Made by a program: the position numbers and the translations under genes. The notes under the pieces were generated by a model. That model was not told the origin of the DNA. It saw only the letters and a list, made by a program, of their open reading frames with translations, and searched no databases. A stretch of 64,000 nucleotides of DNA from Candidatus Cloacimonadota bacterium (GTDB taxonomy: Bacteria; Cloacimonadota; Cloacimonadia; JGIOTU-2), in contig JBNGBT010000006.1 of NCBI GenBank assembly GCA_049903315.1, positions 147,914 through 211,913 on the forward strand. The letters run 5' to 3'. This document shows, piece after piece, positions 1 through 64,000 of this stretch (position 1 is the stretch's first letter; each line of letters begins with the position of its first letter).

Positions 1-1787
1 ACCTGCTGGAAATGTGTGAAGTCGAAACGCAGTCTGTCCGGTGCTACATGCGAACCTTTTTGATGAAGATGGGTTCCCAATACTTGCCGAAGCGCAGCAT
101 GGAGAAGGTGGGATGCAGTGTGGTTTCGTGCAATATTATTTCTTCTTTCAAGATCGACTATTGCTTTGACATTTTTATCTTTGATCGCACCCTTGATCAG
201 TTTGCCGAAGTGAAATATTACGTCATTCTGCTTTTGAACATCCTCAACTTCGATCTCAAATTCATTGTTGAATATTTTTCCCGTATCAGCGATCTCACCG
301 CCGGATTCAGCATAAAATGGAGTTGTATTTAAAACAAATACAACATTGTTTTCTTCATCGACATAATAATGTTCAATCACACAATTTGCGACATCTTGCT
401 CATATCCGACAAATTCACTTTTATGCTCTGGAGGTATATCCAGTTTTGAGAATGTATCACTTTGCCGGTCGAATTTTGCATCGTCACGAGCCCGGTTTTT
501 TTGAGCTTCCATCTCTTTTTCAAATCCCTTTTTATCGACCTCAAATCCTTTTTCCTCAGCCATGAGTTCCGTTAGATCAAGAGGGAAACCGTAAGTATCA
601 TAAAGCATGAAAGCATTTTTACCGGAAATCACAGTACTCATTCCAAGGTGTTCTACAATATCATTGAATTTGCTGATGCCCATATCGAGTGTTTGATTGA
701 AGCGCTCTTCTTCAGCATTGATAACCATCTGAATATGCATTTTCTTTTCTATGATCTCGGGATATTGATCTCCAAGAATACCGCATACAGTGTCCGCGAG
801 TTCTGCAAGAAATGGCTTGTGTATATTGATGATCCTGCCAAAGCGAGTTGCTCTGCGCAGTATTCTCCTGATGACATAGCCCCTTCCTACATTGGATGGG
901 AGTACGCCGTCTGCGATAGAGAAAGTCAATGCGCGGATATGGTCTGAGATAACGCGGAATGCATGTTTGTCATCTTCAAATTTGACCTGAGCAATTTTTT
1001 CAATATGCCGGATTATCGGCATGAAGAGATCAGATTCATAATTGGAAGTTTTTCCTTGCAGTATAGCAACAAGACGTTCAAAACCTGCACCGGTATCCAC
1101 ATGTTTTTTGGGCAGGTCGATGAGTTCACCGTTGTCCAGTCTGTTAAATTGAATAAATACGAGATTCCATATTTCGACATAGCGACCGCAAGAGCCGTTC
1201 ACCTCGCATTTGTGGTTTGGATCATCCTTTTGAGAACAGTGTTCGATACCTCTGTCATAATGGATTTCTGAGCACGGACCGCAGGGACCAGTGTCAGCCA
1301 TCTCCCAGAAATTGTCTTTGTCACCAAATTTGAGTATTCGATCAGGTTCGATGTCTGTTTCTTTATTCCAGAGTTTAAAGGATTCATCATCTTCATAATG
1401 TACTGATGCATAGAGTTTTTCTTTTGGGATTTTCCAGATGGATGTGACCAGTTCCCACGCCCAGAGAATAGCTTCTTTTTTATAATAGTCACCAAAAGAC
1501 CAGTTACCGAGCATTTCAAAGAAGGTGTGATGATATTCGTCTTTTCCCACTTCTTCGAGATCATTATGTTTGCCGCCGGCGCGGAGGCATTTCTGGCTGT
1601 CTACTGCACGTGTATAGTCTCGCGATCCGGTTCCGAGAAAGATGTCCTTGAACTGGTTCATTCCTGCATTGGTGAATAATAGTGAGGGATCGTTTATTGG
1701 TACAAGTGGAGCAGAAGGAACGATCTCGTGTTCTTTTGCTGCAAAGAATTCAATAAAACTTTTTCTGATCTGCGAACTCGTAAGCAT
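1..1787 (-). CDS. alaS: Alanine--tRNA ligase, N-terminal ~595 aa, runs off the window edge
   Basis: Hand translation from ATG at 1787: MLTSSQIRKSFIEFFAAKEHEIVPSAPLVPINDPSLLFTNAGMNQFKDIFLG, the AlaRS N-terminal signature. Absent from the ORF track because no stop falls in the window. Confidence 0.97.
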   Translation of the reverse strand, partial: MLTSSQIRKSFIEFFAAKEHEIVPSAPLVPINDPSLLFTNAGMNQFKDIFLGTGSRDYTRAVDSQKCLRAGGKHNDLEEVGKDEYHHTFFEMLGNWSFGDYYKKEAILWAWELVTSIWKIPKEKLYASVHYEDDESFKLWNKETDIEPDRILKFGDKDNFWEMADTGPCGPCSEIHYDRGIEHCSQKDDPNHKCEVNGSCGRYVEIWNLVFIQFNRLDNGELIDLPKKHVDTGAGFERLVAILQGKTSNYESDLFMPIIRHIEKIAQVKFEDDKHAFRVISDHIRALTFSIADGVLPSNVGRGYVIRRILRRATRFGRIINIHKPFLAELADTVCGILGDQYPEIIEKKMHIQMVINAEEERFNQTLDMGISKFNDIVEHLGMSTVISGKNAFMLYDTYGFPLDLTELMAEEKGFEVDKKGFEKEMEAQKNRARDDAKFDRQSDTFSKLDIPPEHKSEFVGYEQDVANCVIEHYYVDEENNVVFVLNTTPFYAESGGEIADTGKIFNNEFEIEVEDVQKQNDVIFHFGKLIKGAIKDKNVKAIVDLERRNNIARNHTASHLLHAALRQVLGTHLHQKGSHVAPDRLRFDFTHFQQ

Positions 1788-1920
1788 GAAAATGATGTCC
1801 TTTTTGTGGTTAGAGAAAATTCGACACCTGCTCTGTCAAGAAAAATCAAGTAAGAGGGAACTTACCCCTCGATACATGAGCTTACAAATAAATCGTATTG
1901 GTAGAAGTAATTGATTGCTT

Positions 1921-4900
1921 CTATCTTAGTAAAATCATCTTCCGGGGCTCAAATTTTTCTGAATCTAATTTTAGAGTATAGAAATATATTCCATTCGAGA
2001 CTTTTCTGTTTTGACTATCCAGTCCATCCCATTCGATATGGTTATCTCCTGCTTCAAAATTTTCTTTCTGTATAGTGGTTACGAGTTCACCTTTAATGTT
2101 GTATATTTTGAGTGTTGCCAGAGTTGCCGGTCTTAGTAATGAGAAATTAATACGAGTTGAAGAATAGAATGGATTAGGGAAGTTTGAATGGAGAATTATT
2201 GGTTCAGTAATTTCATTTTGAGGTTCCTCTTCGTCTATTGCTACGTGGAAGTTTCCGACAGAAAAAGCAGGCTCCATTTTCCATATTGTTTTGTTTCCTG
2301 AATCATCAATGAAAGATAATTTCAGGTCGATTGCTGTGCTGTCGTAATTCGTAAGAGCGGTTACATCAGCTTCATACAGCCAGCCGATCATGCTGTCCTG
2401 CACGATCGGTGTTACAGGAATTTCCTGCCATATATCTGTTCCGTGTTCTTTATAATGAAGACGGGTTGAATCGAGAATCACTTCTTTATACGTAAAATGA
2501 TATCTCAAATAAGGTCCAACAATTTTCCAGTCTATAACAGAAAATTGCAATAAGCAGTTTTCATTTGTGGAAAGCGTTTGCGTGATACATCCGTTATGAT
2601 CGAACAATTTATATGAAGTTAGTTGAGGTGGAGATGCGTCCACCTGACTCATGTCAAAGTAGAAGTCAGCTGTTGCAGTTCCTTTGTAATCAGCTATGTA
2701 GTAACTAGAGTCGATAGTTTCTAAGTTATAAATTTCATCATACAGATGCATATACTGAATCTTTTCCAATGCTTCGTTCAGAATTCCTGATGTGATGATA
2801 CTCCCATTTTGGTCATAAAGAAAGAATGGACTCTCATATGAATCTCTTATACGTATTTCGTCAAGTGATCCACAGAAGTTGCAATTTGGTGGATCATAGA
2901 TTACCATGTAATCGTCATTTTTGCTGAAATATAAATGTGGATATACTAAACCTTCCCCAAAGTGCAATGTGTCTTCATTAACAAGAATATAGGTTGATAC
3001 ATTTGGAATGAAACAGTAACTCGCAATGTTTTCATCTATTGAATATATTGGCAGTGTCTTGAACCACATTTTTGTATCATCGAATACATCATCATTTTCT
3101 TGTCCTGCGAGGAGAAATCCTGTTTTAATGTATTCGCATGTGCTTGCATTATAAAATAATGGGATGGACCATTTGTAATCGGAATTTGTTGTCACTTGTG
3201 TAATGGTTGAAGCCGCAAAGCTAGTCATTTCCATCATAAATTGAGGAAAAGCAAATTTATAGCCATTTCCAATGTTAACATAAGGTGAATGAATTCCTGG
3301 AGGGAATGTTAGAGCAAGGTTTTTCATAAAGAAGTCAGATGGATTATTTGTGAGAGTTAAATCACCTGATATTCCTTGTAAAATTTCATGATTTACTATG
3401 TGACAAATATGTTCATTATCTATATCGAACTGTGTTTCACCACAAATAAAAGTATAATCATCAGATATATCTGAAACATACCACGTATTTGGGGAATTAA
3501 TAAAACCAATTCCCAATAATATAAAACCTTCTGGTGGTATCATTTCGCGAAGACTCGTAGCATTATCAAGCGATGAAAGCAATCGATCCTGTTCATCTAC
3601 AGCTGCTAATATAAATTCATGCTGGGCTTCATCAGAATGTATTTCAATATCTATATTTGATTGTATGCTCATGTCTTCATAGAAAACGAAGTACTGTCGA
3701 TTATTCTTTTCAATAATTGAAATAAGATCATACACGCCAAATGGTGCTTCAAATTCATAACAATAATAACCCATATAAGTTGCATTAAATTGATCGATAT
3801 ATACATGCTCGTTAAGTAGCATAAACTGAGATGAAGGACAATCAAATGTTAATCTTATAGTTGCCTGAACTACAAAAGACCAGGGTAGCTTGAGTTCTTG
3901 CTGAGTAGTATTTATGGATATAGTTCCGTCATGTGTGCAATGTAAAGAAGAAGGAGGGTCGATACATGAGTTATCAACTGTTAGATTTATGAGTGTTGTC
4001 ATTGAGTCATTTGGAGCTAAGGAAAAATACTGTGGATTTGCCGACAGACTGATACCCGGTTTAATGCCGCCAAATAAAATCATAAAATCTTGGTTAATGT
4101 CAGAATCGTTTATAATCTTTATGGTTTTTGTTTTAGTCCAGATGTTTTGCGAGAAATCATCAAGACCAAAGCTTGCACATGCAGGTATCGCGAAGATGTC
4201 GATCTCAGCAGCTTTTTTTGCATTTACTCTTCCGCATCCCTGTGCCATCACATGTTCGTTAAGATCTTTCGCAGAAAGCATTATTGCGGATTTTAATCTT
4301 TCAGGTCCCCAATCCGGATGAAGGGATTTTATGAGTGCGCAGACACCTGCGACATGGGGAGCCGACATCGAAGTTCCACTCTTATACGTGAATCCATTAT
4401 TGAGTGCAAGTGAGTATATTTCCTCTCCCGGAGCAACCACTTCAGGTTTCATGTTCAAAATTTTTGTATTTGGTCCCTTTGAACTGAAATAACTAATTTC
4501 GTCACTTTTATTCGTAGAACCAACCGTGAGTGCTGTGCGTGCAGTTCCGGGGCTTCTAATGGTTTTCCATCCACCAGAATTCCCTGCCGATACACAGGAG
4601 ATTACACCCAGCGCTGTTGCATTATCGACAGTAATTGAAAGAGCATCATCAGGTTCGCCGCTCCCACCGAGACTCATATTTATGACGTCAACTTTATCTG
4701 AATAGTCACCATCCCAATTAGGATCGAGTGCTCTGTTGACTCCGTTAATTATTCTCCATTCAGTACCAGTACCCTCTTCATCTAAAACCTTGAAAGCCAT
4801 AAGTAATGAATGAGGAGCAACGCCTTTAAGCGAATAACCATCACCAGAAATAATACCTGCAACATGCGTTCCGTGACCATTATCATCCATTGGATCATTA

Positions 4901-5577
4901 TCCATGTGTATGAAGTCATATCCGTCGATCACTTTGAAACCCGGCCCAAATGCGCGTCCAAGGTGGGGGTGCGTATAATCGATGCCTGTATCGAGTACTC
5001 CAACGACAATGCTATCACCCATTGTTCCAAAGTTGTACCATACAGAATCAGCTTGAATAAGGGGAACGCTTTCGTACAGGTCAGCCGTATAAACTTTATT
5101 TTTGTGCAACTTTTTTACATACGGCAGTTCATGAATAGCGCTCATCATGATCCTTGGGACTTGTGCATTTATACCGAAGAAAACTCTGTAAATGCCTTCT
5201 GTAAATTCAGGTTGTGGCAATGGTGCTTTGTGGTTTTGTGATATCTTATAAAAGAGATTTAAAACATCATCTTCAAAATCATCAAATCGGTTGGTGTAGA
5301 AAGATTGCGTTTTGTCAGAATCGGGATTGTTTTTCTTCTCTATAAAGTAGGGTGGTTCAGTAAATTCAACAATAATATCTTCAACTTCTGCAGGATCATA
5401 TTCAATGATAACGGGATCTTCATCCCTGGTTTGAATGATGCGGTATTGACATCCTTCTCTTTTCTCGAACTCGAATGTTTTTTGATTCTGACATGTGTTT
5501 ACAGCAGGGGTACAAAACAATTGAACTGAAATTGTTAGTATGACTAAAATTAAACCCGGAACCTTTAAATACTTCAT
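1921..5577 (-). CDS. Secreted S8 (subtilisin/Vpr-like) serine peptidase with C-terminal T9SS/FlgD-Ig sorting domain
   Basis: Signal peptide; catalytic triad motifs VLDTGID, HGTHVAG, SGTSMSAP; CTD NFPNPF...IYNIKGELV...WDG...GIYFY. Confidence 0.92.
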   Translation of the reverse strand: MKYLKVPGLILVILTISVQLFCTPAVNTCQNQKTFEFEKREGCQYRIIQTRDEDPVIIEYDPAEVEDIIVEFTEPPYFIEKKNNPDSDKTQSFYTNRFDDFEDDVLNLFYKISQNHKAPLPQPEFTEGIYRVFFGINAQVPRIMMSAIHELPYVKKLHKNKVYTADLYESVPLIQADSVWYNFGTMGDSIVVGVLDTGIDYTHPHLGRAFGPGFKVIDGYDFIHMDNDPMDDNGHGTHVAGIISGDGYSLKGVAPHSLLMAFKVLDEEGTGTEWRIINGVNRALDPNWDGDYSDKVDVINMSLGGSGEPDDALSITVDNATALGVISCVSAGNSGGWKTIRSPGTARTALTVGSTNKSDEISYFSSKGPNTKILNMKPEVVAPGEEIYSLALNNGFTYKSGTSMSAPHVAGVCALIKSLHPDWGPERLKSAIMLSAKDLNEHVMAQGCGRVNAKKAAEIDIFAIPACASFGLDDFSQNIWTKTKTIKIINDSDINQDFMILFGGIKPGISLSANPQYFSLAPNDSMTTLINLTVDNSCIDPPSSLHCTHDGTISINTTQQELKLPWSFVVQATIRLTFDCPSSQFMLLNEHVYIDQFNATYMGYYCYEFEAPFGVYDLISIIEKNNRQYFVFYEDMSIQSNIDIEIHSDEAQHEFILAAVDEQDRLLSSLDNATSLREMIPPEGFILLGIGFINSPNTWYVSDISDDYTFICGETQFDIDNEHICHIVNHEILQGISGDLTLTNNPSDFFMKNLALTFPPGIHSPYVNIGNGYKFAFPQFMMEMTSFAASTITQVTTNSDYKWSIPLFYNASTCEYIKTGFLLAGQENDDVFDDTKMWFKTLPIYSIDENIASYCFIPNVSTYILVNEDTLHFGEGLVYPHLYFSKNDDYMVIYDPPNCNFCGSLDEIRIRDSYESPFFLYDQNGSIITSGILNEALEKIQYMHLYDEIYNLETIDSSYYIADYKGTATADFYFDMSQVDASPPQLTSYKLFDHNGCITQTLSTNENCLLQFSVIDWKIVGPYLRYHFTYKEVILDSTRLHYKEHGTDIWQEIPVTPIVQDSMIGWLYEADVTALTNYDSTAIDLKLSFIDDSGNKTIWKMEPAFSVGNFHVAIDEEEPQNEITEPIILHSNFPNPFYSSTRINFSLLRPATLATLKIYNIKGELVTTIQKENFEAGDNHIEWDGLDSQNRKVSNGIYFYTLKLDSEKFEPRKMILLR

Positions 5578-5748
5578 GTTATCCTCCTGTCTTAGGTTGT
5601 CCTCCAGTCTTGAATTGATTTTTGAAAATCATAACTAAGTTGTCAAATTTATTTTTTTTACTGCTTTGAAACAAAGGTCGTGATATTTGATGGAATAGTC
5701 TAAAATATTTGACAAAGGATTGGGTGCTTAAAAATGTAGCGAACTCAC

Positions 5749-5823
5749 GGGCCAGTAACTCAGTGGTAGAGTATCGCCCTTTTAAGGCGAGAGTCGAAGG
5801 TTCGAATCCTTCCTGGCTCACCA
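5749..5823 (+). tRNA. tRNA-Lys (anticodon TTT)
   Basis: Cloverleaf gggccag...ctggctc acca; anticodon arm tcgcc-cTTTTaa-ggcga; T-loop ttcgaat; encoded CCA. Confidence 0.96.
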
Positions 5824-5843
5824 TTTGTATCAGCATTTTTTGA

Positions 5844-5918
5844 GGCCCCATCGTCTAACGGTTAGGACTCAGGATTTTCATTCCTGCAATAGGGGTTCGA
5901 TTCCCCTTGGGGTCACCA
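5844..5918 (+). tRNA. tRNA-Glu (anticodon TTC)
   Basis: ggcccca...tggggtc acca; anticodon arm cagga-ttTTCat-tcctg; T-loop ttcgatt; encoded CCA. Confidence 0.96.
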
Positions 5919-5985
5919 TTTGTGATTTCTTGCGAGAAATATCTCGTAAGTGCCTTAAAATTTGGGTAGTTAGGGGGGTTCGATA
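5910..5985. repeat. Junction A (attL-like): tRNA-Glu 3' core gggtcaccatt plus element left arm
   Basis: tcaccatttgtgatttcttgcgagaaa(t/a)atctcgtaagt recurs at 25672 and 30551. The minus strand reads YRTPLTTQILRHLRDISRKKSQMVTPRGIEPLLQE* over 5985..5878. Confidence 0.85.
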
Positions 5986-6011
5986 ACTCTTTGGGGCTTG
6001 ATACTTTTTCT

Positions 6012-6041
6012 AATAAAAAAGCCGCCACAAACGTGACGGCT
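6012..6041 (-). terminator. Intrinsic terminator of the lipoprotein gene
   Basis: Minus strand agccgtcac-gttt-gtggcggct followed by a T-tract. Confidence 0.75.
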
Positions 6042-6073
6042 CTATTCAATTTAGCAATAAAAGATGGATTGAA

Positions 6074-6700
6074 CTAATTTATTTTTGATATGGTTTTCAG
6101 TTCTGTATTATAGTAATAACCCCATTCGCCCATTGCTGCTAATGCCTGGGCTGGATCGTTGTAGAGTGGCAACAGGTTCATCTCAGAGGGATCATAGAGA
6201 GCTTCACCAACCATATTTCTCAGTAAGATGGGATAATACGTTTCATCATTGAGCCAGTCTGCTTCCCACCAGGTAACTGAGTCGAAGAAATGATCCAATA
6301 CTGCCCTATAAGCTCTTTTAGCCTGCTCTCTTGCATTTTGACTACCACCCACAGTATACAATTCATGTAGTGACATTGCACAGAAGTATTGATATTCACC
6401 TGTTGGACTTTTTGCTAGTATAGTAGCCCATAAATAAAATTGAGATTTTGCAGACGGGCATTCATCATAGAGATCCCACACATTCCCCATATACACATTT
6501 GCATCCGCATAGGGATTTTCAGGATCTGTTAAGATGTCTGTATTAGGATAGACCCCTTCATCTGCACCATATAAGGTGAGTTCATAATCCGTGGGCAGTT
6601 CAATAATATTAACAATAGTACCATTTTTTCGGTCACAAGCAGATAGGAGAACAAGGAGTATGATAACACTTACCATGATCGCTATTGATTTTATTCTCAT
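6074..6700 (-). CDS. Lipoprotein of unknown function, probable partner of the upstream hydrolase/barrel fusion
   Basis: MRIKSIAIMVSVIILLVLLSAC lipobox with aggag RBS; alternative start at 6730. Confidence 0.8.
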   Translation of the reverse strand: MRIKSIAIMVSVIILLVLLSACDRKNGTIVNIIELPTDYELTLYGADEGVYPNTDILTDPENPYADANVYMGNVWDLYDECPSAKSQFYLWATILAKSPTGEYQYFCAMSLHELYTVGGSQNAREQAKRAYRAVLDHFFDSVTWWEADWLNDETYYPILLRNMVGEALYDPSEMNLLPLYNDPAQALAAMGEWGYYYNTELKTISKIN

Positions 6701-6739
6701 TTTATCTCCTGTAAAATTTTGATTTTGCATATATTACTC

Positions 6740-9700
6740 CTAAAAATCGATTTTAAAGTACACACCGGTTTGGAATTCATAATCATTCATTTCATCACTG
6801 TTTTCATTTCCTGGTGAGTTTTCATCAAGGGTTCTGAATATAGTCTTGAAGCCTAATCTGCTTGAGAATTCTTCATTAAGGAAATTGTCGATGAGTACCG
6901 AATAATCAAACATGAATTGATAGGGGAAAGTGATGTTGAACTGTCGGTACCAGTCGTATGGTCCCCAAGCATTCTTCTTTGCATACGCAGAAATGATGTG
7001 TTTTTTATTGATCACAAATTTCGTATCAAGCGAGTAGTATTGCGGAGATTTTCGTTCAGGATTTCCTGTAGATTGCTGTTTGCCAGCTTCGATATTAGTA
7101 ATTATTTTCAGATTACGACTGGGATTCATAATGAATCTACCTTTTGCCAACCAGACATTTGCTTTTGGCAGTCCTCCGGAAAATGGAACATTAGTTTTAC
7201 CTTGCTGATAATAGAAAAGATATGCATCGGTATCAGTATCATAACGAGTGTAATTTCCACCAATACTGAACGCCAGACCAGCATCTTCCCGATAGTCACT
7301 ATCCCAAGCATAGAAATAACTTGCCGGAGTAGGATCATATGTCAAGAAGAATTCGCCTGAGGTTGCTTCTCTATTATCCAAAACTGCGAATGGATCACTA
7401 TCGCTGTTGCGTGGAGAAAGACCCGGATAGAAATTTGTTCCATTAGTGTAGGGTTCAATACTGGGATTAGGGCCGATCAGATTTTGTCTGTACAGGAACC
7501 GTGGCAAGAGCCAGAAGTTGCCAACAGGCAGCAAAAATCCACCTTCATAGACTATTTTATTACCAAGGGCTGAATAGGGCATCGTAGTATCGAATTCTCT
7601 TAATGGATTTCCAGCATTTGCAACCAATCCTGCATAGGTGAAGGATGCATCGATCAATGCTCCACCAAAGATATTATACGTTACCTTAGCTTTTATACCC
7701 TGGGTATCCTCAAATTTGATCTTATCTTCGTATATTGTGGTGTCTCCATCAACATAATAGAATTTCTCATCTAGTCTTTCGCTGCCAGAAAAGAGATAAC
7801 CAATCTCGACTTTTGTTTTTGGGATTACTTCTGTTTCCATACACAATGTCGTCTGACGTGTTGCACGTGATGTGGCTTCTGTCGCAGTTGCAGAAGCATT
7901 TGCTCTCACAAAATCCTCGGCATGTATCAAAGTATATTTGAAGAGATTGTTGCCAAAGTCATATTTTATCATAGCCTTGGGATTTGCTCCCCAATAGACT
8001 TCCGGTCCTGCTACAATAGTGAGTCCTGGCATGAATTTTTTTCCAATAAATTCTAATCCGTATGGTGCTTTTGCATTCCAGATATCCATTCCTTCCATAT
8101 CTGTTGCTTCATACATCAGCCCATAGAAGTCACCTTTATAACCCCAATGGAACCGTGGAACATGATAGAACATTGAGAGATCAAAATTCTCAGTGCTGTA
8201 ATTAGCATCAAAGCTATAGATTTCTATCCTCTCATTATCTTTTATTTCTTTAGTCGTATTGACTTCCAGACCATCATCATTGAGTTCAGTAATCACAGAG
8301 GTATAATATTCACCTCTTTTTCCATAATATTGTTCGAGTTTCTTATCAACAACGTTCCCCAAGATGTTTAGTGTAAAATTCCCCCAAATCTTACTCGTAG
8401 GTTGAAAATCGAAATCAAGAAAGAGCATTTCACCATCTGAGAAGTCAAGTCCGTTCTTTCCATTCTTTTCTATATCTCGAGATTTACCATTGAAAACCAG
8501 ATCACCTTCAAGACTTCCGCCACTTAAATGAATAGCATCATTTTTCTTTTTTTCTTCTTGCAGCAATCTTACATCACCAGTTAGAGACATTACTTTCATG
8601 TCTATATCATCTATGAATTCATTCATCGTGGTCTTATCCACTTTATATGGGTCAATGCTCCAAATATTTGAAAGGACATCATAGGCTGCACGTGGTCTTG
8701 CGGTATAGACACCATCATCATTAGGATCACCTAATGCGCAGATGCCGTACCATTCTTCGTTCATATTATTACGACCTTTAACAAAGTCAAATGAGTAACC
8801 ACCGTTACTCCATGAGGCGTGTTTATCATGCACATAGAGATTTTCTACCTGAAGATACTTCCACCATTCATCGCGCCATTCAAATATACATCCACCGATA
8901 ACATTTCCCTCTTCACCTTTCCCGTAACTTTTGTTATAAATTTCCTGCCAATTTCCCTTGATTATCTCTGCTTGTGCTTTTTGATCTTCTTGATTAGTAA
9001 GAGCGTTAAAAGCATCACTTCCAAACTCAGTTAACATAACTGGTAGATCAAGTTCTTTATCTACTCTCTCCCACATGTCGGTAAAACTAATTCCCCGATA
9101 AGAATTTACGCCCAGAATATCAAGGTCTGGACAATATTCAACAATTAGATCCAGGTATTGGATATCACCATTAACGATAGAAAACGGGTGATTATGGTCT
9201 ATTTCTTTTCCTGCATGAATGATCTCGTTGAATAAACTATACAGGGATTTTGCTTTTTCTCTATGCTGTTCACCTACTGGCAGGTCTTCAATTTCAAAAC
9301 TGGACCATTCTAGACCATAGTTGCTTTCGTTACCAAGGGCGAACATGAGTACACCTGGCGTGTCTTTATACTGTTTAACAAGTTCCAGTATATCTCGCTT
9401 TAAAGTTTGCCGAGTGAGTTCGTCAGAATAGTTTGTTCTTTCAATCCATGCTCCTCCGATATTATATCCATATCTGCCCATCAAATGATTCACGATAGTC
9501 ATGATGCCATGCTTTTCGTAGATATAGGTTATCCATTTTGGAGGAATAAGCCCGAATGAACGAATGGTGTTAATACCAGCTTTTGTCATTAAATTACACT
9601 CATAATCAAGGGTTTTCATGATTTGCTCATCAGTGTTAGCCCATAGATTATAGGCGTAATTCTCACCTTTGGGTGTGTAGCCCCACACGACACCTTTGAT

Positions 9701-9868
9701 GAAAAAGTCTTTACTATCAACTTGTAATTTCCATCCAAGATTATCATGATACGTCGTTACCTTTTCTGGTGTTGATGCATAAATGACCGTATAAATACAT
9801 AAGAAAACAACTGTCAGAAAAAAACTGATCAACCTTTTTTGTTGCGTTTCACTACTTAATTTAATCAT
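6740..9868 (-). CDS. GH2-like (clan GH-A) TIM-barrel glycosidase fused to a ~600 aa probable outer-membrane beta-barrel
   Basis: Signal peptide; GNE acid/base and TEFG nucleophile-type motifs; amphipathic strands in the C-terminal half; terminal YEFQTGVYFKIDF beta-signal. Confidence 0.75.
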   Translation of the reverse strand: MIKLSSETQQKRLISFFLTVVFLCIYTVIYASTPEKVTTYHDNLGWKLQVDSKDFFIKGVVWGYTPKGENYAYNLWANTDEQIMKTLDYECNLMTKAGINTIRSFGLIPPKWITYIYEKHGIMTIVNHLMGRYGYNIGGAWIERTNYSDELTRQTLKRDILELVKQYKDTPGVLMFALGNESNYGLEWSSFEIEDLPVGEQHREKAKSLYSLFNEIIHAGKEIDHNHPFSIVNGDIQYLDLIVEYCPDLDILGVNSYRGISFTDMWERVDKELDLPVMLTEFGSDAFNALTNQEDQKAQAEIIKGNWQEIYNKSYGKGEEGNVIGGCIFEWRDEWWKYLQVENLYVHDKHASWSNGGYSFDFVKGRNNMNEEWYGICALGDPNDDGVYTARPRAAYDVLSNIWSIDPYKVDKTTMNEFIDDIDMKVMSLTGDVRLLQEEKKKNDAIHLSGGSLEGDLVFNGKSRDIEKNGKNGLDFSDGEMLFLDFDFQPTSKIWGNFTLNILGNVVDKKLEQYYGKRGEYYTSVITELNDDGLEVNTTKEIKDNERIEIYSFDANYSTENFDLSMFYHVPRFHWGYKGDFYGLMYEATDMEGMDIWNAKAPYGLEFIGKKFMPGLTIVAGPEVYWGANPKAMIKYDFGNNLFKYTLIHAEDFVRANASATATEATSRATRQTTLCMETEVIPKTKVEIGYLFSGSERLDEKFYYVDGDTTIYEDKIKFEDTQGIKAKVTYNIFGGALIDASFTYAGLVANAGNPLREFDTTMPYSALGNKIVYEGGFLLPVGNFWLLPRFLYRQNLIGPNPSIEPYTNGTNFYPGLSPRNSDSDPFAVLDNREATSGEFFLTYDPTPASYFYAWDSDYREDAGLAFSIGGNYTRYDTDTDAYLFYYQQGKTNVPFSGGLPKANVWLAKGRFIMNPSRNLKIITNIEAGKQQSTGNPERKSPQYYSLDTKFVINKKHIISAYAKKNAWGPYDWYRQFNITFPYQFMFDYSVLIDNFLNEEFSSRLGFKTIFRTLDENSPGNENSDEMNDYEFQTGVYFKIDF

Positions 9869-9907
9869 AGTCTTTCACTCCGTAAGCTATTGCATTATTT
9901 TAAGTTG

Positions 9908-9951
9908 AATGCTATATAGCAATATTCATATCATGAAAAAAAATCTGTCAA
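9908..9951 (-). promoter_or_regulatory. Promoter (TTGACA at 9951-9946) plus palindromic operator ATTGCTATATAGCATT
   Basis: Same 16-mer and same 22-nt spacing from TTGACA as at 11365-11408. Confidence 0.8.
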
Positions 9952-10035
9952 GAAATTACAAATTTATGAAAACCTTTTGATTTTATGTGTATGTGCTGGG
10001 CTGTATATATTTGAAGAAATGCTTGGAAAACTTTA

Positions 10036-11085
10036 TCAAAAAGGGGTACAGGAATCACGCATAATTAACTGTGCTGGAAGGATTTTGTGCTCATAGTCAA
10101 GCTCATTTCCGTTAATGGAATCAATGAGCATACTGACTGCTTTTTCAGCCATAGTTCCTATTGGAGCAGCATTTGTGGTGAGTGTTGGAAAAACCTTCGA
10201 TGCAACTTCTATATCATCGAAACCAATAATGCTGATATTATTAGGAATTTGCAGACCTTTTTCTTGGATCACTTTCATTGCTCCAATAGCCATTGAATCA
10301 TTTGCGCATATTATAGCAGTGGGAGGTTTTGGTAAGGATACGAAGTAATCCCCAGCAGCTTCTCCAGATTCATAAGAGTAATCTCCTCTATAGATTAATG
10401 ATTTATCGTGTGGTGATCCGTTTGCCGATACTGCCTTTTTGTATCCGAGAAGCCTGTCCTTGGAAACGTCAGAATCCATGAGACCGGTAACAAAACCAAT
10501 GCGTTTATGCCCGAGGGATAAAAGGTATTCAGCAGATTGATAGCAGCTGTTAAAATTATCTATTGTTACAGAAGGAATAGATTTATCTGCTGCAATATTA
10601 TCAAGGAGTACGACAGGAAAATACTTTTTAACTTCTTGAATATCATCTTCAATTCTAGGAAAGCAACAGATGATGACACCATCAATCTTTTTCTGATTTT
10701 TTAGTGGGTTTAGATTATCAAAATCTGTAAACAGAGATATCGTATATCCATTCTTTCTCACAGTTTCTTCAAGTGCCTTAAAAACTAGTGAATAATATGG
10801 GCTGGAGACACCTTGTTTAATGCCTTTATCCAAGAAAAAACCGATATTCCGGGTTACTTTTGGGCTCATTTTTCTACGGCTTACAAATGTTCCTTTGGTT
10901 GTGAGTTTATGTAAAATACCTTCCTCAACCAACTCATTCACAGCCTTGCGCACCGTCATGTAGGATGCGTTAAGTTCCTTTGCAAGAACTCTTTCTCCTG
11001 GAATTTTTTCAGTATAGTTTCCATTCTGAATATCTTCTTTAATCTTATCCTTTATATTCACGTATTTTAGAGTAGGTTTGCTCAT
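10036..11085 (-). CDS. GntR-HTH + LacI-type sugar-binding repressor (AraR-like architecture)
   Basis: KIPGERVLAKELNASYMTVRKAV...KGTFV HTH; VTIDNF, LGHKRIGF, ANDSMAIG, SIIGFDD, PTLTT motifs. Confidence 0.92.
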   Translation of the reverse strand: MSKPTLKYVNIKDKIKEDIQNGNYTEKIPGERVLAKELNASYMTVRKAVNELVEEGILHKLTTKGTFVSRRKMSPKVTRNIGFFLDKGIKQGVSSPYYSLVFKALEETVRKNGYTISLFTDFDNLNPLKNQKKIDGVIICCFPRIEDDIQEVKKYFPVVLLDNIAADKSIPSVTIDNFNSCYQSAEYLLSLGHKRIGFVTGLMDSDVSKDRLLGYKKAVSANGSPHDKSLIYRGDYSYESGEAAGDYFVSLPKPPTAIICANDSMAIGAMKVIQEKGLQIPNNISIIGFDDIEVASKVFPTLTTNAAPIGTMAEKAVSMLIDSINGNELDYEHKILPAQLIMRDSCTPF

Positions 11086-11364
11086 CGAGATCCTTATATT
11101 CTTATTTATTAATAATATTATTTATTATATTTGATTCATTAATAATATAGCAGAAGAAAATTCCACGGCTGATATTATAGTGAAATAATTATCATTGCTA
11201 TAGATCATATGGATACTAAAAAAGAATTTCAAATATAATTTAGTCAAGTAAACAATAAATAAATGTTTTTGATAAATATGCTATTATATCTATAGATATT
11301 GGATGCCAATTGATTGTTTGTAAGGGAACGATGAAGATAATTTTTTAAGTTTTTCTAAAAAAAA

Positions 11365-11408
11365 TTGACAAAAGAATTTGAAATTAATAGAAATTGCTAT
11401 ATAGCATT
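11365..11408 (+). promoter_or_regulatory. Promoter (TTGACA) plus operator ATTGCTATATAGCATT of the GH16-GH3 operon
   Basis: TTGACA 11365-11370; operator 11393-11408, the exact reverse complement of 9908-9923. Confidence 0.8.
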
Positions 11409-11452
11409 GATAGCTCGAAATAAAAAAATACTTCAATAAAGGGAGTTTAGCA

Positions 11453-14434
11453 ATGAGAAATATAAGTTTTGTTTTGATTGCTGTGTGTTTAATTATACTT
11501 TTTAATGGATGCGATAGGATCACTGATCCTGACCCGATACCAGATCCTACACCTTCAGCCGATTATGAATTAGTATGGTCGGATGAGTTCGATCAGAGGG
11601 CAACCACTCTTGATGAAAGTAAATGGAATTACGATCTTGGCTATGGTAATGAAGGGTGGGGAAATGATGAATGGCAACTGTATACTGACGATGTAGAAAA
11701 TATTAAAGTAGAAAATGGCAATATGGTTATTACTGCGGTCTGGGATTCAACACAATTTCTCGAACCTGGAAAACGAGACGGTTCCATCACTTCTGCTCGT
11801 GTTAATACAAAAAACAAATTTTCTATGAAATATGGAAAAATTCAGGCACGAATAAAACCTCCTACGGGTAATGGGATGTGGCCTGCGTTCTGGATGCTTG
11901 GAAATGATTATGATGTTGTTGGCTGGCCCCATTGTGGAGAAATAGATATCATGGAAATAAGTCCGTTTATCTACAATGACAAAACTGCTATGTTTACTTT
12001 ACATTGGTGGGATGATGTGGACTCGACTAATGCATCTTATGGTACTACAAAACTATTCAATGTCTCATTATCAGATGATTATCATATCTTCGAGGTTGAA
12101 TGGGATCAGCAAAGGATCATCGGCAAAGTTGATGGAATCATGTATTTCGTAAAAGTGCTTGAACAGGGAACGATGGATGAGTTTTTCCGAAAATTCTTTA
12201 TTATATTAAACATTGCTGTTGGTGGATCCCTGGGTGGACCTCCAGATGCAACCACTGAGTGGCCTCAACATATGTATGTAGATTGGATCAGAGCTTATCA
12301 AAAAGCTGAGAAACCAATTGAAACCTTTGGTATCTTTACTGATCTTACTCCTGTTGATGATGGTTTGACGATCGGTGTAGATGCTGAAATATATGTGTGG
12401 GAAAATACCCTTACAACAGGGACGATACCACCTTATGAAGGGGATAATGTGATATCCTGGGCAACAACCGGAGCTGGATGGTTTGGTGGTGGAATAAGCT
12501 CTAATCTGCCAGCAGATCTATCCCTTTTCGAAGGTGGAAATGTTAAATTTATGATAAAGATTCCTGCAGATGTAAATTTTAAGATCGGGATCAATGACTT
12601 GCAAGGTATAGAGAATTACGTAAACTTCCCTGCCAATCAAACAACATACGGTTTAGTGAGAGATGGTGAATGGGGACGAGCAACAATTCCAGTAGAAGAC
12701 ATTAAGGGTGGGGTTGATCTTGAAATGCTGAAATATGAATTCATCATTCTTGAGCAAAACGGTGCTCAATGTGAATTTGCACTGGATGACATCTATTGGG
12801 ATGGTGGTGGTACCGCAATCAGCAACGTTCATTTTGATGAAGATACCTACACAACCGATGCAACAAATGCAACTATTTCTGTGCTTGATGAAGGAGCTGC
12901 TGATTCGCTTGTTTTCGTTACTGTTGATAACGGGACAGACACCATTAGCATAAACATCACGCTCAATGGAAGCGGTAATGGAACAGGAACATTGAATTTT
13001 GGTCCCACAAGTGATGAAACTGATACCATCGAAATACAAGATGGTGATACACTTACCGTCACCTACTTTGATGCGCAGGGAAATGTAAAAACAGATACTG
13101 CAAGTATAGTGACCGGAGAGATCGAAACATTCGGAATATTCACTGACCTTACTCCTGTGGATGCTGGTATACACGTAGGTGAAAATGCGGAAATATATGT
13201 GTGGGAAGGAACGCTTACAGCTGGAACTATCCCACCATATGAAGGAGATAATGTTATCTCTTGGGAAACCACAGGATTGGGATGGTTCGGTGGAGGAATT
13301 GCATCATATCAGCCAGTTGATCTGTCTGGTTTTGAACCGGGATATATTAAATTCATGATTAAAATTCCGGCTAATGTCACTTTTAAGATCGGTATCAATG
13401 ATACACAAGGACATGAAAACTATGTCGAATTCCCGGCAAATCAAACAACTTATAATCTTATAAGAAATGGAGAATGGGGACAGGCTGCAATACCGGTAGT
13501 TGATATCAAAGGTAGCGTTAATCTGGAAATGTTAAATTATGAGTTTATGATCTTAGAACAAAACGGAACTCAATGTGCATTTGGAATAGATGACATCTAC
13601 TGGGATAAAACTGGAGTACCTTTTAGCAATGTAAGTTTTAATTCCGCGAGTTACTTGATTGATGATACTGGAGCCATGATAACAGTTATCGATGAATTAG
13701 CGGTAAACAGTCTTGTTACAGTTACGGTGGATAATGGCACTGAAACGATCTCAGTAGATGTTCAGCTTGATGCTGCGGGTGAAGGTTCTTCAAACATAAA
13801 TTTTGGTCCCACAAATGATGACACCGATACTATTGCGATAACTGAAGGTGGAACAATTACGGTTACGTATATTGACAACAATGGTATTACAATAACTGAT
13901 TCTGCTGACATTGAAAACGGATCTGGTTCAGAAACTGCAGGAATTTACTCAGAATCACACACTGATCCGATGATTCCATATTCTCAGATCATCAACAGTG
14001 CTGACTGGAGTGGAAATTCTACCGTGCCCGATGAACAAGGTACGGCAGTAACACCAGTAGATGGGACATACGTTCTTTCTGTAAATTTCGAAGCAGGTGG
14101 AGCTACATATGGTGGTATATCTTTTGATTTCGGAAGTGCTGATATCTCATCTTATGAAACCCTGATCTTAAGTATTGATAAATCAGCTATGTCTGGTCTT
14201 GTACATTTAGGTGTTAAATTGGAGGATAACTCAGCGGGTAATACTGAGGTGAACATCTCATCATACACACCGACGATCAAGGGGAACTGGGCAACATATG
14301 AGATTCCATTATCACATTTCACAGTTCCTGATCTTACAGATCTTAAATACCTTGGACTCTGGAACCCCAAAGATAGTGGAAATAATCTGCTTTTCAGCAC
14401 GCTCTATTTCGATGATATGTATTTAGAACAATAA
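11453..14434 (+). CDS. GH16 endo-beta-1,3-glucanase (laminarinase) lipoprotein with duplicated CBM-like/Ig modules
   Basis: Lipobox FNGC; LVWSDEF, WPAFWMLG, catalytic EIDIME; 268-aa tandem duplication starting at 12320 and 13124. Confidence 0.92.
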   Translation: MRNISFVLIAVCLIILFNGCDRITDPDPIPDPTPSADYELVWSDEFDQRATTLDESKWNYDLGYGNEGWGNDEWQLYTDDVENIKVENGNMVITAVWDSTQFLEPGKRDGSITSARVNTKNKFSMKYGKIQARIKPPTGNGMWPAFWMLGNDYDVVGWPHCGEIDIMEISPFIYNDKTAMFTLHWWDDVDSTNASYGTTKLFNVSLSDDYHIFEVEWDQQRIIGKVDGIMYFVKVLEQGTMDEFFRKFFIILNIAVGGSLGGPPDATTEWPQHMYVDWIRAYQKAEKPIETFGIFTDLTPVDDGLTIGVDAEIYVWENTLTTGTIPPYEGDNVISWATTGAGWFGGGISSNLPADLSLFEGGNVKFMIKIPADVNFKIGINDLQGIENYVNFPANQTTYGLVRDGEWGRATIPVEDIKGGVDLEMLKYEFIILEQNGAQCEFALDDIYWDGGGTAISNVHFDEDTYTTDATNATISVLDEGAADSLVFVTVDNGTDTISINITLNGSGNGTGTLNFGPTSDETDTIEIQDGDTLTVTYFDAQGNVKTDTASIVTGEIETFGIFTDLTPVDAGIHVGENAEIYVWEGTLTAGTIPPYEGDNVISWETTGLGWFGGGIASYQPVDLSGFEPGYIKFMIKIPANVTFKIGINDTQGHENYVEFPANQTTYNLIRNGEWGQAAIPVVDIKGSVNLEMLNYEFMILEQNGTQCAFGIDDIYWDKTGVPFSNVSFNSASYLIDDTGAMITVIDELAVNSLVTVTVDNGTETISVDVQLDAAGEGSSNINFGPTNDDTDTIAITEGGTITVTYIDNNGITITDSADIENGSGSETAGIYSESHTDPMIPYSQIINSADWSGNSTVPDEQGTAVTPVDGTYVLSVNFEAGGATYGGISFDFGSADISSYETLILSIDKSAMSGLVHLGVKLEDNSAGNTEVNISSYTPTIKGNWATYEIPLSHFTVPDLTDLKYLGLWNPKDSGNNLLFSTLYFDDMYLEQ

Positions 14435-14451
14435 TAAAAAAGGATAAATTG

Positions 14452-15918
14452 ATGAAAAGAGAAAGAGTTGAATCATCTAATAGCAGAAATTTAGTACCAT
14501 TTGGACAGAAAGTTTCTTTTGGATTAGGAATGTTTGCCAATCAAATGTTTCCTGCTGTCCTGGGTATATTTATGGTGGTCTTGGTCCAGGATCTGGGCTT
14601 CCCGGGCTGGATGTGGGGAATTTTATTTTTCCTGCCAAGGATATTTGACGCGATTACGGATCCCATCATGGGTTTTATTTCGGACAACACCAGATCAAAA
14701 TGGGGCAGACGAAGACAGTATGTCTTTATTGGTGCCATCATCATAGGCGTTGCTTTTGTTGTTATGTGGCAGTTGTACAGTGAGAATGGAGTAAATTACA
14801 ACTTTATTTATTTCCTTCTCTTTTCATTTGTTTTTTATCTAGGTCTAACTATTTTTAGTGTGCCTTACGTTGCCATGGGCTATGAAATGAGCAGCGATTA
14901 CCACGAACGCACAAGCATTATGGCCGTTGCCCAATGGATCGGCCAGTGGGCCTGGGTTATTGCTCCCTGGTTTTGGGTTATCATGTACAATCAGAAGTGG
15001 TTCCCGTCAGCTGATGTCGCTACAAGGAAACTTGCGGTATGGGTGGGGATCATTTGTATGTTGTTTGCTATGGTTCCAGCATTATTTCTGAAAAGCAGAT
15101 CTACAGTTCATGAACACTACTCTCCTCTTAACTTAAAATCAATCAAGGGTAGTTTATTAGAAATTTTTTCAAACTTTAAGGAAGCATTTAAGATTCCTCA
15201 GTTTGTAAAATTATGTTTATCAACGTTTTTTATATTTAATGCATTTAATACTATTGCAGCGTTTTCATTCTTTATCATAGTCTATTATTTGTTTAGTGGA
15301 AATGCAGGGGCTGCTGGAGTTTGGCCTACACTTTTCGGTAGCTTGGCTTCATTAGTAACTACTTTTTTAGTTATTCCCATTGTTGCCCGTATGTCCAGGC
15401 TATTGGGCAAAAAAAGAGCGTTCATCGTATCGCAGAGCATATCAATCATCGGATATATTCTGTTGTGGTTTCTTTTTGTTCCAGGGAAACCTTACATGTT
15501 TATCCTAGCGCTTCCTTTCTTTTCCTTTGGAATTGGAAGTTTATTTACCTTGATGATGTCGATGACTTCAGATGTGATGGATCTGGATGAGTTAAATTCT
15601 GGAAAACGTCGTGAAGGGGTATTTGGTGCTATTTATTGGTGGATGGTCAAGTTTGGCTTCGCTATCGCAGGATTATTAAGTGGTGTTATTATGTCAGTAG
15701 TAGGATTTGATGCCAGTGCTGCTACGCAAACTGAGGGTGCCATAATAGGATTGAGGATTTTTTATTCCGGATTGCCAATACTGGGTACGCTTACCGCCAT
15801 TTTACTGATGCGTAAATATGATTTAACTGAAGAACGTGCAAATGAGATTCGAGCTGAACTGGAAAAACGTCACGCTCAGAAAACTGAAGTTGAAGAACTC
15901 GATTTAGAGAAATCTTAG
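14452..15918 (+). CDS. MFS glycoside-pentoside-hexuronide (GPH) family sugar:cation symporter
   Basis: DAITDPIMGFISDNTRSKWGRRR and DELNSGKRREG motifs; about 12 hydrophobic segments. Confidence 0.92.
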   Translation: MKRERVESSNSRNLVPFGQKVSFGLGMFANQMFPAVLGIFMVVLVQDLGFPGWMWGILFFLPRIFDAITDPIMGFISDNTRSKWGRRRQYVFIGAIIIGVAFVVMWQLYSENGVNYNFIYFLLFSFVFYLGLTIFSVPYVAMGYEMSSDYHERTSIMAVAQWIGQWAWVIAPWFWVIMYNQKWFPSADVATRKLAVWVGIICMLFAMVPALFLKSRSTVHEHYSPLNLKSIKGSLLEIFSNFKEAFKIPQFVKLCLSTFFIFNAFNTIAAFSFFIIVYYLFSGNAGAAGVWPTLFGSLASLVTTFLVIPIVARMSRLLGKKRAFIVSQSISIIGYILLWFLFVPGKPYMFILALPFFSFGIGSLFTLMMSMTSDVMDLDELNSGKRREGVFGAIYWWMVKFGFAIAGLLSGVIMSVVGFDASAATQTEGAIIGLRIFYSGLPILGTLTAILLMRKYDLTEERANEIRAELEKRHAQKTEVEELDLEKS

Positions 15919-15928
15919 GATATATTAG

Positions 15929-17605
15929 ATGCGAAAGAATATATTTAAAACATTAGTTTTCAGTATTCTTTTAATATCACTTTTCGGTTGTGGAGTAAAT
16001 AGTAGTAAAAAACTTAACTCCACATCCGAAATTTTGCTTACTTCAGCTACTGGAGAAAAACTTGCAGAACAAAAAAATGTTAGTTTTCAATCTGGAAAGG
16101 CAACCGGAAATGTAATACAAATCTTTCCTGATAGCTTAAAACAAACTATCGAAGGCATCGGCAGTTCTTTCACAGAATCTTCTGCTTTTGTTTTAGCTCA
16201 TCTGGATGAACAGAAAAGACAGGAAGTGATGGAAAATATCTACGGGGAAAATGGAGCAAATTTCTCTTTGACCCGTACACATATCGGAGCTTGCGATTTT
16301 ACAGTTAAAGGCAAATATTCCTATGATGATGTAACAGGTGATACAGAATTGAAAAGCTTCAGTATCGAAGAAGATTTAGCGGGATTCCAGAAATCTGAAT
16401 TTCCGAAAATTCAAGATGAGAAGTTTGATCTTCTACCGATGATCAAACAGGCTTTGGAGATTAAAGCAAATCAGAAAGACCATGAACTCAGAATAATTGC
16501 TTCAGCCTGGACAGCTCCTCCCTGGATGAAGGATATCGAAGAATGGTATATTCCTGGTTCTGAGGAAAACAACTGGCAGGGAACTGGCGGAGCACTCAAA
16601 CCGGAATATTATTCTACATATGCAGATTACATTTCAAATTATCTCAATGCATACAAAGTAAGTGGTGTAGATATTTGGGGAATAACACCTGTAAATGAAC
16701 CACATGGCAATAATGGGCAGTGGGAAAGTATGCACTTCTCACCAGAAACACAAAATGAATTTATTAAGAAATGTTTGGGTCCCAGATTAAGAGAAAGTGA
16801 TCTCGCCGATGTAAAACTACTCATTTATGATCAAAATCGTGATGGACTTGAACATTGGGCTGAGGTGATCCTTTCAGATCCGGAAACCCAACCTTACGTG
16901 TATGGAGCAGCAGTACACTGGTATGAGAGTACTTATAAAGTGTATGAAGATGTTTTGGATCGAGTGCATGATAAATATCCTCAATACAAAATTATTCATA
17001 CTGAAGGATGCATTGATGATCTCGGTAAAGACCCACCAAATGGTGTAACTGACCCGGTGGGATACAAAGAAAAAAATTGGTTCAATAATGATGAATTCTG
17101 GTGGAACAAAAATGCTACTGATTGGGCTTATTCAGTTACCTGGCAGGGAGTGAATGCTGACGATCATCCTATTTATGTGCCAGTTCATAGGTATGCACGA
17201 AATATCATTGTGAGTATCGATCACTGGGTAAGTGGTTGGATCGATTGGAATATTATTCTTGATAAACAAGGTGGACCAAATCATGTAGGAAATTTCTGTG
17301 GTGCACCCATCATGATAGATACTGATGCAAGGAAGGTCTATTATACACCAATCTTTTATGTGCTTGCTCAATTCAGCCGTACGATCCGACCTGGAGATAA
17401 AGCAGTCGCAATAGAGCAATATACACCAGGACTTAGCGAGGATGATATGCATGCTTGTGCCACTATTAATGAAGACAATATGTTGAGCGTGCAACTTTTA
17501 AATACGACAACTAGAGCCATTACATATAATTTACAGATACATGATAAGTATGCAGAGATCATGATCGACGCAAATTCAGTTCAAACTGTACAGGTTCAAC
17601 TTTAG
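15929..17605 (+). CDS. GH30 (subfamily 1-like) glycosidase lipoprotein, probable beta-1,6-glucosidase/glucanase
   Basis: Lipobox LFGC; ASAWTAPPWMK, NEP, HWY, TEGC, WIDWN..LD..GGPNH motifs. Confidence 0.88.
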   Translation: MRKNIFKTLVFSILLISLFGCGVNSSKKLNSTSEILLTSATGEKLAEQKNVSFQSGKATGNVIQIFPDSLKQTIEGIGSSFTESSAFVLAHLDEQKRQEVMENIYGENGANFSLTRTHIGACDFTVKGKYSYDDVTGDTELKSFSIEEDLAGFQKSEFPKIQDEKFDLLPMIKQALEIKANQKDHELRIIASAWTAPPWMKDIEEWYIPGSEENNWQGTGGALKPEYYSTYADYISNYLNAYKVSGVDIWGITPVNEPHGNNGQWESMHFSPETQNEFIKKCLGPRLRESDLADVKLLIYDQNRDGLEHWAEVILSDPETQPYVYGAAVHWYESTYKVYEDVLDRVHDKYPQYKIIHTEGCIDDLGKDPPNGVTDPVGYKEKNWFNNDEFWWNKNATDWAYSVTWQGVNADDHPIYVPVHRYARNIIVSIDHWVSGWIDWNIILDKQGGPNHVGNFCGAPIMIDTDARKVYYTPIFYVLAQFSRTIRPGDKAVAIEQYTPGLSEDDMHACATINEDNMLSVQLLNTTTRAITYNLQIHDKYAEIMIDANSVQTVQVQL

Positions 17606-17614
17606 AGAGTTACT

Positions 17615-18730
17615 ATGAGAAAGTATGTATTACTAATCCTGCTCATAACAATTTCAGTAATGATATTGATTTCATGCAGCACGAGTACAACTCTCGAACA
17701 AATTCGAACAAAACTGGAATCCAAAGAGCAATTTGAGCAAAAAGATCCAACATCAATACGCGAATTTGAGCCTTACCTGAATGGAAGTTGGATTGGGAAT
17801 GCTGTTGCCTATAGTTGTTATCGGGGAGGACAAGCACCAGGAATCAAGGGACCGACAAAACAAGAGATCCTCGAAGATTTGAAGCTCATAAAAAAGTATT
17901 GGAATTTAATTCGCATCTACAATGCCGATGACGATGCTGAACGTATCCTGAGTGTTATCCAGGAACATGATCTTTCGATTAAGGTTATGCTGGGTGTATG
18001 GCTCGAGAATGAAGAGGAAGATTCTGTTAAAAGAGAAAATAACATAACCAATGTAGTGAGATCAATTGAATTGACTAATAAATATCCTGGAATAATTATC
18101 GCTGTTAATGTGGGTAATGAGACACAAGTTTTTTGGTCCTGGCATAGAATGAATACGCAAAACCTGATCCACTATATCAGAGCGGTTAGAAATAATATCA
18201 CACTTCCTGTTACTACTGCAGATGATTACAATTTTTGGAACAAACCAGAGAGTGAAATTATAGCAGATGAAGTTGATTTTATCGTTACTCATATTTACCC
18301 CTTATGGAATGGGAAGACATTGAATAATGCAATTCTATGGTTGGATTCAATATATCAAGATGTACAGAGTAAACATCCCGAACAACAAATAATCTTAGGT
18401 GAAATAGGCTGGGCAACTCAATACAATCCTGATAAAAAAGGAGAGGGTGAACAAGGTTCACTTGTAAAAGGTGAAGTTAGTATTCTTGCACAGGAAAAAT
18501 TTCTAATCAATCTCAATAATTGGATTGACCAAAATCAGATTACTACTTTTCTTTTTGAGGTTTTTGATGAGCCTTGGAAAGGTGGTGGTGATAATTCAGG
18601 ACCCACCGAAATTGAAAAAAACTGGGGTGTTTTTTATGAAGATCGTACCCCGAAAGAATCATTTAAGAACTTTTTGCTATATAAAACTAGTGCAGATGGC
18701 AACATGGAATTTAATATTTTACGAAAATGA
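17615..18730 (+). CDS. GH17 beta-1,3-glucanase/glucosidase lipoprotein
   Basis: Lipobox LISC; VNVGNE, PVTTAD, HIYPLW, GEIGWAT, FDEPWK motifs. Confidence 0.88.
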   Translation: MRKYVLLILLITISVMILISCSTSTTLEQIRTKLESKEQFEQKDPTSIREFEPYLNGSWIGNAVAYSCYRGGQAPGIKGPTKQEILEDLKLIKKYWNLIRIYNADDDAERILSVIQEHDLSIKVMLGVWLENEEEDSVKRENNITNVVRSIELTNKYPGIIIAVNVGNETQVFWSWHRMNTQNLIHYIRAVRNNITLPVTTADDYNFWNKPESEIIADEVDFIVTHIYPLWNGKTLNNAILWLDSIYQDVQSKHPEQQIILGEIGWATQYNPDKKGEGEQGSLVKGEVSILAQEKFLINLNNWIDQNQITTFLFEVFDEPWKGGGDNSGPTEIEKNWGVFYEDRTPKESFKNFLLYKTSADGNMEFNILRK

Positions 18731-18846
18731 AAAGTAATACTGAATTAGAAAATCAAAATAATTCACAAATGGAATCTTTGTTTGGTGGAGACCCAATCAA
18801 GATTTCAATAACAAGAAAATATGACAAACCCTAAAAAGGAGAAAAA

Positions 18847-20196
18847 ATGAAAAAAACAATTAAGTTGTTTGTTATTACTTTGTTCTTACTCTCAATGAGC
18901 ACTATTGCGTTTGCACAAAACGCACCAATTGATTTTGAACCAGGTGGATATGGAGCTGACTGGACATGGACAGTATTTGAAAATGATACAAATCCACCAG
19001 TTGAGATCATAGCTAATCCCGATGTCTCAGATCCAAATACATCAGCAACCGTTGCAAAATTTACTACACTGCAAACAGGTCAACCCTGGGCAGGATGCGA
19101 AACATTACACGGTTCTGATATCGGAACGTTTACCCTGGACCAAACAAACTGTACAATTAAAATTATGGTCCACAAACCTGTAATCAGTGATGTAGGTATC
19201 AAATTGGTGAAACCTGATGGCTGGTCGATGGGAGAAATTAAAGTTGCGAATACCCTCGTAGATGGATGGGAAGAGCTTACATTTGACTTCTCTAGCCAAG
19301 TATCAGATGGATATGATCAAATAGTAATTTTCCCGGATTTTGATTTGGCAGGCAGAACCCAAGATAATATTTGTTATTTCGATAATATCACATTCTCTGA
19401 ACAAGTTATCCCACAAGGCCCCACCGATCCTGCCCCAACTCCAACCCATGATCCAGATGATGTATTTTCTATTTATAGTGATGCTTATACCAATCTTGCA
19501 AATACGAACTTCAATCCGAATTGGGGACAATCTACTGTTGTAACAGTAAATTATCAAGTGAGTGGAGATAACACCTTAAGATATCAAGCGCTTAATTACC
19601 AAGGAACGAACCTTGGTAGTGTTGATGGTGGAGTCCCTCAGGATGTGTCTGAATATGATTATCTTCATGTAGACTTTTGGACTACGAATGCTACAACTTT
19701 GAATTTCTTCGTAATTGATCAGATCCCAGGCGAAGTGTCTTATTCATTGCCAATAACAACTGGAGAATGGGTGAGTGTAGATATTCCTTTGAGTTATTAT
19801 TCAACTGGCGGAGAAGACCTGACTGATATACATCAATTCAAGATTGATGGTGGTGATGGTTCAAGCACAGAAGTGTGGTTTGATAACTGGTATTTCTATA
19901 AAGAGGTTGGTATTGATGATCCCGTCTCTCCAACATCTCTTCTTGTAAAGAATCATCCAAATCCTTTCAAGCAAAGTACAACGATCAAGTTCTCTTTAAC
20001 AGAACCTGGCCATGTTGAGCTTAAGGTTTATGATACCAAGGGTCGATTTGTTGAGACACTTGTTGATGATGATAGATTGCCAAATACTTATCAACTTACC
20101 TGGAATGTTGATGACGCAAAATCCGGTATTTATTTCTACCGTCTAACAGTTAATGGGAAAATGATCGATACTAAGAGTATGATCATATTGAAGTAA
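18847..20196 (+). CDS. Secreted non-catalytic glycan-binding (CBM-like) protein with T9SS/FlgD-Ig CTD
   Basis: Signal peptide; two beta-sandwich modules ending YFDNI and WFDNW; PTDPAPTP linker; NHPNPF CTD. Confidence 0.75.
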   Translation: MKKTIKLFVITLFLLSMSTIAFAQNAPIDFEPGGYGADWTWTVFENDTNPPVEIIANPDVSDPNTSATVAKFTTLQTGQPWAGCETLHGSDIGTFTLDQTNCTIKIMVHKPVISDVGIKLVKPDGWSMGEIKVANTLVDGWEELTFDFSSQVSDGYDQIVIFPDFDLAGRTQDNICYFDNITFSEQVIPQGPTDPAPTPTHDPDDVFSIYSDAYTNLANTNFNPNWGQSTVVTVNYQVSGDNTLRYQALNYQGTNLGSVDGGVPQDVSEYDYLHVDFWTTNATTLNFFVIDQIPGEVSYSLPITTGEWVSVDIPLSYYSTGGEDLTDIHQFKIDGGDGSSTEVWFDNWYFYKEVGIDDPVSPTSLLVKNHPNPFKQSTTIKFSLTEPGHVELKVYDTKGRFVETLVDDDRLPNTYQLTWNVDDAKSGIYFYRLTVNGKMIDTKSMIILK

Positions 20197-20207
20197 TAAT
20201 CAATTTT

Positions 20208-20242
20208 CAGCCGGTACATATCTTTGTGCCGGCTGTTTTTTT
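20208..20242 (+). terminator. Intrinsic terminator or attenuating hairpin inside the operon
   Basis: cagccggtac...gtgccggctg followed by T7. Confidence 0.75.
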
Positions 20243-20297
20243 AGTATTGGGTTTATTCTCAAAGTATAAGGACGAAATCTTGAATCCTGAGATTGAT

Positions 20298-23200
20298 ATG
20301 CATTACCAGTTAAATACAAAGGGTGAGTTTGTTATCATTGATTATAACTCATCCAAACTATTCTCAAGTTTCTTCCCTGGAGTTGCCGGCAAAAACGGCA
20401 TTCCCATGTGGACGTTTTACGTAAATCGCGGACAATGCATTTGCAGCATGGGGGTGGAAGGAAAACATCATCCGGTCATGGAATTTCTTCCTGCGAATTG
20501 GGCTTATAATCTAGTTTCAAGTCAGGGCTTTAGAACATTTGTAAAACTGCCCGATCATCCCTCGCTCAAATTCTATGAACCATTCCAAAACAATTTACGG
20601 GATAAAGATATGCATCGAACACAGCGTATGATCATAACATCTTTCCAATTGAGGTTGGAAGAAATGAATCATACTCTGGGGCTTAAATTTACAATTGAGT
20701 ATTTTAATATACCTCAAGATAATTATGCTGGACTTGTTCGCAAGCTGTATATAGAAAATCTGAATAATGAACACATCAAAATTGAAGGTCTCGATGGACT
20801 GCCACTTATTATTCCCTACGGTCTTGATGATTATGGCCTTAAACATATGAGACGATTAGTAGAAGCATTTGTTGAAGTTACCAATTACGATACTAAAGTA
20901 CCTTTATTTAAAGGGAAGGTGAAGCCTGCAGATCGGCCTGATGTGGTAAGGATAAAGAAAGGGAATTTTTATATTGGTTTTGATAATGATTCAAAACTGG
21001 TTACTCCAATCGTTGATCCAGTGAAAATTTTTGGAAAGCGGGGTGATTACAATTATCCTGAAAATTTCTTAAAATCATCATCAGAGAATTTGATCAATGG
21101 ACAGATTTTTGAGAATCGTTTGCCGTGTGCGATGGGTGTTATTACTACTAACCTCGCAGCAGGTGAATCATTCACATATACATCGATTATTGGTCATGCA
21201 GGATCTGTTCAGGAATTGAATGAACTGGTACCTAAAATTACTAATCAAGAATACATTGAGAATAAAGCAACTGAAAACAAGAATATAGTTAAAGCATTAA
21301 GTCAACAAAATTTTATTTGTAGTTCGGAACCTGTTCTGAACCTTTATGCCAGACAGAATTTTATAGATAATACTCTGCGTGGTGGATTTCCCTACACAAT
21401 AAAAGGTAAAGAGAGTTCTACAACCCTGCATCTCTATTCACGCAAACATGGCGATTTGGAAAGGGATTATAATGATTACCGCCTCAATCCGACACCGTAT
21501 TCTCAGGGAAATGGGAACTTTCGGGATGTGAATCAAAATCGTAGATGCGATATCTTTTTCAATCCGGATGTGCAGGAAGGAAACGTTGAACATTTTTACA
21601 ATCTGATCCAGTTGGACGGTTTTAATCCACTTGTGATAAAAGAAGTCCGTTTCACAGTTTTAAATCAGGAAAAGCTGAAAAACATACTGGCCGAATATCT
21701 TGGTTGTGAAAAAATAGAAATTGTGAGTACATTTTTACAACAACCATTTGCCCCCGGTGAATTGTTGCTTTTCCTAAGAGAGCAAAAAATTGATGTTACA
21801 GATGATATTGATACCTTCATCGGTGATGTTCTCGGGGTTTGTAAAAAGAACTATGGTACTCAATATGGAGAAGGTTTCTGGACAGATCATTGGACGTATA
21901 ATCTGGATCTTCTGGAAAATTATCTGGCTGTATATCCTGACAAAAAATATTATATCTTATTCGATAAGAAATCATTCTCGTTTTATGATAATCCTCATCG
22001 TGTTCAATCCCGAGATGATAAATATGTGATCTGGGATGGAAAAGCCATACAACTGAGTTCGGTTGTTTTTGATGATGAAAAAGATTTATTAATCAAGCAG
22101 CGTACTTTAAACCAAAACAAGGTTCATACGAATTTTGGGAAAGGTGATGTTTATTATACGAACCTATTCACTAAAATACTTTCTCTGCTTGTTAACAAAT
22201 TTGCTTCTTTGGATGCTGAAGGAGTCGGTGTAGAAATGGAAGCAAATAAGCCGAACTGGTATGATGCGTTGAATGGTTTGCCTGGTTTACATGGTTCCAG
22301 TATCAGTGAAACTCTGGAAGTTAAACGACATATTTTATTCCTTTTAGAGTCCTTTGAAGAACTTGATCTAGAAGGTCAGAATTTGTTGGTTTTCGAAGAA
22401 ATGAAAGAGTTTTTGAACGAACTCCATAATCTTCTAAGGACGCAATTAACTCCCTTTGAATTCTGGGCTAAATCTGCATCTATTAAGGAAGAATATCGTG
22501 AAAAGACTCGATTGGGAATCAGCGGTAAAGAAGTAGTATTATTAAAAGATGATATAATTGTTTTTCTACAAGACGGTCTAAAAAAACTGGATGTAGGTAT
22601 CAAAAAGGCGTGGAACAAAAAGGATAATGTGATCTCTACATATTTCATTAACGAACCTGTTGAATACGAAGAAATAAAGCTATCTGATTCTAATGGAAAT
22701 CAAATTTTGAAGCGAAATGCAAGGGAAATGCCGTGCATTAGAATAAAAAAGTTCAAGCAAAGACCATTACCTCTATTTCTGGAAGGACCGGTTCATTACT
22801 TGCGTTGTAATACAAACAAGGAACATGCCGAAACATTTGCAACCAATATTAAAAAAAGCGGATTGTTCGACACTAAGCTGAAGATGTATAAAGTGAATGA
22901 ATCTCTGGAAGATCAGCCACCTGAAATTGGTCGTGCTAGAACTTTTACTCCAGGTTGGTTTGAGAATGAATCTATCTGGCTGCACATGGAGTATAAATAC
23001 ATGCTGGAATTGATGAGGAATGGTCTTTATAAACAGTTTTACGATGATTTCAAAAATGTTTTTGTTCCTTTTATGAAACCCGAAGTATATGGTAGAAGCA
23101 TTCTGGAAAACTCATCCTTTATTGTAAGCAGTGCAAATTCAGATCCATCATTACATGGTAACGGATTTGTCGCAAGGTTGAGTGGAGCGACTGCTGAATT

Positions 23201-23588
23201 CATTAATATCCTGATGTTCATGGTAATCGGGCAGAAACCGTTTGAAGTTGATAATAATGAGCTTCAGTTTTGTTTGAAACCTGCGCTTCCTGGTTGGCTA
23301 TTCACCAGGAAACCGTACAGTAAAAGATTATTCCTGCATGATAACTGGCAGGAAGTAGAATTTAAAGAAAACACATTCAGCTTTATGTTCTTAGGTGAAA
23401 TTCTCGTTACGTATCACAATCCGAACAGAAAGGATACTTTTGGTGTCAATGCTGTGGTACCTGCATCTTGGAAATTAATCGATGAAGAAGGAAATATAGA
23501 GATAATCAAAGATAACAAAATAAAAGGTGATATTGCTGAAAAAATCCGAAGAAGAGAGATAAAACGGATTTATGTAAATTTAAATTGA
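20298..23588 (+). CDS. Cytoplasmic beta-1,3-glucan phosphorylase, GH161-like
   Basis: FSSFFPGVAGKNGIPMWTFYVNRGQ, YSRKHGDLERDYN, GNGNFRDVNQNRR, WYDALNGLPG, ENESIWLHMEYKY; no signal peptide. Confidence 0.8.
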   Translation: MHYQLNTKGEFVIIDYNSSKLFSSFFPGVAGKNGIPMWTFYVNRGQCICSMGVEGKHHPVMEFLPANWAYNLVSSQGFRTFVKLPDHPSLKFYEPFQNNLRDKDMHRTQRMIITSFQLRLEEMNHTLGLKFTIEYFNIPQDNYAGLVRKLYIENLNNEHIKIEGLDGLPLIIPYGLDDYGLKHMRRLVEAFVEVTNYDTKVPLFKGKVKPADRPDVVRIKKGNFYIGFDNDSKLVTPIVDPVKIFGKRGDYNYPENFLKSSSENLINGQIFENRLPCAMGVITTNLAAGESFTYTSIIGHAGSVQELNELVPKITNQEYIENKATENKNIVKALSQQNFICSSEPVLNLYARQNFIDNTLRGGFPYTIKGKESSTTLHLYSRKHGDLERDYNDYRLNPTPYSQGNGNFRDVNQNRRCDIFFNPDVQEGNVEHFYNLIQLDGFNPLVIKEVRFTVLNQEKLKNILAEYLGCEKIEIVSTFLQQPFAPGELLLFLREQKIDVTDDIDTFIGDVLGVCKKNYGTQYGEGFWTDHWTYNLDLLENYLAVYPDKKYYILFDKKSFSFYDNPHRVQSRDDKYVIWDGKAIQLSSVVFDDEKDLLIKQRTLNQNKVHTNFGKGDVYYTNLFTKILSLLVNKFASLDAEGVGVEMEANKPNWYDALNGLPGLHGSSISETLEVKRHILFLLESFEELDLEGQNLLVFEEMKEFLNELHNLLRTQLTPFEFWAKSASIKEEYREKTRLGISGKEVVLLKDDIIVFLQDGLKKLDVGIKKAWNKKDNVISTYFINEPVEYEEIKLSDSNGNQILKRNAREMPCIRIKKFKQRPLPLFLEGPVHYLRCNTNKEHAETFATNIKKSGLFDTKLKMYKVNESLEDQPPEIGRARTFTPGWFENESIWLHMEYKYMLELMRNGLYKQFYDDFKNVFVPFMKPEVYGRSILENSSFIVSSANSDPSLHGNGFVARLSGATAEFINILMFMVIGQKPFEVDNNELQFCLKPALPGWLFTRKPYSKRLFLHDNWQEVEFKENTFSFMFLGEILVTYHNPNRKDTFGVNAVVPASWKLIDEEGNIEIIKDNKIKGDIAEKIRRREIKRIYVNLN

Positions 23589-23604
23589 AAATGGAGAATG
23601 TATA

Positions 23605-25536
23605 ATGAAAGATATTGAAGTTAGAATTTCTGAGTTATTAGTGAAAATGACTCTTGATCAGAAAGTAGGACAGATCGTCCAGCCGGAAAGGCAATTTGTT
23701 ACCCCGCAAGAAGTAAAGAAATATCATATTGGTTCAGTTCTCAGTGGTGGCGGATCGGTTCCCGGTGATAACAAGCCGGATGATTGGATAAAAATGAATG
23801 ATGCTTACTGGGAAGCTTCCATGGAAGAAGACGAAGAGCATCTGGCAATTCCGATCATCTATGGAGTGGATGCAATCCATGGAAACACAAACGTGAAAGG
23901 GGCAGTTGTTTTCCCGCATAATATCGGATTAGGTGCAGCTAATGATCCTGACTTGCTGGAAAGAATTGCTGCTGTTACTGCCAAGGAGATCGCAGCAACG
24001 GGCGTTGAATGGACTTTTGCTCCAACACTTGCAGTGGCTCGTAACGATCATTGGGGTAGAACGTATGAAAGCTATTCCGAAGACCCTAAAATTGTCTGCG
24101 ATTACGCCCCCAGATTTGTTAAGGGACTGCAAGGAAATTATGGGGAAGAAAACGTGATCGCCTGTGCTAAACACTGGGTTGGTGACGGAGCAACACTGCA
24201 TGGAATTGATCAGGGAGATATGTGTATCAGTGAACATGAATTACGTAGAATTCATGTTCCTCCTTACAAAGCTGCGATAGATGCTGGTGTGCTGACTGTG
24301 ATGGTTTCGTTGAGCAGCTGGTATGGAGAGAAGTGCCATGGTCACAAATTTCTGATTACTGATCTTCTGAAAAATGAACTGGGATTTAATGGCTTTGTGA
24401 TCTCCGATTGGGATGGTATCGATTATCTAGATAAGAGTTATGAAGAGTCTGCTGTAATGGCTATGAATGCAGGTATGGATATGTTCATGATCACCGGAAA
24501 ATGGAAAGAATTTATCCAACACATGAAAGCAAATATTCATAACGGCCACATTCCCATGGAACGTCTTGATGATGCCGTGCGCAGAATTTTGCGCGTAAAA
24601 TTCTTGTTTGGTATGTTTGAAAAACCGCGTCCTACAGAAAGAACACTATCGCTGGATCATTCTTGTTTTGGCTCACTGGAACATCGCGAAGTCGCAAGAG
24701 AAGCAGTTCGTAAATCTCTGGTCATGCTCAAGAATGATGAAGATATACTACCACTAAATAAAAATGCTCGAATTTTAGTTGCTGGGAAAAATGCTCACAA
24801 CCGCGGACATCAATGTGGTGGATTTACCGTAGCTTGGCAAGGTGTTGATGATAATGACGAGTCAAAAGACAAAACATATATCATGACAGATTCTGAAAAA
24901 GAGAAACCGCGAGATAAAAAGATAAGTAACGGAATATCTCATAGATCATCAATCATCGGCGGATCTTCGATTTGGGAAGGTATTCAAGCTGTTGCTCCAA
25001 ATGCTCATTTGAGTATTGATGGCTCAGATGCTGATCCTGCTAAATATGATGTAGCAATTGTTTGCATCGGGGAAGTCCCTTATGCAGAAATGCTTGGTGA
25101 TATTCGTGTTGAGGGATTGAGAAAAGGTTTAAAGATCAGCAAAGGTTCAAGTATTGATGACACGCTACCGGGTGATGAAATTCCTATTGTGAAAAAAGGA
25201 CCGTATGGAACTCATCTCTATTTGCATGAACTTCATCCCGAGGATATTGCAACTATTAAAAATATTACCAGCAAAGGAATTCCGGTTGTCACGATTATGA
25301 TCTGCGGTCGTCCGTTAGTTATTGAACAAGAGCTTGAAGAATCGAAAGCATTTGTCATTGCCTGGTTCCCAGGTTCCGAAGGGCAGGGAGTGGCTGATGT
25401 TATCTTCGGTGATTATGATTTCCAAGGCAAACTGAGTTTTTCTTTATCGCGTTTCGATCAGGAAAACTGGAACCTAGGCGATGAAAATTATAATCCGCTT
25501 TTCCCGTATGGATATGGATTGAAATATGATAGATAA
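23605..25536 (+). CDS. GH3 beta-glucosidase / exo-beta-glucanase, cytoplasmic
   Basis: YGVDAIHG, FPHNIGLGA, WGRTYE, AKHWVGDG, nucleophile SDW motifs. Confidence 0.93.
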   Translation: MKDIEVRISELLVKMTLDQKVGQIVQPERQFVTPQEVKKYHIGSVLSGGGSVPGDNKPDDWIKMNDAYWEASMEEDEEHLAIPIIYGVDAIHGNTNVKGAVVFPHNIGLGAANDPDLLERIAAVTAKEIAATGVEWTFAPTLAVARNDHWGRTYESYSEDPKIVCDYAPRFVKGLQGNYGEENVIACAKHWVGDGATLHGIDQGDMCISEHELRRIHVPPYKAAIDAGVLTVMVSLSSWYGEKCHGHKFLITDLLKNELGFNGFVISDWDGIDYLDKSYEESAVMAMNAGMDMFMITGKWKEFIQHMKANIHNGHIPMERLDDAVRRILRVKFLFGMFEKPRPTERTLSLDHSCFGSLEHREVAREAVRKSLVMLKNDEDILPLNKNARILVAGKNAHNRGHQCGGFTVAWQGVDDNDESKDKTYIMTDSEKEKPRDKKISNGISHRSSIIGGSSIWEGIQAVAPNAHLSIDGSDADPAKYDVAIVCIGEVPYAEMLGDIRVEGLRKGLKISKGSSIDDTLPGDEIPIVKKGPYGTHLYLHELHPEDIATIKNITSKGIPVVTIMICGRPLVIEQELEESKAFVIAWFPGSEGQGVADVIFGDYDFQGKLSFSLSRFDQENWNLGDENYNPLFPYGYGLKYDR

Positions 25537-25594
25537 TATCGATAGATAAAAAATCAACTTGTGGATTTCAAACAAGATTAATTGTTCTTTGAAT

Positions 25595-25756
25595 TTATAG
25601 TACATCTTTCAACACCTCATTCATTACCACGAGTTCTTTGTAGATTTCTATGTAATCTTCGAGGTTAAGGATCACCATTTGTGATTTCTTGCGAGAAAAA
25701 TCTCGTAAGTAATTTATGATAAGTAAATTAAGGGTGTTCGATAAAGAGCACCCTTT
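25595..25756. repeat. Junction B (attP-like): right arm + ggatcaccatt core + left arm
   Basis: 25608-25756 is identical to 30487-30635 (149 bp); its left arm matches 5913-5951. Confidence 0.9.
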
Positions 25757-25808
25757 CTCTTATCCTAGCAATACAAAATCTATAACTGACACTATATCAG
25801 TGAATTGC

Positions 25809-25830
25809 GGGGTTCGATTCCCCTTGGGTC
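25809..25830 (+). repeat. Isolated copy of the tRNA-Glu T-arm/acceptor 3' segment
   Basis: ggggttcgattccccttgggtc versus tRNA ggggttcgattccccttggggtc (one G missing); a more decayed copy lies at about 30689-30712. Confidence 0.75.
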
Positions 25831-26323
25831 TATTAGGCAATTCTGATATTTTAATGAATAATTTACTTCTTATTTGAGTTGTGGATCCGAGGATGGGTTT
25901 TTATATACAGAAAACATAATAAAAAAAATTGACACCCATTACACAATTCCAATTAATCTAGTTCAAAGGAAAAAATATGATGGCAACGAACGATAATTGG
26001 AAGAATGTATTGGGAGGACATACCCCCCCCATTTTATTTTAGTAACTAACGCATATTATGCAAGTTACCACAAACCGGCATATTTTAACAAGGAAAAACA
26101 TAGCAAAAATACAATATTACTATTTCTCGGGAAAAATAAATTACTTCATTCCGACCTTACTATTCCGGTTCCCGGGAATAGTGGGGTGCAAGGAATATGA
26201 GTACTGAATCGGCTAAGGTTGGATTGAATATGATGTTGTGGGATATGTATTATGGGTCGTTCTTTTAAAAGAAAATGTGTTAATTATTAGTTCATTAAAT
26301 GACAATGAGACAAAAAAGGAGAA

Positions 26324-28155
26324 ATGATGAAAAAGTATATTTCACTATTAGTGGTACTTATAATATTATTATTCTGTAGCAACTTATTTGCAGGTTATCT
26401 TTATGTCGAAATATGGAATGCTACAGGATATGAGATGAATGATTGTTGTATTTATCTTAACATCTCAGAAGAAGTTAGTGGAGCAACATGGCAGCCTGGG
26501 TTTACACCTTATGTGTTTGAAGTTGATGATCCCTCCAGTGTATATGTATGGGCTTTTTGTTATGCTGATTGCTATGGTTGGGAATTTTATGCGAATGGAG
26601 ATGATTACTCTTACTGGAATCCGAATACACAGCATTGGGAAGCTTCTGTAGAAGTTAATGGTGTGTATAATCCTTCACAGATAAATTTTACTATTACTGT
26701 TAACAATGAAATCGATGAAGCATCCAATTGTAGTTTGATCAGAAATCCAAACACTAATCCGGAAACTCTCTTTGTAAACCAAACGATTTCTACTGGGACA
26801 ACAACCTATACTGAATATGAGATATATGTAGATGATGAACTAATGGTTGAGGGTGACGTTGATGGATTTTATTCCGGACAGGTATACGATGTAAGTGATT
26901 TGGAAGTTGTAGATTATAATTTTAACTCTTCAACATATGTTTTGGATATCTATGCAGAGTTAGACTTAGAATATGATGATACTCCTCCTGATTATGACTA
27001 CAATGTAACCAGTTTATCTTCATCAGGTTGGAACTGGGTCTCTTTCCCTGTTCTTGATCCCGATTATGACGATCCTATAGACTATGTTCTGGAACCAATA
27101 CTCGATGATTTGGATGAAGTTGTTCATGATCAGGATTACATATATTGGACTGGTACTAGTTGGCAAAACAATATTGGAGATTTTCAAAGTATCGATGGAT
27201 ATAAGATACAGATGGACGATGATGCTGAACTTGAAGTTGCGGGATGGGTTGAAGATCCTGATACAGAAATACCCCTCTACGAAGAGGAGGAAAATTGGAT
27301 AGGATATTTTATCCCATACAGCCATCACCTTCATGGGCATTTGGAGATGCCTGGCAATATCTAAACTGTATTCAAGCAGAAGATTGGAGTATGTACAAAA
27401 AGAACGGGATATGGTATGGACCTGCCGGTGTCACTATAGATTATGGAGATGGTTATGTAGTATGGGTTGACGATGATTGTACTCTTGAATGGGTTTGTTT
27501 TGGTCAAATGAAAAGCTATGAGAAACCTGAATCACAATATTTCTCTTATGAGGAGAAGGCAAGTTATGAAGCAATCGATATTACAGGCATTGATGAAAGT
27601 GTGTTAGAAATAGGTGTTTTTGAGAACGATATTTGCGTCGGAGCTTCAGTTGTGGAAAATGGTTTTGCACAAATTCTTGCATATACTGAGAATGTAAATA
27701 AAAAAGGTTCTGAACTTACTTTTCAAATAGTGAGTGGAAAAGGAGATAAGCAAGAGATATGCAGCTTTTATGTGTATGATTTTGATAAAAATACCTACAT
27801 AAAAAAGAATCTCATCTCCGGCAATCAGAAGTACTCACTCGTTAAATTGAGCAAGGGAGAGGGAAACCAAACACCTATCGAGCTTTCACTCTCACAGAAT
27901 ATTCCGAATCCCTTCTCTTCTCATACTCTTATATCATATTCAATTCCGAAAGAATCTCATGTGAAGATATCAGTTTACAATTTAAAGGGCCAAAGAGTGA
28001 AAACTCTCGTTAATGAAATATTATCAGTTGGTAGCTATTCTACAGTATGGAATGGCACTGATGATAAAGGTATCACATTACCAAACGGTGTTTATTTCTA
28101 TAAACTTGATAATGACAATACATCAATCAGTAAAAAAGTAATAATAATGCATTAA
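26324..28155 (+). pseudogene. Secreted acidic CTD protein split by a single-base deletion at about 27324 (or a sequencing error)
   Basis: ORF1 has the signal peptide and reads ...ENWIGYFIPYS; ORF2 continues SPSWAFGD... to the NIPNPF CTD; agc ca- tca cct needs one extra base. Confidence 0.8.
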
Positions 28156-28170
28156 TTAGCATATATGAGA

Positions 28171-28205
28171 ACAAGACCGTATTGAAAAATACAGTACGGT
28201 CTTGT
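28171..28205 (+). terminator. Strong intergenic hairpin (terminator or mRNA stabiliser)
   Basis: acaagaccgtattg-7nt-cagtacggtcttgt; no clear U-tract. Confidence 0.6.
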
Positions 28206-28232
28206 AACTCTTACTAATATTTCTGGAGTCAT

Positions 28233-30458
28233 ATGCAAAAATTTTTAATTCAATTAATTCTCACAATATTATTTGTTTGTTTTGCATCATTTTTATATTC
28301 TCATATAATCATCGTCGATATCAATGGAACAGGAAATTACACGAGCATACAGGAAGGAATAGAAAATTCATCAAGCGGTGACACCGTTTTGGTACATCCC
28401 GGAACATATTATGAGAATATAAATTATAATGGAAAGAACATTACGGTAGCAAGTTTATATATCAATACACAAATTGATTCATTTGTAAAAAATACTATAA
28501 TTGACGGTAACCAGAATGGGAGTGTGGTAACCTTCGAAAGTGGAGAAGATACCTCTGCAGTTCTTTGTGGATTTACTCTTCAAAATGGAAGTGGTACATA
28601 TAATTTACATAATATTAGAGGTGGAGGAATTTTTTGTATCAACTCTAATCCTAAGTTATTAAGTTGTAATATCCAAAATAATAATGCCGAGTTCGGTGGT
28701 GGTATTCATTGCAGATATTCAATGATACATATCTCAGGAACAACGATCCGTTATAACCATTCGATATATGACGGCGGAGGGATATATTTAAGAGACGAGT
28801 CTAATATCATTTTCGATAGTATTAACCGATCAAACATTTATTTAAATTACGCAGGATGCGGTTGTGATATAGGTTCTTATGAAATAAGCGGTATAGAAGT
28901 AATAGTAGATACGTTTACCGTTATTGAACCAGATGATTACAATACATATCCTTATGAAAGCTATGATTTTGATATTTATAGTAATAAGATAGAAATGATA
29001 AATTGTGACCTATATATTAGTCCTTTGGGTAATAACACAAGTAGTGGATTTTCACCTGATGATCCATTGAAAACAATATCCTATGCGATGACAAAGATAA
29101 AGTCGGATAGCATAAGCTGTAATACAATATATCTATCAAATGGGATATATTCACCAGCTACGAATGAGGATTTATTCCCGATTAATTGTAAAGATTATGT
29201 TTCTATTCAAGGGGAGGATAAGGATTTAACTATTCTTGATGGGAGTAATGAATGGTTTTTACTATATTCCTATGAAGACAATGATTATTCTATAAAAGAT
29301 ATTACATTACAAAATGGTTTTAATGATATAACAGGAGGGGGTATGAGTATTCATTATGGACAAGATATATTTTTGAAGGATATAAATTTTATTAACAATA
29401 AAGCTGAAGTGGGTGGTGGAGGATTGAATATATTTGAAACACAGGGGGTATTTGAAAATTTAACAATTCGTAACAATTCGTCTGATGGAGGAGGTGGTCT
29501 CTTTGTTTCTAATAATTCAAATCCTGTATTTATTAATTGTATTATCGATAGAAATAATACAATTACTCCAGGTTGGGGATATGCAGGAGGAGTAAGTTGC
29601 ACAGTTGAGTGTAATCCAGTATTTATTAACACGGCAATAACAAATAATGAATCAGATGAAACAAGCGGATTAAGTGCTTCTGGTGGTGCTGGGGATTATT
29701 GCGATCCAATTCTAATAAATTGTACTATTTGCGATAATTCAGAAAACCCATATGGAACTATTTATCAAGGAGATGGATCTCATATTAGTTTAATAAATTG
29801 CATATTAAGGAATTATTCAGATGATGAGGTTGTATTCTCTACCAATCCACCAGCAAAAAAAGTCACTGTATCGTACTCAAATATTAAAGGTGGTATTGAT
29901 GCTATAAACACGAATAACAATGGTAGCATTATCTGGGGAGACGGCAATATAGACGAAGATCCGCTGTTTGTTGGCGGGGATCCCTTCAGTTATGAGTTAA
30001 CACCAGAATCTCCCTGCATCGATGCCGGCACACCGGACACAACAGGACTGCATTTACCTGCAACGGACTTAGCAGGTAATCCGAGAATATTCAATGGAAG
30101 AATAGATATCGGTGCATATGAGTGTCAGGATACAGTAAGCGTGGATGAACCGGACACGAGTTTTATTCATAATTTGTATTTATTCCAGAATACCCCGAAT
30201 CCTTTTACGAATGAGACGGAAATATTGTTCATCACTGCGGATTACGAAAGAGTAGAAGATTACACACTTTCCATATACAATACCAAAGGACAGCTTGTCC
30301 GCAGGTTCGATGGTAGAACTAATAATTTTTGGGTAAAGACAAAGATTGTCTGGGACGGAACGGATGAACGGGGCAAACACGTAGCACCCGGAACATATTT
30401 ATATAAATTAGAATACAACGGACATGCAGTGGTGAGGAAGATGGTGAAGGTGAGATAG
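28233..30458 (+). CDS. Secreted parallel beta-helix (pectin-lyase-like/DUF1565, choice-of-anchor Q-like) protein with CTD
   Basis: SIQEGI...GDTVLVHPGTYYENI; GGGI repeats; DPLKTISYA; SPCIDAG..DLAGNPRI..IDIGAYE; NTPNPF CTD. Confidence 0.82.
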   Translation: MQKFLIQLILTILFVCFASFLYSHIIIVDINGTGNYTSIQEGIENSSSGDTVLVHPGTYYENINYNGKNITVASLYINTQIDSFVKNTIIDGNQNGSVVTFESGEDTSAVLCGFTLQNGSGTYNLHNIRGGGIFCINSNPKLLSCNIQNNNAEFGGGIHCRYSMIHISGTTIRYNHSIYDGGGIYLRDESNIIFDSINRSNIYLNYAGCGCDIGSYEISGIEVIVDTFTVIEPDDYNTYPYESYDFDIYSNKIEMINCDLYISPLGNNTSSGFSPDDPLKTISYAMTKIKSDSISCNTIYLSNGIYSPATNEDLFPINCKDYVSIQGEDKDLTILDGSNEWFLLYSYEDNDYSIKDITLQNGFNDITGGGMSIHYGQDIFLKDINFINNKAEVGGGGLNIFETQGVFENLTIRNNSSDGGGGLFVSNNSNPVFINCIIDRNNTITPGWGYAGGVSCTVECNPVFINTAITNNESDETSGLSASGGAGDYCDPILINCTICDNSENPYGTIYQGDGSHISLINCILRNYSDDEVVFSTNPPAKKVTVSYSNIKGGIDAINTNNNGSIIWGDGNIDEDPLFVGGDPFSYELTPESPCIDAGTPDTTGLHLPATDLAGNPRIFNGRIDIGAYECQDTVSVDEPDTSFIHNLYLFQNTPNPFTNETEILFITADYERVEDYTLSIYNTKGQLVRRFDGRTNNFWVKTKIVWDGTDERGKHVAPGTYLYKLEYNGHAVVRKMVKVR

Positions 30459-30473
30459 GAACCGAGAAACAAA

Positions 30474-30635
30474 TCACAGTATGTCCTTCAACACCTCATT
30501 CATTACCACGAGTTCTTTGTAGATTTCTATGTAATCTTCGAGGTTAAGGATCACCATTTGTGATTTCTTGCGAGAAAAATCTCGTAAGTAATTTATGATA
30601 AGTAAATTAAGGGTGTTCGATAAAGAGCACCCTTT
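30474..30635. repeat. Junction C (attP-like), copy of junction B
   Basis: 149 bp identical to B; weaker homology to B continues to about 30712. Confidence 0.9.
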
Positions 30636-30795
30636 TTTATTTTCCATTAAATACAAAGTTTATGACTAATCCTATATCAATGAGTTGCAGGATTCGTTTC
30701 TCATTTGGTTTCTTCAAAGTTTTCTTTTAAAAAAATAAAAAAGCCGCCACAATCGCGACAGCTTTATTCACTTTAGCAAATTAAGATGGATTGAA

Positions 30796-30921
30796 CTAAT
30801 TTATTTTTGAGACGGTTTTCAATTCTGTATTATAATAATATCCCCATTCGCCTATTGCTGCTAATGCCTGTGCTGGATCGTTGTAGAGTGGCAAAAGATT
30901 CATTTCAGAAGAATCATATAA
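30796..30921 (-). pseudogene. 3'-terminal 41-codon relic of a homolog of the 6074-6700 lipoprotein
   Basis: LYDSSEMNLLPLYNDPAQALAAIGEWGYYYNTELKTVSKIN* versus LYDPSEMNLLPLYNDPAQALAAMGEWGYYYNTELKTISKIN*; the terminator and spacer at 30735-30795 are also homologous. Confidence 0.9.
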
Positions 30922-31013
30922 GTGTTGATAAATTGCATTATCAATATATTAAAATATTTGACATGCGAAATGCGAATGTAAATTTCAGAAAAAATATTAA
31001 TCGTGGAGTAAAA

Positions 31014-31532
31014 ATGAATAAAAATTTATTGATATGTATATTATTCATAATATTTGTATCATGTCTAAACGCCACAGATTTGGATACTGGTTTTGAAAAA
31101 GGAAACATTCCGGGCTCATGGAAGGTTGTTAACAATAATGGTGATAGTTATCAATGGGAAGCGTATAAAGCCACGATCGGTTCACATTCAGGCGATTGGA
31201 TAGTGAGAGTACAAACTCATTCAACGGCACTTGATGACTGGTTGATAACCCCCAGACTGAAGCCGGTTGAGGGTCATAATATTTTATCTTTTTATTATAT
31301 GTCATATAGTGATAGTTACCCTGAAGATTTTAATGTAAAATTATCTACAACCGGTAATACGATCAGTGATTTCACTGTAAACTTAGGTTCTGTGTCAAAT
31401 GCACCGATACAATGGACAAAATTTGAATATGATCTTAGTGCGTATAATGGAAAATCAATATATATAGCAATTCAGTGTACTTCTGATACAGGCTGGTTCC
31501 TCTATGTTGATGATATAAAGATCGACGAATAA
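31014..31532 (+). CDS. Secreted single cleaved-adhesin (choice-of-anchor J) domain protein, no CTD
   Basis: ggag RBS; signal peptide; GFEKG.IP.SW, DDWLITP, DLSAYNGKSIYIAI, LYVDDI motifs. Confidence 0.82.
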   Translation: MNKNLLICILFIIFVSCLNATDLDTGFEKGNIPGSWKVVNNNGDSYQWEAYKATIGSHSGDWIVRVQTHSTALDDWLITPRLKPVEGHNILSFYYMSYSDSYPEDFNVKLSTTGNTISDFTVNLGSVSNAPIQWTKFEYDLSAYNGKSIYIAIQCTSDTGWFLYVDDIKIDE

Positions 31533-31552
31533 TCGTAACTTAGTCGAAGTAC

Positions 31553-31619
31553 TAACCTCATTCAAACCGCAAGCTCTTTATAAATCTCAATGCAATCTTG
31601 GAGGTTAAGGGTCACCATT
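31553..31619. repeat. Junction D (attR-like): diverged right arm + gggtcaccatt core
   Basis: aacctcattc...aatcttggaggttaagggtcaccatt aligns to the B/C right arm and is followed directly by a terminator. Confidence 0.85.
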
Positions 31620-31622
31620 ATT

Positions 31623-31647
31623 AAGCCGTCACAACCGTGGCGGTTTT
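31623..31647 (+). terminator. Probable original, displaced tRNA-Lys/Glu terminator
   Basis: aagccgtcac-aacc-gtggcggttt a few nt after the last att core. Confidence 0.7.
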
Positions 31648-31839
31648 GTTATTTATGCAGACTCTCGAGAGTATAAATCTTATAAAAAGATTCCCAAATT
31701 CCATGGCAAATAAATTTTTCTTGACAGAAGATAGCCTGAAAAATAGAAAAAAAACACTCTTTGCTACACATCTTTTTGATTCCTCTTGAAGTTCATTCCA
31801 TGAAATATTAATATAATGTGAAAAATAAAAGGAGTCAAT

Positions 31840-33828
31840 ATGATAAAAAGAACAGTATTATTTATTTTAGTGTTTACACTATTCTTTAGTGCATTACTCG
31901 CAAACCCGGTTGAAAAAATAAACAATTGGGCAAAAAAACAGACAGAGAATATCAATGCGAATAGTGTGGTGAATTTCCTGAATGGAAACAAGGCGGGAGG
32001 TAATATATCCTTTGGACCAGAATATGCATTCAATCCTGGGACTTCTTACGACATTTCTGCAACAACTCTTGATGCTACACACTTTGTTGTTGCATATATG
32101 GATGTTGGTAATTCTCAGTTTGGTACTGCAATTGTGGGAACCGTTTCAGGAAGTACAATCTCTTATGGAACTGAATATGTGTTCAACGATGCTCCAACTG
32201 CGCCATGCTCTGCGACAGCTTTGGATGCAACACACTTTGTTGTGGCATATTGTGATGGGGGTAATGATTATAAAGGAACTGCTGTTGTGGGAACTGTAAC
32301 AGGGTCTGATATCACATGGGCATACGAATCAGTATTTAATTCTGCAAGTGCCCATTATTGTTCTGCGACAGCTTTGGATGCAACACACTTTGTTGTGGCA
32401 TATCGTGATGAAGGTAATAACAGCTACGGGACTGCGATTGTAGGAACTATATCAGAACCAATTACTTATATCGAGTATGGATATGAATGTGTATTTAATC
32501 CTGGTGTAACATCATATTGCTCTACTACAACCCTGGATGCAACCCATTTTGTTGCTGCTTATTCGGATCAAGGCAATAACTGTTATGGAACTGCAATTGT
32601 AGGAGTTGTTTCAGGTACAGGGAATGAAGCTACAATATCATATGGAACTGAGAATGTATATAATTTTGAAACTACTGTAGATAATTCTACCACAACCATG
32701 GATGCCGATCACTTTGTTGCTGCATATTGTAATTATTACGGTGCTAAATGGGGAATTGCAATTGTGGGTACTGTGACAGATACTTTTATCTCTTATGGAA
32801 CTGGATATGTATTCAATCCCGGAGCAACGACATATTGCTCTGCCACAGCATTGGATGCTACTCATTTTGTTGTTGCGTATAATGATGCGAGCAATCCCCT
32901 ACACGGTTCTGCCATTGTGGGATCTGTGTCAGATTCTGATTTATCTTATGGTTCTGAATATACCTTTTCTTTATACGGATCAATGAACGCAGCAATTACT
33001 CTGGATGCAACACATTTTGTTGACGCATATAGCGATGCGAGTTATGGGAATTCAGTTCTAGGAGAAATTGGGGGTGAGGTTACCGTAACCGGCACAAGCA
33101 TTGCCCCTTTTGGAACCTCACCTGGAGCAACAGGAGTTGGAATGTTGAAGCTTTCTTTTATTACAGATTTAGGAACCGCTACCTGGACAGATGTAAAAGT
33201 TGATTTAACAGGAACCGCAAATGATGATGACATTTCCTTAGTTGAGATATGGAAAGATGACGGGAATGGAATCTGGGATGGTTCGGATTCAAAAGAAGAT
33301 ACTCAAATCGGTTCTGGAACTTTCAGTTCAAACACGGCAAATATAACTATTATAGATCAGGATATCTCAATAGTCCCCTGGGATTATTTTATCGTGTACA
33401 ATATTGCTGTCGGAGCCGATACGAGCCATACTGTTGGCGCAGGATTGGCAGATGAATCTTATATTACAACTGTAAGCCCAGCCACGGTTTTTCCATTCTC
33501 AAATATTGAATCAAATTATACTCTACTTCCAGTATCAACCATACCTCAGCAGGAACATTATGGTCTTTTACAGAATAACCCCAATCCATTTGTTGAGAGT
33601 ACAAAGATATCCTTCAATCTCAAAAAGATGTCGAAGGTGGAAGTGAATATCTATAATCTCAAAGGACAGCTTGTGAAATCGCTGTATTCCGGAACGGCAT
33701 CATCTAAAAACTTGGATTGGAATTGTATTGATGAAAACGGAGAGAAACTTCAGGCAGGCATGTATTTGTATTCGTTATTTGTGAATGGTGAACTTACAGA
33801 AACAAAGAGACTTATATTAATGAAGTAG
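31840..33828 (+). CDS. Secreted protein with seven ~51-aa LDATHFVVAY repeats (probable beta-propeller), an Ig-like domain and CTD
   Basis: Signal peptide; 7 repeats; NNPNPF CTD. Confidence 0.85.
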   Translation: MIKRTVLFILVFTLFFSALLANPVEKINNWAKKQTENINANSVVNFLNGNKAGGNISFGPEYAFNPGTSYDISATTLDATHFVVAYMDVGNSQFGTAIVGTVSGSTISYGTEYVFNDAPTAPCSATALDATHFVVAYCDGGNDYKGTAVVGTVTGSDITWAYESVFNSASAHYCSATALDATHFVVAYRDEGNNSYGTAIVGTISEPITYIEYGYECVFNPGVTSYCSTTTLDATHFVAAYSDQGNNCYGTAIVGVVSGTGNEATISYGTENVYNFETTVDNSTTTMDADHFVAAYCNYYGAKWGIAIVGTVTDTFISYGTGYVFNPGATTYCSATALDATHFVVAYNDASNPLHGSAIVGSVSDSDLSYGSEYTFSLYGSMNAAITLDATHFVDAYSDASYGNSVLGEIGGEVTVTGTSIAPFGTSPGATGVGMLKLSFITDLGTATWTDVKVDLTGTANDDDISLVEIWKDDGNGIWDGSDSKEDTQIGSGTFSSNTANITIIDQDISIVPWDYFIVYNIAVGADTSHTVGAGLADESYITTVSPATVFPFSNIESNYTLLPVSTIPQQEHYGLLQNNPNPFVESTKISFNLKKMSKVEVNIYNLKGQLVKSLYSGTASSKNLDWNCIDENGEKLQAGMYLYSLFVNGELTETKRLILMK

Positions 33829-33844
33829 CATTCTTTAAATGTTT

Positions 33845-33873
33845 GGGGTTGAAAATTTTCAACCCCTTTTTTT
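33845..33873 (+). terminator. Intrinsic terminator
   Basis: ggggttgaaaattttcaacccc followed by T7. Confidence 0.85.
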
Positions 33874-34116
33874 ATACATGCAAAACTACTCCAACAGATT
33901 CTGTTGATTATTTGTGAAACTTATTTCAATCTGAAACAATAGGCATAAAATAAATACTTCATCATTTACAACACATCATGTATTGCGGCAAATTAAAAAG
34001 AAAATATTGACTACATAATTCGAGTCGAATTTTTAGAGAAAAGTTAAAAATGAAAATTTTAAAAACCTTCAAAAAATATGAATGAGAAAAAATATAATAT
34101 AAAAAAAGGAGTACGC

Positions 34117-35364
34117 ATGAAGTACCAACTATTATCAAATAGTGAAATGAAAGCAATTGACGCATTGAAGGAATATCATGGGGGAGCTAAAGATATAGTA
34201 AAAACGATTGATAAGATGAGGAAATATGAGACCAGAAAACGCATTCTCGGGGAAAAAGGTTTTGGAAATATGATCGAGGATGCAGAGAAATGTGTGAAGA
34301 AATTTGCGAAAGTCCAAGATTTTGAGAAAAAAAATAACATATCCTACAATGATAAATTCGGTATCGCAACTGCACAGGTTTCCGGTTGGCAGGGAGCAAA
34401 AGTTACCCACCATGCAATGAAACGAATTGCAGAAAGCGCAGAGACTGACGAAGCCTGTTTTGTCCCCTCGGAATTCATTTCTGTCGTAGCGCTCACTGAT
34501 AATTATGTGTATAATGGAGATCTTATGGCAACGCTTATGATGTCCGAGAATATCATGAAAGCTTCCAAATTCTGCAGCACAAATCTTATTGGTATTCCGC
34601 AGATTGAAACAAGATTTGTCGAGCTCGAGAAAGTAACAGGAAGTACATTTGAGCGCGCTGATATTGGGGGTGGATTATCTGCCTTAATTTTGAAAAATCA
34701 GGGAACATTCTTTGGAAATTTTGGTGGGATCGAAGTTGCAAACAATAATCACCTCGTATATTTAGACGGCATCACTCGAACGGCACTTGCAACGGGAGCA
34801 GATTTCTTCCTTAATCCGAGCTGGAGCACGATCATTGCAGTGTGCTATTATGGAAGAGATATTCCAAACCTCCATATAAAAATATCCATGCTGCTTGCCA
34901 CACAAAATACCATGCAATTCCGCATGCTTCTTAATATCATGAAAGAATATCTTAGAGAAGACGGCACTTCTCCACTTTATGAGATCAATATTGGAAATGG
35001 TGCTACAGCTGAAACTTTCATTCAATGTGCAAAAGAACTGAAAGAGAGTGGTATCAAGGGTGTCAGTCTGGCTGCGCATATATATATAAATCCCGATCTT
35101 GGTATCGCAGGTTTCAACTGGACGGACAATGCATTCAAAGTCCTGGAAAGCGGCACGAACATGACCTTCAAATACGAAAGCGACGGCACTGCACGAGAAC
35201 TGGATACAATGGAAGCATATTTTATGTCTGAAGATGACCGGGAGTTGAATGCTGAGAAGATCGGAGATGTGATCTTTTACAAAGCACTCCGTGCAACAAA
35301 AGATGGCAAGGCATTCATGAAAAAAGGCATTAAAGCAGTCTTCGGCGGCGCGTCTTATAGATAA
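34117..35364 (+). CDS. Uncharacterised cytoplasmic protein, possibly an alpha/beta-barrel enzyme
   Basis: 415-codon ORF with aaggag RBS; no motif I can assign. Confidence 0.8.
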   Translation: MKYQLLSNSEMKAIDALKEYHGGAKDIVKTIDKMRKYETRKRILGEKGFGNMIEDAEKCVKKFAKVQDFEKKNNISYNDKFGIATAQVSGWQGAKVTHHAMKRIAESAETDEACFVPSEFISVVALTDNYVYNGDLMATLMMSENIMKASKFCSTNLIGIPQIETRFVELEKVTGSTFERADIGGGLSALILKNQGTFFGNFGGIEVANNNHLVYLDGITRTALATGADFFLNPSWSTIIAVCYYGRDIPNLHIKISMLLATQNTMQFRMLLNIMKEYLREDGTSPLYEINIGNGATAETFIQCAKELKESGIKGVSLAAHIYINPDLGIAGFNWTDNAFKVLESGTNMTFKYESDGTARELDTMEAYFMSEDDRELNAEKIGDVIFYKALRATKDGKAFMKKGIKAVFGGASYR

Positions 35365-35383
35365 ATCTAAAATGAACAAGATA

Positions 35384-35430
35384 ACCACAGAGCACACAGA
35401 GAGCGCCCGTCTCCTCCGCCAGCTGGCGGA
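35384..35430. repeat. GC-rich REP-like intergenic element
   Basis: accacagagcacacagag followed by the perfect 16-bp palindrome tccgccagctggcgga (35415-35430). Confidence 0.55.
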
Positions 35431-35570
35431 TACGTCGTGGCAAGCAGAAAATATATTAGAAATCAAAGAATTGTTTGTTTAATTATTAACTTATTAACTT
35501 ATAACTCTTTTGTAGTGAGTTATTTCGTAATAGATAATTACTTTAATGAAAATGATAGAAAGGTCGAAAG

Positions 35571-36791
35571 ATGGTTGATAACTGGCAGTATAAATTTTCT
35601 GACATTATGAAAAATTATGGTGGATATTCCATCGGAAAGTTATTCAGCTTGTTAACTGATCCTGAAATAATATCGCTTGCGGGAGGATTGCCCTCACCGG
35701 ATATTTTCCTGAAAGAAGAAACGAGGATCGCTTCCAAGAACAGACTTGAAAAAGAGATCGAAACAATCATGCAATACACTCCGATCGGCGGTGAGTCCAC
35801 ACTCATCGAGGCGATTATCCAATTCATGAAAAGAGAGAATATCGAGATCACCAGAGAAAATCTTCTGATCACTTCTTCCGGGCAGCATGGACTCGATATT
35901 ACAGGGCGGCTCTTTCTTAATCCCGGTGATATCGTTATGATCGACCGTCCAACCTTTGCGGGTGCGATAGTAGCTTTCCAGCTTCAGAATCCGGGCTTTG
36001 TAGGCGTGGACATTGAGGATGATGGTCCTGATGTGGATGGGTATAGAGAAAAAATCATTGAATTGGCAAATGAAAACAAGAAGCCCAAATTCATCTATGT
36101 GGTGCCGGATTTCCAGAATCCTTCGGGCATCACTATGAGTTATGAAAAAAGAATTGCTCTTCTTGAACTGAGTTATGAATTCGATATTCCTATTATTGAA
36201 GATAGCCCCTACAGGGATTTGCGATATTATGGCGAATCCATTCCATCATTGTTATATCTTGATCAGCAGAGGAATGGAAATAATGTCATCGGTGTGTTTA
36301 CATTTTCCAAACTTTTCTGTCCTGGAATGAGGGTGGGATATAATATTGGTGCTCCGGAAGTGATACAAAAAATGACGAATATTAAAGAGGGGAATGTACT
36401 CAATACTCCTAAATACAACCAGGATCTCTGCACTGCATTTCTCACTGAGATGAATTTCAACAGGCATATTGAAAAGTGCATCAAATATTACAGGAAAAAA
36501 CTCGAAGTATTCCTCAATACAATGGAAGAATGCTTCCCTGAAGAAATGGGAGTTACATGGACGAAACCGGAGGGTGGATTGTTCCTGTGGGTTACAGTTC
36601 CTGAGCAGATTGATACAAAAAAGCTCTTTTATGAAGCAATAAAATTTAAGGTAGCTTTTGTTCCCGGTGAAGTATTCTATGGCGAGAATCCCAGTAAAAA
36701 TCATATGAGAATTAATTTTTCCTATGCATCAGAAAAGCAGCTCGAAGAAGCAGTAAAGCGCTTATCTGCCTGTATCAAAGACCAGCTTTAA
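35571..36791 (+). CDS. PLP-dependent class I aminotransferase (LysN/Aro8-like)
   Basis: IISLAGGLP, VPDFQNPSG, IIEDSPY, TFSKLFCPGMRVG, PEGGLFLW motifs. Confidence 0.92.
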   Translation: MVDNWQYKFSDIMKNYGGYSIGKLFSLLTDPEIISLAGGLPSPDIFLKEETRIASKNRLEKEIETIMQYTPIGGESTLIEAIIQFMKRENIEITRENLLITSSGQHGLDITGRLFLNPGDIVMIDRPTFAGAIVAFQLQNPGFVGVDIEDDGPDVDGYREKIIELANENKKPKFIYVVPDFQNPSGITMSYEKRIALLELSYEFDIPIIEDSPYRDLRYYGESIPSLLYLDQQRNGNNVIGVFTFSKLFCPGMRVGYNIGAPEVIQKMTNIKEGNVLNTPKYNQDLCTAFLTEMNFNRHIEKCIKYYRKKLEVFLNTMEECFPEEMGVTWTKPEGGLFLWVTVPEQIDTKKLFYEAIKFKVAFVPGEVFYGENPSKNHMRINFSYASEKQLEEAVKRLSACIKDQL

Positions 36792-36803
36792 AGGTTTTTC
36801 AAC

Positions 36804-37595
36804 ATGAATTTGGGCATAAAAGATAAAGTGGCTTTCGTTACCGCAGCAAGTAAAGGACTTGGAAAAGCTGTTGCGATGCAGCTTTCCGATGAAGGAGCTC
36901 GGGTCGTAATCTGTGCAAGAAATGAAGAGCATCTTCTTCGTACGAGAGATGAGATAGTAAATCGTACTGGAGGAGTAGGGAAAGCTATTTCTTTGGATGT
37001 TACAAATAAAGAGCAAGTCGCAAGTGCAGTAGAAGAGATTAAGAAAGAATTCGGCACTCTTGATATTCTGGTGTGTAATGCCGGGGGTCCTCCTGCGGGT
37101 ATGTTTGAAGATTTTTCTATTGACGATTATAGAAATGCGCTCGAACTCAATCTGCTGAGTACAATTTCTCTGTGTTATGAAGTTATTCCTCATATGAAAA
37201 AACAGCAGTGGGGGAGGATCATCAATATAACTTCTGTGTCCGTAAAGCAGCCAATAGATAATTTGATACTTTCCAACACTGCCCGAACCGGCGTGATCGG
37301 TTTTTCGAAATCTCTTTCAAACCAGGTTGCAAAGTTTGGTATTACAGTGAATGCAGTCTGTCCCGGGTATACAAAAACCGAGCGTGTAACTAATTTAGCG
37401 CGTGCTTTTGAGGAAAGCGGCAAAGGCTCTATCGATGAGTTCTATAAGAAAATCGAGAGCAGTATTCCTATGGGAAGACTCGGCACGCCGGAAGAATTTG
37501 CCAACGCTGTTGCGTTCCTTGCCTCTGAAAGAGCAAGCTATATCACAGGAGTTGCTCTGCAGATTGATGGTGGATTTGTAAAAGGACTATTTTAA
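36804..37595 (+). CDS. Short-chain dehydrogenase/reductase
   Basis: TAASKGLG, NAGGPP, atypical active site LSNTAR, VCPG, DGG. Confidence 0.9.
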   Translation: MNLGIKDKVAFVTAASKGLGKAVAMQLSDEGARVVICARNEEHLLRTRDEIVNRTGGVGKAISLDVTNKEQVASAVEEIKKEFGTLDILVCNAGGPPAGMFEDFSIDDYRNALELNLLSTISLCYEVIPHMKKQQWGRIINITSVSVKQPIDNLILSNTARTGVIGFSKSLSNQVAKFGITVNAVCPGYTKTERVTNLARAFEESGKGSIDEFYKKIESSIPMGRLGTPEEFANAVAFLASERASYITGVALQIDGGFVKGLF

Positions 37596-37608
37596 TTGAG
37601 AGGTAAAA

Positions 37609-37965
37609 ATGATAGATTTATTTAAGAAATTTGATAATACTCCATATCCACCTATGCTGAAGGATCTACCTGAAATAGATATTCCTATTAAGGGCATTCG
37701 CGGCTGGGTTATTAAAAGTGACGATAAGCAGATTGTTTTTTTTGATATCGACCCTGTCGGCATGATGCCCGATCACTCACACTGCGCTCAGTGGGGTTTT
37801 ATGATCGATGGGAAAATGAGGTTGACCATTGGCGAAGAAACAAAAATTTATCAAAAGGGTGATTGGTATTACATCCCCGAGGATGTTATTCATTCTGCAG
37901 AATTTCTCACAAAAGTATTTGTGATCGATGTATTTGATGATCAGAATCGTTACAAAATTAAATAA
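37609..37965 (+). CDS. Cupin domain protein
   Basis: PDHSH..QWG...G and GDWYYIP..VIHS metal-binding motifs. Confidence 0.85.
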   Translation: MIDLFKKFDNTPYPPMLKDLPEIDIPIKGIRGWVIKSDDKQIVFFDIDPVGMMPDHSHCAQWGFMIDGKMRLTIGEETKIYQKGDWYYIPEDVIHSAEFLTKVFVIDVFDDQNRYKIK

Positions 37966-37991
37966 GTTAAAAATATACAAGAGGAGAAAAA

Positions 37992-39020
37992 ATGGCTAAA
38001 CCTAAACTTATCTTGATCGGTTGCGGAACCGTCGGACTGGGATTGTTGGAAATAATTCAGAAAAAGAAACCTGATATTGACATTGTTGCGATATCCGACT
38101 TTAAAAAAGGTTCCCTGCATTGTTCGGATGGACTCCATATTGAAAAGGTTATTGAAATTTTGAATGCGGGAGGTTCTTTGGAAGAATATGAGTGCAGTTC
38201 TGATTGCTGCAAAGGGGAACTTCACAAGGGATGGGATGCTCTCGAAACAATTCAAAAAAGTGATGCGGACATCATGGCTGAAATCACCTACACAGATCTT
38301 AAAACAGGGCAACCAGCCACGAAACACATCGAAGAAGCATTGAAAAAAGGCATGCATGTCACCACCTCGAATAAAGGACCTGCAGCATTGTATTATAAAA
38401 AACTTTCTAAACTCGCAGAAGAAAACGGCGTGAAATTCCTCATCGAAGGAACAGTCATGAGCGGCACACCTGTTTTTGATCTGGCGCGCGAATGTCTTGC
38501 CGGATGCGAAATTACTGAAGTGAAAGGCATACTGAACGGCACAACAAATTACATTTTGACTAAGATGGAGCAGGAGGGCTGGTCGTATCTGGATGCACTC
38601 AAAAAAGCACAGGAACTTGGTTATGCAGAAGCAGATCCCACCGCTGATGTGGAAGGATATGATGCGCTAGCAAAAGTCGTGATCCTCAGCAATGTGCTTC
38701 TCGGCGGAAACGTCAAACCGGAAGATGTGCCCTGCGAAGGTATCAGCAAGATCACTTTGGAAGATATTAAAGCGGCAGCGGCTGAAGGAATGAGGTATAA
38801 ACTTATTGGGTCAACAAAGCGCGAGGGAGACAAGATCGTTGCTTCTGTAAAACCGGTAAAACTTCCCCTTTCTGATCCTCTTACCGGCGTGAATGGCGCG
38901 AACAATGCCCTTACTTTCGATACGGATTTAATGGGAAAGATCACCATTCAGGGCGCTGGGGCAGGCAAAATAGAAACTGGATATTCGATATTTGTTGATA
39001 TCTTAAATATTATTAGATAA
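37992..39020 (+). CDS. hom: Homoserine dehydrogenase (short form, no ACT domain)
   Basis: GCGTVG, TSNKGP, EGTVMSGTP, GILNGTTNYIL, AQELGYAEADPTADVEG, GAGAG motifs. Confidence 0.9.
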   Translation: MAKPKLILIGCGTVGLGLLEIIQKKKPDIDIVAISDFKKGSLHCSDGLHIEKVIEILNAGGSLEEYECSSDCCKGELHKGWDALETIQKSDADIMAEITYTDLKTGQPATKHIEEALKKGMHVTTSNKGPAALYYKKLSKLAEENGVKFLIEGTVMSGTPVFDLARECLAGCEITEVKGILNGTTNYILTKMEQEGWSYLDALKKAQELGYAEADPTADVEGYDALAKVVILSNVLLGGNVKPEDVPCEGISKITLEDIKAAAAEGMRYKLIGSTKREGDKIVASVKPVKLPLSDPLTGVNGANNALTFDTDLMGKITIQGAGAGKIETGYSIFVDILNIIR

Positions 39021-39036
39021 AGAATTGGAGACTTAT

Positions 39037-40449
39037 ATGAAAATGCTTATAGACGGTCAGTGGATTGATAAAAAAGAAAAGATAGAAGTGAGAAATCCTC
39101 TCAGCAATGAAGTGATCGATACTGTTCCTGCAGGGACAAAAGAAGATATAAAAAAGGCGATCGATGCGGCTGTGGAAGGATTCGAAATCAGCAAAAATAT
39201 GCCGGTTCATGAGCGGGTTGATATCCTTTTCAGAGCTGCTGCGATCATGAAAGAACGACAGGAAGAGCTTGCAAGAACAATTGCAATGGAAGGTAGTAAA
39301 ACAATTAAAGAGGCACGTGGTGAAGCAGCACGCGCAGTGAACACGATTACGCTTTCTGCAGAGGAAGCAAAGAGAATTCTAGGTGAAACAATCCCTTTCG
39401 ACAGCATGCCCGGTGCAGAAAATCGTGTGGGATATTACTATCGATTTCCAATTGGCGTTATTGCTGCGATCACTCCTTTCAACGATCCACTTAATCTCGT
39501 GGCACATAAGCTTGGACCCATCATTGCAGGCGGAAATTCATGTGTGCTGAAACCCGCAACTGTGACGCCACTTTCTGCTCTCAAGCTGGGAGAAATCCTC
39601 ATGGAAGCAGGACTTCCTCCCAAGGTTCTCAATATCGTTACCGGTCATGGAGATGAGATCGGAGATGCATTGGTGACTGATGAAAGGATCAGGATGGTCA
39701 CTTTTACGGGTGGACCGGATGCAGGAAAAGAAATAATAAAAAAAGCCGGATTGAAAAAGATCGGCATGGAACTCGGTTCGAACACACCGGTCATCGTAAT
39801 GGATGACTGCGACATCGATGCAGCAGTTGAAAGCTGCGTGTCAGGTGCTTTCTGGGCAGTTGGACAAAACTGTATTGGCGTACAGCGTCTCTATGTCCAA
39901 AAAGGAATTTATAAAGAGTTCGAGAAGAAGTTTGTAGAACGAACTAAGAAGATGAAAGTCGGTTACCAGCTTGATGAAGATACAGATATGGGTCCTATGA
40001 TCACCGAAACAGAAGCCAAACGTGTGGAGAGTTGGGTGAAAGAAGCAGTTGAAGCTGGTGGAATATTACTGACCGGCGGAGAACGCGACGGCGCAGTTGT
40101 GCAACCCACAGTGATGCGTGATGTGCCCAAAACATGCCATCTTGGACACGAAGAAGTTTTCGGACCGGTCGTAATTCTCTACAAAATTGATAACATTGAT
40201 GAAGCTATCAAAGAAGCAAACGATGTGGTTTATGGACTCCATGCAGGCATATTTACTAATGATATCAAGACTGCATTTAAAGCGATAAAAGGAATTGATG
40301 TCGGCGGTATTATGATCAATGACTCATCTGATTACCGCATCGATGGTATGCCCTTTGGCGGTGTTAAGAATTCTGGACTTGGACGCGAAGGCATCAAATT
40401 CTCATTAATGGAAATGACTGAACCAAAGGTGGTATGCTTTAATTTATAG
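39037..40449 (+). CDS. NAD(P)-dependent aldehyde dehydrogenase (lactaldehyde-DH/GAPN-like branch)
   Basis: ITPFNDP, FTGG, ELGSN, GQNCIG, EEVFGP, PFGGVKNSG motifs. Confidence 0.92.
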   Translation: MKMLIDGQWIDKKEKIEVRNPLSNEVIDTVPAGTKEDIKKAIDAAVEGFEISKNMPVHERVDILFRAAAIMKERQEELARTIAMEGSKTIKEARGEAARAVNTITLSAEEAKRILGETIPFDSMPGAENRVGYYYRFPIGVIAAITPFNDPLNLVAHKLGPIIAGGNSCVLKPATVTPLSALKLGEILMEAGLPPKVLNIVTGHGDEIGDALVTDERIRMVTFTGGPDAGKEIIKKAGLKKIGMELGSNTPVIVMDDCDIDAAVESCVSGAFWAVGQNCIGVQRLYVQKGIYKEFEKKFVERTKKMKVGYQLDEDTDMGPMITETEAKRVESWVKEAVEAGGILLTGGERDGAVVQPTVMRDVPKTCHLGHEEVFGPVVILYKIDNIDEAIKEANDVVYGLHAGIFTNDIKTAFKAIKGIDVGGIMINDSSDYRIDGMPFGGVKNSGLGREGIKFSLMEMTEPKVVCFNL

Positions 40450-40639
40450 AATCTGTATATATGAATGACAGTGTTCCAAGATGTGACGCAGGCGTCACGA
40501 ATTGAGCTGGACTCATTACCATCTACTTCTCCGAATGGAAAAACTTATTCTGTCCTGATTTCACAAAAATTAATTGACACGAAACAAAGCGCCCTAACAT
40601 TCACTATCTATATTACAAAATATTTAGAAAGGATGATGT

Positions 40640-41752
40640 ATGGCACTTTTTTCCAAAAAAGTAAAAAAGAAAAATGAAACGGCTACAGACGAGAACACGA
40701 TCCCGGCACAATGGAAGGTTTTCAATAATAGAGAGTCCTTCAGCTTGATATTTCAGGGTGAAGATATTTCCGAAAGAGTGGTAGTCGAGATGCTCGATGA
40801 CGATGCAGTGATCTTCGATCCTGAAGTCGGCATTTATTTTCTATTGAAGGGAATCAATAGCGTTGCAGAAGATGAAATACAAGACGTAATTGGATATTTT
40901 GCTGCGGATGGGGTTGCATGTATTTCGATCGATGAGTTAAAAACATATTACTGTTTCTACGAAGGTGAAAATGTCAGCAGTAACACTCAATCATTCTGGA
41001 TAAATGAAGATCTGTGTATTTGGGTTGCTGAGGACGAGGATTATCATCTTCTCAAATATAGCGAGAATCCGGTTGATAATGAGCTGCTCATCCCACAGTG
41101 CCTTGAAAGTGACAATGGTACTCTTTGGTATAAAGATGGAGAAAGTGGCTTCTGGCTGATGATAAATGGTGAGGCAATAGCTCCTCATACAAATAGTGAT
41201 TGGGTGGGGGATGATTATCTTGTATATGATTATGAAAGCGGCACATGGTATTATTTTGTTGATTATGAAACCGCTCCGCCATTTACTCCATTTTCCGCAG
41301 CAGTTCTTGAAGTAGAAGGAAAATATCTCTGGACGAAATCATCCAATGAAAATCATTTCATTTTTTACAAAGAAGGAAAGAGTATTTCTAATAGCTTAAA
41401 TGCGATTTTTGTCAATGATGATCTCATTGTGTTCATCGAAGAAGAGAATGCTCATTATCTCATGCAGGATTTTCGAAATGTGGAGCTGTTCAATCTCTAC
41501 GAGCCGGTTCTCCTTCCCAATAATACTGACGCTGTATGGCTTAAACCCAACTCCGATGAGTTTATGCTTTATGTGAGAGGGAATAATATAAGTTCTGATG
41601 TCACGCCAAGAATGATGGAAGGCAGCTTACTTCTTCTTCATCGTCCAACTAATATGATCTATATGTGTCCTGATTATGAACAGCAACCATTGAATGAATT
41701 CCTCCCCGCGGCAACTATGGAAGCAGGTAAATTCCTACATTATTTTGATTAA
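40640..41752 (+). CDS. Uncharacterised acidic protein with about five ~68-aa repeats
   Basis: Repeated W.K...F.L...G..I(S)......DD..V......Y...D(Y/F) pattern; gaaagga RBS. Confidence 0.75.
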   Translation: MALFSKKVKKKNETATDENTIPAQWKVFNNRESFSLIFQGEDISERVVVEMLDDDAVIFDPEVGIYFLLKGINSVAEDEIQDVIGYFAADGVACISIDELKTYYCFYEGENVSSNTQSFWINEDLCIWVAEDEDYHLLKYSENPVDNELLIPQCLESDNGTLWYKDGESGFWLMINGEAIAPHTNSDWVGDDYLVYDYESGTWYYFVDYETAPPFTPFSAAVLEVEGKYLWTKSSNENHFIFYKEGKSISNSLNAIFVNDDLIVFIEEENAHYLMQDFRNVELFNLYEPVLLPNNTDAVWLKPNSDEFMLYVRGNNISSDVTPRMMEGSLLLLHRPTNMIYMCPDYEQQPLNEFLPAATMEAGKFLHYFD

Positions 41753-41767
41753 AAGATCATACATTAT

Positions 41768-41804
41768 AATGCCACATCTCTTAAGCGGGTGTGGCATTTT
41801 TTTT
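41768..41804 (+). terminator. Intrinsic terminator
   Basis: aatgccacatc...ggtgtggcatt followed by a T-tract. Confidence 0.8.
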
Positions 41805-41874
41805 GAAGGATCGATAAACTTTGACATGATTATTTGTATATATGTAATATTCTAAGAAATTTTTAGGAGATGCT

Positions 41875-44247
41875 ATGAAGCATACGAGATTTTTTTCATT
41901 TTTCACCATACTCTTCATTCTTTTGATACTTTCTTTTAATGCATATTGTGATTCTACAAAATATGAGAACAGCCAGGCGGCACGCATATTGATGGATGGT
42001 AATTTTTCGGACTGGGATGATATTCCCATACTTTATCAAGATCAAACAGGGGATCAGCAGTACGGCAATATAGATTTCGGCGTATTAAAAGCTGCGAACG
42101 ATGAAAGATTTCTGTATATTTATATCGAAATTGGTGATGAGTTGAACCTTCAAGACAATAACCAAATATCACTTTTCCTCGATACCGACAACAATGCAAG
42201 TACGGGCATTCTAATAAATGGCATTGGCGCAGAAGTAAAATGGGTATTCGGCAGCAGGCAGGGAGTATATACTGCACGCTACACAATTTACCATCAATAC
42301 ATCGGACTTGTTACCGCACCGACCGTAACCTCCGACAGGTTTGAGATCGCGATCGACCGGACTTTGTCATTATTCGGACAGCAGTTATTTCCCTTGAATT
42401 CATTCAGGATCGCATTTCATGATGACGGAGCCGGGGATGATTATCTTCCCAATATTGGTGATATTGTTTCGTATAGTTTTGATAACTCGACACTTCCGCC
42501 ACTCAATCCTCTTTCTATAAAGAAAACACCTGGATCGGATTTCAGGATAATGGCGTATAATGTATTATCAAATAATATTTTTGAGCCGTCATTATATAAT
42601 AATTTTGATCGAATTCTCTCTGCGATAGATCCGGATATCATTGCCCTTGAAGAGATATATGATCATACCTCAAATGATGTGAAGCAGCTTGTAGAGTCGA
42701 TGCTTCCTTCGGGCACAGGCGAGCAGTGGTATTGCCAGGGCATATATGGAGATGATATATATGCAGTGAGTAGGTTTCCTATCACGGAATATTTTGTGTT
42801 GAATAAATGCGCGGCATTTCTTATTGATTTAAATCCACTCGTCGATTCGGATTTTTTATTCATCGTTGCCCATCTTTCATTCGGGGACTACAATGAAGAC
42901 CGGCAACTCGAGATTGATGAGCTTATGGCATTTATCAGGGACGCAAAAGAACCGGGCGGTGTGCTCACGTTGGAGGAATTTACTCCAATACTCATCACGG
43001 GTGATTTGAACCTTGTCGGGTATGCACAGCAGCTTGAAACACTCATCACGGGTGATATTGTCAATCCGCAGTTTGGACCTGATTTTTCGCCAGATTGGGA
43101 TGGTTCTGACTTTGGTGACCTCTGCGCTCGTTTGACAGATTTAACGATGTTTTATACATGGTATTCTGCAACCAGTTCTTATTATCCCGGCAGACTCGAT
43201 TTCATGATCTACAGTGATTATGTGCTCAATTCAGACCATAAGTTTGTGATGTTTACTCCCGAAATGAGTGCGGATTCTTTGAATGCTTACGGGCTTTATG
43301 CAGATGATGTGCCCGATGCCTCGGATCATATTCCTATCGTTTCGGATTTTACTGTTACTCAACCCGGATTGACTTCCATTTATGATATCCAATACACCAC
43401 AGATCCTGGACCCAACGGCACCTATCCTTCATTACTGGTTGATCAGACTATTACCACATCGGGTATTGTGACCGCTGTTGGTTATGGAGGTTATGATAAT
43501 GATTTCTTTATTTCATCTCCAGAGGGCAATCCCTGGGAAGGGATATACATATATTTTGCAGATGCCAGTCCAAGTATCGGTGATCTAGTTGAAATTACCG
43601 GGGATGTGTATGAATATTATGGATTTACTGAGATTCGATATGCATCTGTAGATGTCGTCAGTTCAGGGAATTCTGTGCCCGAACCATTACTCGTGAACAC
43701 AGGAAATTTGATCGAACCTGTCAATGCAGAAGCGTATGAGTGCTGCCTTGTGAAAGTCGAAAATGTCACTGTTACGCAGGCACCAAATTCTGATAATGAG
43801 TGGTATATTACTGATGGCTCCGGAGAGTGCCAGGTCGATGACGGAATGTTTGCCTATCCTGCCACTTTAGGAGAAGAATTTTCGTATATTATTGGCGCAT
43901 TGGATTATAACTGGGAAGAATATGGGATTAATCCGAGAGATGTAAATGATCTTGGTGCGTACTCGATTGATGAGCCGCAGAATGCTTCGGTAATTTTACT
44001 TCAAAATTTTCCGAATCCTTTCCAGGAAACAACGAAGATCAGCTTTTCTTTGAATCGAAACTCACATGTAAATATTCTCATTTACAATATCAATGGGCAG
44101 CTAGTTGGGAATTTGTTAAATTCTGATTTTTTAACCGGCACCCACTCTGTTGAGTGGATTTCTAAGGATGCAAAACCAGGTATTTATTTCTGTAAAATTG
44201 TAAGTGATGACCAATCACTCGTTCATAAAATGTTATTGATGCGATAG
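41875..44247 (+). CDS. Secreted endonuclease/exonuclease/phosphatase (EEP) family protein with OB-fold modules and CTD
   Basis: MAYNV, DPDIIALEE, GDLN, RLDF, SDHIP motifs; SIYDIQY/GDLVEITG OB region; NFPNPF CTD. Confidence 0.88.
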   Translation: MKHTRFFSFFTILFILLILSFNAYCDSTKYENSQAARILMDGNFSDWDDIPILYQDQTGDQQYGNIDFGVLKAANDERFLYIYIEIGDELNLQDNNQISLFLDTDNNASTGILINGIGAEVKWVFGSRQGVYTARYTIYHQYIGLVTAPTVTSDRFEIAIDRTLSLFGQQLFPLNSFRIAFHDDGAGDDYLPNIGDIVSYSFDNSTLPPLNPLSIKKTPGSDFRIMAYNVLSNNIFEPSLYNNFDRILSAIDPDIIALEEIYDHTSNDVKQLVESMLPSGTGEQWYCQGIYGDDIYAVSRFPITEYFVLNKCAAFLIDLNPLVDSDFLFIVAHLSFGDYNEDRQLEIDELMAFIRDAKEPGGVLTLEEFTPILITGDLNLVGYAQQLETLITGDIVNPQFGPDFSPDWDGSDFGDLCARLTDLTMFYTWYSATSSYYPGRLDFMIYSDYVLNSDHKFVMFTPEMSADSLNAYGLYADDVPDASDHIPIVSDFTVTQPGLTSIYDIQYTTDPGPNGTYPSLLVDQTITTSGIVTAVGYGGYDNDFFISSPEGNPWEGIYIYFADASPSIGDLVEITGDVYEYYGFTEIRYASVDVVSSGNSVPEPLLVNTGNLIEPVNAEAYECCLVKVENVTVTQAPNSDNEWYITDGSGECQVDDGMFAYPATLGEEFSYIIGALDYNWEEYGINPRDVNDLGAYSIDEPQNASVILLQNFPNPFQETTKISFSLNRNSHVNILIYNINGQLVGNLLNSDFLTGTHSVEWISKDAKPGIYFCKIVSDDQSLVHKMLLMR

Positions 44248-44275
44248 TAACTAAAATAATTGATTTTGAAAGTAT

Positions 44276-44306
44276 GGGCTGAAAATTATCAGTCCTCTTT
44301 TTTTTT
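44276..44306 (+). terminator. Intrinsic terminator
   Basis: gggctgaaaattatcagtcc followed by a T-tract. Confidence 0.7.
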
Positions 44307-44375
44307 GAAAAAAAATTAAACCCGTGATGCGGTTTTTTATCAAAAAATAGAAAGCATTGTTTTTACAGGAGTATC

Positions 44376-47216
44376 ATGAAAATTTCAATTCTTACAATTT
44401 CTACAGTATTACTGCTTTCAACTCTTCTATTTGCGCAGGATCTTTATGACATCGATACGATCACACAGATTGAGATAACCTTTGCAGAGTCAAATTGGGA
44501 TTATATACTTGATATGTATTATGCAGCCGGAGAAGAAGAGCGGTTGGTCGGATCAGTTCAAGTCAATGGAATACAATTTGATAGTGTCGGAGTCCGATAT
44601 AAAGGAAATAGTTCATATTCACCAAATAATGTGAAGAATCCCTTTAATATCAAACTTGATCATATTATTGATGATCAGACCTATCAAAACTACGGAACTT
44701 TAAAACTCGCCAATGGATATAAGGATCCTTCGTTCGTCCGGGAAGCTCTCAGCTATGAAATAGCACGCAATTATATGCCTGCAGGACTTGCGAATTACTG
44801 CGAAGTTACAGTGAATGGACAATATATAGGATTATACACAAGCGTACAGGATATTGATAAGTATTTTAAGAACAGTCACTTTCCTGGAGCGGGAGATGTG
44901 CGCCTAAAAGGTGAACTTGCCAGTGGCGCTAATCCGACGGTAACAACTGTTTGGGGTTATCATGGCGCTGATTCCAGCAGTTATTATGATTATTACGAAC
45001 TGGAATCTGATGAGGGTTGGGCAGATTTGATAGAATTCCTGGAAGTATTCAACAATAATCCCAACGAAATGGCAGATTATCTGAACGTAGATAATCATCT
45101 CTGGATGTTAGCTTTTGATAACCTGATGGTCAATCTGGATGCACCAATAAATTTTGGTCACAATTTCTATCTATTCAAAGACGGCTCTGATAGATTTAAT
45201 CCAATTCTTTGGGACTTGAACGAGAATTTTGGTTCGTTCTCAATGCTTTTAGGTGGTCAGCCCTTAAGCACATACCAAATGCAGACACTCGATCCTCTTT
45301 TAAATATAAATGATTCCGATTATCCTATTATTGGTAAGGTATTGAATATCGATACATACCAGAAAATGTATATAGCTCACATGAGAACGATCATAGAAGA
45401 AGTTTTTCAAACCGGCTGGTATGAAACTCGTGCAAATGAGTTGCAGGATATTATCGATGCAGAATATCAATCTGATCCAAATACATTTTATTCCTACAAC
45501 CAGTTTCTGCAGAATATAGACTCTACGGCTGGAGGAGGTCCCGGAAGTCAGCCTGTTGTCGGTATCACTGAGCTCATGGATACCAGAGCAACATGGTTAT
45601 TAACTCAATCCGAGTTCCAGGGTACAATTCCAGAAATTTCCAATCAAAACTATACCCCGCAGTTCGTTGCTCCCGAAACGACGGTATGGATCACTGCGGA
45701 TGTAACGGATGCTGATGATGTATTCTTATACTATAGATTGAACGCATATGACAAGTTTACTACCCTTGAGATGTATGATGATGGAAATCATAATGATGGA
45801 GCTGCAGGTGATGGTACGTATGGTGTCAGCATACAAGCAGGATATGATGATGTTCTTTATTATTTTTATGCACAGAATTCAGATCAGGGGGCATTCCTCC
45901 CACAAAGAGCTTCTGAAGAATACTATGAGATTGGAGTTGTCGGCGTAACAGGTGATGTTGTTATCAATGAGATAAATTATAATTCTGCTGATGACTTTGA
46001 TCCTGATGACTGGATAGAGCTGTATAACAATGACGATCAAGATGTGGATATCTCAGGATGGATGATAAAGGATGATAATGATGACCATATCTTCATTACT
46101 CCTGATAACACCCTTCTTGGACAGAACGAATACCTGGTGTTTTGTGCTGACACTTCAATGTTTAAGAGCTGTTTTCCGGATGTTGATAATTATATTGGCA
46201 ATTTAGATTTTGGTTTAGGCGGAGGTGGAGATCAAGTACGTTTGTTCAATACTGCAGAAGCACTGATCGATTCCGTGGAATATGATGATGAAGATCCATG
46301 GCCTACAGAACCAGATGGTAGCGGACCAACCCTTGAACTCGAGGATCCAAACCTGGATAATACGCTTGCTGAGAACTGGCATGCATCTTTAGATCATGGC
46401 ACTCCCGGAGCGATAAATAGCTGTATAGTGCCAGCGGACGATATTGTTATTAATGAAATAAACTATAATTCTGCTGATGATTTTGATCCTGAGGATTGGG
46501 TTGAACTCTATAACAATGATGTTGAAGACATTGATATCTCCGGTTGGATGTTCAAGGATGAAGATGATGAGCATGTTTTTACCATACCTGATAATACAAT
46601 TCTCGGGCAGGGAGCATATCTTGTACTTTGTTATGACACGACACTCTTTACAAGTTGTTTCCCAGAAGTTGATAATTTTGTTGGTAATTTAGATTTTGGT
46701 CTCAGCGGTGGAGGTGAACTTATTCGATTGTATAATGCAAGCAGCGAACTTGTTGATTTCGTTGAGTATGATGATGAAGATCCGTGGCCAACAGAACCGG
46801 ACGGGAACGGACCGACACTCGAACTCGATGATCCAAATCTTGATAATACGCTTGCGGACAATTGGCATGCATCAACTTATCATGGAACGCCTGGTGCGCT
46901 GAATTCCTCTGGTGTTGGCGTAGATGACCCGAATGATAACAGTGTTTTCTCGTTGAAGAACTATCCTAATCCATTTAATAGTCAAACCGAGATATCATTT
47001 TCACTGCCGCAAACTGAGTTCGTTGAAGTAATCATCTATAATATCAAAGGGCAACAACTGAAAACACTCACAAAAGAAACCTGTGCAAAGGGTGAATATG
47101 CCGTTACCTGGGATGGTCTGGATGATACGAACAAACAGGTTAGTCCCGGAATATATTTTGTAAAATTATCATCAGATCAGGCTACAAAGATTCATAAAAT
47201 GATCTTTCTAAAATAA
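44376..47216 (+). CDS. Secreted CotH kinase-family protein with two lamin-tail (LTD) domains and CTD
   Basis: VGVRYKGNSS, HNFYLF, WDLNENFG; duplicated VINEINYN..DWxELYN..GTPG (486-nt period); NYPNPF CTD. Confidence 0.9.
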   Translation: MKISILTISTVLLLSTLLFAQDLYDIDTITQIEITFAESNWDYILDMYYAAGEEERLVGSVQVNGIQFDSVGVRYKGNSSYSPNNVKNPFNIKLDHIIDDQTYQNYGTLKLANGYKDPSFVREALSYEIARNYMPAGLANYCEVTVNGQYIGLYTSVQDIDKYFKNSHFPGAGDVRLKGELASGANPTVTTVWGYHGADSSSYYDYYELESDEGWADLIEFLEVFNNNPNEMADYLNVDNHLWMLAFDNLMVNLDAPINFGHNFYLFKDGSDRFNPILWDLNENFGSFSMLLGGQPLSTYQMQTLDPLLNINDSDYPIIGKVLNIDTYQKMYIAHMRTIIEEVFQTGWYETRANELQDIIDAEYQSDPNTFYSYNQFLQNIDSTAGGGPGSQPVVGITELMDTRATWLLTQSEFQGTIPEISNQNYTPQFVAPETTVWITADVTDADDVFLYYRLNAYDKFTTLEMYDDGNHNDGAAGDGTYGVSIQAGYDDVLYYFYAQNSDQGAFLPQRASEEYYEIGVVGVTGDVVINEINYNSADDFDPDDWIELYNNDDQDVDISGWMIKDDNDDHIFITPDNTLLGQNEYLVFCADTSMFKSCFPDVDNYIGNLDFGLGGGGDQVRLFNTAEALIDSVEYDDEDPWPTEPDGSGPTLELEDPNLDNTLAENWHASLDHGTPGAINSCIVPADDIVINEINYNSADDFDPEDWVELYNNDVEDIDISGWMFKDEDDEHVFTIPDNTILGQGAYLVLCYDTTLFTSCFPEVDNFVGNLDFGLSGGGELIRLYNASSELVDFVEYDDEDPWPTEPDGNGPTLELDDPNLDNTLADNWHASTYHGTPGALNSSGVGVDDPNDNSVFSLKNYPNPFNSQTEISFSLPQTEFVEVIIYNIKGQQLKTLTKETCAKGEYAVTWDGLDDTNKQVSPGIYFVKLSSDQATKIHKMIFLK

Positions 47217-47230
47217 AGAGTGTAACAAAA

Positions 47231-47259
47231 AGGGCTGAAAATTTCTGCCCTCTCTTTTT
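47231..47259 (+). terminator. Intrinsic terminator, probably bidirectional
   Basis: aaaaagggctgaaaatttctgccctctctttt between convergent genes. Confidence 0.7.
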
Positions 47260-47284
47260 ATATTTATATATAAGTATAGTAGTG

Positions 47285-48010
47285 TTACATATTAATAATT
47301 AGTGATACAGAAAGTGTCGTATCGGTCTTTTTCAAAGTAGTGGGAACAGGCGCATTAACAAAATTGATATTATAACTTGCCTTGAGCGAGAGCATATCGC
47401 TGAGGGCAGTTGTCACAGCTGTCACAGAAGCAAGATCATAGTTATTGCTATTTTCGAAGTCATAATTGAATTCAAGGGATTGCGATACATTGCTTTTCTC
47501 GGAAAATGCATAAGCATACTCTGTGAAAGCTCTTCCGTTGAAATAGTCATTTTTTGTGTCATCAGTAAATTTTTCATCAACGTATTCGATACCTGCTTCA
47601 AAGTCAAGAGTATGTTTGGGACCGGTAAGTACTTTATAACCGAGAGCAGGACCGACCCATATCTTTGAATCAATACCTGCAAAAATATCCTTTGACCATC
47701 CGGCAACTATGCCAGTGTAAAATCTCTCTGAGATCAAGTACGTTCCCTTAAGTTTAGCGCTGTAATTCTCAGAATTCTTTACACCATCACTTTTGCCATA
47801 GAGTGCTGACAAACGAAGAATCGTTTCGATTTTTGGGGAGAATTTATACGTCAGCTTATCTTTTGCAGCAAATGTGGTAACTTCAGTATTACCTGAGGTG
47901 TTCACAAAGGAAAGTTCTGTGCTGTTGCTCCAGTTCTTATCCTGTGCGAAAAGTGATGAAGACATACAAACTCCAATGATTATGAACAAAACAATTTTAA
48001 ATATTTTCAT
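47285..48010 (-). CDS. DUF481/YdiY-like outer-membrane beta-barrel protein
   Basis: Signal peptide; SFVNTSGNT, GPALGY, KKTDT motifs; alternating strands. Confidence 0.85.
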   Translation of the reverse strand: MKIFKIVLFIIIGVCMSSSLFAQDKNWSNSTELSFVNTSGNTEVTTFAAKDKLTYKFSPKIETILRLSALYGKSDGVKNSENYSAKLKGTYLISERFYTGIVAGWSKDIFAGIDSKIWVGPALGYKVLTGPKHTLDFEAGIEYVDEKFTDDTKNDYFNGRAFTEYAYAFSEKSNVSQSLEFNYDFENSNNYDLASVTAVTTALSDMLSLKASYNINFVNAPVPTTLKKTDTTLSVSLIINM

Positions 48011-48193
48011 GTTTTCTCCTTGTTTTGAAAAGAAAATAATATCATATTGAAAAATGTCAATTAAACTATTTCAATGTTTTTTTACTCAGAAAAATCATGA
48101 AAGCAATATGGCGCGATAGAATAGTCTAAAAAAGAATATAATACTTGACACCATTATATGAAAGACTAGCAGGTGGATTCGAAAGGAGACCAC

Positions 48194-48778
48194 ATGATCT
48201 CAAGTATAGAATTGACAGTGCTTGGCTTGATAAGTTATAAGCCGATGCACGGATATAAAATATGCCATTTCTTTGAGAATAAGGGCATAGATGTGTTAAA
48301 GGAAATAAAAAAACCTTCTGTCTATGCGATACTTAAAAGATTTGAAAAACAGGAGCTTATCGTCGGCGAATATGAATTTGATGAGAATAATCCTCCGAGA
48401 AAAGTGTATGCTATTACCAAAATAGGAATTGCCTTTTTCCAGGAGCATTTGAAGGACTATTTATTAAATTTCTCATTCTTCAATCCAATTGAATTCTGGC
48501 ATCTCATTCGATTCAGCAGAAAAAATATCTCAAAGGAAGATTTCATTTTGATAATTAATCATATGAAGCAGGAAATTATTTCTCATGTAGCCAGTATGGA
48601 ACAAAAAAAGAATGAGATAATAGATAAAGCATCATTGCCTGAAAAGAATTTCTATTCTATCATGGGAGGTATGCTTGATACACTTCATAATGCAAATGTA
48701 CAAGCATTGAATGATTTTATTTTATTTGCAGATAATCCGGAAAATAAACCCTATTTCTTAGAAAATGAGGAGGAATAG
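48194..48778 (+). CDS. PadR family transcriptional regulator
   Basis: VLGLI...PMHGY, SVYAILKR, PPRKVYAIT..G motifs. Confidence 0.9.
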   Translation: MISSIELTVLGLISYKPMHGYKICHFFENKGIDVLKEIKKPSVYAILKRFEKQELIVGEYEFDENNPPRKVYAITKIGIAFFQEHLKDYLLNFSFFNPIEFWHLIRFSRKNISKEDFILIINHMKQEIISHVASMEQKKNEIIDKASLPEKNFYSIMGGMLDTLHNANVQALNDFILFADNPENKPYFLENEEE

Positions 48779-48780
48779 TA

Positions 48781-50109
48781 ATGAAAAAAAGAGCTATTCT
48801 CATTATATTTATATTATTATTTAATGTGAGTCTACATGCACTTGATCTTACTCTTGATCTTGCAAAAGAGCTTGCGATCAAAAATTATCCTGGTTACCTT
48901 TCTCAGATAGAAGCGTTGAAATCTGCTCAATCCGGTAAATGGAAAGCTTACTCAAGTATGCTTCCATCAGCGTCTCTCAATGTGAGTCAGACAAGATATA
49001 ATCCGGATCAAACAGTGGGAGTGAACAAAGCCGATAAATTGAACACATATGGTTTTTCGGTTACTCAACCCATTTTCAATGGCGGCAAGATCTGGCTTGG
49101 TGCGCGTATGCAGGAAGATGCAGTTAAGATAGCTGAGGAGAATCTGCGCATGACGAAGCTGGGAACTCTTGCTGGTGTGGAAGCACAATATTTTTCCGTT
49201 CTTCAAAATCAGCAGCTTATGAATATTGCGGAAAGGGATCTTGAATCCAGCAGAACAAACCTGGAGATCGCTAAAGCAAAATATGATTCCGGTCTTCTGT
49301 CTAAAGGAGATTACCTGCAAATTCAAGCTGAAAAAACCAACAAAATGGTAAGTGTGCTGCAGATGAAAAATCTGTATCAAACAAGTAAAATGAACCTCTT
49401 GAATTATCTGCAGATCGGCTCAATTGGAGTTGTCGAAGTAATTGACTCAACTGAATATTCTGACCTGTTACAGCGTCTTCAGAATTTATCACTTACCGAG
49501 ATAGACAATATTTCCAACAGCTTTGTTCAGTATGGAATGGAGAATAGCCCAGCCATTGCCATGTCCAAAATTGCAATAAAAACGAGCAAGAAATCACTTG
49601 TCATGGCTGGTGGCAATTTTCTTCCTTCGGTCAACCTGTCCTTTTCGAAAAATTGGATAAAATATGATTTTATGAGTGATTATGATAATTCTGAGAGTAT
49701 CACGCTCTCAGCATCGCTGCCGATTTTTCCAATCGTCGATAATGTAACCTCATATACCCAGGCACATCACGGTTTAAAGAAATCTCAGTATGATTATAAT
49801 TATACTAAAGATGGCGTGGTTACAGGAATAAAAGCTCAGTTCTTGAGTCTTGTCTCTTATGCCAATTCAATAATTGCAGCCAGAGTTTCACAGGCACAAG
49901 CAGGGGAAACCTATGCTCAGATGCAAGAGCATTTTGCGCAGGGAATGATAAGTGCGAACGATCTGAATTCAGCGCAGACCCTGTATCTTTCGACGCAAAA
50001 TCAGTATGTTCAATCTTTGTATGATTTCCTTGGAGCAAAATCAGCACTTTTGCAGCAATTAGGCACTGAAGAAGATATTATAATTGAAATAATAGAAAAG
50101 AATATATAA
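48781..50109 (+). CDS. TolC family outer-membrane efflux protein
   Basis: Signal peptide; LPSASL, QPIFNGG, duplicated OEP helices. Confidence 0.9.
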   Translation: MKKRAILIIFILLFNVSLHALDLTLDLAKELAIKNYPGYLSQIEALKSAQSGKWKAYSSMLPSASLNVSQTRYNPDQTVGVNKADKLNTYGFSVTQPIFNGGKIWLGARMQEDAVKIAEENLRMTKLGTLAGVEAQYFSVLQNQQLMNIAERDLESSRTNLEIAKAKYDSGLLSKGDYLQIQAEKTNKMVSVLQMKNLYQTSKMNLLNYLQIGSIGVVEVIDSTEYSDLLQRLQNLSLTEIDNISNSFVQYGMENSPAIAMSKIAIKTSKKSLVMAGGNFLPSVNLSFSKNWIKYDFMSDYDNSESITLSASLPIFPIVDNVTSYTQAHHGLKKSQYDYNYTKDGVVTGIKAQFLSLVSYANSIIAARVSQAQAGETYAQMQEHFAQGMISANDLNSAQTLYLSTQNQYVQSLYDFLGAKSALLQQLGTEEDIIIEIIEKNI

Positions 50110-50117
50110 GGAGAAAG

Positions 50118-51233
50118 ATGAATAACAAGAAATTTATAAATATGATTATCCTGCTTACGGGAGTAGTAATTCTCTTGTCAGCGTGCTCAAAACCCGGTGG
50201 CGAATTTAGCGGTATGAAAAAAGAAGCTGCCCCGACATCAGTGATAGTGGAAGTTGTTCAGCCCCGTGACCTTGAGGAATTTATAAAAATAGTCGGAACC
50301 CTTGAAGGTATTACCGATATCACTCTTTCCAGCGAAGTGAATGGGAAGATCGTTGAGAAATTAAAAAATCTCGGGGACTGGGTAAATAAGGGTGAGGCAA
50401 TTGGCAGGATCGATAATGCCGAGCTCAAAAACATGGTTGACCAGGCAGATGCTTCTTTACTTGCTGCAAAGGCATCCTTCGAAAGTGCCGAACTAAACCT
50501 TACGACATCAAAAAAGTTATATGATGATGGGAAAGTGTCCAAAATGTCTTATCTTGAAGCTCAGATAGGTCATAAGAATGCTCAGGCAGGTCTCGAAGCT
50601 GCAAAAGCCGGACTCGAGAGTGCGAAACGATATCTGGAAAATTCTCTGTTCACCGCACCTGTCTCTGGATTTATTACAAATATAAATTTGGAGGTTGGCG
50701 AAATGATAGGGGCAGGAAGCCCGGTGTGTTCGATCGTCAATACAAAAAAACTCATCCTCAAAACAGGAATTGGTGAAAGCAATATCCTGAATGTGAGCAA
50801 AGGGCAGCATGTGAGTATCCATTATGATGACTACAAGCAAGAATTTGACGGAGTAATCACAGGCGTGGGCATCAAACCGATTGCAGGAACAGCTAATTAT
50901 CCGGTCGAGATCGAGCTGGACAATACAGATCAGATGCTGCTGCCCGGAATGGTTGTGGAAGGATATATTCTTGCACATGTTTATGAAGATGTCATATATA
51001 CTTCTCTCAATAATATCTCAGAGAAATATGACGATAAACTCGTATATATTATTGATGAAAACAACACAGCGCATAAGATAAATATTGAACTTGGAGAAGA
51101 AGTTGATCGTGATGTTATCATCAAGAAGGGTTTGAACCCCGGAGATAGGCTTGTGAGAGAAGGTTATGAGAATCTGCAGGAAGGCACAAAAGTAATAATC
51201 AAATCTGTCTATCAGTCCGAGACATCATCGTAA
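50118..51233 (+). CDS. RND periplasmic adaptor (membrane fusion) lipoprotein
   Basis: LSAC lipobox; SEVNGKI..GDWV.KG, APVSG, LLPGM motifs. Confidence 0.92.
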   Translation: MNNKKFINMIILLTGVVILLSACSKPGGEFSGMKKEAAPTSVIVEVVQPRDLEEFIKIVGTLEGITDITLSSEVNGKIVEKLKNLGDWVNKGEAIGRIDNAELKNMVDQADASLLAAKASFESAELNLTTSKKLYDDGKVSKMSYLEAQIGHKNAQAGLEAAKAGLESAKRYLENSLFTAPVSGFITNINLEVGEMIGAGSPVCSIVNTKKLILKTGIGESNILNVSKGQHVSIHYDDYKQEFDGVITGVGIKPIAGTANYPVEIELDNTDQMLLPGMVVEGYILAHVYEDVIYTSLNNISEKYDDKLVYIIDENNTAHKINIELGEEVDRDVIIKKGLNPGDRLVREGYENLQEGTKVIIKSVYQSETSS

Positions 51234-51242
51234 GGAGTTCTT

Positions 51243-54200
51243 ATGTCATTAGCACAGTTTTCAGTAGATCATAGCAAGCTGATAAACATGATCATGGTCA
51301 TCGTGTTCATCGTTGGTATTTACACACTCATTTTCATGCCAAAGGAAGAGATGCCTTCAGTAGAATTCGGTGCATTCTATATTGTGGTTTCCTATCGCGG
51401 GGTATCTCCTGAAGAGATGGAAAATCTTGTGGTGAAGAAGCTCGAAGAGCAGATCATTAATCTGGATAATGTCGACTATTTTCAATCGACATCAGCAGCG
51501 GGGAGGGCTACGATCTTTATCAGAATGGAACCTAATGCCGATATTGATCAGGCATGGTCAGACCTGAACACTGAGATGCAGAAAGTAACCAACCTGCCGG
51601 ATGATGCAGATGATCCGATCCTTGTCCGCCTCAATATGAGAGAAGTCAACGAGATATGTACCGTTGCCCTGGGCGGAGATTTTTCTGCGAATGCGATCAG
51701 AGAGATCGCCAATGATTATAAAGATGAGATATTGACGCTTCCGAATATTGCGAACGTGGAAATTGCCGGTACTCGTGACCGTGAGATCTGGATTGAGAAT
51801 GACGTACATAAACTTGATCAATATGGATTGAGTATTTTTGATATTGCGAATGCGATTACGAATAGAAATAAAAATGTTCCGGCAGGGGATATAAGATTCG
51901 GACGCGCAGAATTTCTCATTCGGACTGTCGGGGAATTTGATACTGTTGATGAGATAAGAGACGTAATCGTGAAAATGGATAAAAATGGGAGAGCCATCAG
52001 GATTGGGAATGTTGCAACAGTTATAGATACGCTCGAAGAACAGGTTACAATAGGCAAACTCAACGGCGATAAAGCAGTAAACGTGAATATTTATATGGAT
52101 GCCGAAGGGAACATCCTTCAAGTTATGAAGGATATACGGGCAGCATCCAATACATTTGTTGAAAACGTTCCCGGCTTGAATCTGGAAGTGAGAAATGATG
52201 GATCAATCGAGGTAAAAAATAGTCTATTCACGCTTGGAAATAATGCTCTTTTTGGTATTATACTTGTTTTCATTACATTATTAATTTTCATCGGTTGGAG
52301 AAATGCATTATTTGCAGCATGGGGAATTCCTTTCAGTTTTTTCCTGACATTTGTGATCATGGATTTTCTTGGTGTGACCATGAACAATCTCAGCTTGTTT
52401 GCGCTTATTCTGGTGATCGGAATGATCGTGGATGATGCAATCATCGTGCTCGAGAATGTGCATCGTTACAGAGAGCAGGGAATGAGTGCAAAAGAGGCAG
52501 CGATAAAGGGCACCAATGAGATCATGTGGCCCGTCGTGGCAGCTGTGGCGACGACCATTGCGGCATTTCTGCCCATGCTTTTAATGAAAGGCATGATGGG
52601 TAAATTCATGAGTGTGTTTCCGATAGTTGTATCCATTGCACTTTTTGCCTCATTGCTCGAATGTCTTATCATTCTCCCATCCCATATTGCAGATTTTAGC
52701 GGAAAGTCGGGTGAGAATCTCAAAGATAAAACTCATAAACTACACGCCTGGCTTACCAAGGTTTACAAGTACCTCATCAAACGAGCGCTGAAGCATAGAT
52801 ATATTTCAGTCATTATAGTTGTTTTCGCTTTAGTTTTAGCTCTCAGTGCCTTTGGAATGGGATTGGTAAAATTTGAGTTCTTTCCATCCGGTACTCCTAA
52901 AACAATAATACTCAATCTGGAAACTCCAGTGGGCACAAGTCTGGAAAAAACGGATGAAGTTGCATCTCAAATTGAGGAATTTATTCAGAACATGGAAGAA
53001 AGCTCAGATATTGAAGCCGTTGTTTCTACAATCGGGCAATATACAGAGCATCACAGAACCCAGGTCGAAACCTCAAATGCAGAAATAAAAATCGACCTGC
53101 TTGATGCAGATGACCTTACCTATCCCATTGAGCAAACCAAAGGTACTATCAGAAAATATCTTGATACTGTGCCCGGTCTTTTCTCATACAAATTTATCGA
53201 AGGACAGCGTGGTGGACCTCCCACAGATGCGGATATTGAGTTACGTATTATCGGGAACAACATTGATAAACTCGAAAGTATCGGAAGCTATGTGATTTCA
53301 ATGCTGGAAGACATCCCGGGAGTATCTGATATTGAAACCAATATGGATGACGGTAAAAAAGAGATAAAAATCGTGCCAAAGCATGATAAGCTCGGATTGT
53401 ACGGCTTGACGGTGAGCAGTATTTCTTCAGTCATTTCTATTGCTTCATATGGAGCTCCAGTCTCAAAATTCAGGGGTGGAGAACTCGATGAATATGATAT
53501 TGTTGTCCGTGTGCGTGAGGATCAGATAGATGATGTTACTGATTTGAAAGAGATAAAGATCCGCACAAACTCAGGTGATCTTATTCCACTAAAAGAGTTA
53601 GCTGATTTTGAAATATCAGCAGGTTATTCTCAAATCGAACATTATAACGGTAACAGGGTTCTCACTATCACCGGGAATACTACGACGTATGATGATAATG
53701 GAAAATCAGTGAAACAAACACCTGATGAAGTAACAAATATATTGAGAGGGAATACCCTGACTGGCGAGCAGGGAGTTCTGAGTAATTTTACAGAGCGTTT
53801 CCCTGGATATCAGCTGCAATATGGCGGTGTAACCCAGCAAAGAACTGAGGTGTATAACTCATTGTACATAGCTTTAGTTGTTGCGCTTATTCTCATTTTT
53901 GCTATTCTCGCTGCGAAATTCAATTCCTATGTGCAACCCTTCATTGTGATGCTCACTATTCCTTTTGCAATCATCGGAGTGATATTCGGTTTGATAATCA
54001 CGAGTTTACCCTTCTCTATGATGACGCTGATTGCAGTGCTTGCTCTTGCCGGTGTTGTGGTTAATGATTCTCTCGTGCTGGTCGATTTTGTCAACAATGA
54101 AAGAGAGCGGGGTGTGGATAGGTGGAATTCTCTCATCAATGCTGGTACCGTTCGTCTTCGTCCTATCCTGATGACAACGGTTACCACGATAGCTGGATTT

Positions 54201-54410
54201 ATGCCAATCCTTCTTTCTACATCAAGCCAGGTTGAGAGCTGGAAACCGATCGCAGTTAGTATTGCATTCGGACTTGCCTTTGCTACATTGCTCACACTCT
54301 TCATTATTCCTGTAGTCTATTCATTTATTGATTCCATATTCGGTAGACTCGGCATGACCAGGTTCAAAACCCATAAGAAATTTGATGAATGTGTAGATTG
54401 TAAAAAATAA
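51243..54410 (+). CDS. RND efflux transporter permease (AcrB/AcrD/AcrF family)
   Basis: GMIVDDAIIVLEN, GVVVNDSLVLVD, RLRPILMTT motifs. Confidence 0.95.
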   Translation: MSLAQFSVDHSKLINMIMVIVFIVGIYTLIFMPKEEMPSVEFGAFYIVVSYRGVSPEEMENLVVKKLEEQIINLDNVDYFQSTSAAGRATIFIRMEPNADIDQAWSDLNTEMQKVTNLPDDADDPILVRLNMREVNEICTVALGGDFSANAIREIANDYKDEILTLPNIANVEIAGTRDREIWIENDVHKLDQYGLSIFDIANAITNRNKNVPAGDIRFGRAEFLIRTVGEFDTVDEIRDVIVKMDKNGRAIRIGNVATVIDTLEEQVTIGKLNGDKAVNVNIYMDAEGNILQVMKDIRAASNTFVENVPGLNLEVRNDGSIEVKNSLFTLGNNALFGIILVFITLLIFIGWRNALFAAWGIPFSFFLTFVIMDFLGVTMNNLSLFALILVIGMIVDDAIIVLENVHRYREQGMSAKEAAIKGTNEIMWPVVAAVATTIAAFLPMLLMKGMMGKFMSVFPIVVSIALFASLLECLIILPSHIADFSGKSGENLKDKTHKLHAWLTKVYKYLIKRALKHRYISVIIVVFALVLALSAFGMGLVKFEFFPSGTPKTIILNLETPVGTSLEKTDEVASQIEEFIQNMEESSDIEAVVSTIGQYTEHHRTQVETSNAEIKIDLLDADDLTYPIEQTKGTIRKYLDTVPGLFSYKFIEGQRGGPPTDADIELRIIGNNIDKLESIGSYVISMLEDIPGVSDIETNMDDGKKEIKIVPKHDKLGLYGLTVSSISSVISIASYGAPVSKFRGGELDEYDIVVRVREDQIDDVTDLKEIKIRTNSGDLIPLKELADFEISAGYSQIEHYNGNRVLTITGNTTTYDDNGKSVKQTPDEVTNILRGNTLTGEQGVLSNFTERFPGYQLQYGGVTQQRTEVYNSLYIALVVALILIFAILAAKFNSYVQPFIVMLTIPFAIIGVIFGLIITSLPFSMMTLIAVLALAGVVVNDSLVLVDFVNNERERGVDRWNSLINAGTVRLRPILMTTVTTIAGFMPILLSTSSQVESWKPIAVSIAFGLAFATLLTLFIIPVVYSFIDSIFGRLGMTRFKTHKKFDECVDCKK

Positions 54411-54428
54411 TTAAACATTCTCCTATTA

Positions 54429-54470
54429 ATCAAGAAGCCGGACTCTTTGGAGTTCGGCTTCTTGATATTT
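54429..54470 (+). terminator. Intrinsic terminator
   Basis: atcaagaagccggactc-tttg-gagttcggcttcttgat. Confidence 0.8.
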
Positions 54471-54633
54471 AAGAAAAGAATTAAAATTGAGAATGATTGA
54501 ATAAAACGAATTTTAGTTTTATCTAATCAGTAAAAATATAATCCTAAAAGACTAAAAAAATAAATAAAATAAATATAATGCTTGACATAATTAATATGTA
54601 TCTTAAAAAAATCAACAATGAAAGTGAGGTTCT

Positions 54634-54999
54634 ATGAATAATAGATTAAAGCAATGTCCCGTGTGCAATTCCACACTGGAAATTAAGGAATATCATTGCG
54701 CAAAATGTGACACAACGATCAGGGGAAATTTTGAGGTGGGTGATCTAGCTTCACTTTCTGCTCCTCAGCAGGAATTTGTGAAAACCTTCATCTGCAATCA
54801 GGGAAATATCAAAGAAGTGGAAAAAGCGCTTGGCATTTCCTATCCAACAGTGAAAAACAGACTTACAGAAATCGTGAATGTGCTCTGTCCATCATCTATT
54901 AATGAAAAAGTACAATTTTCTACATCAGTTTTAGACGAAATTGATCGAGGGGAGATCTCGGTCGAAGATGCGATAAAAAAATTAAAAAAAAGGAGTTAA
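54634..54999 (+). CDS. DUF2089 family Zn-ribbon/HTH protein
   Basis: CPVC..C..C; GNIKEVEKALGISYPTVKNRL. Confidence 0.88.
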   Translation: MNNRLKQCPVCNSTLEIKEYHCAKCDTTIRGNFEVGDLASLSAPQQEFVKTFICNQGNIKEVEKALGISYPTVKNRLTEIVNVLCPSSINEKVQFSTSVLDEIDRGEISVEDAIKKLKKRS

Positions 55000-55000
55000 C

Positions 55001-56341
55001 ATGATAAAAAATTTTGTTGAAACAAGAAAAATTAATACGAAGAGTGACCTCCGATTGCTCTTAACATCCCATAATGTCGGCTTTACAGTTCAAGGGCATG
55101 AAAGCGAAGAAACCTCGCTTGATATATCGCTGGAACTGCATGGAAATATCCCGGATGATCTCACGCTGGATGATATACTGAAGGTTGAGTACAAAGAAAA
55201 GAGCAATGAACTCGCTATTGAATATAAAGAGCCTGACCATATCCATTCTCAAAAAGCGAGAATTGAGATATTAGTTCCACACAAGACCATGGTTGCATCA
55301 AATCTTTCAAATGGAGGTATCAAGCTCGATGACCTCATTGGGAATCACAATTTGGAATCCCATAATGGCTCAATAACAGTTACTGATAATAAAGGGGATG
55401 CCATATGTAAAACGCGTAATGGTTCTCAAAAATTGGAAGACTGCGATGGGGATATTGAAGCAAAAACTCGGAATGGCAGCATTTCAATACGCTCATGCAA
55501 CGGAAGTATGAATATCGATGGCGAGAATGGATCGTGCAAGATTAGCAAATGCAAAGGCATTCTTACACTCAATCTCGAAAATGGTCCGATCAGAATTATT
55601 GAAGGAGCTTTTAAGAATGTAGAGCTTAAAAATAATAATGGAAGCATATATTACGAGTTTCTTCCAGTACATAAGGGAGATTTTTCCTTTAAAAATAAAA
55701 ATGGGAAAATATTGCTTATTGTACCCGAAGAAATAGAATTTTCTTTGAAAGCAGAGAATCATCTTGGAAATATAAGGATTGGATTGGATGGCGAATACGA
55801 CCGAAAAAAAGATGATGAGGGCCAAAGTATAGAGATGGTCAAAGGGGCAGGTAAAGTAAAAATTAAAGTAAAAAATCAGCTTGGAAGTATTCAGCTTATG
55901 AAGGATCCTATTCAGAAAGACACGCGCATGGATTTTTCGAGTTTTGGAGATTATATTTCCGATATCTTCGACAATATTCCATTTGAAGAAGGCATGGATC
56001 AGGCAAAGAAAGCTTTCAATAAAGCAAAAGACCAATTCAAGAACATGAACGTCGATATTTCACAGACCTTTGAAAAAACGATGGAAAGTCTTGAAAAGAA
56101 CAAGGATAAGATCAAAGCAAAAATTGATGAGGAGATCAAAGATAAAAAACATGCAGAGGAGCTGAAAAAGAAATTCAAAGAAGCTGTTGAATCGGTAAAA
56201 GAAGCGTTTCATAAAAGACAAGATGAAAAGGAATCTATGAGTGAGAGCAGGATGAAAATACTGGATATGCTTGAAAAAGGAACGATCAATCCAGATGAAG
56301 CAGAACGTCTTTTAAAAGCACTTGGAGAAGATGATGAATGA
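55001..56341 (+). CDS. DUF4097 beta-strand repeat protein with coiled coil and C-terminal SHOCT-like domain
   Basis: NGSI repeats; RMKILDMLEKGTINPDEAERLLKAL. Confidence 0.85.
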   Translation: MIKNFVETRKINTKSDLRLLLTSHNVGFTVQGHESEETSLDISLELHGNIPDDLTLDDILKVEYKEKSNELAIEYKEPDHIHSQKARIEILVPHKTMVASNLSNGGIKLDDLIGNHNLESHNGSITVTDNKGDAICKTRNGSQKLEDCDGDIEAKTRNGSISIRSCNGSMNIDGENGSCKISKCKGILTLNLENGPIRIIEGAFKNVELKNNNGSIYYEFLPVHKGDFSFKNKNGKILLIVPEEIEFSLKAENHLGNIRIGLDGEYDRKKDDEGQSIEMVKGAGKVKIKVKNQLGSIQLMKDPIQKDTRMDFSSFGDYISDIFDNIPFEEGMDQAKKAFNKAKDQFKNMNVDISQTFEKTMESLEKNKDKIKAKIDEEIKDKKHAEELKKKFKEAVESVKEAFHKRQDEKESMSESRMKILDMLEKGTINPDEAERLLKALGEDDE

Positions 56342-56726
56342 GAAAAAAAAGATCGTAGATATGCTTGCAAGCGGTAAAATAGATGCTAATCAGGCAGAAG
56401 AACTACTCAAAGCAATATCATACAAAAGAAAAAGTACTGTAAGAAGTGAAATGCGGAAACTGGTATTTGAAATTAAAGAACAGGATTCGGAAAAGCATAT
56501 TGTGCATATCGAGTTGCCGGTTTCTCTTTTACATGCAGGTCTGAAAATCTTGCCGAAAGAAGCAGTTATTAATACCAAAATAGGCAGTACCGCTTTTGAT
56601 ATTTCTTCAATCAACTGGGATGATATCATTTCACAAGCAGCAGGCGGCGATGTCGGAGATCTGCTATACATGGAAATAAATAATGATGATGAACACCCAA
56701 TAATTATCCATATTTATATTGAATAG
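56334..56726 (+). CDS. SHOCT-like domain protein
   Basis: EKKKIVDMLASGKIDANQAEELLKAI; overlaps the upstream stop codon. Confidence 0.8.
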   Translation: MNEKKKIVDMLASGKIDANQAEELLKAISYKRKSTVRSEMRKLVFEIKEQDSEKHIVHIELPVSLLHAGLKILPKEAVINTKIGSTAFDISSINWDDIISQAAGGDVGDLLYMEINNDDEHPIIIHIYIE

Positions 56727-56839
56727 GGGAAGAAAGATCCAGTAATTCATTTCAAATTGCATAATAAATTGACAGTATATTTCACATTGGCATCTTCTTT
56801 CTATGAGATTAGTTTTCATCATGTTATATGGGAGATCGC

Positions 56840-57439
56840 ATGAAAAGAATTAAGATATTTGTATTTGTTATACTGGCATGTCTGCTTGCTTCTTGTGCTA
56901 GAGTATATGTCCCCTATACTCTTCAGCTTCAGCAGGATTACAATCTCACCGACGAAGAAATTATGCAATTACAGTTTTATGTGTCGGATAAAGTAATACT
57001 TGAACGTGAAATAGTTGATGTAGACAAAAAAATTTCTAAGAAACACAGACTTGAAAAGGTTGAAGATAAACTTCTTGACCAAGTTGTATTTCGTTCTTTA
57101 ACGCCCGGTGTAGCTAAAGATCTGGTGCCATTTATGCTAAGAGTTGCGTTTGAGGAGCAGGGCTATCTCACCTTTAAATCTGAAGGCGAACCTGAAGATT
57201 ATTTCTATTTTAAAAGCGATCGTTATGGTAATGAGATCAAAGAAAAAATTATCAATTATTGCAAATGGTTCCAGCTGATTGAAGATGAAATATTCAGCAA
57301 TGGACTGGTCACCTATAACGTCAATGAGTACTGGGTATTCTTTCCAGAAAATCGCCCACATCTTCTCGTTGATGAAGAGAGTCTGGAAAAGATTAAAGAA
57401 CAGCGAAGAATCGTAAAGGGAATCAAACAGAAAAAGTAA
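56840..57439 (+). CDS. Lipoprotein of unknown function
   Basis: LLASC lipobox; ggag RBS. Confidence 0.8.
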   Translation: MKRIKIFVFVILACLLASCARVYVPYTLQLQQDYNLTDEEIMQLQFYVSDKVILEREIVDVDKKISKKHRLEKVEDKLLDQVVFRSLTPGVAKDLVPFMLRVAFEEQGYLTFKSEGEPEDYFYFKSDRYGNEIKEKIINYCKWFQLIEDEIFSNGLVTYNVNEYWVFFPENRPHLLVDEESLEKIKEQRRIVKGIKQKK

Positions 57440-57523
57440 TTAAACTTAAGTTTCGAAAGAGGGGATGGGATCAGAATGTATTTCTAGTACCAATACTTTG
57501 AGAATTACTTTAACTATAAAGAT

Positions 57524-57757
57524 TTAACGATATTCTCTGATCACGCCTACTTTTTCTTTTTTATCCTGTCTTTTTTTATCAGCATTCGAGAGAAGGCCAA
57601 CAATAAATCCAGCAACAAAGAGAAGAGGATAAAAAATTATCTTAGACATTTCAATTTCCCAGAAGAGAATTGTAAGAGATACCTTTGCAGAATTTTGGAT
57701 TACGACAATAATGACAGCAATGATTAAAAGAATCGTAATAATTTGTTTTACTTTCAT
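57524..57757 (-). CDS. LapA (DUF1049)-like small membrane protein
   Basis: IVVIQNSAKVSLTILFW followed by a second TM segment; gaggtg RBS. Confidence 0.75.
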   Translation of the reverse strand: MKVKQIITILLIIAVIIVVIQNSAKVSLTILFWEIEMSKIIFYPLLFVAGFIVGLLSNADKKRQDKKEKVGVIREYR

Positions 57758-58525
57758 CTGAAAACACCTCGTTTATTTTTCTTAAATTCTTAATTAACAA
57801 AAAATGATGCTGAATAAGATTACATTGATTTATTGAGTGAACTAAGAAAATTTCTGTCAAAGATTCTGATATCAGATGAGTTAACAACGTGAAGCAACCG
57901 ATTATATTTCTCAAAATATCCACAAGTTTAATAAAAATCAGTAAATGTTATATGTTTGAAAACTGTAAAATGCAGAATGTAAGAAATAGAGATAATTGCA
58001 TTTATATTAGTGATAATTTTTTTAATTAAAAATTGTTTTTGGTTTATTAATATATTATTATAATAAATAAAGCAAATGAAAATATTCTATTGTTTCTTGA
58101 CAAATCTTATTTTATTTCTGACTATTGCGTCCACTATGAATAATACTCTTTATTATGCGAAAATATGGGATTGCTGTAAGATTGCTACGTTACTTGGAAT
58201 TTATAAAAATGAAATAGTGAGTATGTAGTTTATGAAATTTAATTCAAAGATCGGTTCGCAAAGAAACAATTCTTTTCAAGAATTTTTTACTATTGAAATG
58301 ATAAAATTTAATTTAACCAAAATAAGAAAAAAAATGTTAATGTCAAAAATAGGTCAGCCAATATATTTTCACTATTTTTTTAGGCTCTTGAACCGAATTA
58401 TATTCGGGATAAATATTAACATCACTAGAACGGAAACTGGGAAATTGGCTTATGCTCATTACCCAGAATTAAAATATGTTTACTAATAAATTAGAAAGAT
58501 TATTCCTTTTATTTGGAGGAAAAAA

Positions 58526-61500
58526 ATGAAAAAAATTGCTTTAATCTTTGTGATTATGTTATTAGCTTTTTCAATCGCTCATGCACAATGGGTCGTTGAT
58601 GAAGGCTTTGAAGGAACGTGGCCTCCTGCAGACTGGACAATAATGAATAGTACCAATCCATCGAATGATATTATTCAAACAAGTGACCAGGCTTATTCTG
58701 GAACTTATTCAGCTCGATTCTCCTCTTATTACTCAGGCACTCCTTATGATCAATATCTTATCACTCCTGAAGTCCTCACAGTTTCTGGAGATCAAGCATC
58801 ATTCTGGTATCGAGGATATTCCTATGGTACAGAATCTTTTTGTGTTGGCTGGTCTTCCACTGGAACTGATGTAAATACTGATTTTACATGGGGACCTGAC
58901 ATTAGTAATTCTTCGACAACATGGCAGCAATATCTTAAAACTGACTTGCCTGCTGGTACAAAATATGTTGCAATTCACTATTACAGTGATTACATGTACT
59001 ACTTGTATGTTGATGAATTTAAGGTTGGTTCAGTCCCACCAACGCAATCTGATCAATTCGGCTGGGAAGATGGATTCTCAACTGTTTTAGGTTACTATGG
59101 TGAGGCATCATTTGAAAATACTACCGAGCAAGCTTATGAAGGTACTCATAGTTTGAAATACACCGATGATGAAGCAGACACTCCTCAAGCTTATATCTGG
59201 TGGGTTACTGGACTTACTGATGGGCAGACAATTGATGCGAGTTTCTGGGTATACGATGAAACAGACGAAGCATCATATCCGAAAGGAAGGATCTGGGGTC
59301 ATTATACGAGTGATCCTGATGATATCAGTTCCTATGCGGGTTCTGCTGGCGGTAATGCAGATTATTCAACAATTGGCTGGTCTCAGCTTTCCCATTCATG
59401 GGTCTTTGACTCTGATGGAGGATCACGGGATGGTTTTGTTGTAGAAGCCAGATGTTATAGCGATGCCACACATAATATTATCTATGTGGACGATGCTGAA
59501 ATAACAGTTGGCTCTTCTACAGCAATCATTCATCATCCAACTCCACCGACTGTAGACATTGTTATCGAAGTTACTGTTGATAGTTGGTACGGTGAAGCAA
59601 GCTGGAATGTTTGGGATTATGCTGCAGGATCCTGGTACTTTGGTACCAATCAAACTTTCTCTGCCGCATATGAAACAGTAATAGACACACTTCCTCTTCC
59701 TCTTGGTGAACACGCAGTGTATTGCTGGGATTCATATGGAGATGGAGGAATAGGTGGATCAGTTTGGAATGGCGACATACTCTTGAATGAGTGGGCGTCA
59801 ACAGATTATACTTCTACTGGCATATATGACTTTTCTGTATTTGAACCTACCTTTGGTTCTCTGGCTGGATATGTGTCGGATACTTCGACACGTGCTCCCA
59901 TCATGGATGCGCTTGTAGAATGTGGTACATATTGGGCATTCAGCGGAGCCGATGGCTACTATCAAATCAACAATATACTTACAAGTGATATTGCCGGTCC
60001 ATATGATGTAACCTGCGAAGCTGAGGGATTCAATCCTGCTACAGAGACAGGTGTCATTATTGAAACAGATCTTACTACCGATCTTGATTTTGACCTGACT
60101 GCTCCTACAATGGACATTGATGATACTCCTATCTCAGTATTAATGCTCCCCAACACTATCAATGATGATCATACAATCACTATTGATAATAACGGTAATG
60201 GTCCTTTGGATTGGAATGCGACAGTTCCTATTCCTGACAGATTGGAAATAGAAATACCTGCATATACGGGAACTCCTCCTGTAAATACATATAGAACCTC
60301 TGTTGAGTTAGATGATGGTGGAAACAGCGGATCAACTTCATGGCACAATCAACCTTTGAGAGAGATACTTAGAGGATCAACAGCCTGGTTCCGCGGTGGT
60401 GAATATTCCACATATTTCTATGGTACATTTGATACGGATACTCCTGGAAATATGACAGAAATTCTCTCCCCACCTCCTTGGTCATCCTATGCAGGTGATT
60501 TTGATGCAGTTCATACTGATTTCTTTTATATGAATTGTAATACTGATTATAACATTTACAAAATTGATTGTGCTACTGGCGATGCCACATTAGTTGGACC
60601 CACAGGACTTTCTACCTATTTCAACGGTATGGCTTGCGATAAAGTAAGCAATACAATGTATGCATGTACAGGAACGAATCTTTATACAGTAGATCTCGGT
60701 ACTGGTGCTGCGACGTTAATCGGTCCTATGGGCACTTCGCTCTTGGTTAACCTTGCATGCGACGGAAGCGGCAATCTCTATGGTGTAGACATCTCTGATG
60801 ATTGCTTATGGTCAATTGACAAAAATACCGGTGTTGGTACTCTTGTTGGAGCTACTGGGTTTGCTGCGAATTATGCACAATCCATGGCTTGGGATCCACA
60901 AACCGATGTTCTCTTTTGGGCAGCTTATGGTGGTGGTCTCAATGGTAATCTTAGAGTTATTGATAGAACAACAGGAAGCTCTGCTTTTGCCGGTGATTTC
61001 GAAGGTGGTCGCGAAGTAACAGTCTTTGCATTTCCTGGAGGTGTGGATTCATGGTTGACCTTAGATCCGACCTCTGGAACTATTCCAGCCGGTGGTTCAG
61101 AAGATGTTCAAGTCACATTTGATTCTAATGGAATCCTTCCCGGCGAAAGCTTGTTTGGTGATATAGAATTCTATTCTGATCCCAATGTCGGCACAGTGAC
61201 CGTTCCCGCGGAAATGACTGTCTACATACCGGAAGGCTATGTATTTGAAGGATTTGATGATCCGGACTTCCCTCCATTTGGATGGCAAAACGTCGATAGT
61301 TGGAACAGATTTACTAATGATCCTTATTCTGGTGATGGTTATGCCCGAACAAGTTGGTATCATAAATATGATGCGATACTTAATACACCCAGACTCATAC
61401 TGGGAGATGAAGACTTCATTAGCTTCTATTGGATCAATGCAAATCTGTATGATGCAAAGGGAGAAAAGATAGAAGGTGGAGACACACTCTATGTTGAAGT

Positions 61501-64000
61501 AAGTAATACTTACAACAACACTGTCCCGGTGTGGGAAACTTTAATAGCTCTCAGTTCAGAGGAAGAGATGACTGAATACGAGAATGTATTGGTTTCAATT
61601 CCTCCTGCTTACGCTGGGCATTCTGCCAAGTTAAGATTCAGGCATCGTTCGATGTTGAACGCAATTTCCAGAGGAATCGGACTGGATAATATTATCATGC
61701 CTCCTCCGTACTTGCCCGTTAACTTCAGCGTGGATCCGGAATATCAATCTGATTATGATGCACAAGAAGTTACTGTAGATTATGATGTTGAAATTACCAA
61801 TGAAGGTGTTCAGGCTGATAGATACAATATCTCAGTTCTTGATTCACGAACAACCAAAGATGTTCTCCTTGCCGAAGGCTTTGAAAGTGCTGTTCCTCCA
61901 GTCGGCTGGACTCAGGAATTTGTTAGCGGTACAGTAAACTGGATTCAAGCTACAGAAGGACAATATAGCAATCCGCCTGCAGCTTATGAAGGCACATATC
62001 TCGCATTGTTCTATAATGGCTCTTATAACGGATATACTACTAAACTTGTTACTCCTGAAATAGCATTTTCCGATAGCAAAGATGGAGAATTGACCTTCTG
62101 GCATGCGCAAGTTAACTGGGTTGGTGATCAGGATGAATTGAATGTTTATTACAAAAATTCTCCTTCTGGTACGTGGACACTTCTTGAATCATATACTATG
62201 GATGTAAGTACGTGGACTCAAAGAACTATTTCACTGCCAAATACGAGCTCAACCTATTATATTGCTTTTGAAGGTGTTGCAAACTATGGATATGGTGTTT
62301 GTATCGATGACGTACAAGTAACCGGTACCGGTGGTCCTGGTCCAGGTCCTGGTCCTACAGGTTGGCCTGCAACAGTTAATGTGCCATACCTTGATCTTGA
62401 ACCAGGTGAATCTGGCAGTTTTGTCGTAAGTGTTGCAATTCCAGAAGATGCTGTTCTTGATGATGTAAATACATCAACAGTGTATATTGCTTCACGCGAG
62501 GATACAAATGTCAATGAGACAGCAGTGGTTCAGACAACCTGCCATCCCAAAGATCCGTATGAACCAAATGATCTTATGGTAGATGCTACTCCTGCCGACT
62601 TTGACTTTGTATCAGACGGCGCACAGATCTATTACAATCCGGATTATAGAGACAAAGACATTGATATCTATACAATAGATTGTCTCGAAGGCGATATCGT
62701 ATGGTGTGCCTTTGAACTTCCTGTTGATGAAACAGTATTCGACGGAGCTATCAAGCTCGTTGATGCTGATTCTACAGAACTTGCCTGGGCAGATTCCTGG
62801 GCAGGCGGCGGAAGTGAATATCTGCAATACAGGATTCTTGAGGACGGCACCTATTACTGGATACTTGGAAAATGGGACAATGTTCTTGAAGGAAAAGCTT
62901 CTAAGAAGACAGTGACCAAAGGTGAGAATACAACCTTCTACACTGTTACTTTTGATCTTATACCTTCACCTGAAGTCGAGGTTGAACCGCTTGCACTTAC
63001 TCTCGGTATGATCGCGGGTACAGGCGGCACAGTATCAGATGAGCTTTACATTTCGAACATTGCTCCTGATGCATTGGCAGAAGACCTCAACTGGGATATT
63101 GAAGTACAAATTCCCGGAGTCGAAACATTATATCAATCTAGTTTTGATGATGCTGCATACTGGACAGTAAGCGGCGGCGCAAACTGGCTCATTTCTAATT
63201 GCAGTTTCGCTGGTGGAACTCCTCCAGAAGCAAACTTCTTCTGGTCTCCTGGTATCACAGCTCTTCAAAGACTTATCAGCCCTGTTATTAATACAACAGG
63301 ATATACAAGTGCAAACTTAACATTTAAACATTACGTAGACGATTATGCCGGTGGTTATACCGTCGGTGTCGCAACAACAAGTGACGGTGGGGTCACATGG
63401 AATACAGTATGGTCAATATCACCTACAACAAATATTGGACCGGAAACTATCCCACTTGTCATAGATAATGCGGACATGGGTTCTGATCAATTCCAGCTTT
63501 GCTGGTTCTTTGATGGTTACTCATTCAACATCAACCATTGGTATGTTGATGACGTTTATCTTGGTGTTGGAACCGATTGGATCAGCATTTCACCAGCTTC
63601 AGGATCAGTCGGTCAGGGTAATACCCAGACAGTGACCGTTACCTGTGATGGCGACGCACGCCTTGATCCAGGAACCTATACCGCTGACCTTATCGTCCAT
63701 AACGATGCATTGCTTTATGGCGCATCAGACATCACAGTTCCTCTGACATTCTACATCGGTGCAGAAGCTGGTGGAATGCAAGGTGTTGTGACCTTCAACG
63801 GTGAACCCGTTCCCGACGTAATGGTCAAAGCAGGTAACTTCGTGACCTACACAGACGAGTACGGTCTCTATGAATTTACTGCGATCGCTTCCGGAACATA
63901 TAATGTTCTCTTCTACAAAGAAGGATTCCAACCTTACTGGGCTTATGATGTATATCTTAATCCTGGATGGGTTGTTATTCTTGATGTAGAATTGATCTTC
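58526..64000 (+). CDS. Giant secreted modular adhesin-like protein (several cleaved-adhesin/choice-of-anchor J domains, carboxypeptidase-regulatory-like, propeller, PPC-like), >1825 aa, truncated
   Basis: ggagg RBS; MKKIALIFVIMLLAFSIAHA|QWVVDEGFEGTWPP..DQYLITP..GTKYVAIH..LYVDE; later EGFE/EGFD..PP.GW modules and DPYEPND; open to the window end. Confidence 0.88.
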   Translation, partial: MKKIALIFVIMLLAFSIAHAQWVVDEGFEGTWPPADWTIMNSTNPSNDIIQTSDQAYSGTYSARFSSYYSGTPYDQYLITPEVLTVSGDQASFWYRGYSYGTESFCVGWSSTGTDVNTDFTWGPDISNSSTTWQQYLKTDLPAGTKYVAIHYYSDYMYYLYVDEFKVGSVPPTQSDQFGWEDGFSTVLGYYGEASFENTTEQAYEGTHSLKYTDDEADTPQAYIWWVTGLTDGQTIDASFWVYDETDEASYPKGRIWGHYTSDPDDISSYAGSAGGNADYSTIGWSQLSHSWVFDSDGGSRDGFVVEARCYSDATHNIIYVDDAEITVGSSTAIIHHPTPPTVDIVIEVTVDSWYGEASWNVWDYAAGSWYFGTNQTFSAAYETVIDTLPLPLGEHAVYCWDSYGDGGIGGSVWNGDILLNEWASTDYTSTGIYDFSVFEPTFGSLAGYVSDTSTRAPIMDALVECGTYWAFSGADGYYQINNILTSDIAGPYDVTCEAEGFNPATETGVIIETDLTTDLDFDLTAPTMDIDDTPISVLMLPNTINDDHTITIDNNGNGPLDWNATVPIPDRLEIEIPAYTGTPPVNTYRTSVELDDGGNSGSTSWHNQPLREILRGSTAWFRGGEYSTYFYGTFDTDTPGNMTEILSPPPWSSYAGDFDAVHTDFFYMNCNTDYNIYKIDCATGDATLVGPTGLSTYFNGMACDKVSNTMYACTGTNLYTVDLGTGAATLIGPMGTSLLVNLACDGSGNLYGVDISDDCLWSIDKNTGVGTLVGATGFAANYAQSMAWDPQTDVLFWAAYGGGLNGNLRVIDRTTGSSAFAGDFEGGREVTVFAFPGGVDSWLTLDPTSGTIPAGGSEDVQVTFDSNGILPGESLFGDIEFYSDPNVGTVTVPAEMTVYIPEGYVFEGFDDPDFPPFGWQNVDSWNRFTNDPYSGDGYARTSWYHKYDAILNTPRLILGDEDFISFYWINANLYDAKGEKIEGGDTLYVEVSNTYNNTVPVWETLIALSSEEEMTEYENVLVSIPPAYAGHSAKLRFRHRSMLNAISRGIGLDNIIMPPPYLPVNFSVDPEYQSDYDAQEVTVDYDVEITNEGVQADRYNISVLDSRTTKDVLLAEGFESAVPPVGWTQEFVSGTVNWIQATEGQYSNPPAAYEGTYLALFYNGSYNGYTTKLVTPEIAFSDSKDGELTFWHAQVNWVGDQDELNVYYKNSPSGTWTLLESYTMDVSTWTQRTISLPNTSSTYYIAFEGVANYGYGVCIDDVQVTGTGGPGPGPGPTGWPATVNVPYLDLEPGESGSFVVSVAIPEDAVLDDVNTSTVYIASREDTNVNETAVVQTTCHPKDPYEPNDLMVDATPADFDFVSDGAQIYYNPDYRDKDIDIYTIDCLEGDIVWCAFELPVDETVFDGAIKLVDADSTELAWADSWAGGGSEYLQYRILEDGTYYWILGKWDNVLEGKASKKTVTKGENTTFYTVTFDLIPSPEVEVEPLALTLGMIAGTGGTVSDELYISNIAPDALAEDLNWDIEVQIPGVETLYQSSFDDAAYWTVSGGANWLISNCSFAGGTPPEANFFWSPGITALQRLISPVINTTGYTSANLTFKHYVDDYAGGYTVGVATTSDGGVTWNTVWSISPTTNIGPETIPLVIDNADMGSDQFQLCWFFDGYSFNINHWYVDDVYLGVGTDWISISPASGSVGQGNTQTVTVTCDGDARLDPGTYTADLIVHNDALLYGASDITVPLTFYIGAEAGGMQGVVTFNGEPVPDVMVKAGNFVTYTDEYGLYEFTAIASGTYNVLFYKEGFQPYWAYDVYLNPGWVVILDVELIF

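Follow-up and report, generated by a model that had tools for sequence, protein, structure and literature searches.

How did three blocks of cargo come to stand in tandem behind a tRNA-Glu gene, each bounded by the same short core and each lacking a recombinase gene, and what would move them? The array occupies positions 5844-31647 of the window, by which we mean the whole 64,000-nt stretch of DNA analyzed here. Genomes are labeled G (G000 being the window genome), metagenome loci and contigs L, and proteins P.

Junctions, units, and cargo

The motif GGRTCACCATT occurred exactly four times in the window, at 5910, 25669, 30548, and 31609, whereas shuffled sequences contained it 0.07 times on average and none of 100 reached four, confirming a preliminary description of four junctions that share a core taken from the tRNA 3' end. 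Junction A consists of tRNA-Glu(TTC) (5844-5918) and a left arm, junctions B and C of a right arm, the core, and a left arm, and junction D of a right arm, the core, and a terminator-like hairpin. The units between them measure 19,759 bp (unit 1), 4,879 bp (unit 2), and 1,061 bp (unit 3), in agreement with the approximately 19.8, 4.9, and 1.1 kb first estimated. The 70-80 bp thought to be kept of each arm was too low a figure: B and C share homology totaling 232 bp at 89% identity, including in B an exact 20-bp copy of the tRNA-Glu T-arm (25809-25828). The bases 5' of ACCA differed among the right arms, and those 3' of it differed among all junctions. Rfam recognized two tRNAs only. The features, in which LSR stands for large serine recombinase, are as follows:

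5749..5823, + strand: tRNA-Lys(TTT), upstream partner of the target tRNA; a Lys-Glu pair also precedes the intact LSR elements of G211 and G185
5844..5918, + strand: tRNA-Glu(TTC), the integration target, with the crossover probably within its terminal ACCA
5881..5988, - strand: junction A (attL), the last 36 LSR codons running into the tRNA antisense strand (SYRTP...MVTPRGIEPLLQE)
5989..6042, no strand assigned: further LSR relic past an internal deletion (probably a microhomology deletion), then, toward the glucan unit, a terminator-like hairpin at its end; similar to the distal end of junction C
6074..25536, no strand assigned: unit 1 cargo, a beta-glucan use cluster (Pfam profile matches)
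25595..25678, - strand: right arm of junction B, a 27-codon LSR tail (MVILNLEDYIEIYKELVVMNEVLKDVL) and stop codon
25608..25756, + strand: exact 149-bp repeat (sequence identity), recurring at 30487-30635 in junction C
25678..25866, no strand assigned: left arm of junction B, a frameshifted LSR 3' relic with a terminator-like hairpin
25922..26281, + strand: promoter/leader of ~360 bp with a poly-C tract (C8 at 26023-26030)
26324..30458, + strand: unit 2 cargo, genes for a 741-aa secreted protein and for another that is split over two overlapping frames (346 + 286 aa)
30474..30557, - strand: right arm of junction C, a 27-codon LSR tail and stop codon
30557..30733, no strand assigned: left arm of junction C, a frameshifted LSR 3' relic; in contig L078 it is joined directly to tRNA-Glu
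30734..30918, no strand assigned: start of unit 3, the remnant of a second glucan unit (terminator and 3' end of the 6074-6730 gene), a 185-bp copy, 89% identical, of the unit 1 left end at 6012-6196
30807..31532, + strand: unit 3 cargo, an ORF with a cleaved-adhesin/MAM domain
31555..31618, - strand: right arm of junction D (attR), a decayed LSR tail broken after codon 18
31620..31650, + strand: terminator-like hairpin of the type found directly 3' of tRNA-Glu at empty sites (G001, G006, G007, and G009)

Unit 1 encodes a 218-aa protein with no Pfam match, a 1042-aa protein with a weak GH2-like match, a GntR/LacI-type regulator, GH16, an MFS sugar transporter, GH30, a GH17-like protein, a secreted protein, a GH161 phosphorylase, and GH3. 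Both unit 2 proteins terminate in a FlgD/T9SS-like sorting domain. The leader at 25922-26281 also precedes three other secreted-protein genes of the same genome and belongs to the cargo, not to the att system; a reading of this repeat as a MITE was rejected, and it had no Rfam match. Neither Pfam nor PHROGs matched any ORF of the three units to recombinase, integrase, relaxase, or phage structural families, and no recombinase ORF was present among the 30 proteins scanned from 1921 to 54410. To this extent the preliminary description of units free of such genes stands; however, the arms themselves proved to be pieces of a recombinase gene, as set out below.

The genome assembly is in 71 contigs, and none of the sequencing-run contigs listed spans the 149-bp repeat, so that an assembly artefact might underlie the B/C repeat or the unit order (unit 2 could, for example, be a free circle). 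We regard this as highly improbable, since in two runs, either of which may be the source of the assembly, contigs broke at 25637/25727 and 30606 with distinct flanks, the pattern expected of a 149-bp repeat in two copies, and since genome G003 independently repeats the unit-2-end, junction, glucan-end arrangement of junction C (83.5% identity over 1056 bp). No unit-skipping joint was found in contigs of four runs over 24000-33000, and no circle, excision junction, or strain-level loss was seen in run contigs over the same interval, which does not include junction A and in which rare forms are undetectable. The only joint (25710 to 30734) and the loose ends at 25809 and 30918 were rejected as the junction-A contig matching look-alike sequence. 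Runs X18 and X14 gave patchy cover only, and depth was left out of the evidence.

Origin of the arms

The left arm of junction A was identical at 34 of 36 positions to residues 460-495 of P0032, a full-length LSR of 495 aa with Resolvase, Recombinase, and Zn ribbon domains, and in P0013 the LSR segment FPEG...YRTP is fused in frame to the right-arm tail. The right arm is a tail of 27 codons plus a stop; its frame was intact in 11 of 13 copies, and 9 of the 13 stopped at codon 28. The 11 in-frame arms held 31 synonymous and 26 non-synonymous alleles (ratio 0.22), the five other frames gave ratios of 0.45-3.2, and singleton alleles were also synonymous-biased (9 versus 10, ratio 0.28). Two rows of the right-arm set (L046_10032 and L050_6798) were excluded as chance matches, L077 and L081 duplicate the L042 junction and were counted once, and three further records enter no count. 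Beyond the stop codon, right-arm identity dropped to 0.32. Because homology stops there, arm length is set by the recombinase reading frame, indicating that the arms are gene relics and not purpose-built minimal sites. Judged by their sequence, they are the two ends of an LSR gene that overlaps its own attP and not dedicated short att sites; the preliminary choice of a serine recombinase as the enzyme agrees with the match to the LSR C-terminus. Within the window, only the last 36-60 codons of LSR genes remain, and an intact recombinase gene is absent from the units.

The right-arm pattern had no match in viral_contigs, and peptide patterns detected no relatives of P0032 in genome_contigs or viral_contigs. 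Word searches, which give weak negatives, returned no longer homologue of a 125-aa relic or of P0013.

It could be argued that the junctions are tyrosine recombinase sites of the phage integrase or Xer type. The window genome has six PF00589 matches, and G008 (L054) carries a 45-bp tRNA-Glu 3' fragment, which suggests that tyrosine integrases also use tRNA-Glu. However, LSR coding sequence makes up both arms, no more than ~9 bp of core is duplicated, and the same ends are found on intact LSR elements, so this explanation is almost certainly wrong.

The tRNA-Glu site in related genomes

Among 10 same-genus genomes, four had an empty site and five carried arms. The glucan block of G003 lies behind a secreted-protein unit, which is the opposite order to that of the window (the contig terminates inside the block, and its right end was not found), and L080 has three junctions with different cargo. 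For L076, L079, and L080 the left end lies beyond the covered sequence, as does the far end of L080. Contig L078 has the tRNA linked at the core to unit 3 and to no other unit, and G002 has a 344-bp unit with no cargo. Units of 2.4-5.8 kb with one or two secreted-protein genes were found in the window (unit 2), G003, and L080. LSR relics of every length occurred among G005, G008, and L080b; in G005 a left arm was kept and a right arm was not found, as would be expected of a dead relic. In G007, the glucan cluster lies at an unrelated locus with no arms. The core junctions, the empty sites, and the varied cargo and order bear out the proposal of successive site-specific integration at the tRNA 3' end.

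An intact LSR element arranged in the same way was present at tRNA-Glu in each of two other genomes of the class, G211 (7-kb element) and G185 (8.9-kb element). In both, the tRNA-Lys-Glu pair is followed by a 499-aa LSR terminating in the tRNA antisense strand, a MerR-type HTH gene, cargo, and a small ORF, and the far end consists of the 9-bp core and a terminator with a similar coding tail. The small ORF of G185 is terS-like (PHROGs, E 6.5e-12), and no replication gene was recognized in that element.

A search of the window genome (96% complete) for an intact cognate LSR, which the preliminary description had advised, found none, nor did a search of 20 other genomes of the family. The only LSR of the genome points into tRNA-His and was rejected as the cognate enzyme because of this different tRNA and its identity of 26-29% to P0032. 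In this genome, no 9-bp stretch of the tmRNA end recurred exactly downstream of that gene, and a crude scan for repeated 3' ends, in which the motif flag was unspecific, revealed no second multi-junction array at other tRNAs. A dedicated integron-like platform, with att-only cassettes kept by selection and always mobilized by a trans-acting recombinase whose gene lies elsewhere in the genome, would account for the 2.4-5.8 kb secreted-protein units and the cargo-free unit of G002. We nevertheless consider it very unlikely, given the distant tRNA-His enzyme, the empty tRNA-Glu(CTC) of the window genome, and the finding that intact LSRs of the tRNA-Glu family reside on their own elements at the tRNA and not on a separate platform.

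Divergence of the arms was compared with that of their hosts. A left end that is 1 nt short was found in 6 of 15 arms, from four genomes or contigs, before different cargo. Between junction B and the G003 arms this end was 94% (66 nt) and 83-84% (87 nt) identical, and the whole B left arm was 87% identical over 209 bp to the tRNA-proximal G003 arm. In contrast, four-fold sites of alaS were only 41% identical between the same hosts (G000 and G003; 78% for alaS overall), and the upstream intergenic DNA was 58% identical. The recombinase-less ends have therefore moved or been selectively kept. The glucan cargo was as diverged as alaS (41-44% at four-fold sites) and thus gave no sign of recent transfer. 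A unit-2 gene common to G003 was 55% identical overall, with the likeness concentrated near the junction, a pattern that fits homologous recombination; junction C and G003_B were 68% identical in the distal block. One arm of G005 and two of G008 likewise lack 1 nt, but their sequence context is different, indicating that such deletions can recur. The arms are mosaic, junction A combining an in-frame proximal part with the distal end of C-type arms. Given the synonymous bias, much of the right-arm divergence may have arisen in autonomous elements and not in recombinase-less lineages.

Some of these results would be in keeping with a history in which each unit was once an autonomous LSR element that degenerated where it had inserted. 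The shared arms, the B/C repeat, and the changed order would then stem from gene conversion, homologous recombination, and tandem duplications followed by deletion, and not from a recombinase acting again on units that had lost theirs. Such a history would suit the 149-bp identity of B and C within more divergent homology, the mosaic arms, the relics of every length, the state of unit 3 (a deletion remnant) and of unit 2 (a gene in two frames), and a cargo divergence equal to host divergence. We find it possible but unlikely, because non-coding pseudogene ends would have to pass between species as distant as G000 and G003, because frameshifted ends are internal in the window and L080 yet adjoin the tRNA, where the newest unit sits, in G003 and L078, and because of the in-frame right arms and the bias of their singleton alleles.

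Movement of the units and known systems

We propose that the array arose from a family of LSR elements whose insertion point is the CCA end of tRNA-Glu. Their LSR gene would lie on the reverse strand at the left edge of the element with its 3' end spanning attP, and in the circular form it would finish with a 27-residue tail from the right arm. Integration would cut the gene, its body running into the tRNA antisense strand (attL) and its tail being stranded at the far end (attR). Each newcomer would enter at the tRNA and displace older units outward, so that internal junctions would read right arm, core, left arm. In the three units of the window the LSR body would be gone, along with every other mobility gene, and the units would remain movable passengers, either in cis with an autonomous element that landed alongside and was later lost, or through integration in trans by such a helper; homologous recombination would also mix arms. 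The identity of the arms, the architecture of the family, the empty sites, and the varied cargo and order are the demonstrated part of this scheme; that the units are CIME-like passengers moved by a transient helper, in cis or in trans, is in our judgment probable. Mobilization in trans, as originally put forward, has no advantage, because cis hitch-hiking and homologous recombination between arms fit the data equally. In the window genome, the array looks frozen until a helper comes.

The closest known system is that of the Dehalococcoides ssrA genomic islands with serine integrase DsiB (McMurdie et al. 2011, PMC3146451), which stand in tandem behind one RNA gene and carry metabolic cargo. 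That paper describes DsiB as a ~500-aa reverse-strand serine recombinase with a 3' end overlapping attL and a stop codon from outside the island, reports 15 ssrA islands with no integration module as proposed cis-mobilizable elements, and suggests that a complete integrase exists only in the circular form or where another island lies next to it in front. Tandem units at one RNA gene, a split reverse-strand LSR, integrase-less units, and metabolic cargo are thus common to both systems. Unlike the ssrA islands as described there (tmRNA T-loop, 20-bp repeat), the present array uses the CCA end of tRNA-Glu and a ~9-bp core, and every unit of the window is without a recombinase. The six-gene ssrA module (DsiB, DsiA, RecF-like, ParB, Mom, and a large ORF) is absent from the window, and the autonomous relatives have an LSR, a MerR-HTH, and a terS-like ORF but no DsiA/ParB/Mom module. 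Two points of this analysis, the codon test on the tail and the occurrence of shared broken ends in different species, were not met in the accessible part of McMurdie et al. 2011.

CIMEs, as outlined in the ICEberg 2.0 text (PMC6323972), have no integration or transfer genes, possess attL/attR-like ends, occur in tandem, and are proposed to move with an adjacent autonomous element. The window units likewise have no integration or transfer genes and retain attL and attR ends at the sequence level; the CIME helpers described there are conjugative ICEs, whereas no relaxase or conjugation gene was seen in the G211 and G185 elements. Indirect signs that the ends may still work alongside an autonomous neighbor are the broken ends shared between genomes, the altered unit order, and the precise L078 join. 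The tycheposons of Prochlorococcus (bioRxiv 10.1101/2020.12.28.424599) are cargo-carrying integrase elements at tRNAs in which newcomers displace older ones outward and integrase remnants persist; 910 of 937 use tyrosine recombinases and a minority an LSR, some elements are PICI-like, and many have replication genes. An integrase with an excisionase, frequently accompanied by genes for replication or packaging, marks such elements and PICI-like satellites, and this set is absent from the window. The tRNA target, the outward displacement, and the integrase remnants are shared with the present array, in which no replication genes were seen. For tRNA-end LSR arrays, a search of mainly open-access papers gave nothing closer than these.

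Integron cassette arrays also consist of stacked cargo units split by recombination sites, with entry at one end. The term integron-like in the preliminary description holds as an analogy, but no resident integrase (IntI or other), attC-type hairpin system, or shared promoter was shown, the units reach 20 kb with their own promoters, and the enzyme is a serine recombinase. A bolder reading, which we consider quite doubtful, is that the recombinase-less cassettes form an actively shuffled, integron-like glucan and surface-protein array in this genus, in which right-arm tails are protein-selected, each completing, when inserted ahead of a resident element, the recombinase of that element with its missing C-terminal helix. 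If so, each cassette would bring along the tail needed to activate its own helper, and this tail would govern the direction in which the enzyme works or its activity.

The family supplies the components for enzyme tests: a full-length LSR with its attB, junctions of attP type from nature, and a choice of two C-termini. These would permit a direct test of the 2011 proposal of an integrase complete only in the circle or behind a neighbor. Island finders such as TIGER/Islander, which require an integrase gene (PMC12424338), would miss this hot spot for that reason, and the 2014 Islander paper states that no serine integrase was known to use a tRNA gene as its target (PMC4383910). For this uncultured anaerobe lineage, the array would mean that whole catabolic clusters, such as the 20-kb beta-glucan system, as well as surface proteins, are gained and swapped at one hot spot.

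Layout and cargo of the array

Four junctions sharing one core had been described behind tRNA-Glu, and GGRTCACCATT was indeed found at 5910, 25669, 30548, and 31609 (four copies versus 0.07 expected in the window). The first copy is the 3' end of tRNA-Glu(TTC) (5844-5918). The units between consecutive junctions, put at about 19.8, 4.9, and 1.1 kb, measured 19,759, 4,879, and 1,061 bp. The conserved DNA before and after each core is termed the right and left arm, respectively.

Junctions and units of the array
Junction A, core at 5910: tRNA-Glu and left arm
Unit 1: beta-glucan cluster with GH16, GH30, GH17-like, GH3, MFS transporter, and regulator
Junction B, core at 25669: right arm, core, and left arm
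Unit 2: secreted proteins with FlgD/T9SS-like tails
Junction C, core at 30548: right arm, core, and left arm
Unit 3: 185 bp remaining from a second glucan unit, and an ORF with a cleaved-adhesin domain
Junction D, core at 31609: right arm, core, and terminator-like hairpin

The unit 1 cluster also contains a GH161 phosphorylase (E 2e-224). The preliminary description reported no recombinase, relaxase, or phage gene; this held for the 14 unit ORFs, in which Pfam and PHROGs revealed no mobility gene, but not for the arms, which are ends of a large serine recombinase (LSR) gene.

Several features of the cargo were recorded. A 1042-aa protein (6740-9868) showed only a weak GH2-like N-terminal match and a long C-terminal part with no annotation; it was found in three of the 20 further genomes of the family. 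Gene 1 of unit 2 is split across two overlapping frames (27295-27364), and a related contig from run X14 contains an extra letter at 27323. A promoter/leader of ~360 bp (25922-26281; contigs C3, C69, and C44 of the genome) lies upstream of four secreted-protein genes; its short leader frame holds a poly-C tract (26023-26030; lengths of 8, 12, 10, and 11 in the four copies), a candidate slipped-strand switch. Just past D, a 662-aa secreted protein carries seven repeats of ~153 bp (31998-33046).

Junctions B and C are identical over 149 bp, inside a 232-bp stretch of 89% identity, and from its sequence this perfect repeat looks like a gene conversion product. In the two runs that may be the source, X3 and X9, no contig spans the repeat; the contigs stop at 25637 and resume at 25727 and 30606, as expected from a two-copy 149-bp repeat at a word length of ~31. 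The arrangement at C was independently backed by the same-genus genome G003. Near B, a 20-bp exact copy of the tRNA-Glu T-arm (25809-25828) occupies the place of a T-arm look-alike in the LSR gene (PKSLSN codons). The copy is perfect or almost perfect in B, G002, G003, and L080a; it marks one sub-lineage of left ends and possibly arose by mis-recombination with the tRNA.

The arms as two ends of a recombinase gene

Translated from the reverse strand, the left arm gives the end of an LSR. A phmmer search with a longer left-arm relic from G008 returned 31 proteins, and LSR domains were present in eight of the nine scanned. One match led to P0032, a full-length 495-aa LSR, whose last 36 residues were identical to window 5881-5988 at 34 positions; the final ~14 are the tRNA read backwards. 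The right arm is a 27-codon tail that carries the same frame on across the core, and in protein P0013 an LSR FPEG...YRTP segment is fused to this tail. The coding frame of both arms indicates that the 3' end of the LSR gene spans attP.

Thirteen right arms were compared (15 rows less two chance matches). Nine stop at codon 28, one later, and one at codon 24, while those of D and locus L078 break after codon 18. Among the 11 in-frame copies, variable columns at codon positions 1/2/3 numbered 11/7/22, and 31 alleles were synonymous and 26 non-synonymous (ratio 0.22; binomial p 2e-8, which is overstated because the copies are kin); the remaining five frames gave ratios of 0.45-3.2. Identity fell to 0.32 past the stop codon. 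The coding tail, the synonymous bias, and homology ending at the stop indicate that the gene determines how long the arms are. Named records with the right arm belong to Cloacimonadota, one being titled Ca. Celaenobacter, and the host probably has its place close to them.

P0032 matched proteins in 27 of 232 genomes of the class at E <= 1e-10, and the best four loci were inspected closely. In G211 and G185, a 499-aa LSR ends in tRNA-Glu behind the same Lys-Glu tRNA pair as in the window; the LSRs of the remaining two loci run into tRNA-His and tRNA-Arg. A MerR-type HTH protein is encoded in both tRNA-Glu elements, together with a methylase in G211 (7 kb) and with a terS-like ORF and a secreted protein of 1500 aa in G185 (8.9 kb). 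The far end of each consists of a core of 9 bp together with a terminator and a tail of coding sequence similar to the window's. Directly after attR in G211 (contig C108, 16748-19915) is a 1055-aa ORF, with an N-terminus that we take to be Cas9-like from its motif. We are highly confident that this is a real array, produced by LSRs of a tRNA-end family in which integration splits the recombinase gene.

A search for an intact LSR in the genome to which the window belongs (71 contigs; completeness 96%) had been proposed; the sole LSR there is directed into tRNA-His and has 26-29% identity to P0032. At this locus (contig C6, 126-2982), the intact 543-aa LSR reads into the tRNA with the same overlap and adjoins a divergent ORF, tyrosine-recombinase-like, with which the contig begins. 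The tRNA-Glu(CTC) of this genome is empty.

The site in relatives and metagenomes

Junction B gave strong arm matches in four same-genus genomes among 60 relatives. Arms were present in five of ten same-genus genomes (G002, G003, G004, G005, and G008), and the site was not located in G010 (54% complete). Empty sites had been anticipated, and tRNA-Glu is followed directly by a terminator in G001, G006, G007, and G009. In no relative did tRNA-Glu precede exactly the sequence that starts at 31620 in the window. G002 holds left arm, spacer, and right arm within 344 bp, free of cargo. A different cassette order, also foreseen, was found in G003, where a 5.8-kb secreted-protein unit precedes the glucan block, opposite to the window. 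The glucan cluster of G007 lies elsewhere and has no arms, indicating that it is captured host cargo.

G008 (assembly 6% contaminated) has several relics, among them a 2.2-kb unit at tRNA-Glu(CTC). On its contig C63 (21-14950), tRNA-Glu, the native terminator, and 14.8 kb of cargo precede a right arm-core-left arm junction, which does not fit simple tandem integration. On its contig C11 (~10006-10120), a 45-bp tRNA-Glu 3' half with an LSR left arm stands after an RND efflux operon, found at 47285-54410 in the window, and ahead of a 2707-aa gene; this half-copy may reflect an integrase of another type acting at tRNA-Glu.

A metagenome scan gave six loci, two of which duplicate a G008 junction. 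In L078, the core joins the tRNA to the left arm of C, and unit 3 is the only unit present (92.8% identity over 971 bp); its adhesin domain has an internal tandem duplication of ~490 bp (~5440-6380), the unit being 1548 bp versus 1061 bp in the window. In L079, a glucan block is closed by a right arm, the core, and a terminator. Three junctions occur in L080, along with 2.4- and 2.6-kb units of different cargo and an inverted glucan block farther along.

Probable mobility of the units, and related systems

Units without a recombinase probably still travel as passengers. A left relic one nucleotide short, with a hairpin, is common to 6 of 15 left arms (B, C, both G003 arms, L078, and L080c); it precedes different cargo and is tRNA-adjacent in G003 and L078 and internal in the window and L080. 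With gap columns omitted, which flatters every figure, B matched the G003 arms at 94% of the first 66 nt and at 83-84% of the 87 nt that follow, and in the same hosts alaS four-fold sites were 41% and upstream intergenic DNA 58% identical. Singleton right-arm alleles were still synonymous-biased (ratio 0.28). Judged by sequence, arm A resembles a recent LSR end that a short microhomology has joined to the distal part of a C-type glucan unit; such a fusion would be expected had an autonomous element carried that unit in and later been deleted. Against movement, the glucan genes of the two hosts have diverged as much as alaS, the unit-2 gene common to both is only 55% identical overall, the C and G003_B left arms share 68% in their distal part, the perfect B/C repeat has the look of gene conversion, and a right arm is missing from G005. 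Contigs of four runs aligned to 24000-33000 gave no sign of excision. The present data do not discriminate between hitch-hiking in cis, integration in trans, and homologous recombination.

The array is not an integron, to which the preliminary description had likened it. The closest described system is the Dehalococcoides ssrA array of tandem islands (PMC3146451), whose serine integrase lies on the reverse strand, overlaps attL, and takes its stop codon from outside the island; 15 islands with no integration module were proposed there as CIMEs. The window array works alike but differs in target and lacks the six-gene module, and is thus not a member of that group. By sequence, its units fit the definition of CIMEs in PMC6323972 and are candidates for that class. 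Tycheposon islands share the outward-pushing growth and integrase remnants (bioRxiv 2020.12.28.424599). The accessible part of the Ace Lake Cloacimonadota paper (PMC8542988) contains neither 'genomic island' nor 'recombinase', and no description of such arrays in Cloacimonadota was found in the literature searched. Evidence that the protein tail is displaced and that units are reshuffled between species is unusually clear in this array.

Follow-up and report, generated by a model that had tools for sequence, protein, structure and literature searches.

The window (the whole 64,000-nt stretch of a Candidatus Cloacimonadota contig, C66, that was analysed) contains a tRNA-Lys(ttt) gene at 5749..5823 and, as its downstream partner, a tRNA-Glu(ttc) gene at 5844..5918, both on the plus strand and both called by ARAGORN. 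An 8-bp core is common to the 3' end of the tRNA-Glu gene, the target, whose last bases it forms, and to four sites, A (5912..5919), B (25671..25678), C (30550..30557) and D (31611..31618). At site A the tRNA lies left of the core and a P' arm right of it, sites B and C carry a P arm on the left and a P' arm on the right, and site D combines a P arm on the left with a hairpin on the right; in the order A, B, C, D the sites look like attL, attP, attP and attR. P' arms are called left arms below, and P arms right arms. Sharing among the four sites is limited to 8-10 bp at the extreme 3' end, which is also true of intact elements of large serine recombinases (LSRs), with about 10 bp in common with the tRNA at site D. 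An empty site consisting of tRNA, core and the same kind of hairpin opens a contig of a relative (G008:C63), adding an empty attB to the short common core and the attL- and attR-like ends of the window. On that contig (L055) the empty tRNA-Glu site, at 1-130, lies 14.9 kb from an attP-like site at 14865-15100; the same genome carries an occupied tRNA-Glu site on C32 and, at an unrelated location after an RND efflux gene, a tRNA-Glu 3' half with a left arm (G008:C11, L054, 9500-9620).

At site A, the minus strand reads in frame from the motif YRTP (Tyr codon 5983-5985) through arm A (5920..5991), an apparent in-frame relic of the last 24 codons of an LSR body, and then across the core codons and 11 antisense-tRNA codons to a stop at 5878-5880, the stretch 5878..5919 corresponding to a tail of the integrated form. 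A hairpin lies inside arm A (5929-5950, plus strand), and a copy of the host tRNA-Glu terminator hairpin (6022..6039, plus strand) marks the left edge of the first cassette. The right arm of site B (25595..25678, minus strand) encodes a putative native tail of 27 codons and a stop; the core is an attP-like hybrid junction, and the left arm (25679..25805, minus strand) appears to be a frameshifted relic of an LSR 3' end that carries two hairpins on the plus strand, the second of which (25730-25755) is terminator-like. Beyond it lies a copy of the tRNA-Glu T-arm with the first host bases, most of the core missing (25809..25838, plus strand). Site C repeats this layout, with a 27-codon tail in its right arm (30474..30557, minus strand), an attP-like core and a left arm followed by a decayed T-arm copy, a hairpin and a 185-bp stub (together 30558..30918); the stub is an 89% match to the start of the first cassette. 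The tails of B and C stop at the same codon, and in both left arms one nucleotide is missing about 47 nt from the core. The right arm of site D (31555..31618, minus strand) holds a decayed tail at an attR-like core, reading from an ATG at 31618 to codon 18, where a 1-nt deletion is followed by NEV; next to it is the host terminator hairpin (31623..31646, plus strand), displaced from tRNA-Glu and of the same kind as after the empty site in G008:C63. These minus-strand peptides had been described in a first-pass annotation and are all found where it placed them. The eight synonymous differences that it listed between B and D are also present, but its count left out four non-synonymous differences in codons 3-17, a span with six synonymous ones.

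Measured from core to core, the sites delimit stretches of 19,759, 4,879 and 1,061 bp, which hold a beta-glucan cluster, secreted-protein genes and the stub, respectively. Cassette Y (5920..25670, 19.76 kb) is a cluster for beta-glucan use with GH2-like, GntR/LacI regulator, GH16, MFS, GH30, GH17-like and GH3 genes, and cassette X (25679..30549, 4.88 kb) carries genes of secreted proteins with FlgD-Ig/Por tails; both are without a recombinase. A scan of 16 window proteins between 1921 and 33828 found no recombinase, so that the gene with Resolvase and Recombinase domains (with or without a Zn ribbon) is absent from the element in the window, and PF00589 has no match on the window contig. Genome-wide, there are six tyrosine recombinase matches and a single match to PF07508, on contig C6 at tRNA-His. 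This intact 548-aa serine recombinase frame (G000:C6:1336-2982, L001) runs into antisense tRNA-His, and its contig ends before a far end. We read sites A-D as the probable boundaries of cassettes that lie in tandem and lack a recombinase, with A at the left end, D at the right end, and B and C at the two junctions between them.

Arms related to those of the window occur in G002, G003, G004, G005 and G008, with a weak match in G012. In G008, a 125-aa open fragment at tRNA-Glu(ctc) runs into antisense tRNA (G008:C9; L034 and L035 are the same sequence and not independent). With tRNA-derived residues left out, arm A is identical to this fragment at 11 of 19 positions, and the fragment in turn is 26% identical, ungapped, to the last 104 residues of the intact 504-aa LSR of G211. 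Two contigs of a sediment sequencing run (X19) extend arm A in frame to the PEG motif of the family, with the spacing seen in intact enzymes; the extension is a 30-letter consensus with an agreement of 0.8 and serves as a lead only. A body-only profile of the family gives arm A an E value of 0.31 within the window, where A, B and C rank first, while a stronger profile match to arm A (E 3.5e-7) owes much to its tRNA part. Because this chain of homology holds without tRNA-derived residues and intact LSRs occur at tRNA-Glu, the arms are almost certainly relics of the end of an LSR gene whose frame crosses the core, as the first-pass annotation had proposed. Most of the left arms no longer read in frame: 1-nt frameshifts are found in B, C, both copies of G003, G002, G005 and G008 (C32 and C63), only A and G008:C9 are in frame among the copies of the genus, and over the last 15 codons synonymous change is not in excess. 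On the tRNA strand the left arms fold into strong hairpins (z about -7 in B and C, -4.3 in the intact G211 element), which likely explains the conservation of their DNA, and it is probably as RNA hairpins terminating the tRNA transcript that these arms have persisted.

Intact relatives show what the parent may have looked like. Two genomes of the same class (G211 and G185) encode intact 504-aa LSRs, with domains assigned by homology, at tRNA-Lys/tRNA-Glu(ttc), and the frames of both run into the antisense tRNA. A second core is located 7.0 kb away in G211 and 8.9 kb away in G185 (0.005 and 0.02 expected by chance), and G227 has the same layout at tRNA-His with the second core 32 kb away. At these far ends, tails of 44, 45 and 30 codons (G211, G185 and G227, respectively) lie in register with the core, and a hairpin follows each core. 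A frame that crosses the core and is open at both junctions is thus seen in all three intact elements, and its separate halves are seen in arm A and in the tails of B and C; the earlier proposal of a parent with two possible tails is borne out by these relatives. Between G211 and G185 the tails have a pS of 0.49 and a pN of 0.11, compared with 0.48 and 0.165 for the body. Far ends were found in three of seven intact elements; three contigs stop first, and one 19.7-kb stretch is without any. Among 16 LSR places in 232 genomes, ten read into tRNA or tmRNA, four do not and two were not scored. At one locus (G144:C11, L071) two serine recombinase genes are adjacent, the second running into antisense tmRNA, like DsiA/DsiB or Ccr pairs. 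Just beyond the far end of the intact G211 element (L050, 7713-11791) lie genes that by eye resemble cas9 and cas1.

The 27-codon tail is under purifying selection. Over six copies and six frames, only the proposed frame is free of stops, with a pN/pS of 0.11 (pS 0.57, pN 0.064), whereas the other five contain 6-27 stops and give ratios of 0.29-5.97; the copies are related and recombine, so pairwise comparisons are not independent tests. In codons 3-27 of seven copies, 4, 3 and 19 columns vary at codon positions 1, 2 and 3, respectively. Tail pS (0.63 for C/G003, 0.55 for B/L031) is close to the 0.62-0.67 measured in those genome pairs for alaS and the cargo genes, and tail pN is 0.02-0.08, compared with 0.047 in alaS. 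The relic at G008:C9 has its far end 2.2 kb off, with a tail clearly of the window's kind (0 of 5000 shuffles). Likeness of the window tail to the tails of intact elements is weak (1340 and 72 of 5000 shuffles); against natural tails it was reached by 98 of 20000 shuffles, in a fixed register and for a pair picked after looking, with a profile E of 0.028, and a profile built from 21 natural tails did not find the window tail. The LNLED tail of the window is tied to the LSR family by the far end of the G008:C9 relic together with this weak likeness.

No search returned an intact LSR ending in the LNLED tail. The possibility, raised with the original observation, that no recombinase ends in the window's peptides fails for the left arm, where intact LSR ends were found; for the LNLED tail these searches found no intact protein. 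A protein search with the B peptide gave no longer protein at E<=10, and none of 314 candidates obtained with the 125-aa fragment is a direct parent. Viral contigs yielded no parent; a GTDB scan yielded one locus, with the same 125-aa fragment; a scan of 50 of 64 metagenome parts yielded six loci, none with an intact LSR; and no intact LSR at tRNA-Glu was found in 21 genomes of the family. Among the 25 matches listed for each of phages and plasmids, only ordinary LSRs of at most 29% identity appeared. Neither peptide has a match in Pfam, none of 12 PDB sequences reaches the C-terminal part past residue 412, and the Atlas yielded nothing but unnamed clusters of 81-88 aa. A tRNA-targeting LSR family with a swapped tail was not found in the searched literature, from which subscription papers were largely absent.

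A structural model of P0013, a natural tail-bearing relative that is 40% identical to the G211 enzyme in alignment, suggests where such a tail might sit. Tail against body scored 0.73, compared with 0.00 for the best of three controls; of 157 solved complexes, 116 attain the mark, as do 2 of 215 mismatched pairs, a calibration that applies approximately here (own alignment). At least 84% of contacts recur between runs, and partner pLDDT is 73 or higher. Given domain borders read from sequence, the predicted contacts fall at the foot of the coiled coil, on both of its strands (residues 346-354 and 425-436), and on the helices after it, and the model buries a hydrophobic face of the tail. In this prediction the tail packs against the base of the coiled coil, near where the directionality factor (RDF) binds in the SPbeta integrase. 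Because two halves of one protein pass such a comparison easily, through likeness to a normal fold, the model points to a likely packed helix and does not bear on regulation.

The mechanism we propose starts from a parent circle in which the LSR gene would span attP and end in the native 27-residue tail. Crossover in the core, which we infer to be the work of this LSR class, would move this tail to the far end and leave the enzyme with 11 tRNA-antisense junk residues; losing the packed helix would likely turn the integrated enzyme down, holding the element in place. We lean towards this account as a whole, from the recombinase-less array and its LSR relics to a tail swap that turns the integrated enzyme down. 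Against it, antisense-tailed proteins dominate protein libraries, without sign that they are inactive.

What the window preserves is a dead remnant of a known design in a variant directed at tRNA genes; the design, with attP inside the integrase gene, is in print for DsiB, Mx8 and SSV. In the ssrA islands of Dehalococcoides, the accessible text of McMurdie et al. (2011; PMC3146451) describes an LSR gene, dsiB, whose 3' end overlaps attL in every case, the stop codon lying only beyond it, as well as tandem islands and 15 islands without an integration module. Its authors suggest a complete enzyme only in the circular form or behind an adjacent island, mention regulation as a possibility, and raise reading by a neighbour's LSR (PMC3146451). 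Those islands differ from ours in having a tmRNA target, a 20-bp repeat and a six-gene module including dsiA and dsiB; here the target is the 3' end of a tRNA gene (tRNA-Glu in the window), cores are 8-12 bp long (8 bp in the window) and the module is absent from the window. Selection on the tail and a docking site, given here, are absent from the passages on DsiB available to us (PMC3146451). In the archaeal SSV "suicidal" integrases, the site lies in the gene, which is split on integration, and hybrid enzymes arise from pieces of different origin, according to the part of the source at hand (PMC7253208). As far as that text goes, they are of the tyrosine class and fall into two large inactive pieces, whereas here the last 27-45 residues are exchanged.

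The integrase of phage Mx8, which we take to be a tyrosine recombinase, follows the same principle. Its attP lies inside int, and an excerpt of a review describes integration as making a new 3' end that alters the behaviour of the enzyme, changing its specificity rather than inactivating it (PMC6070905). Mx8 is counted among the integrases of Islander (2015), which states that targeting of tRNA genes is not known for serine recombinases (PMC4383910). The Mx8 integrase is a phage enzyme that was tested experimentally; here we have a serine enzyme with a short tail and without phage genes. The features of tyrosine-integrase tRNA islands of the Islander type, a displaced tRNA fragment at the far end and a tyrosine integrase gene, are lacking in the window, where D shares about 10 bp with the tRNA and C66 is without PF00589. 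A tool that requires both a tRNA fragment and an integrase gene would overlook cores of 8-12 bp and integrase-less cassettes. In SCC/SCCmec, some cassettes likewise lack their own recombinase, the target is a protein gene, and we know of no ccr gene that crosses the site. SCC/SCCmec (Ccr) elements are described in the available part of PMC3146451 as tandem cassettes made by LSRs at one site.

Directionality control is a central question for serine integrases, which are genome-engineering tools, and the tail could go further than turning the enzyme down, as a built-in directionality element with one reaction favoured with it and the other without it, so that a separate factor would be unneeded. 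We consider this possible but unlikely. In the SPbeta integrase, the accessible text describes a short RDF helix at the coiled-coil hinge that controls direction (PMC11722253). The LSR domain plan is the same as here, but the RDF helix resides on a separate protein (PMC11722253), whereas the helix modelled here would belong to the enzyme itself, as a tail that exists only when the frame spans attP. The contacts predicted for P0013 at the coiled-coil foot and following helices fit a directionality element, as do the empty and attP-like sites on G008:C63, which are the expected products of attL x attR although other routes could have made them. However, presence in the circle and loss upon integration are the opposite of what an RDF-like helix should show, unless the helix serves to shield the site. 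In its broadest form, this idea would posit a widespread family of tRNA-targeting LSRs whose last helix is their own directionality control, docks at the place of the RDF and is removed by integration, with recombinase-less cassettes lending a tail to the enzyme of a neighbour at the hybrid attP and so gaining mobility; we regard it as equally tentative. If true, control would need no separate factor, since the enzyme would edit its own last helix through integration. G211 and G185, as complete small elements (7-9 kb), offer both natural forms. The copies in the window are dead and therefore matter as a pointer, not as a working system.

Somewhat less likely still, the swap could be an accident of the position of the core, the tail being an ordinary structural end that is selected in the circle and the antisense-tailed enzyme being about as good. 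Members of the family number 15,636 at E<=1e-10. The best 150 of 42,088 library matches include 133 full-length proteins, of which 95 end antisense-tRNA-like, 21 have a helical-looking tail and 17 are unclassed, the antisense ends having been sorted by a loose pattern and the helical ones by eye, without genomic context; such a preponderance favours an accident. So do a trivial reading that McMurdie et al. give for DsiB in the text at hand (PMC3146451) and a model of the SPbeta integrase in which, in the part available, the last 28 residues are disordered (PMC11722253). The tail's pN, as low as that of alaS, argues against an accident, as does the predicted burial of its hydrophobic face in the P0013 model.

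That the right-arm peptide is now an independent 27-residue protein starting at the ATG in the core is improbable. Eight of the 11 copies seen have a whole or nearly whole frame (there is a frameshift in D, G002 falls 4 codons short, L033 has lost the core and L032 is 3 codons longer), the synonymous distance of the peptide equals that of the cargo genes, and no intact tRNA-Glu LSR was found in the 21 genomes, all of which an independent peptide would explain. However, its first codon varies between ATG, TTG, CTG and GTG, fixed by the base after the tRNA CCA, and the DNA upstream differs between attP-like and attR-like copies, with no common ribosome site by eye. The damaged copies are those at the array ends (small numbers), and the C tail is a mosaic that resembles B by the core and G003 at its end, the pattern expected from renewal of the arms by recombination, to which it points. 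The tails probably stayed clean through selection in active elements, or through use by the LSR of a neighbour at the hybrid attP, together with renewal by recombination between arms. Two tail copies (L032 and L033) are on one contig, each followed by an apparent transposase fragment.

The arrangement of the cassettes differs between relatives. Cassette order in the window is Y, X and a stub of Y, compared with attL, an X-like cassette, attP and Y in G003 (G003:C41, L056); in L031, Y adjoins attR, and in G002 attL and attR lie about 350 bp apart, around an almost empty cassette. The array provides the host with a 20-kb beta-glucan cluster whose position varies between relatives. Cassette Y may be captured flanking DNA, because the host terminator hairpin occurs genome-wide at 6022 and 31626 only, with a mismatched copy after C. 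Sites B and C are identical over 149 bp (25608-25756) and are therefore not independent copies, and since this repeat collapses in contigs of the sequencing runs, the Y-X order is without independent bridging. Read depth is about even (179, 150 and 154 in run X3), and both junction types also occur in G003. Among the joints listed for run contigs mapped on B-D and A, none requires an excised or empty form; such contigs drop rare forms, and at B the joints listed come from arm A or from paralogs that map to the repeats. We infer an order of events that built the array and a helper acting in trans that moved the cassettes. The LSR at tRNA-His in the same genome was considered as this helper and rejected, its C-terminus being without a score against the family profile.

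An array built by a tyrosine integrase crossing in the T loop, with the peptides as passengers, is very improbable: the T-arm copy (T-arm itself 25809-25830), also found in G002 and G003, and the six tyrosine recombinase matches in the genome speak for it, but A-D share 8-10 bp at the very 3' end only, like intact LSR elements, and the window contig is without a tyrosine recombinase match, so that such an enzyme may account for the T-arm copy alone and is unlikely for sites A-D. The T-arm copy lies about 135 bp from the core, is common to G002 and G003 and has decayed in C; the LSR relic breaks off at it, at 25809.

Three further genes of the window are of note. The interval from alaS to tRNA-Lys (1860-5700) contains a gene for an S8 peptidase with a FlgD/Por tail, which is missing at that position in G002, G003, G005 and G008. 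In cassette X, a single gene extends over two frames (26324-28155; 346 and 286 aa), and a relative in run X14 has one extra base near 27323 compared with it. Beyond site D, seven repeats of about 153 nt (32053-33046) lie within the gene of a 662-aa secreted protein.
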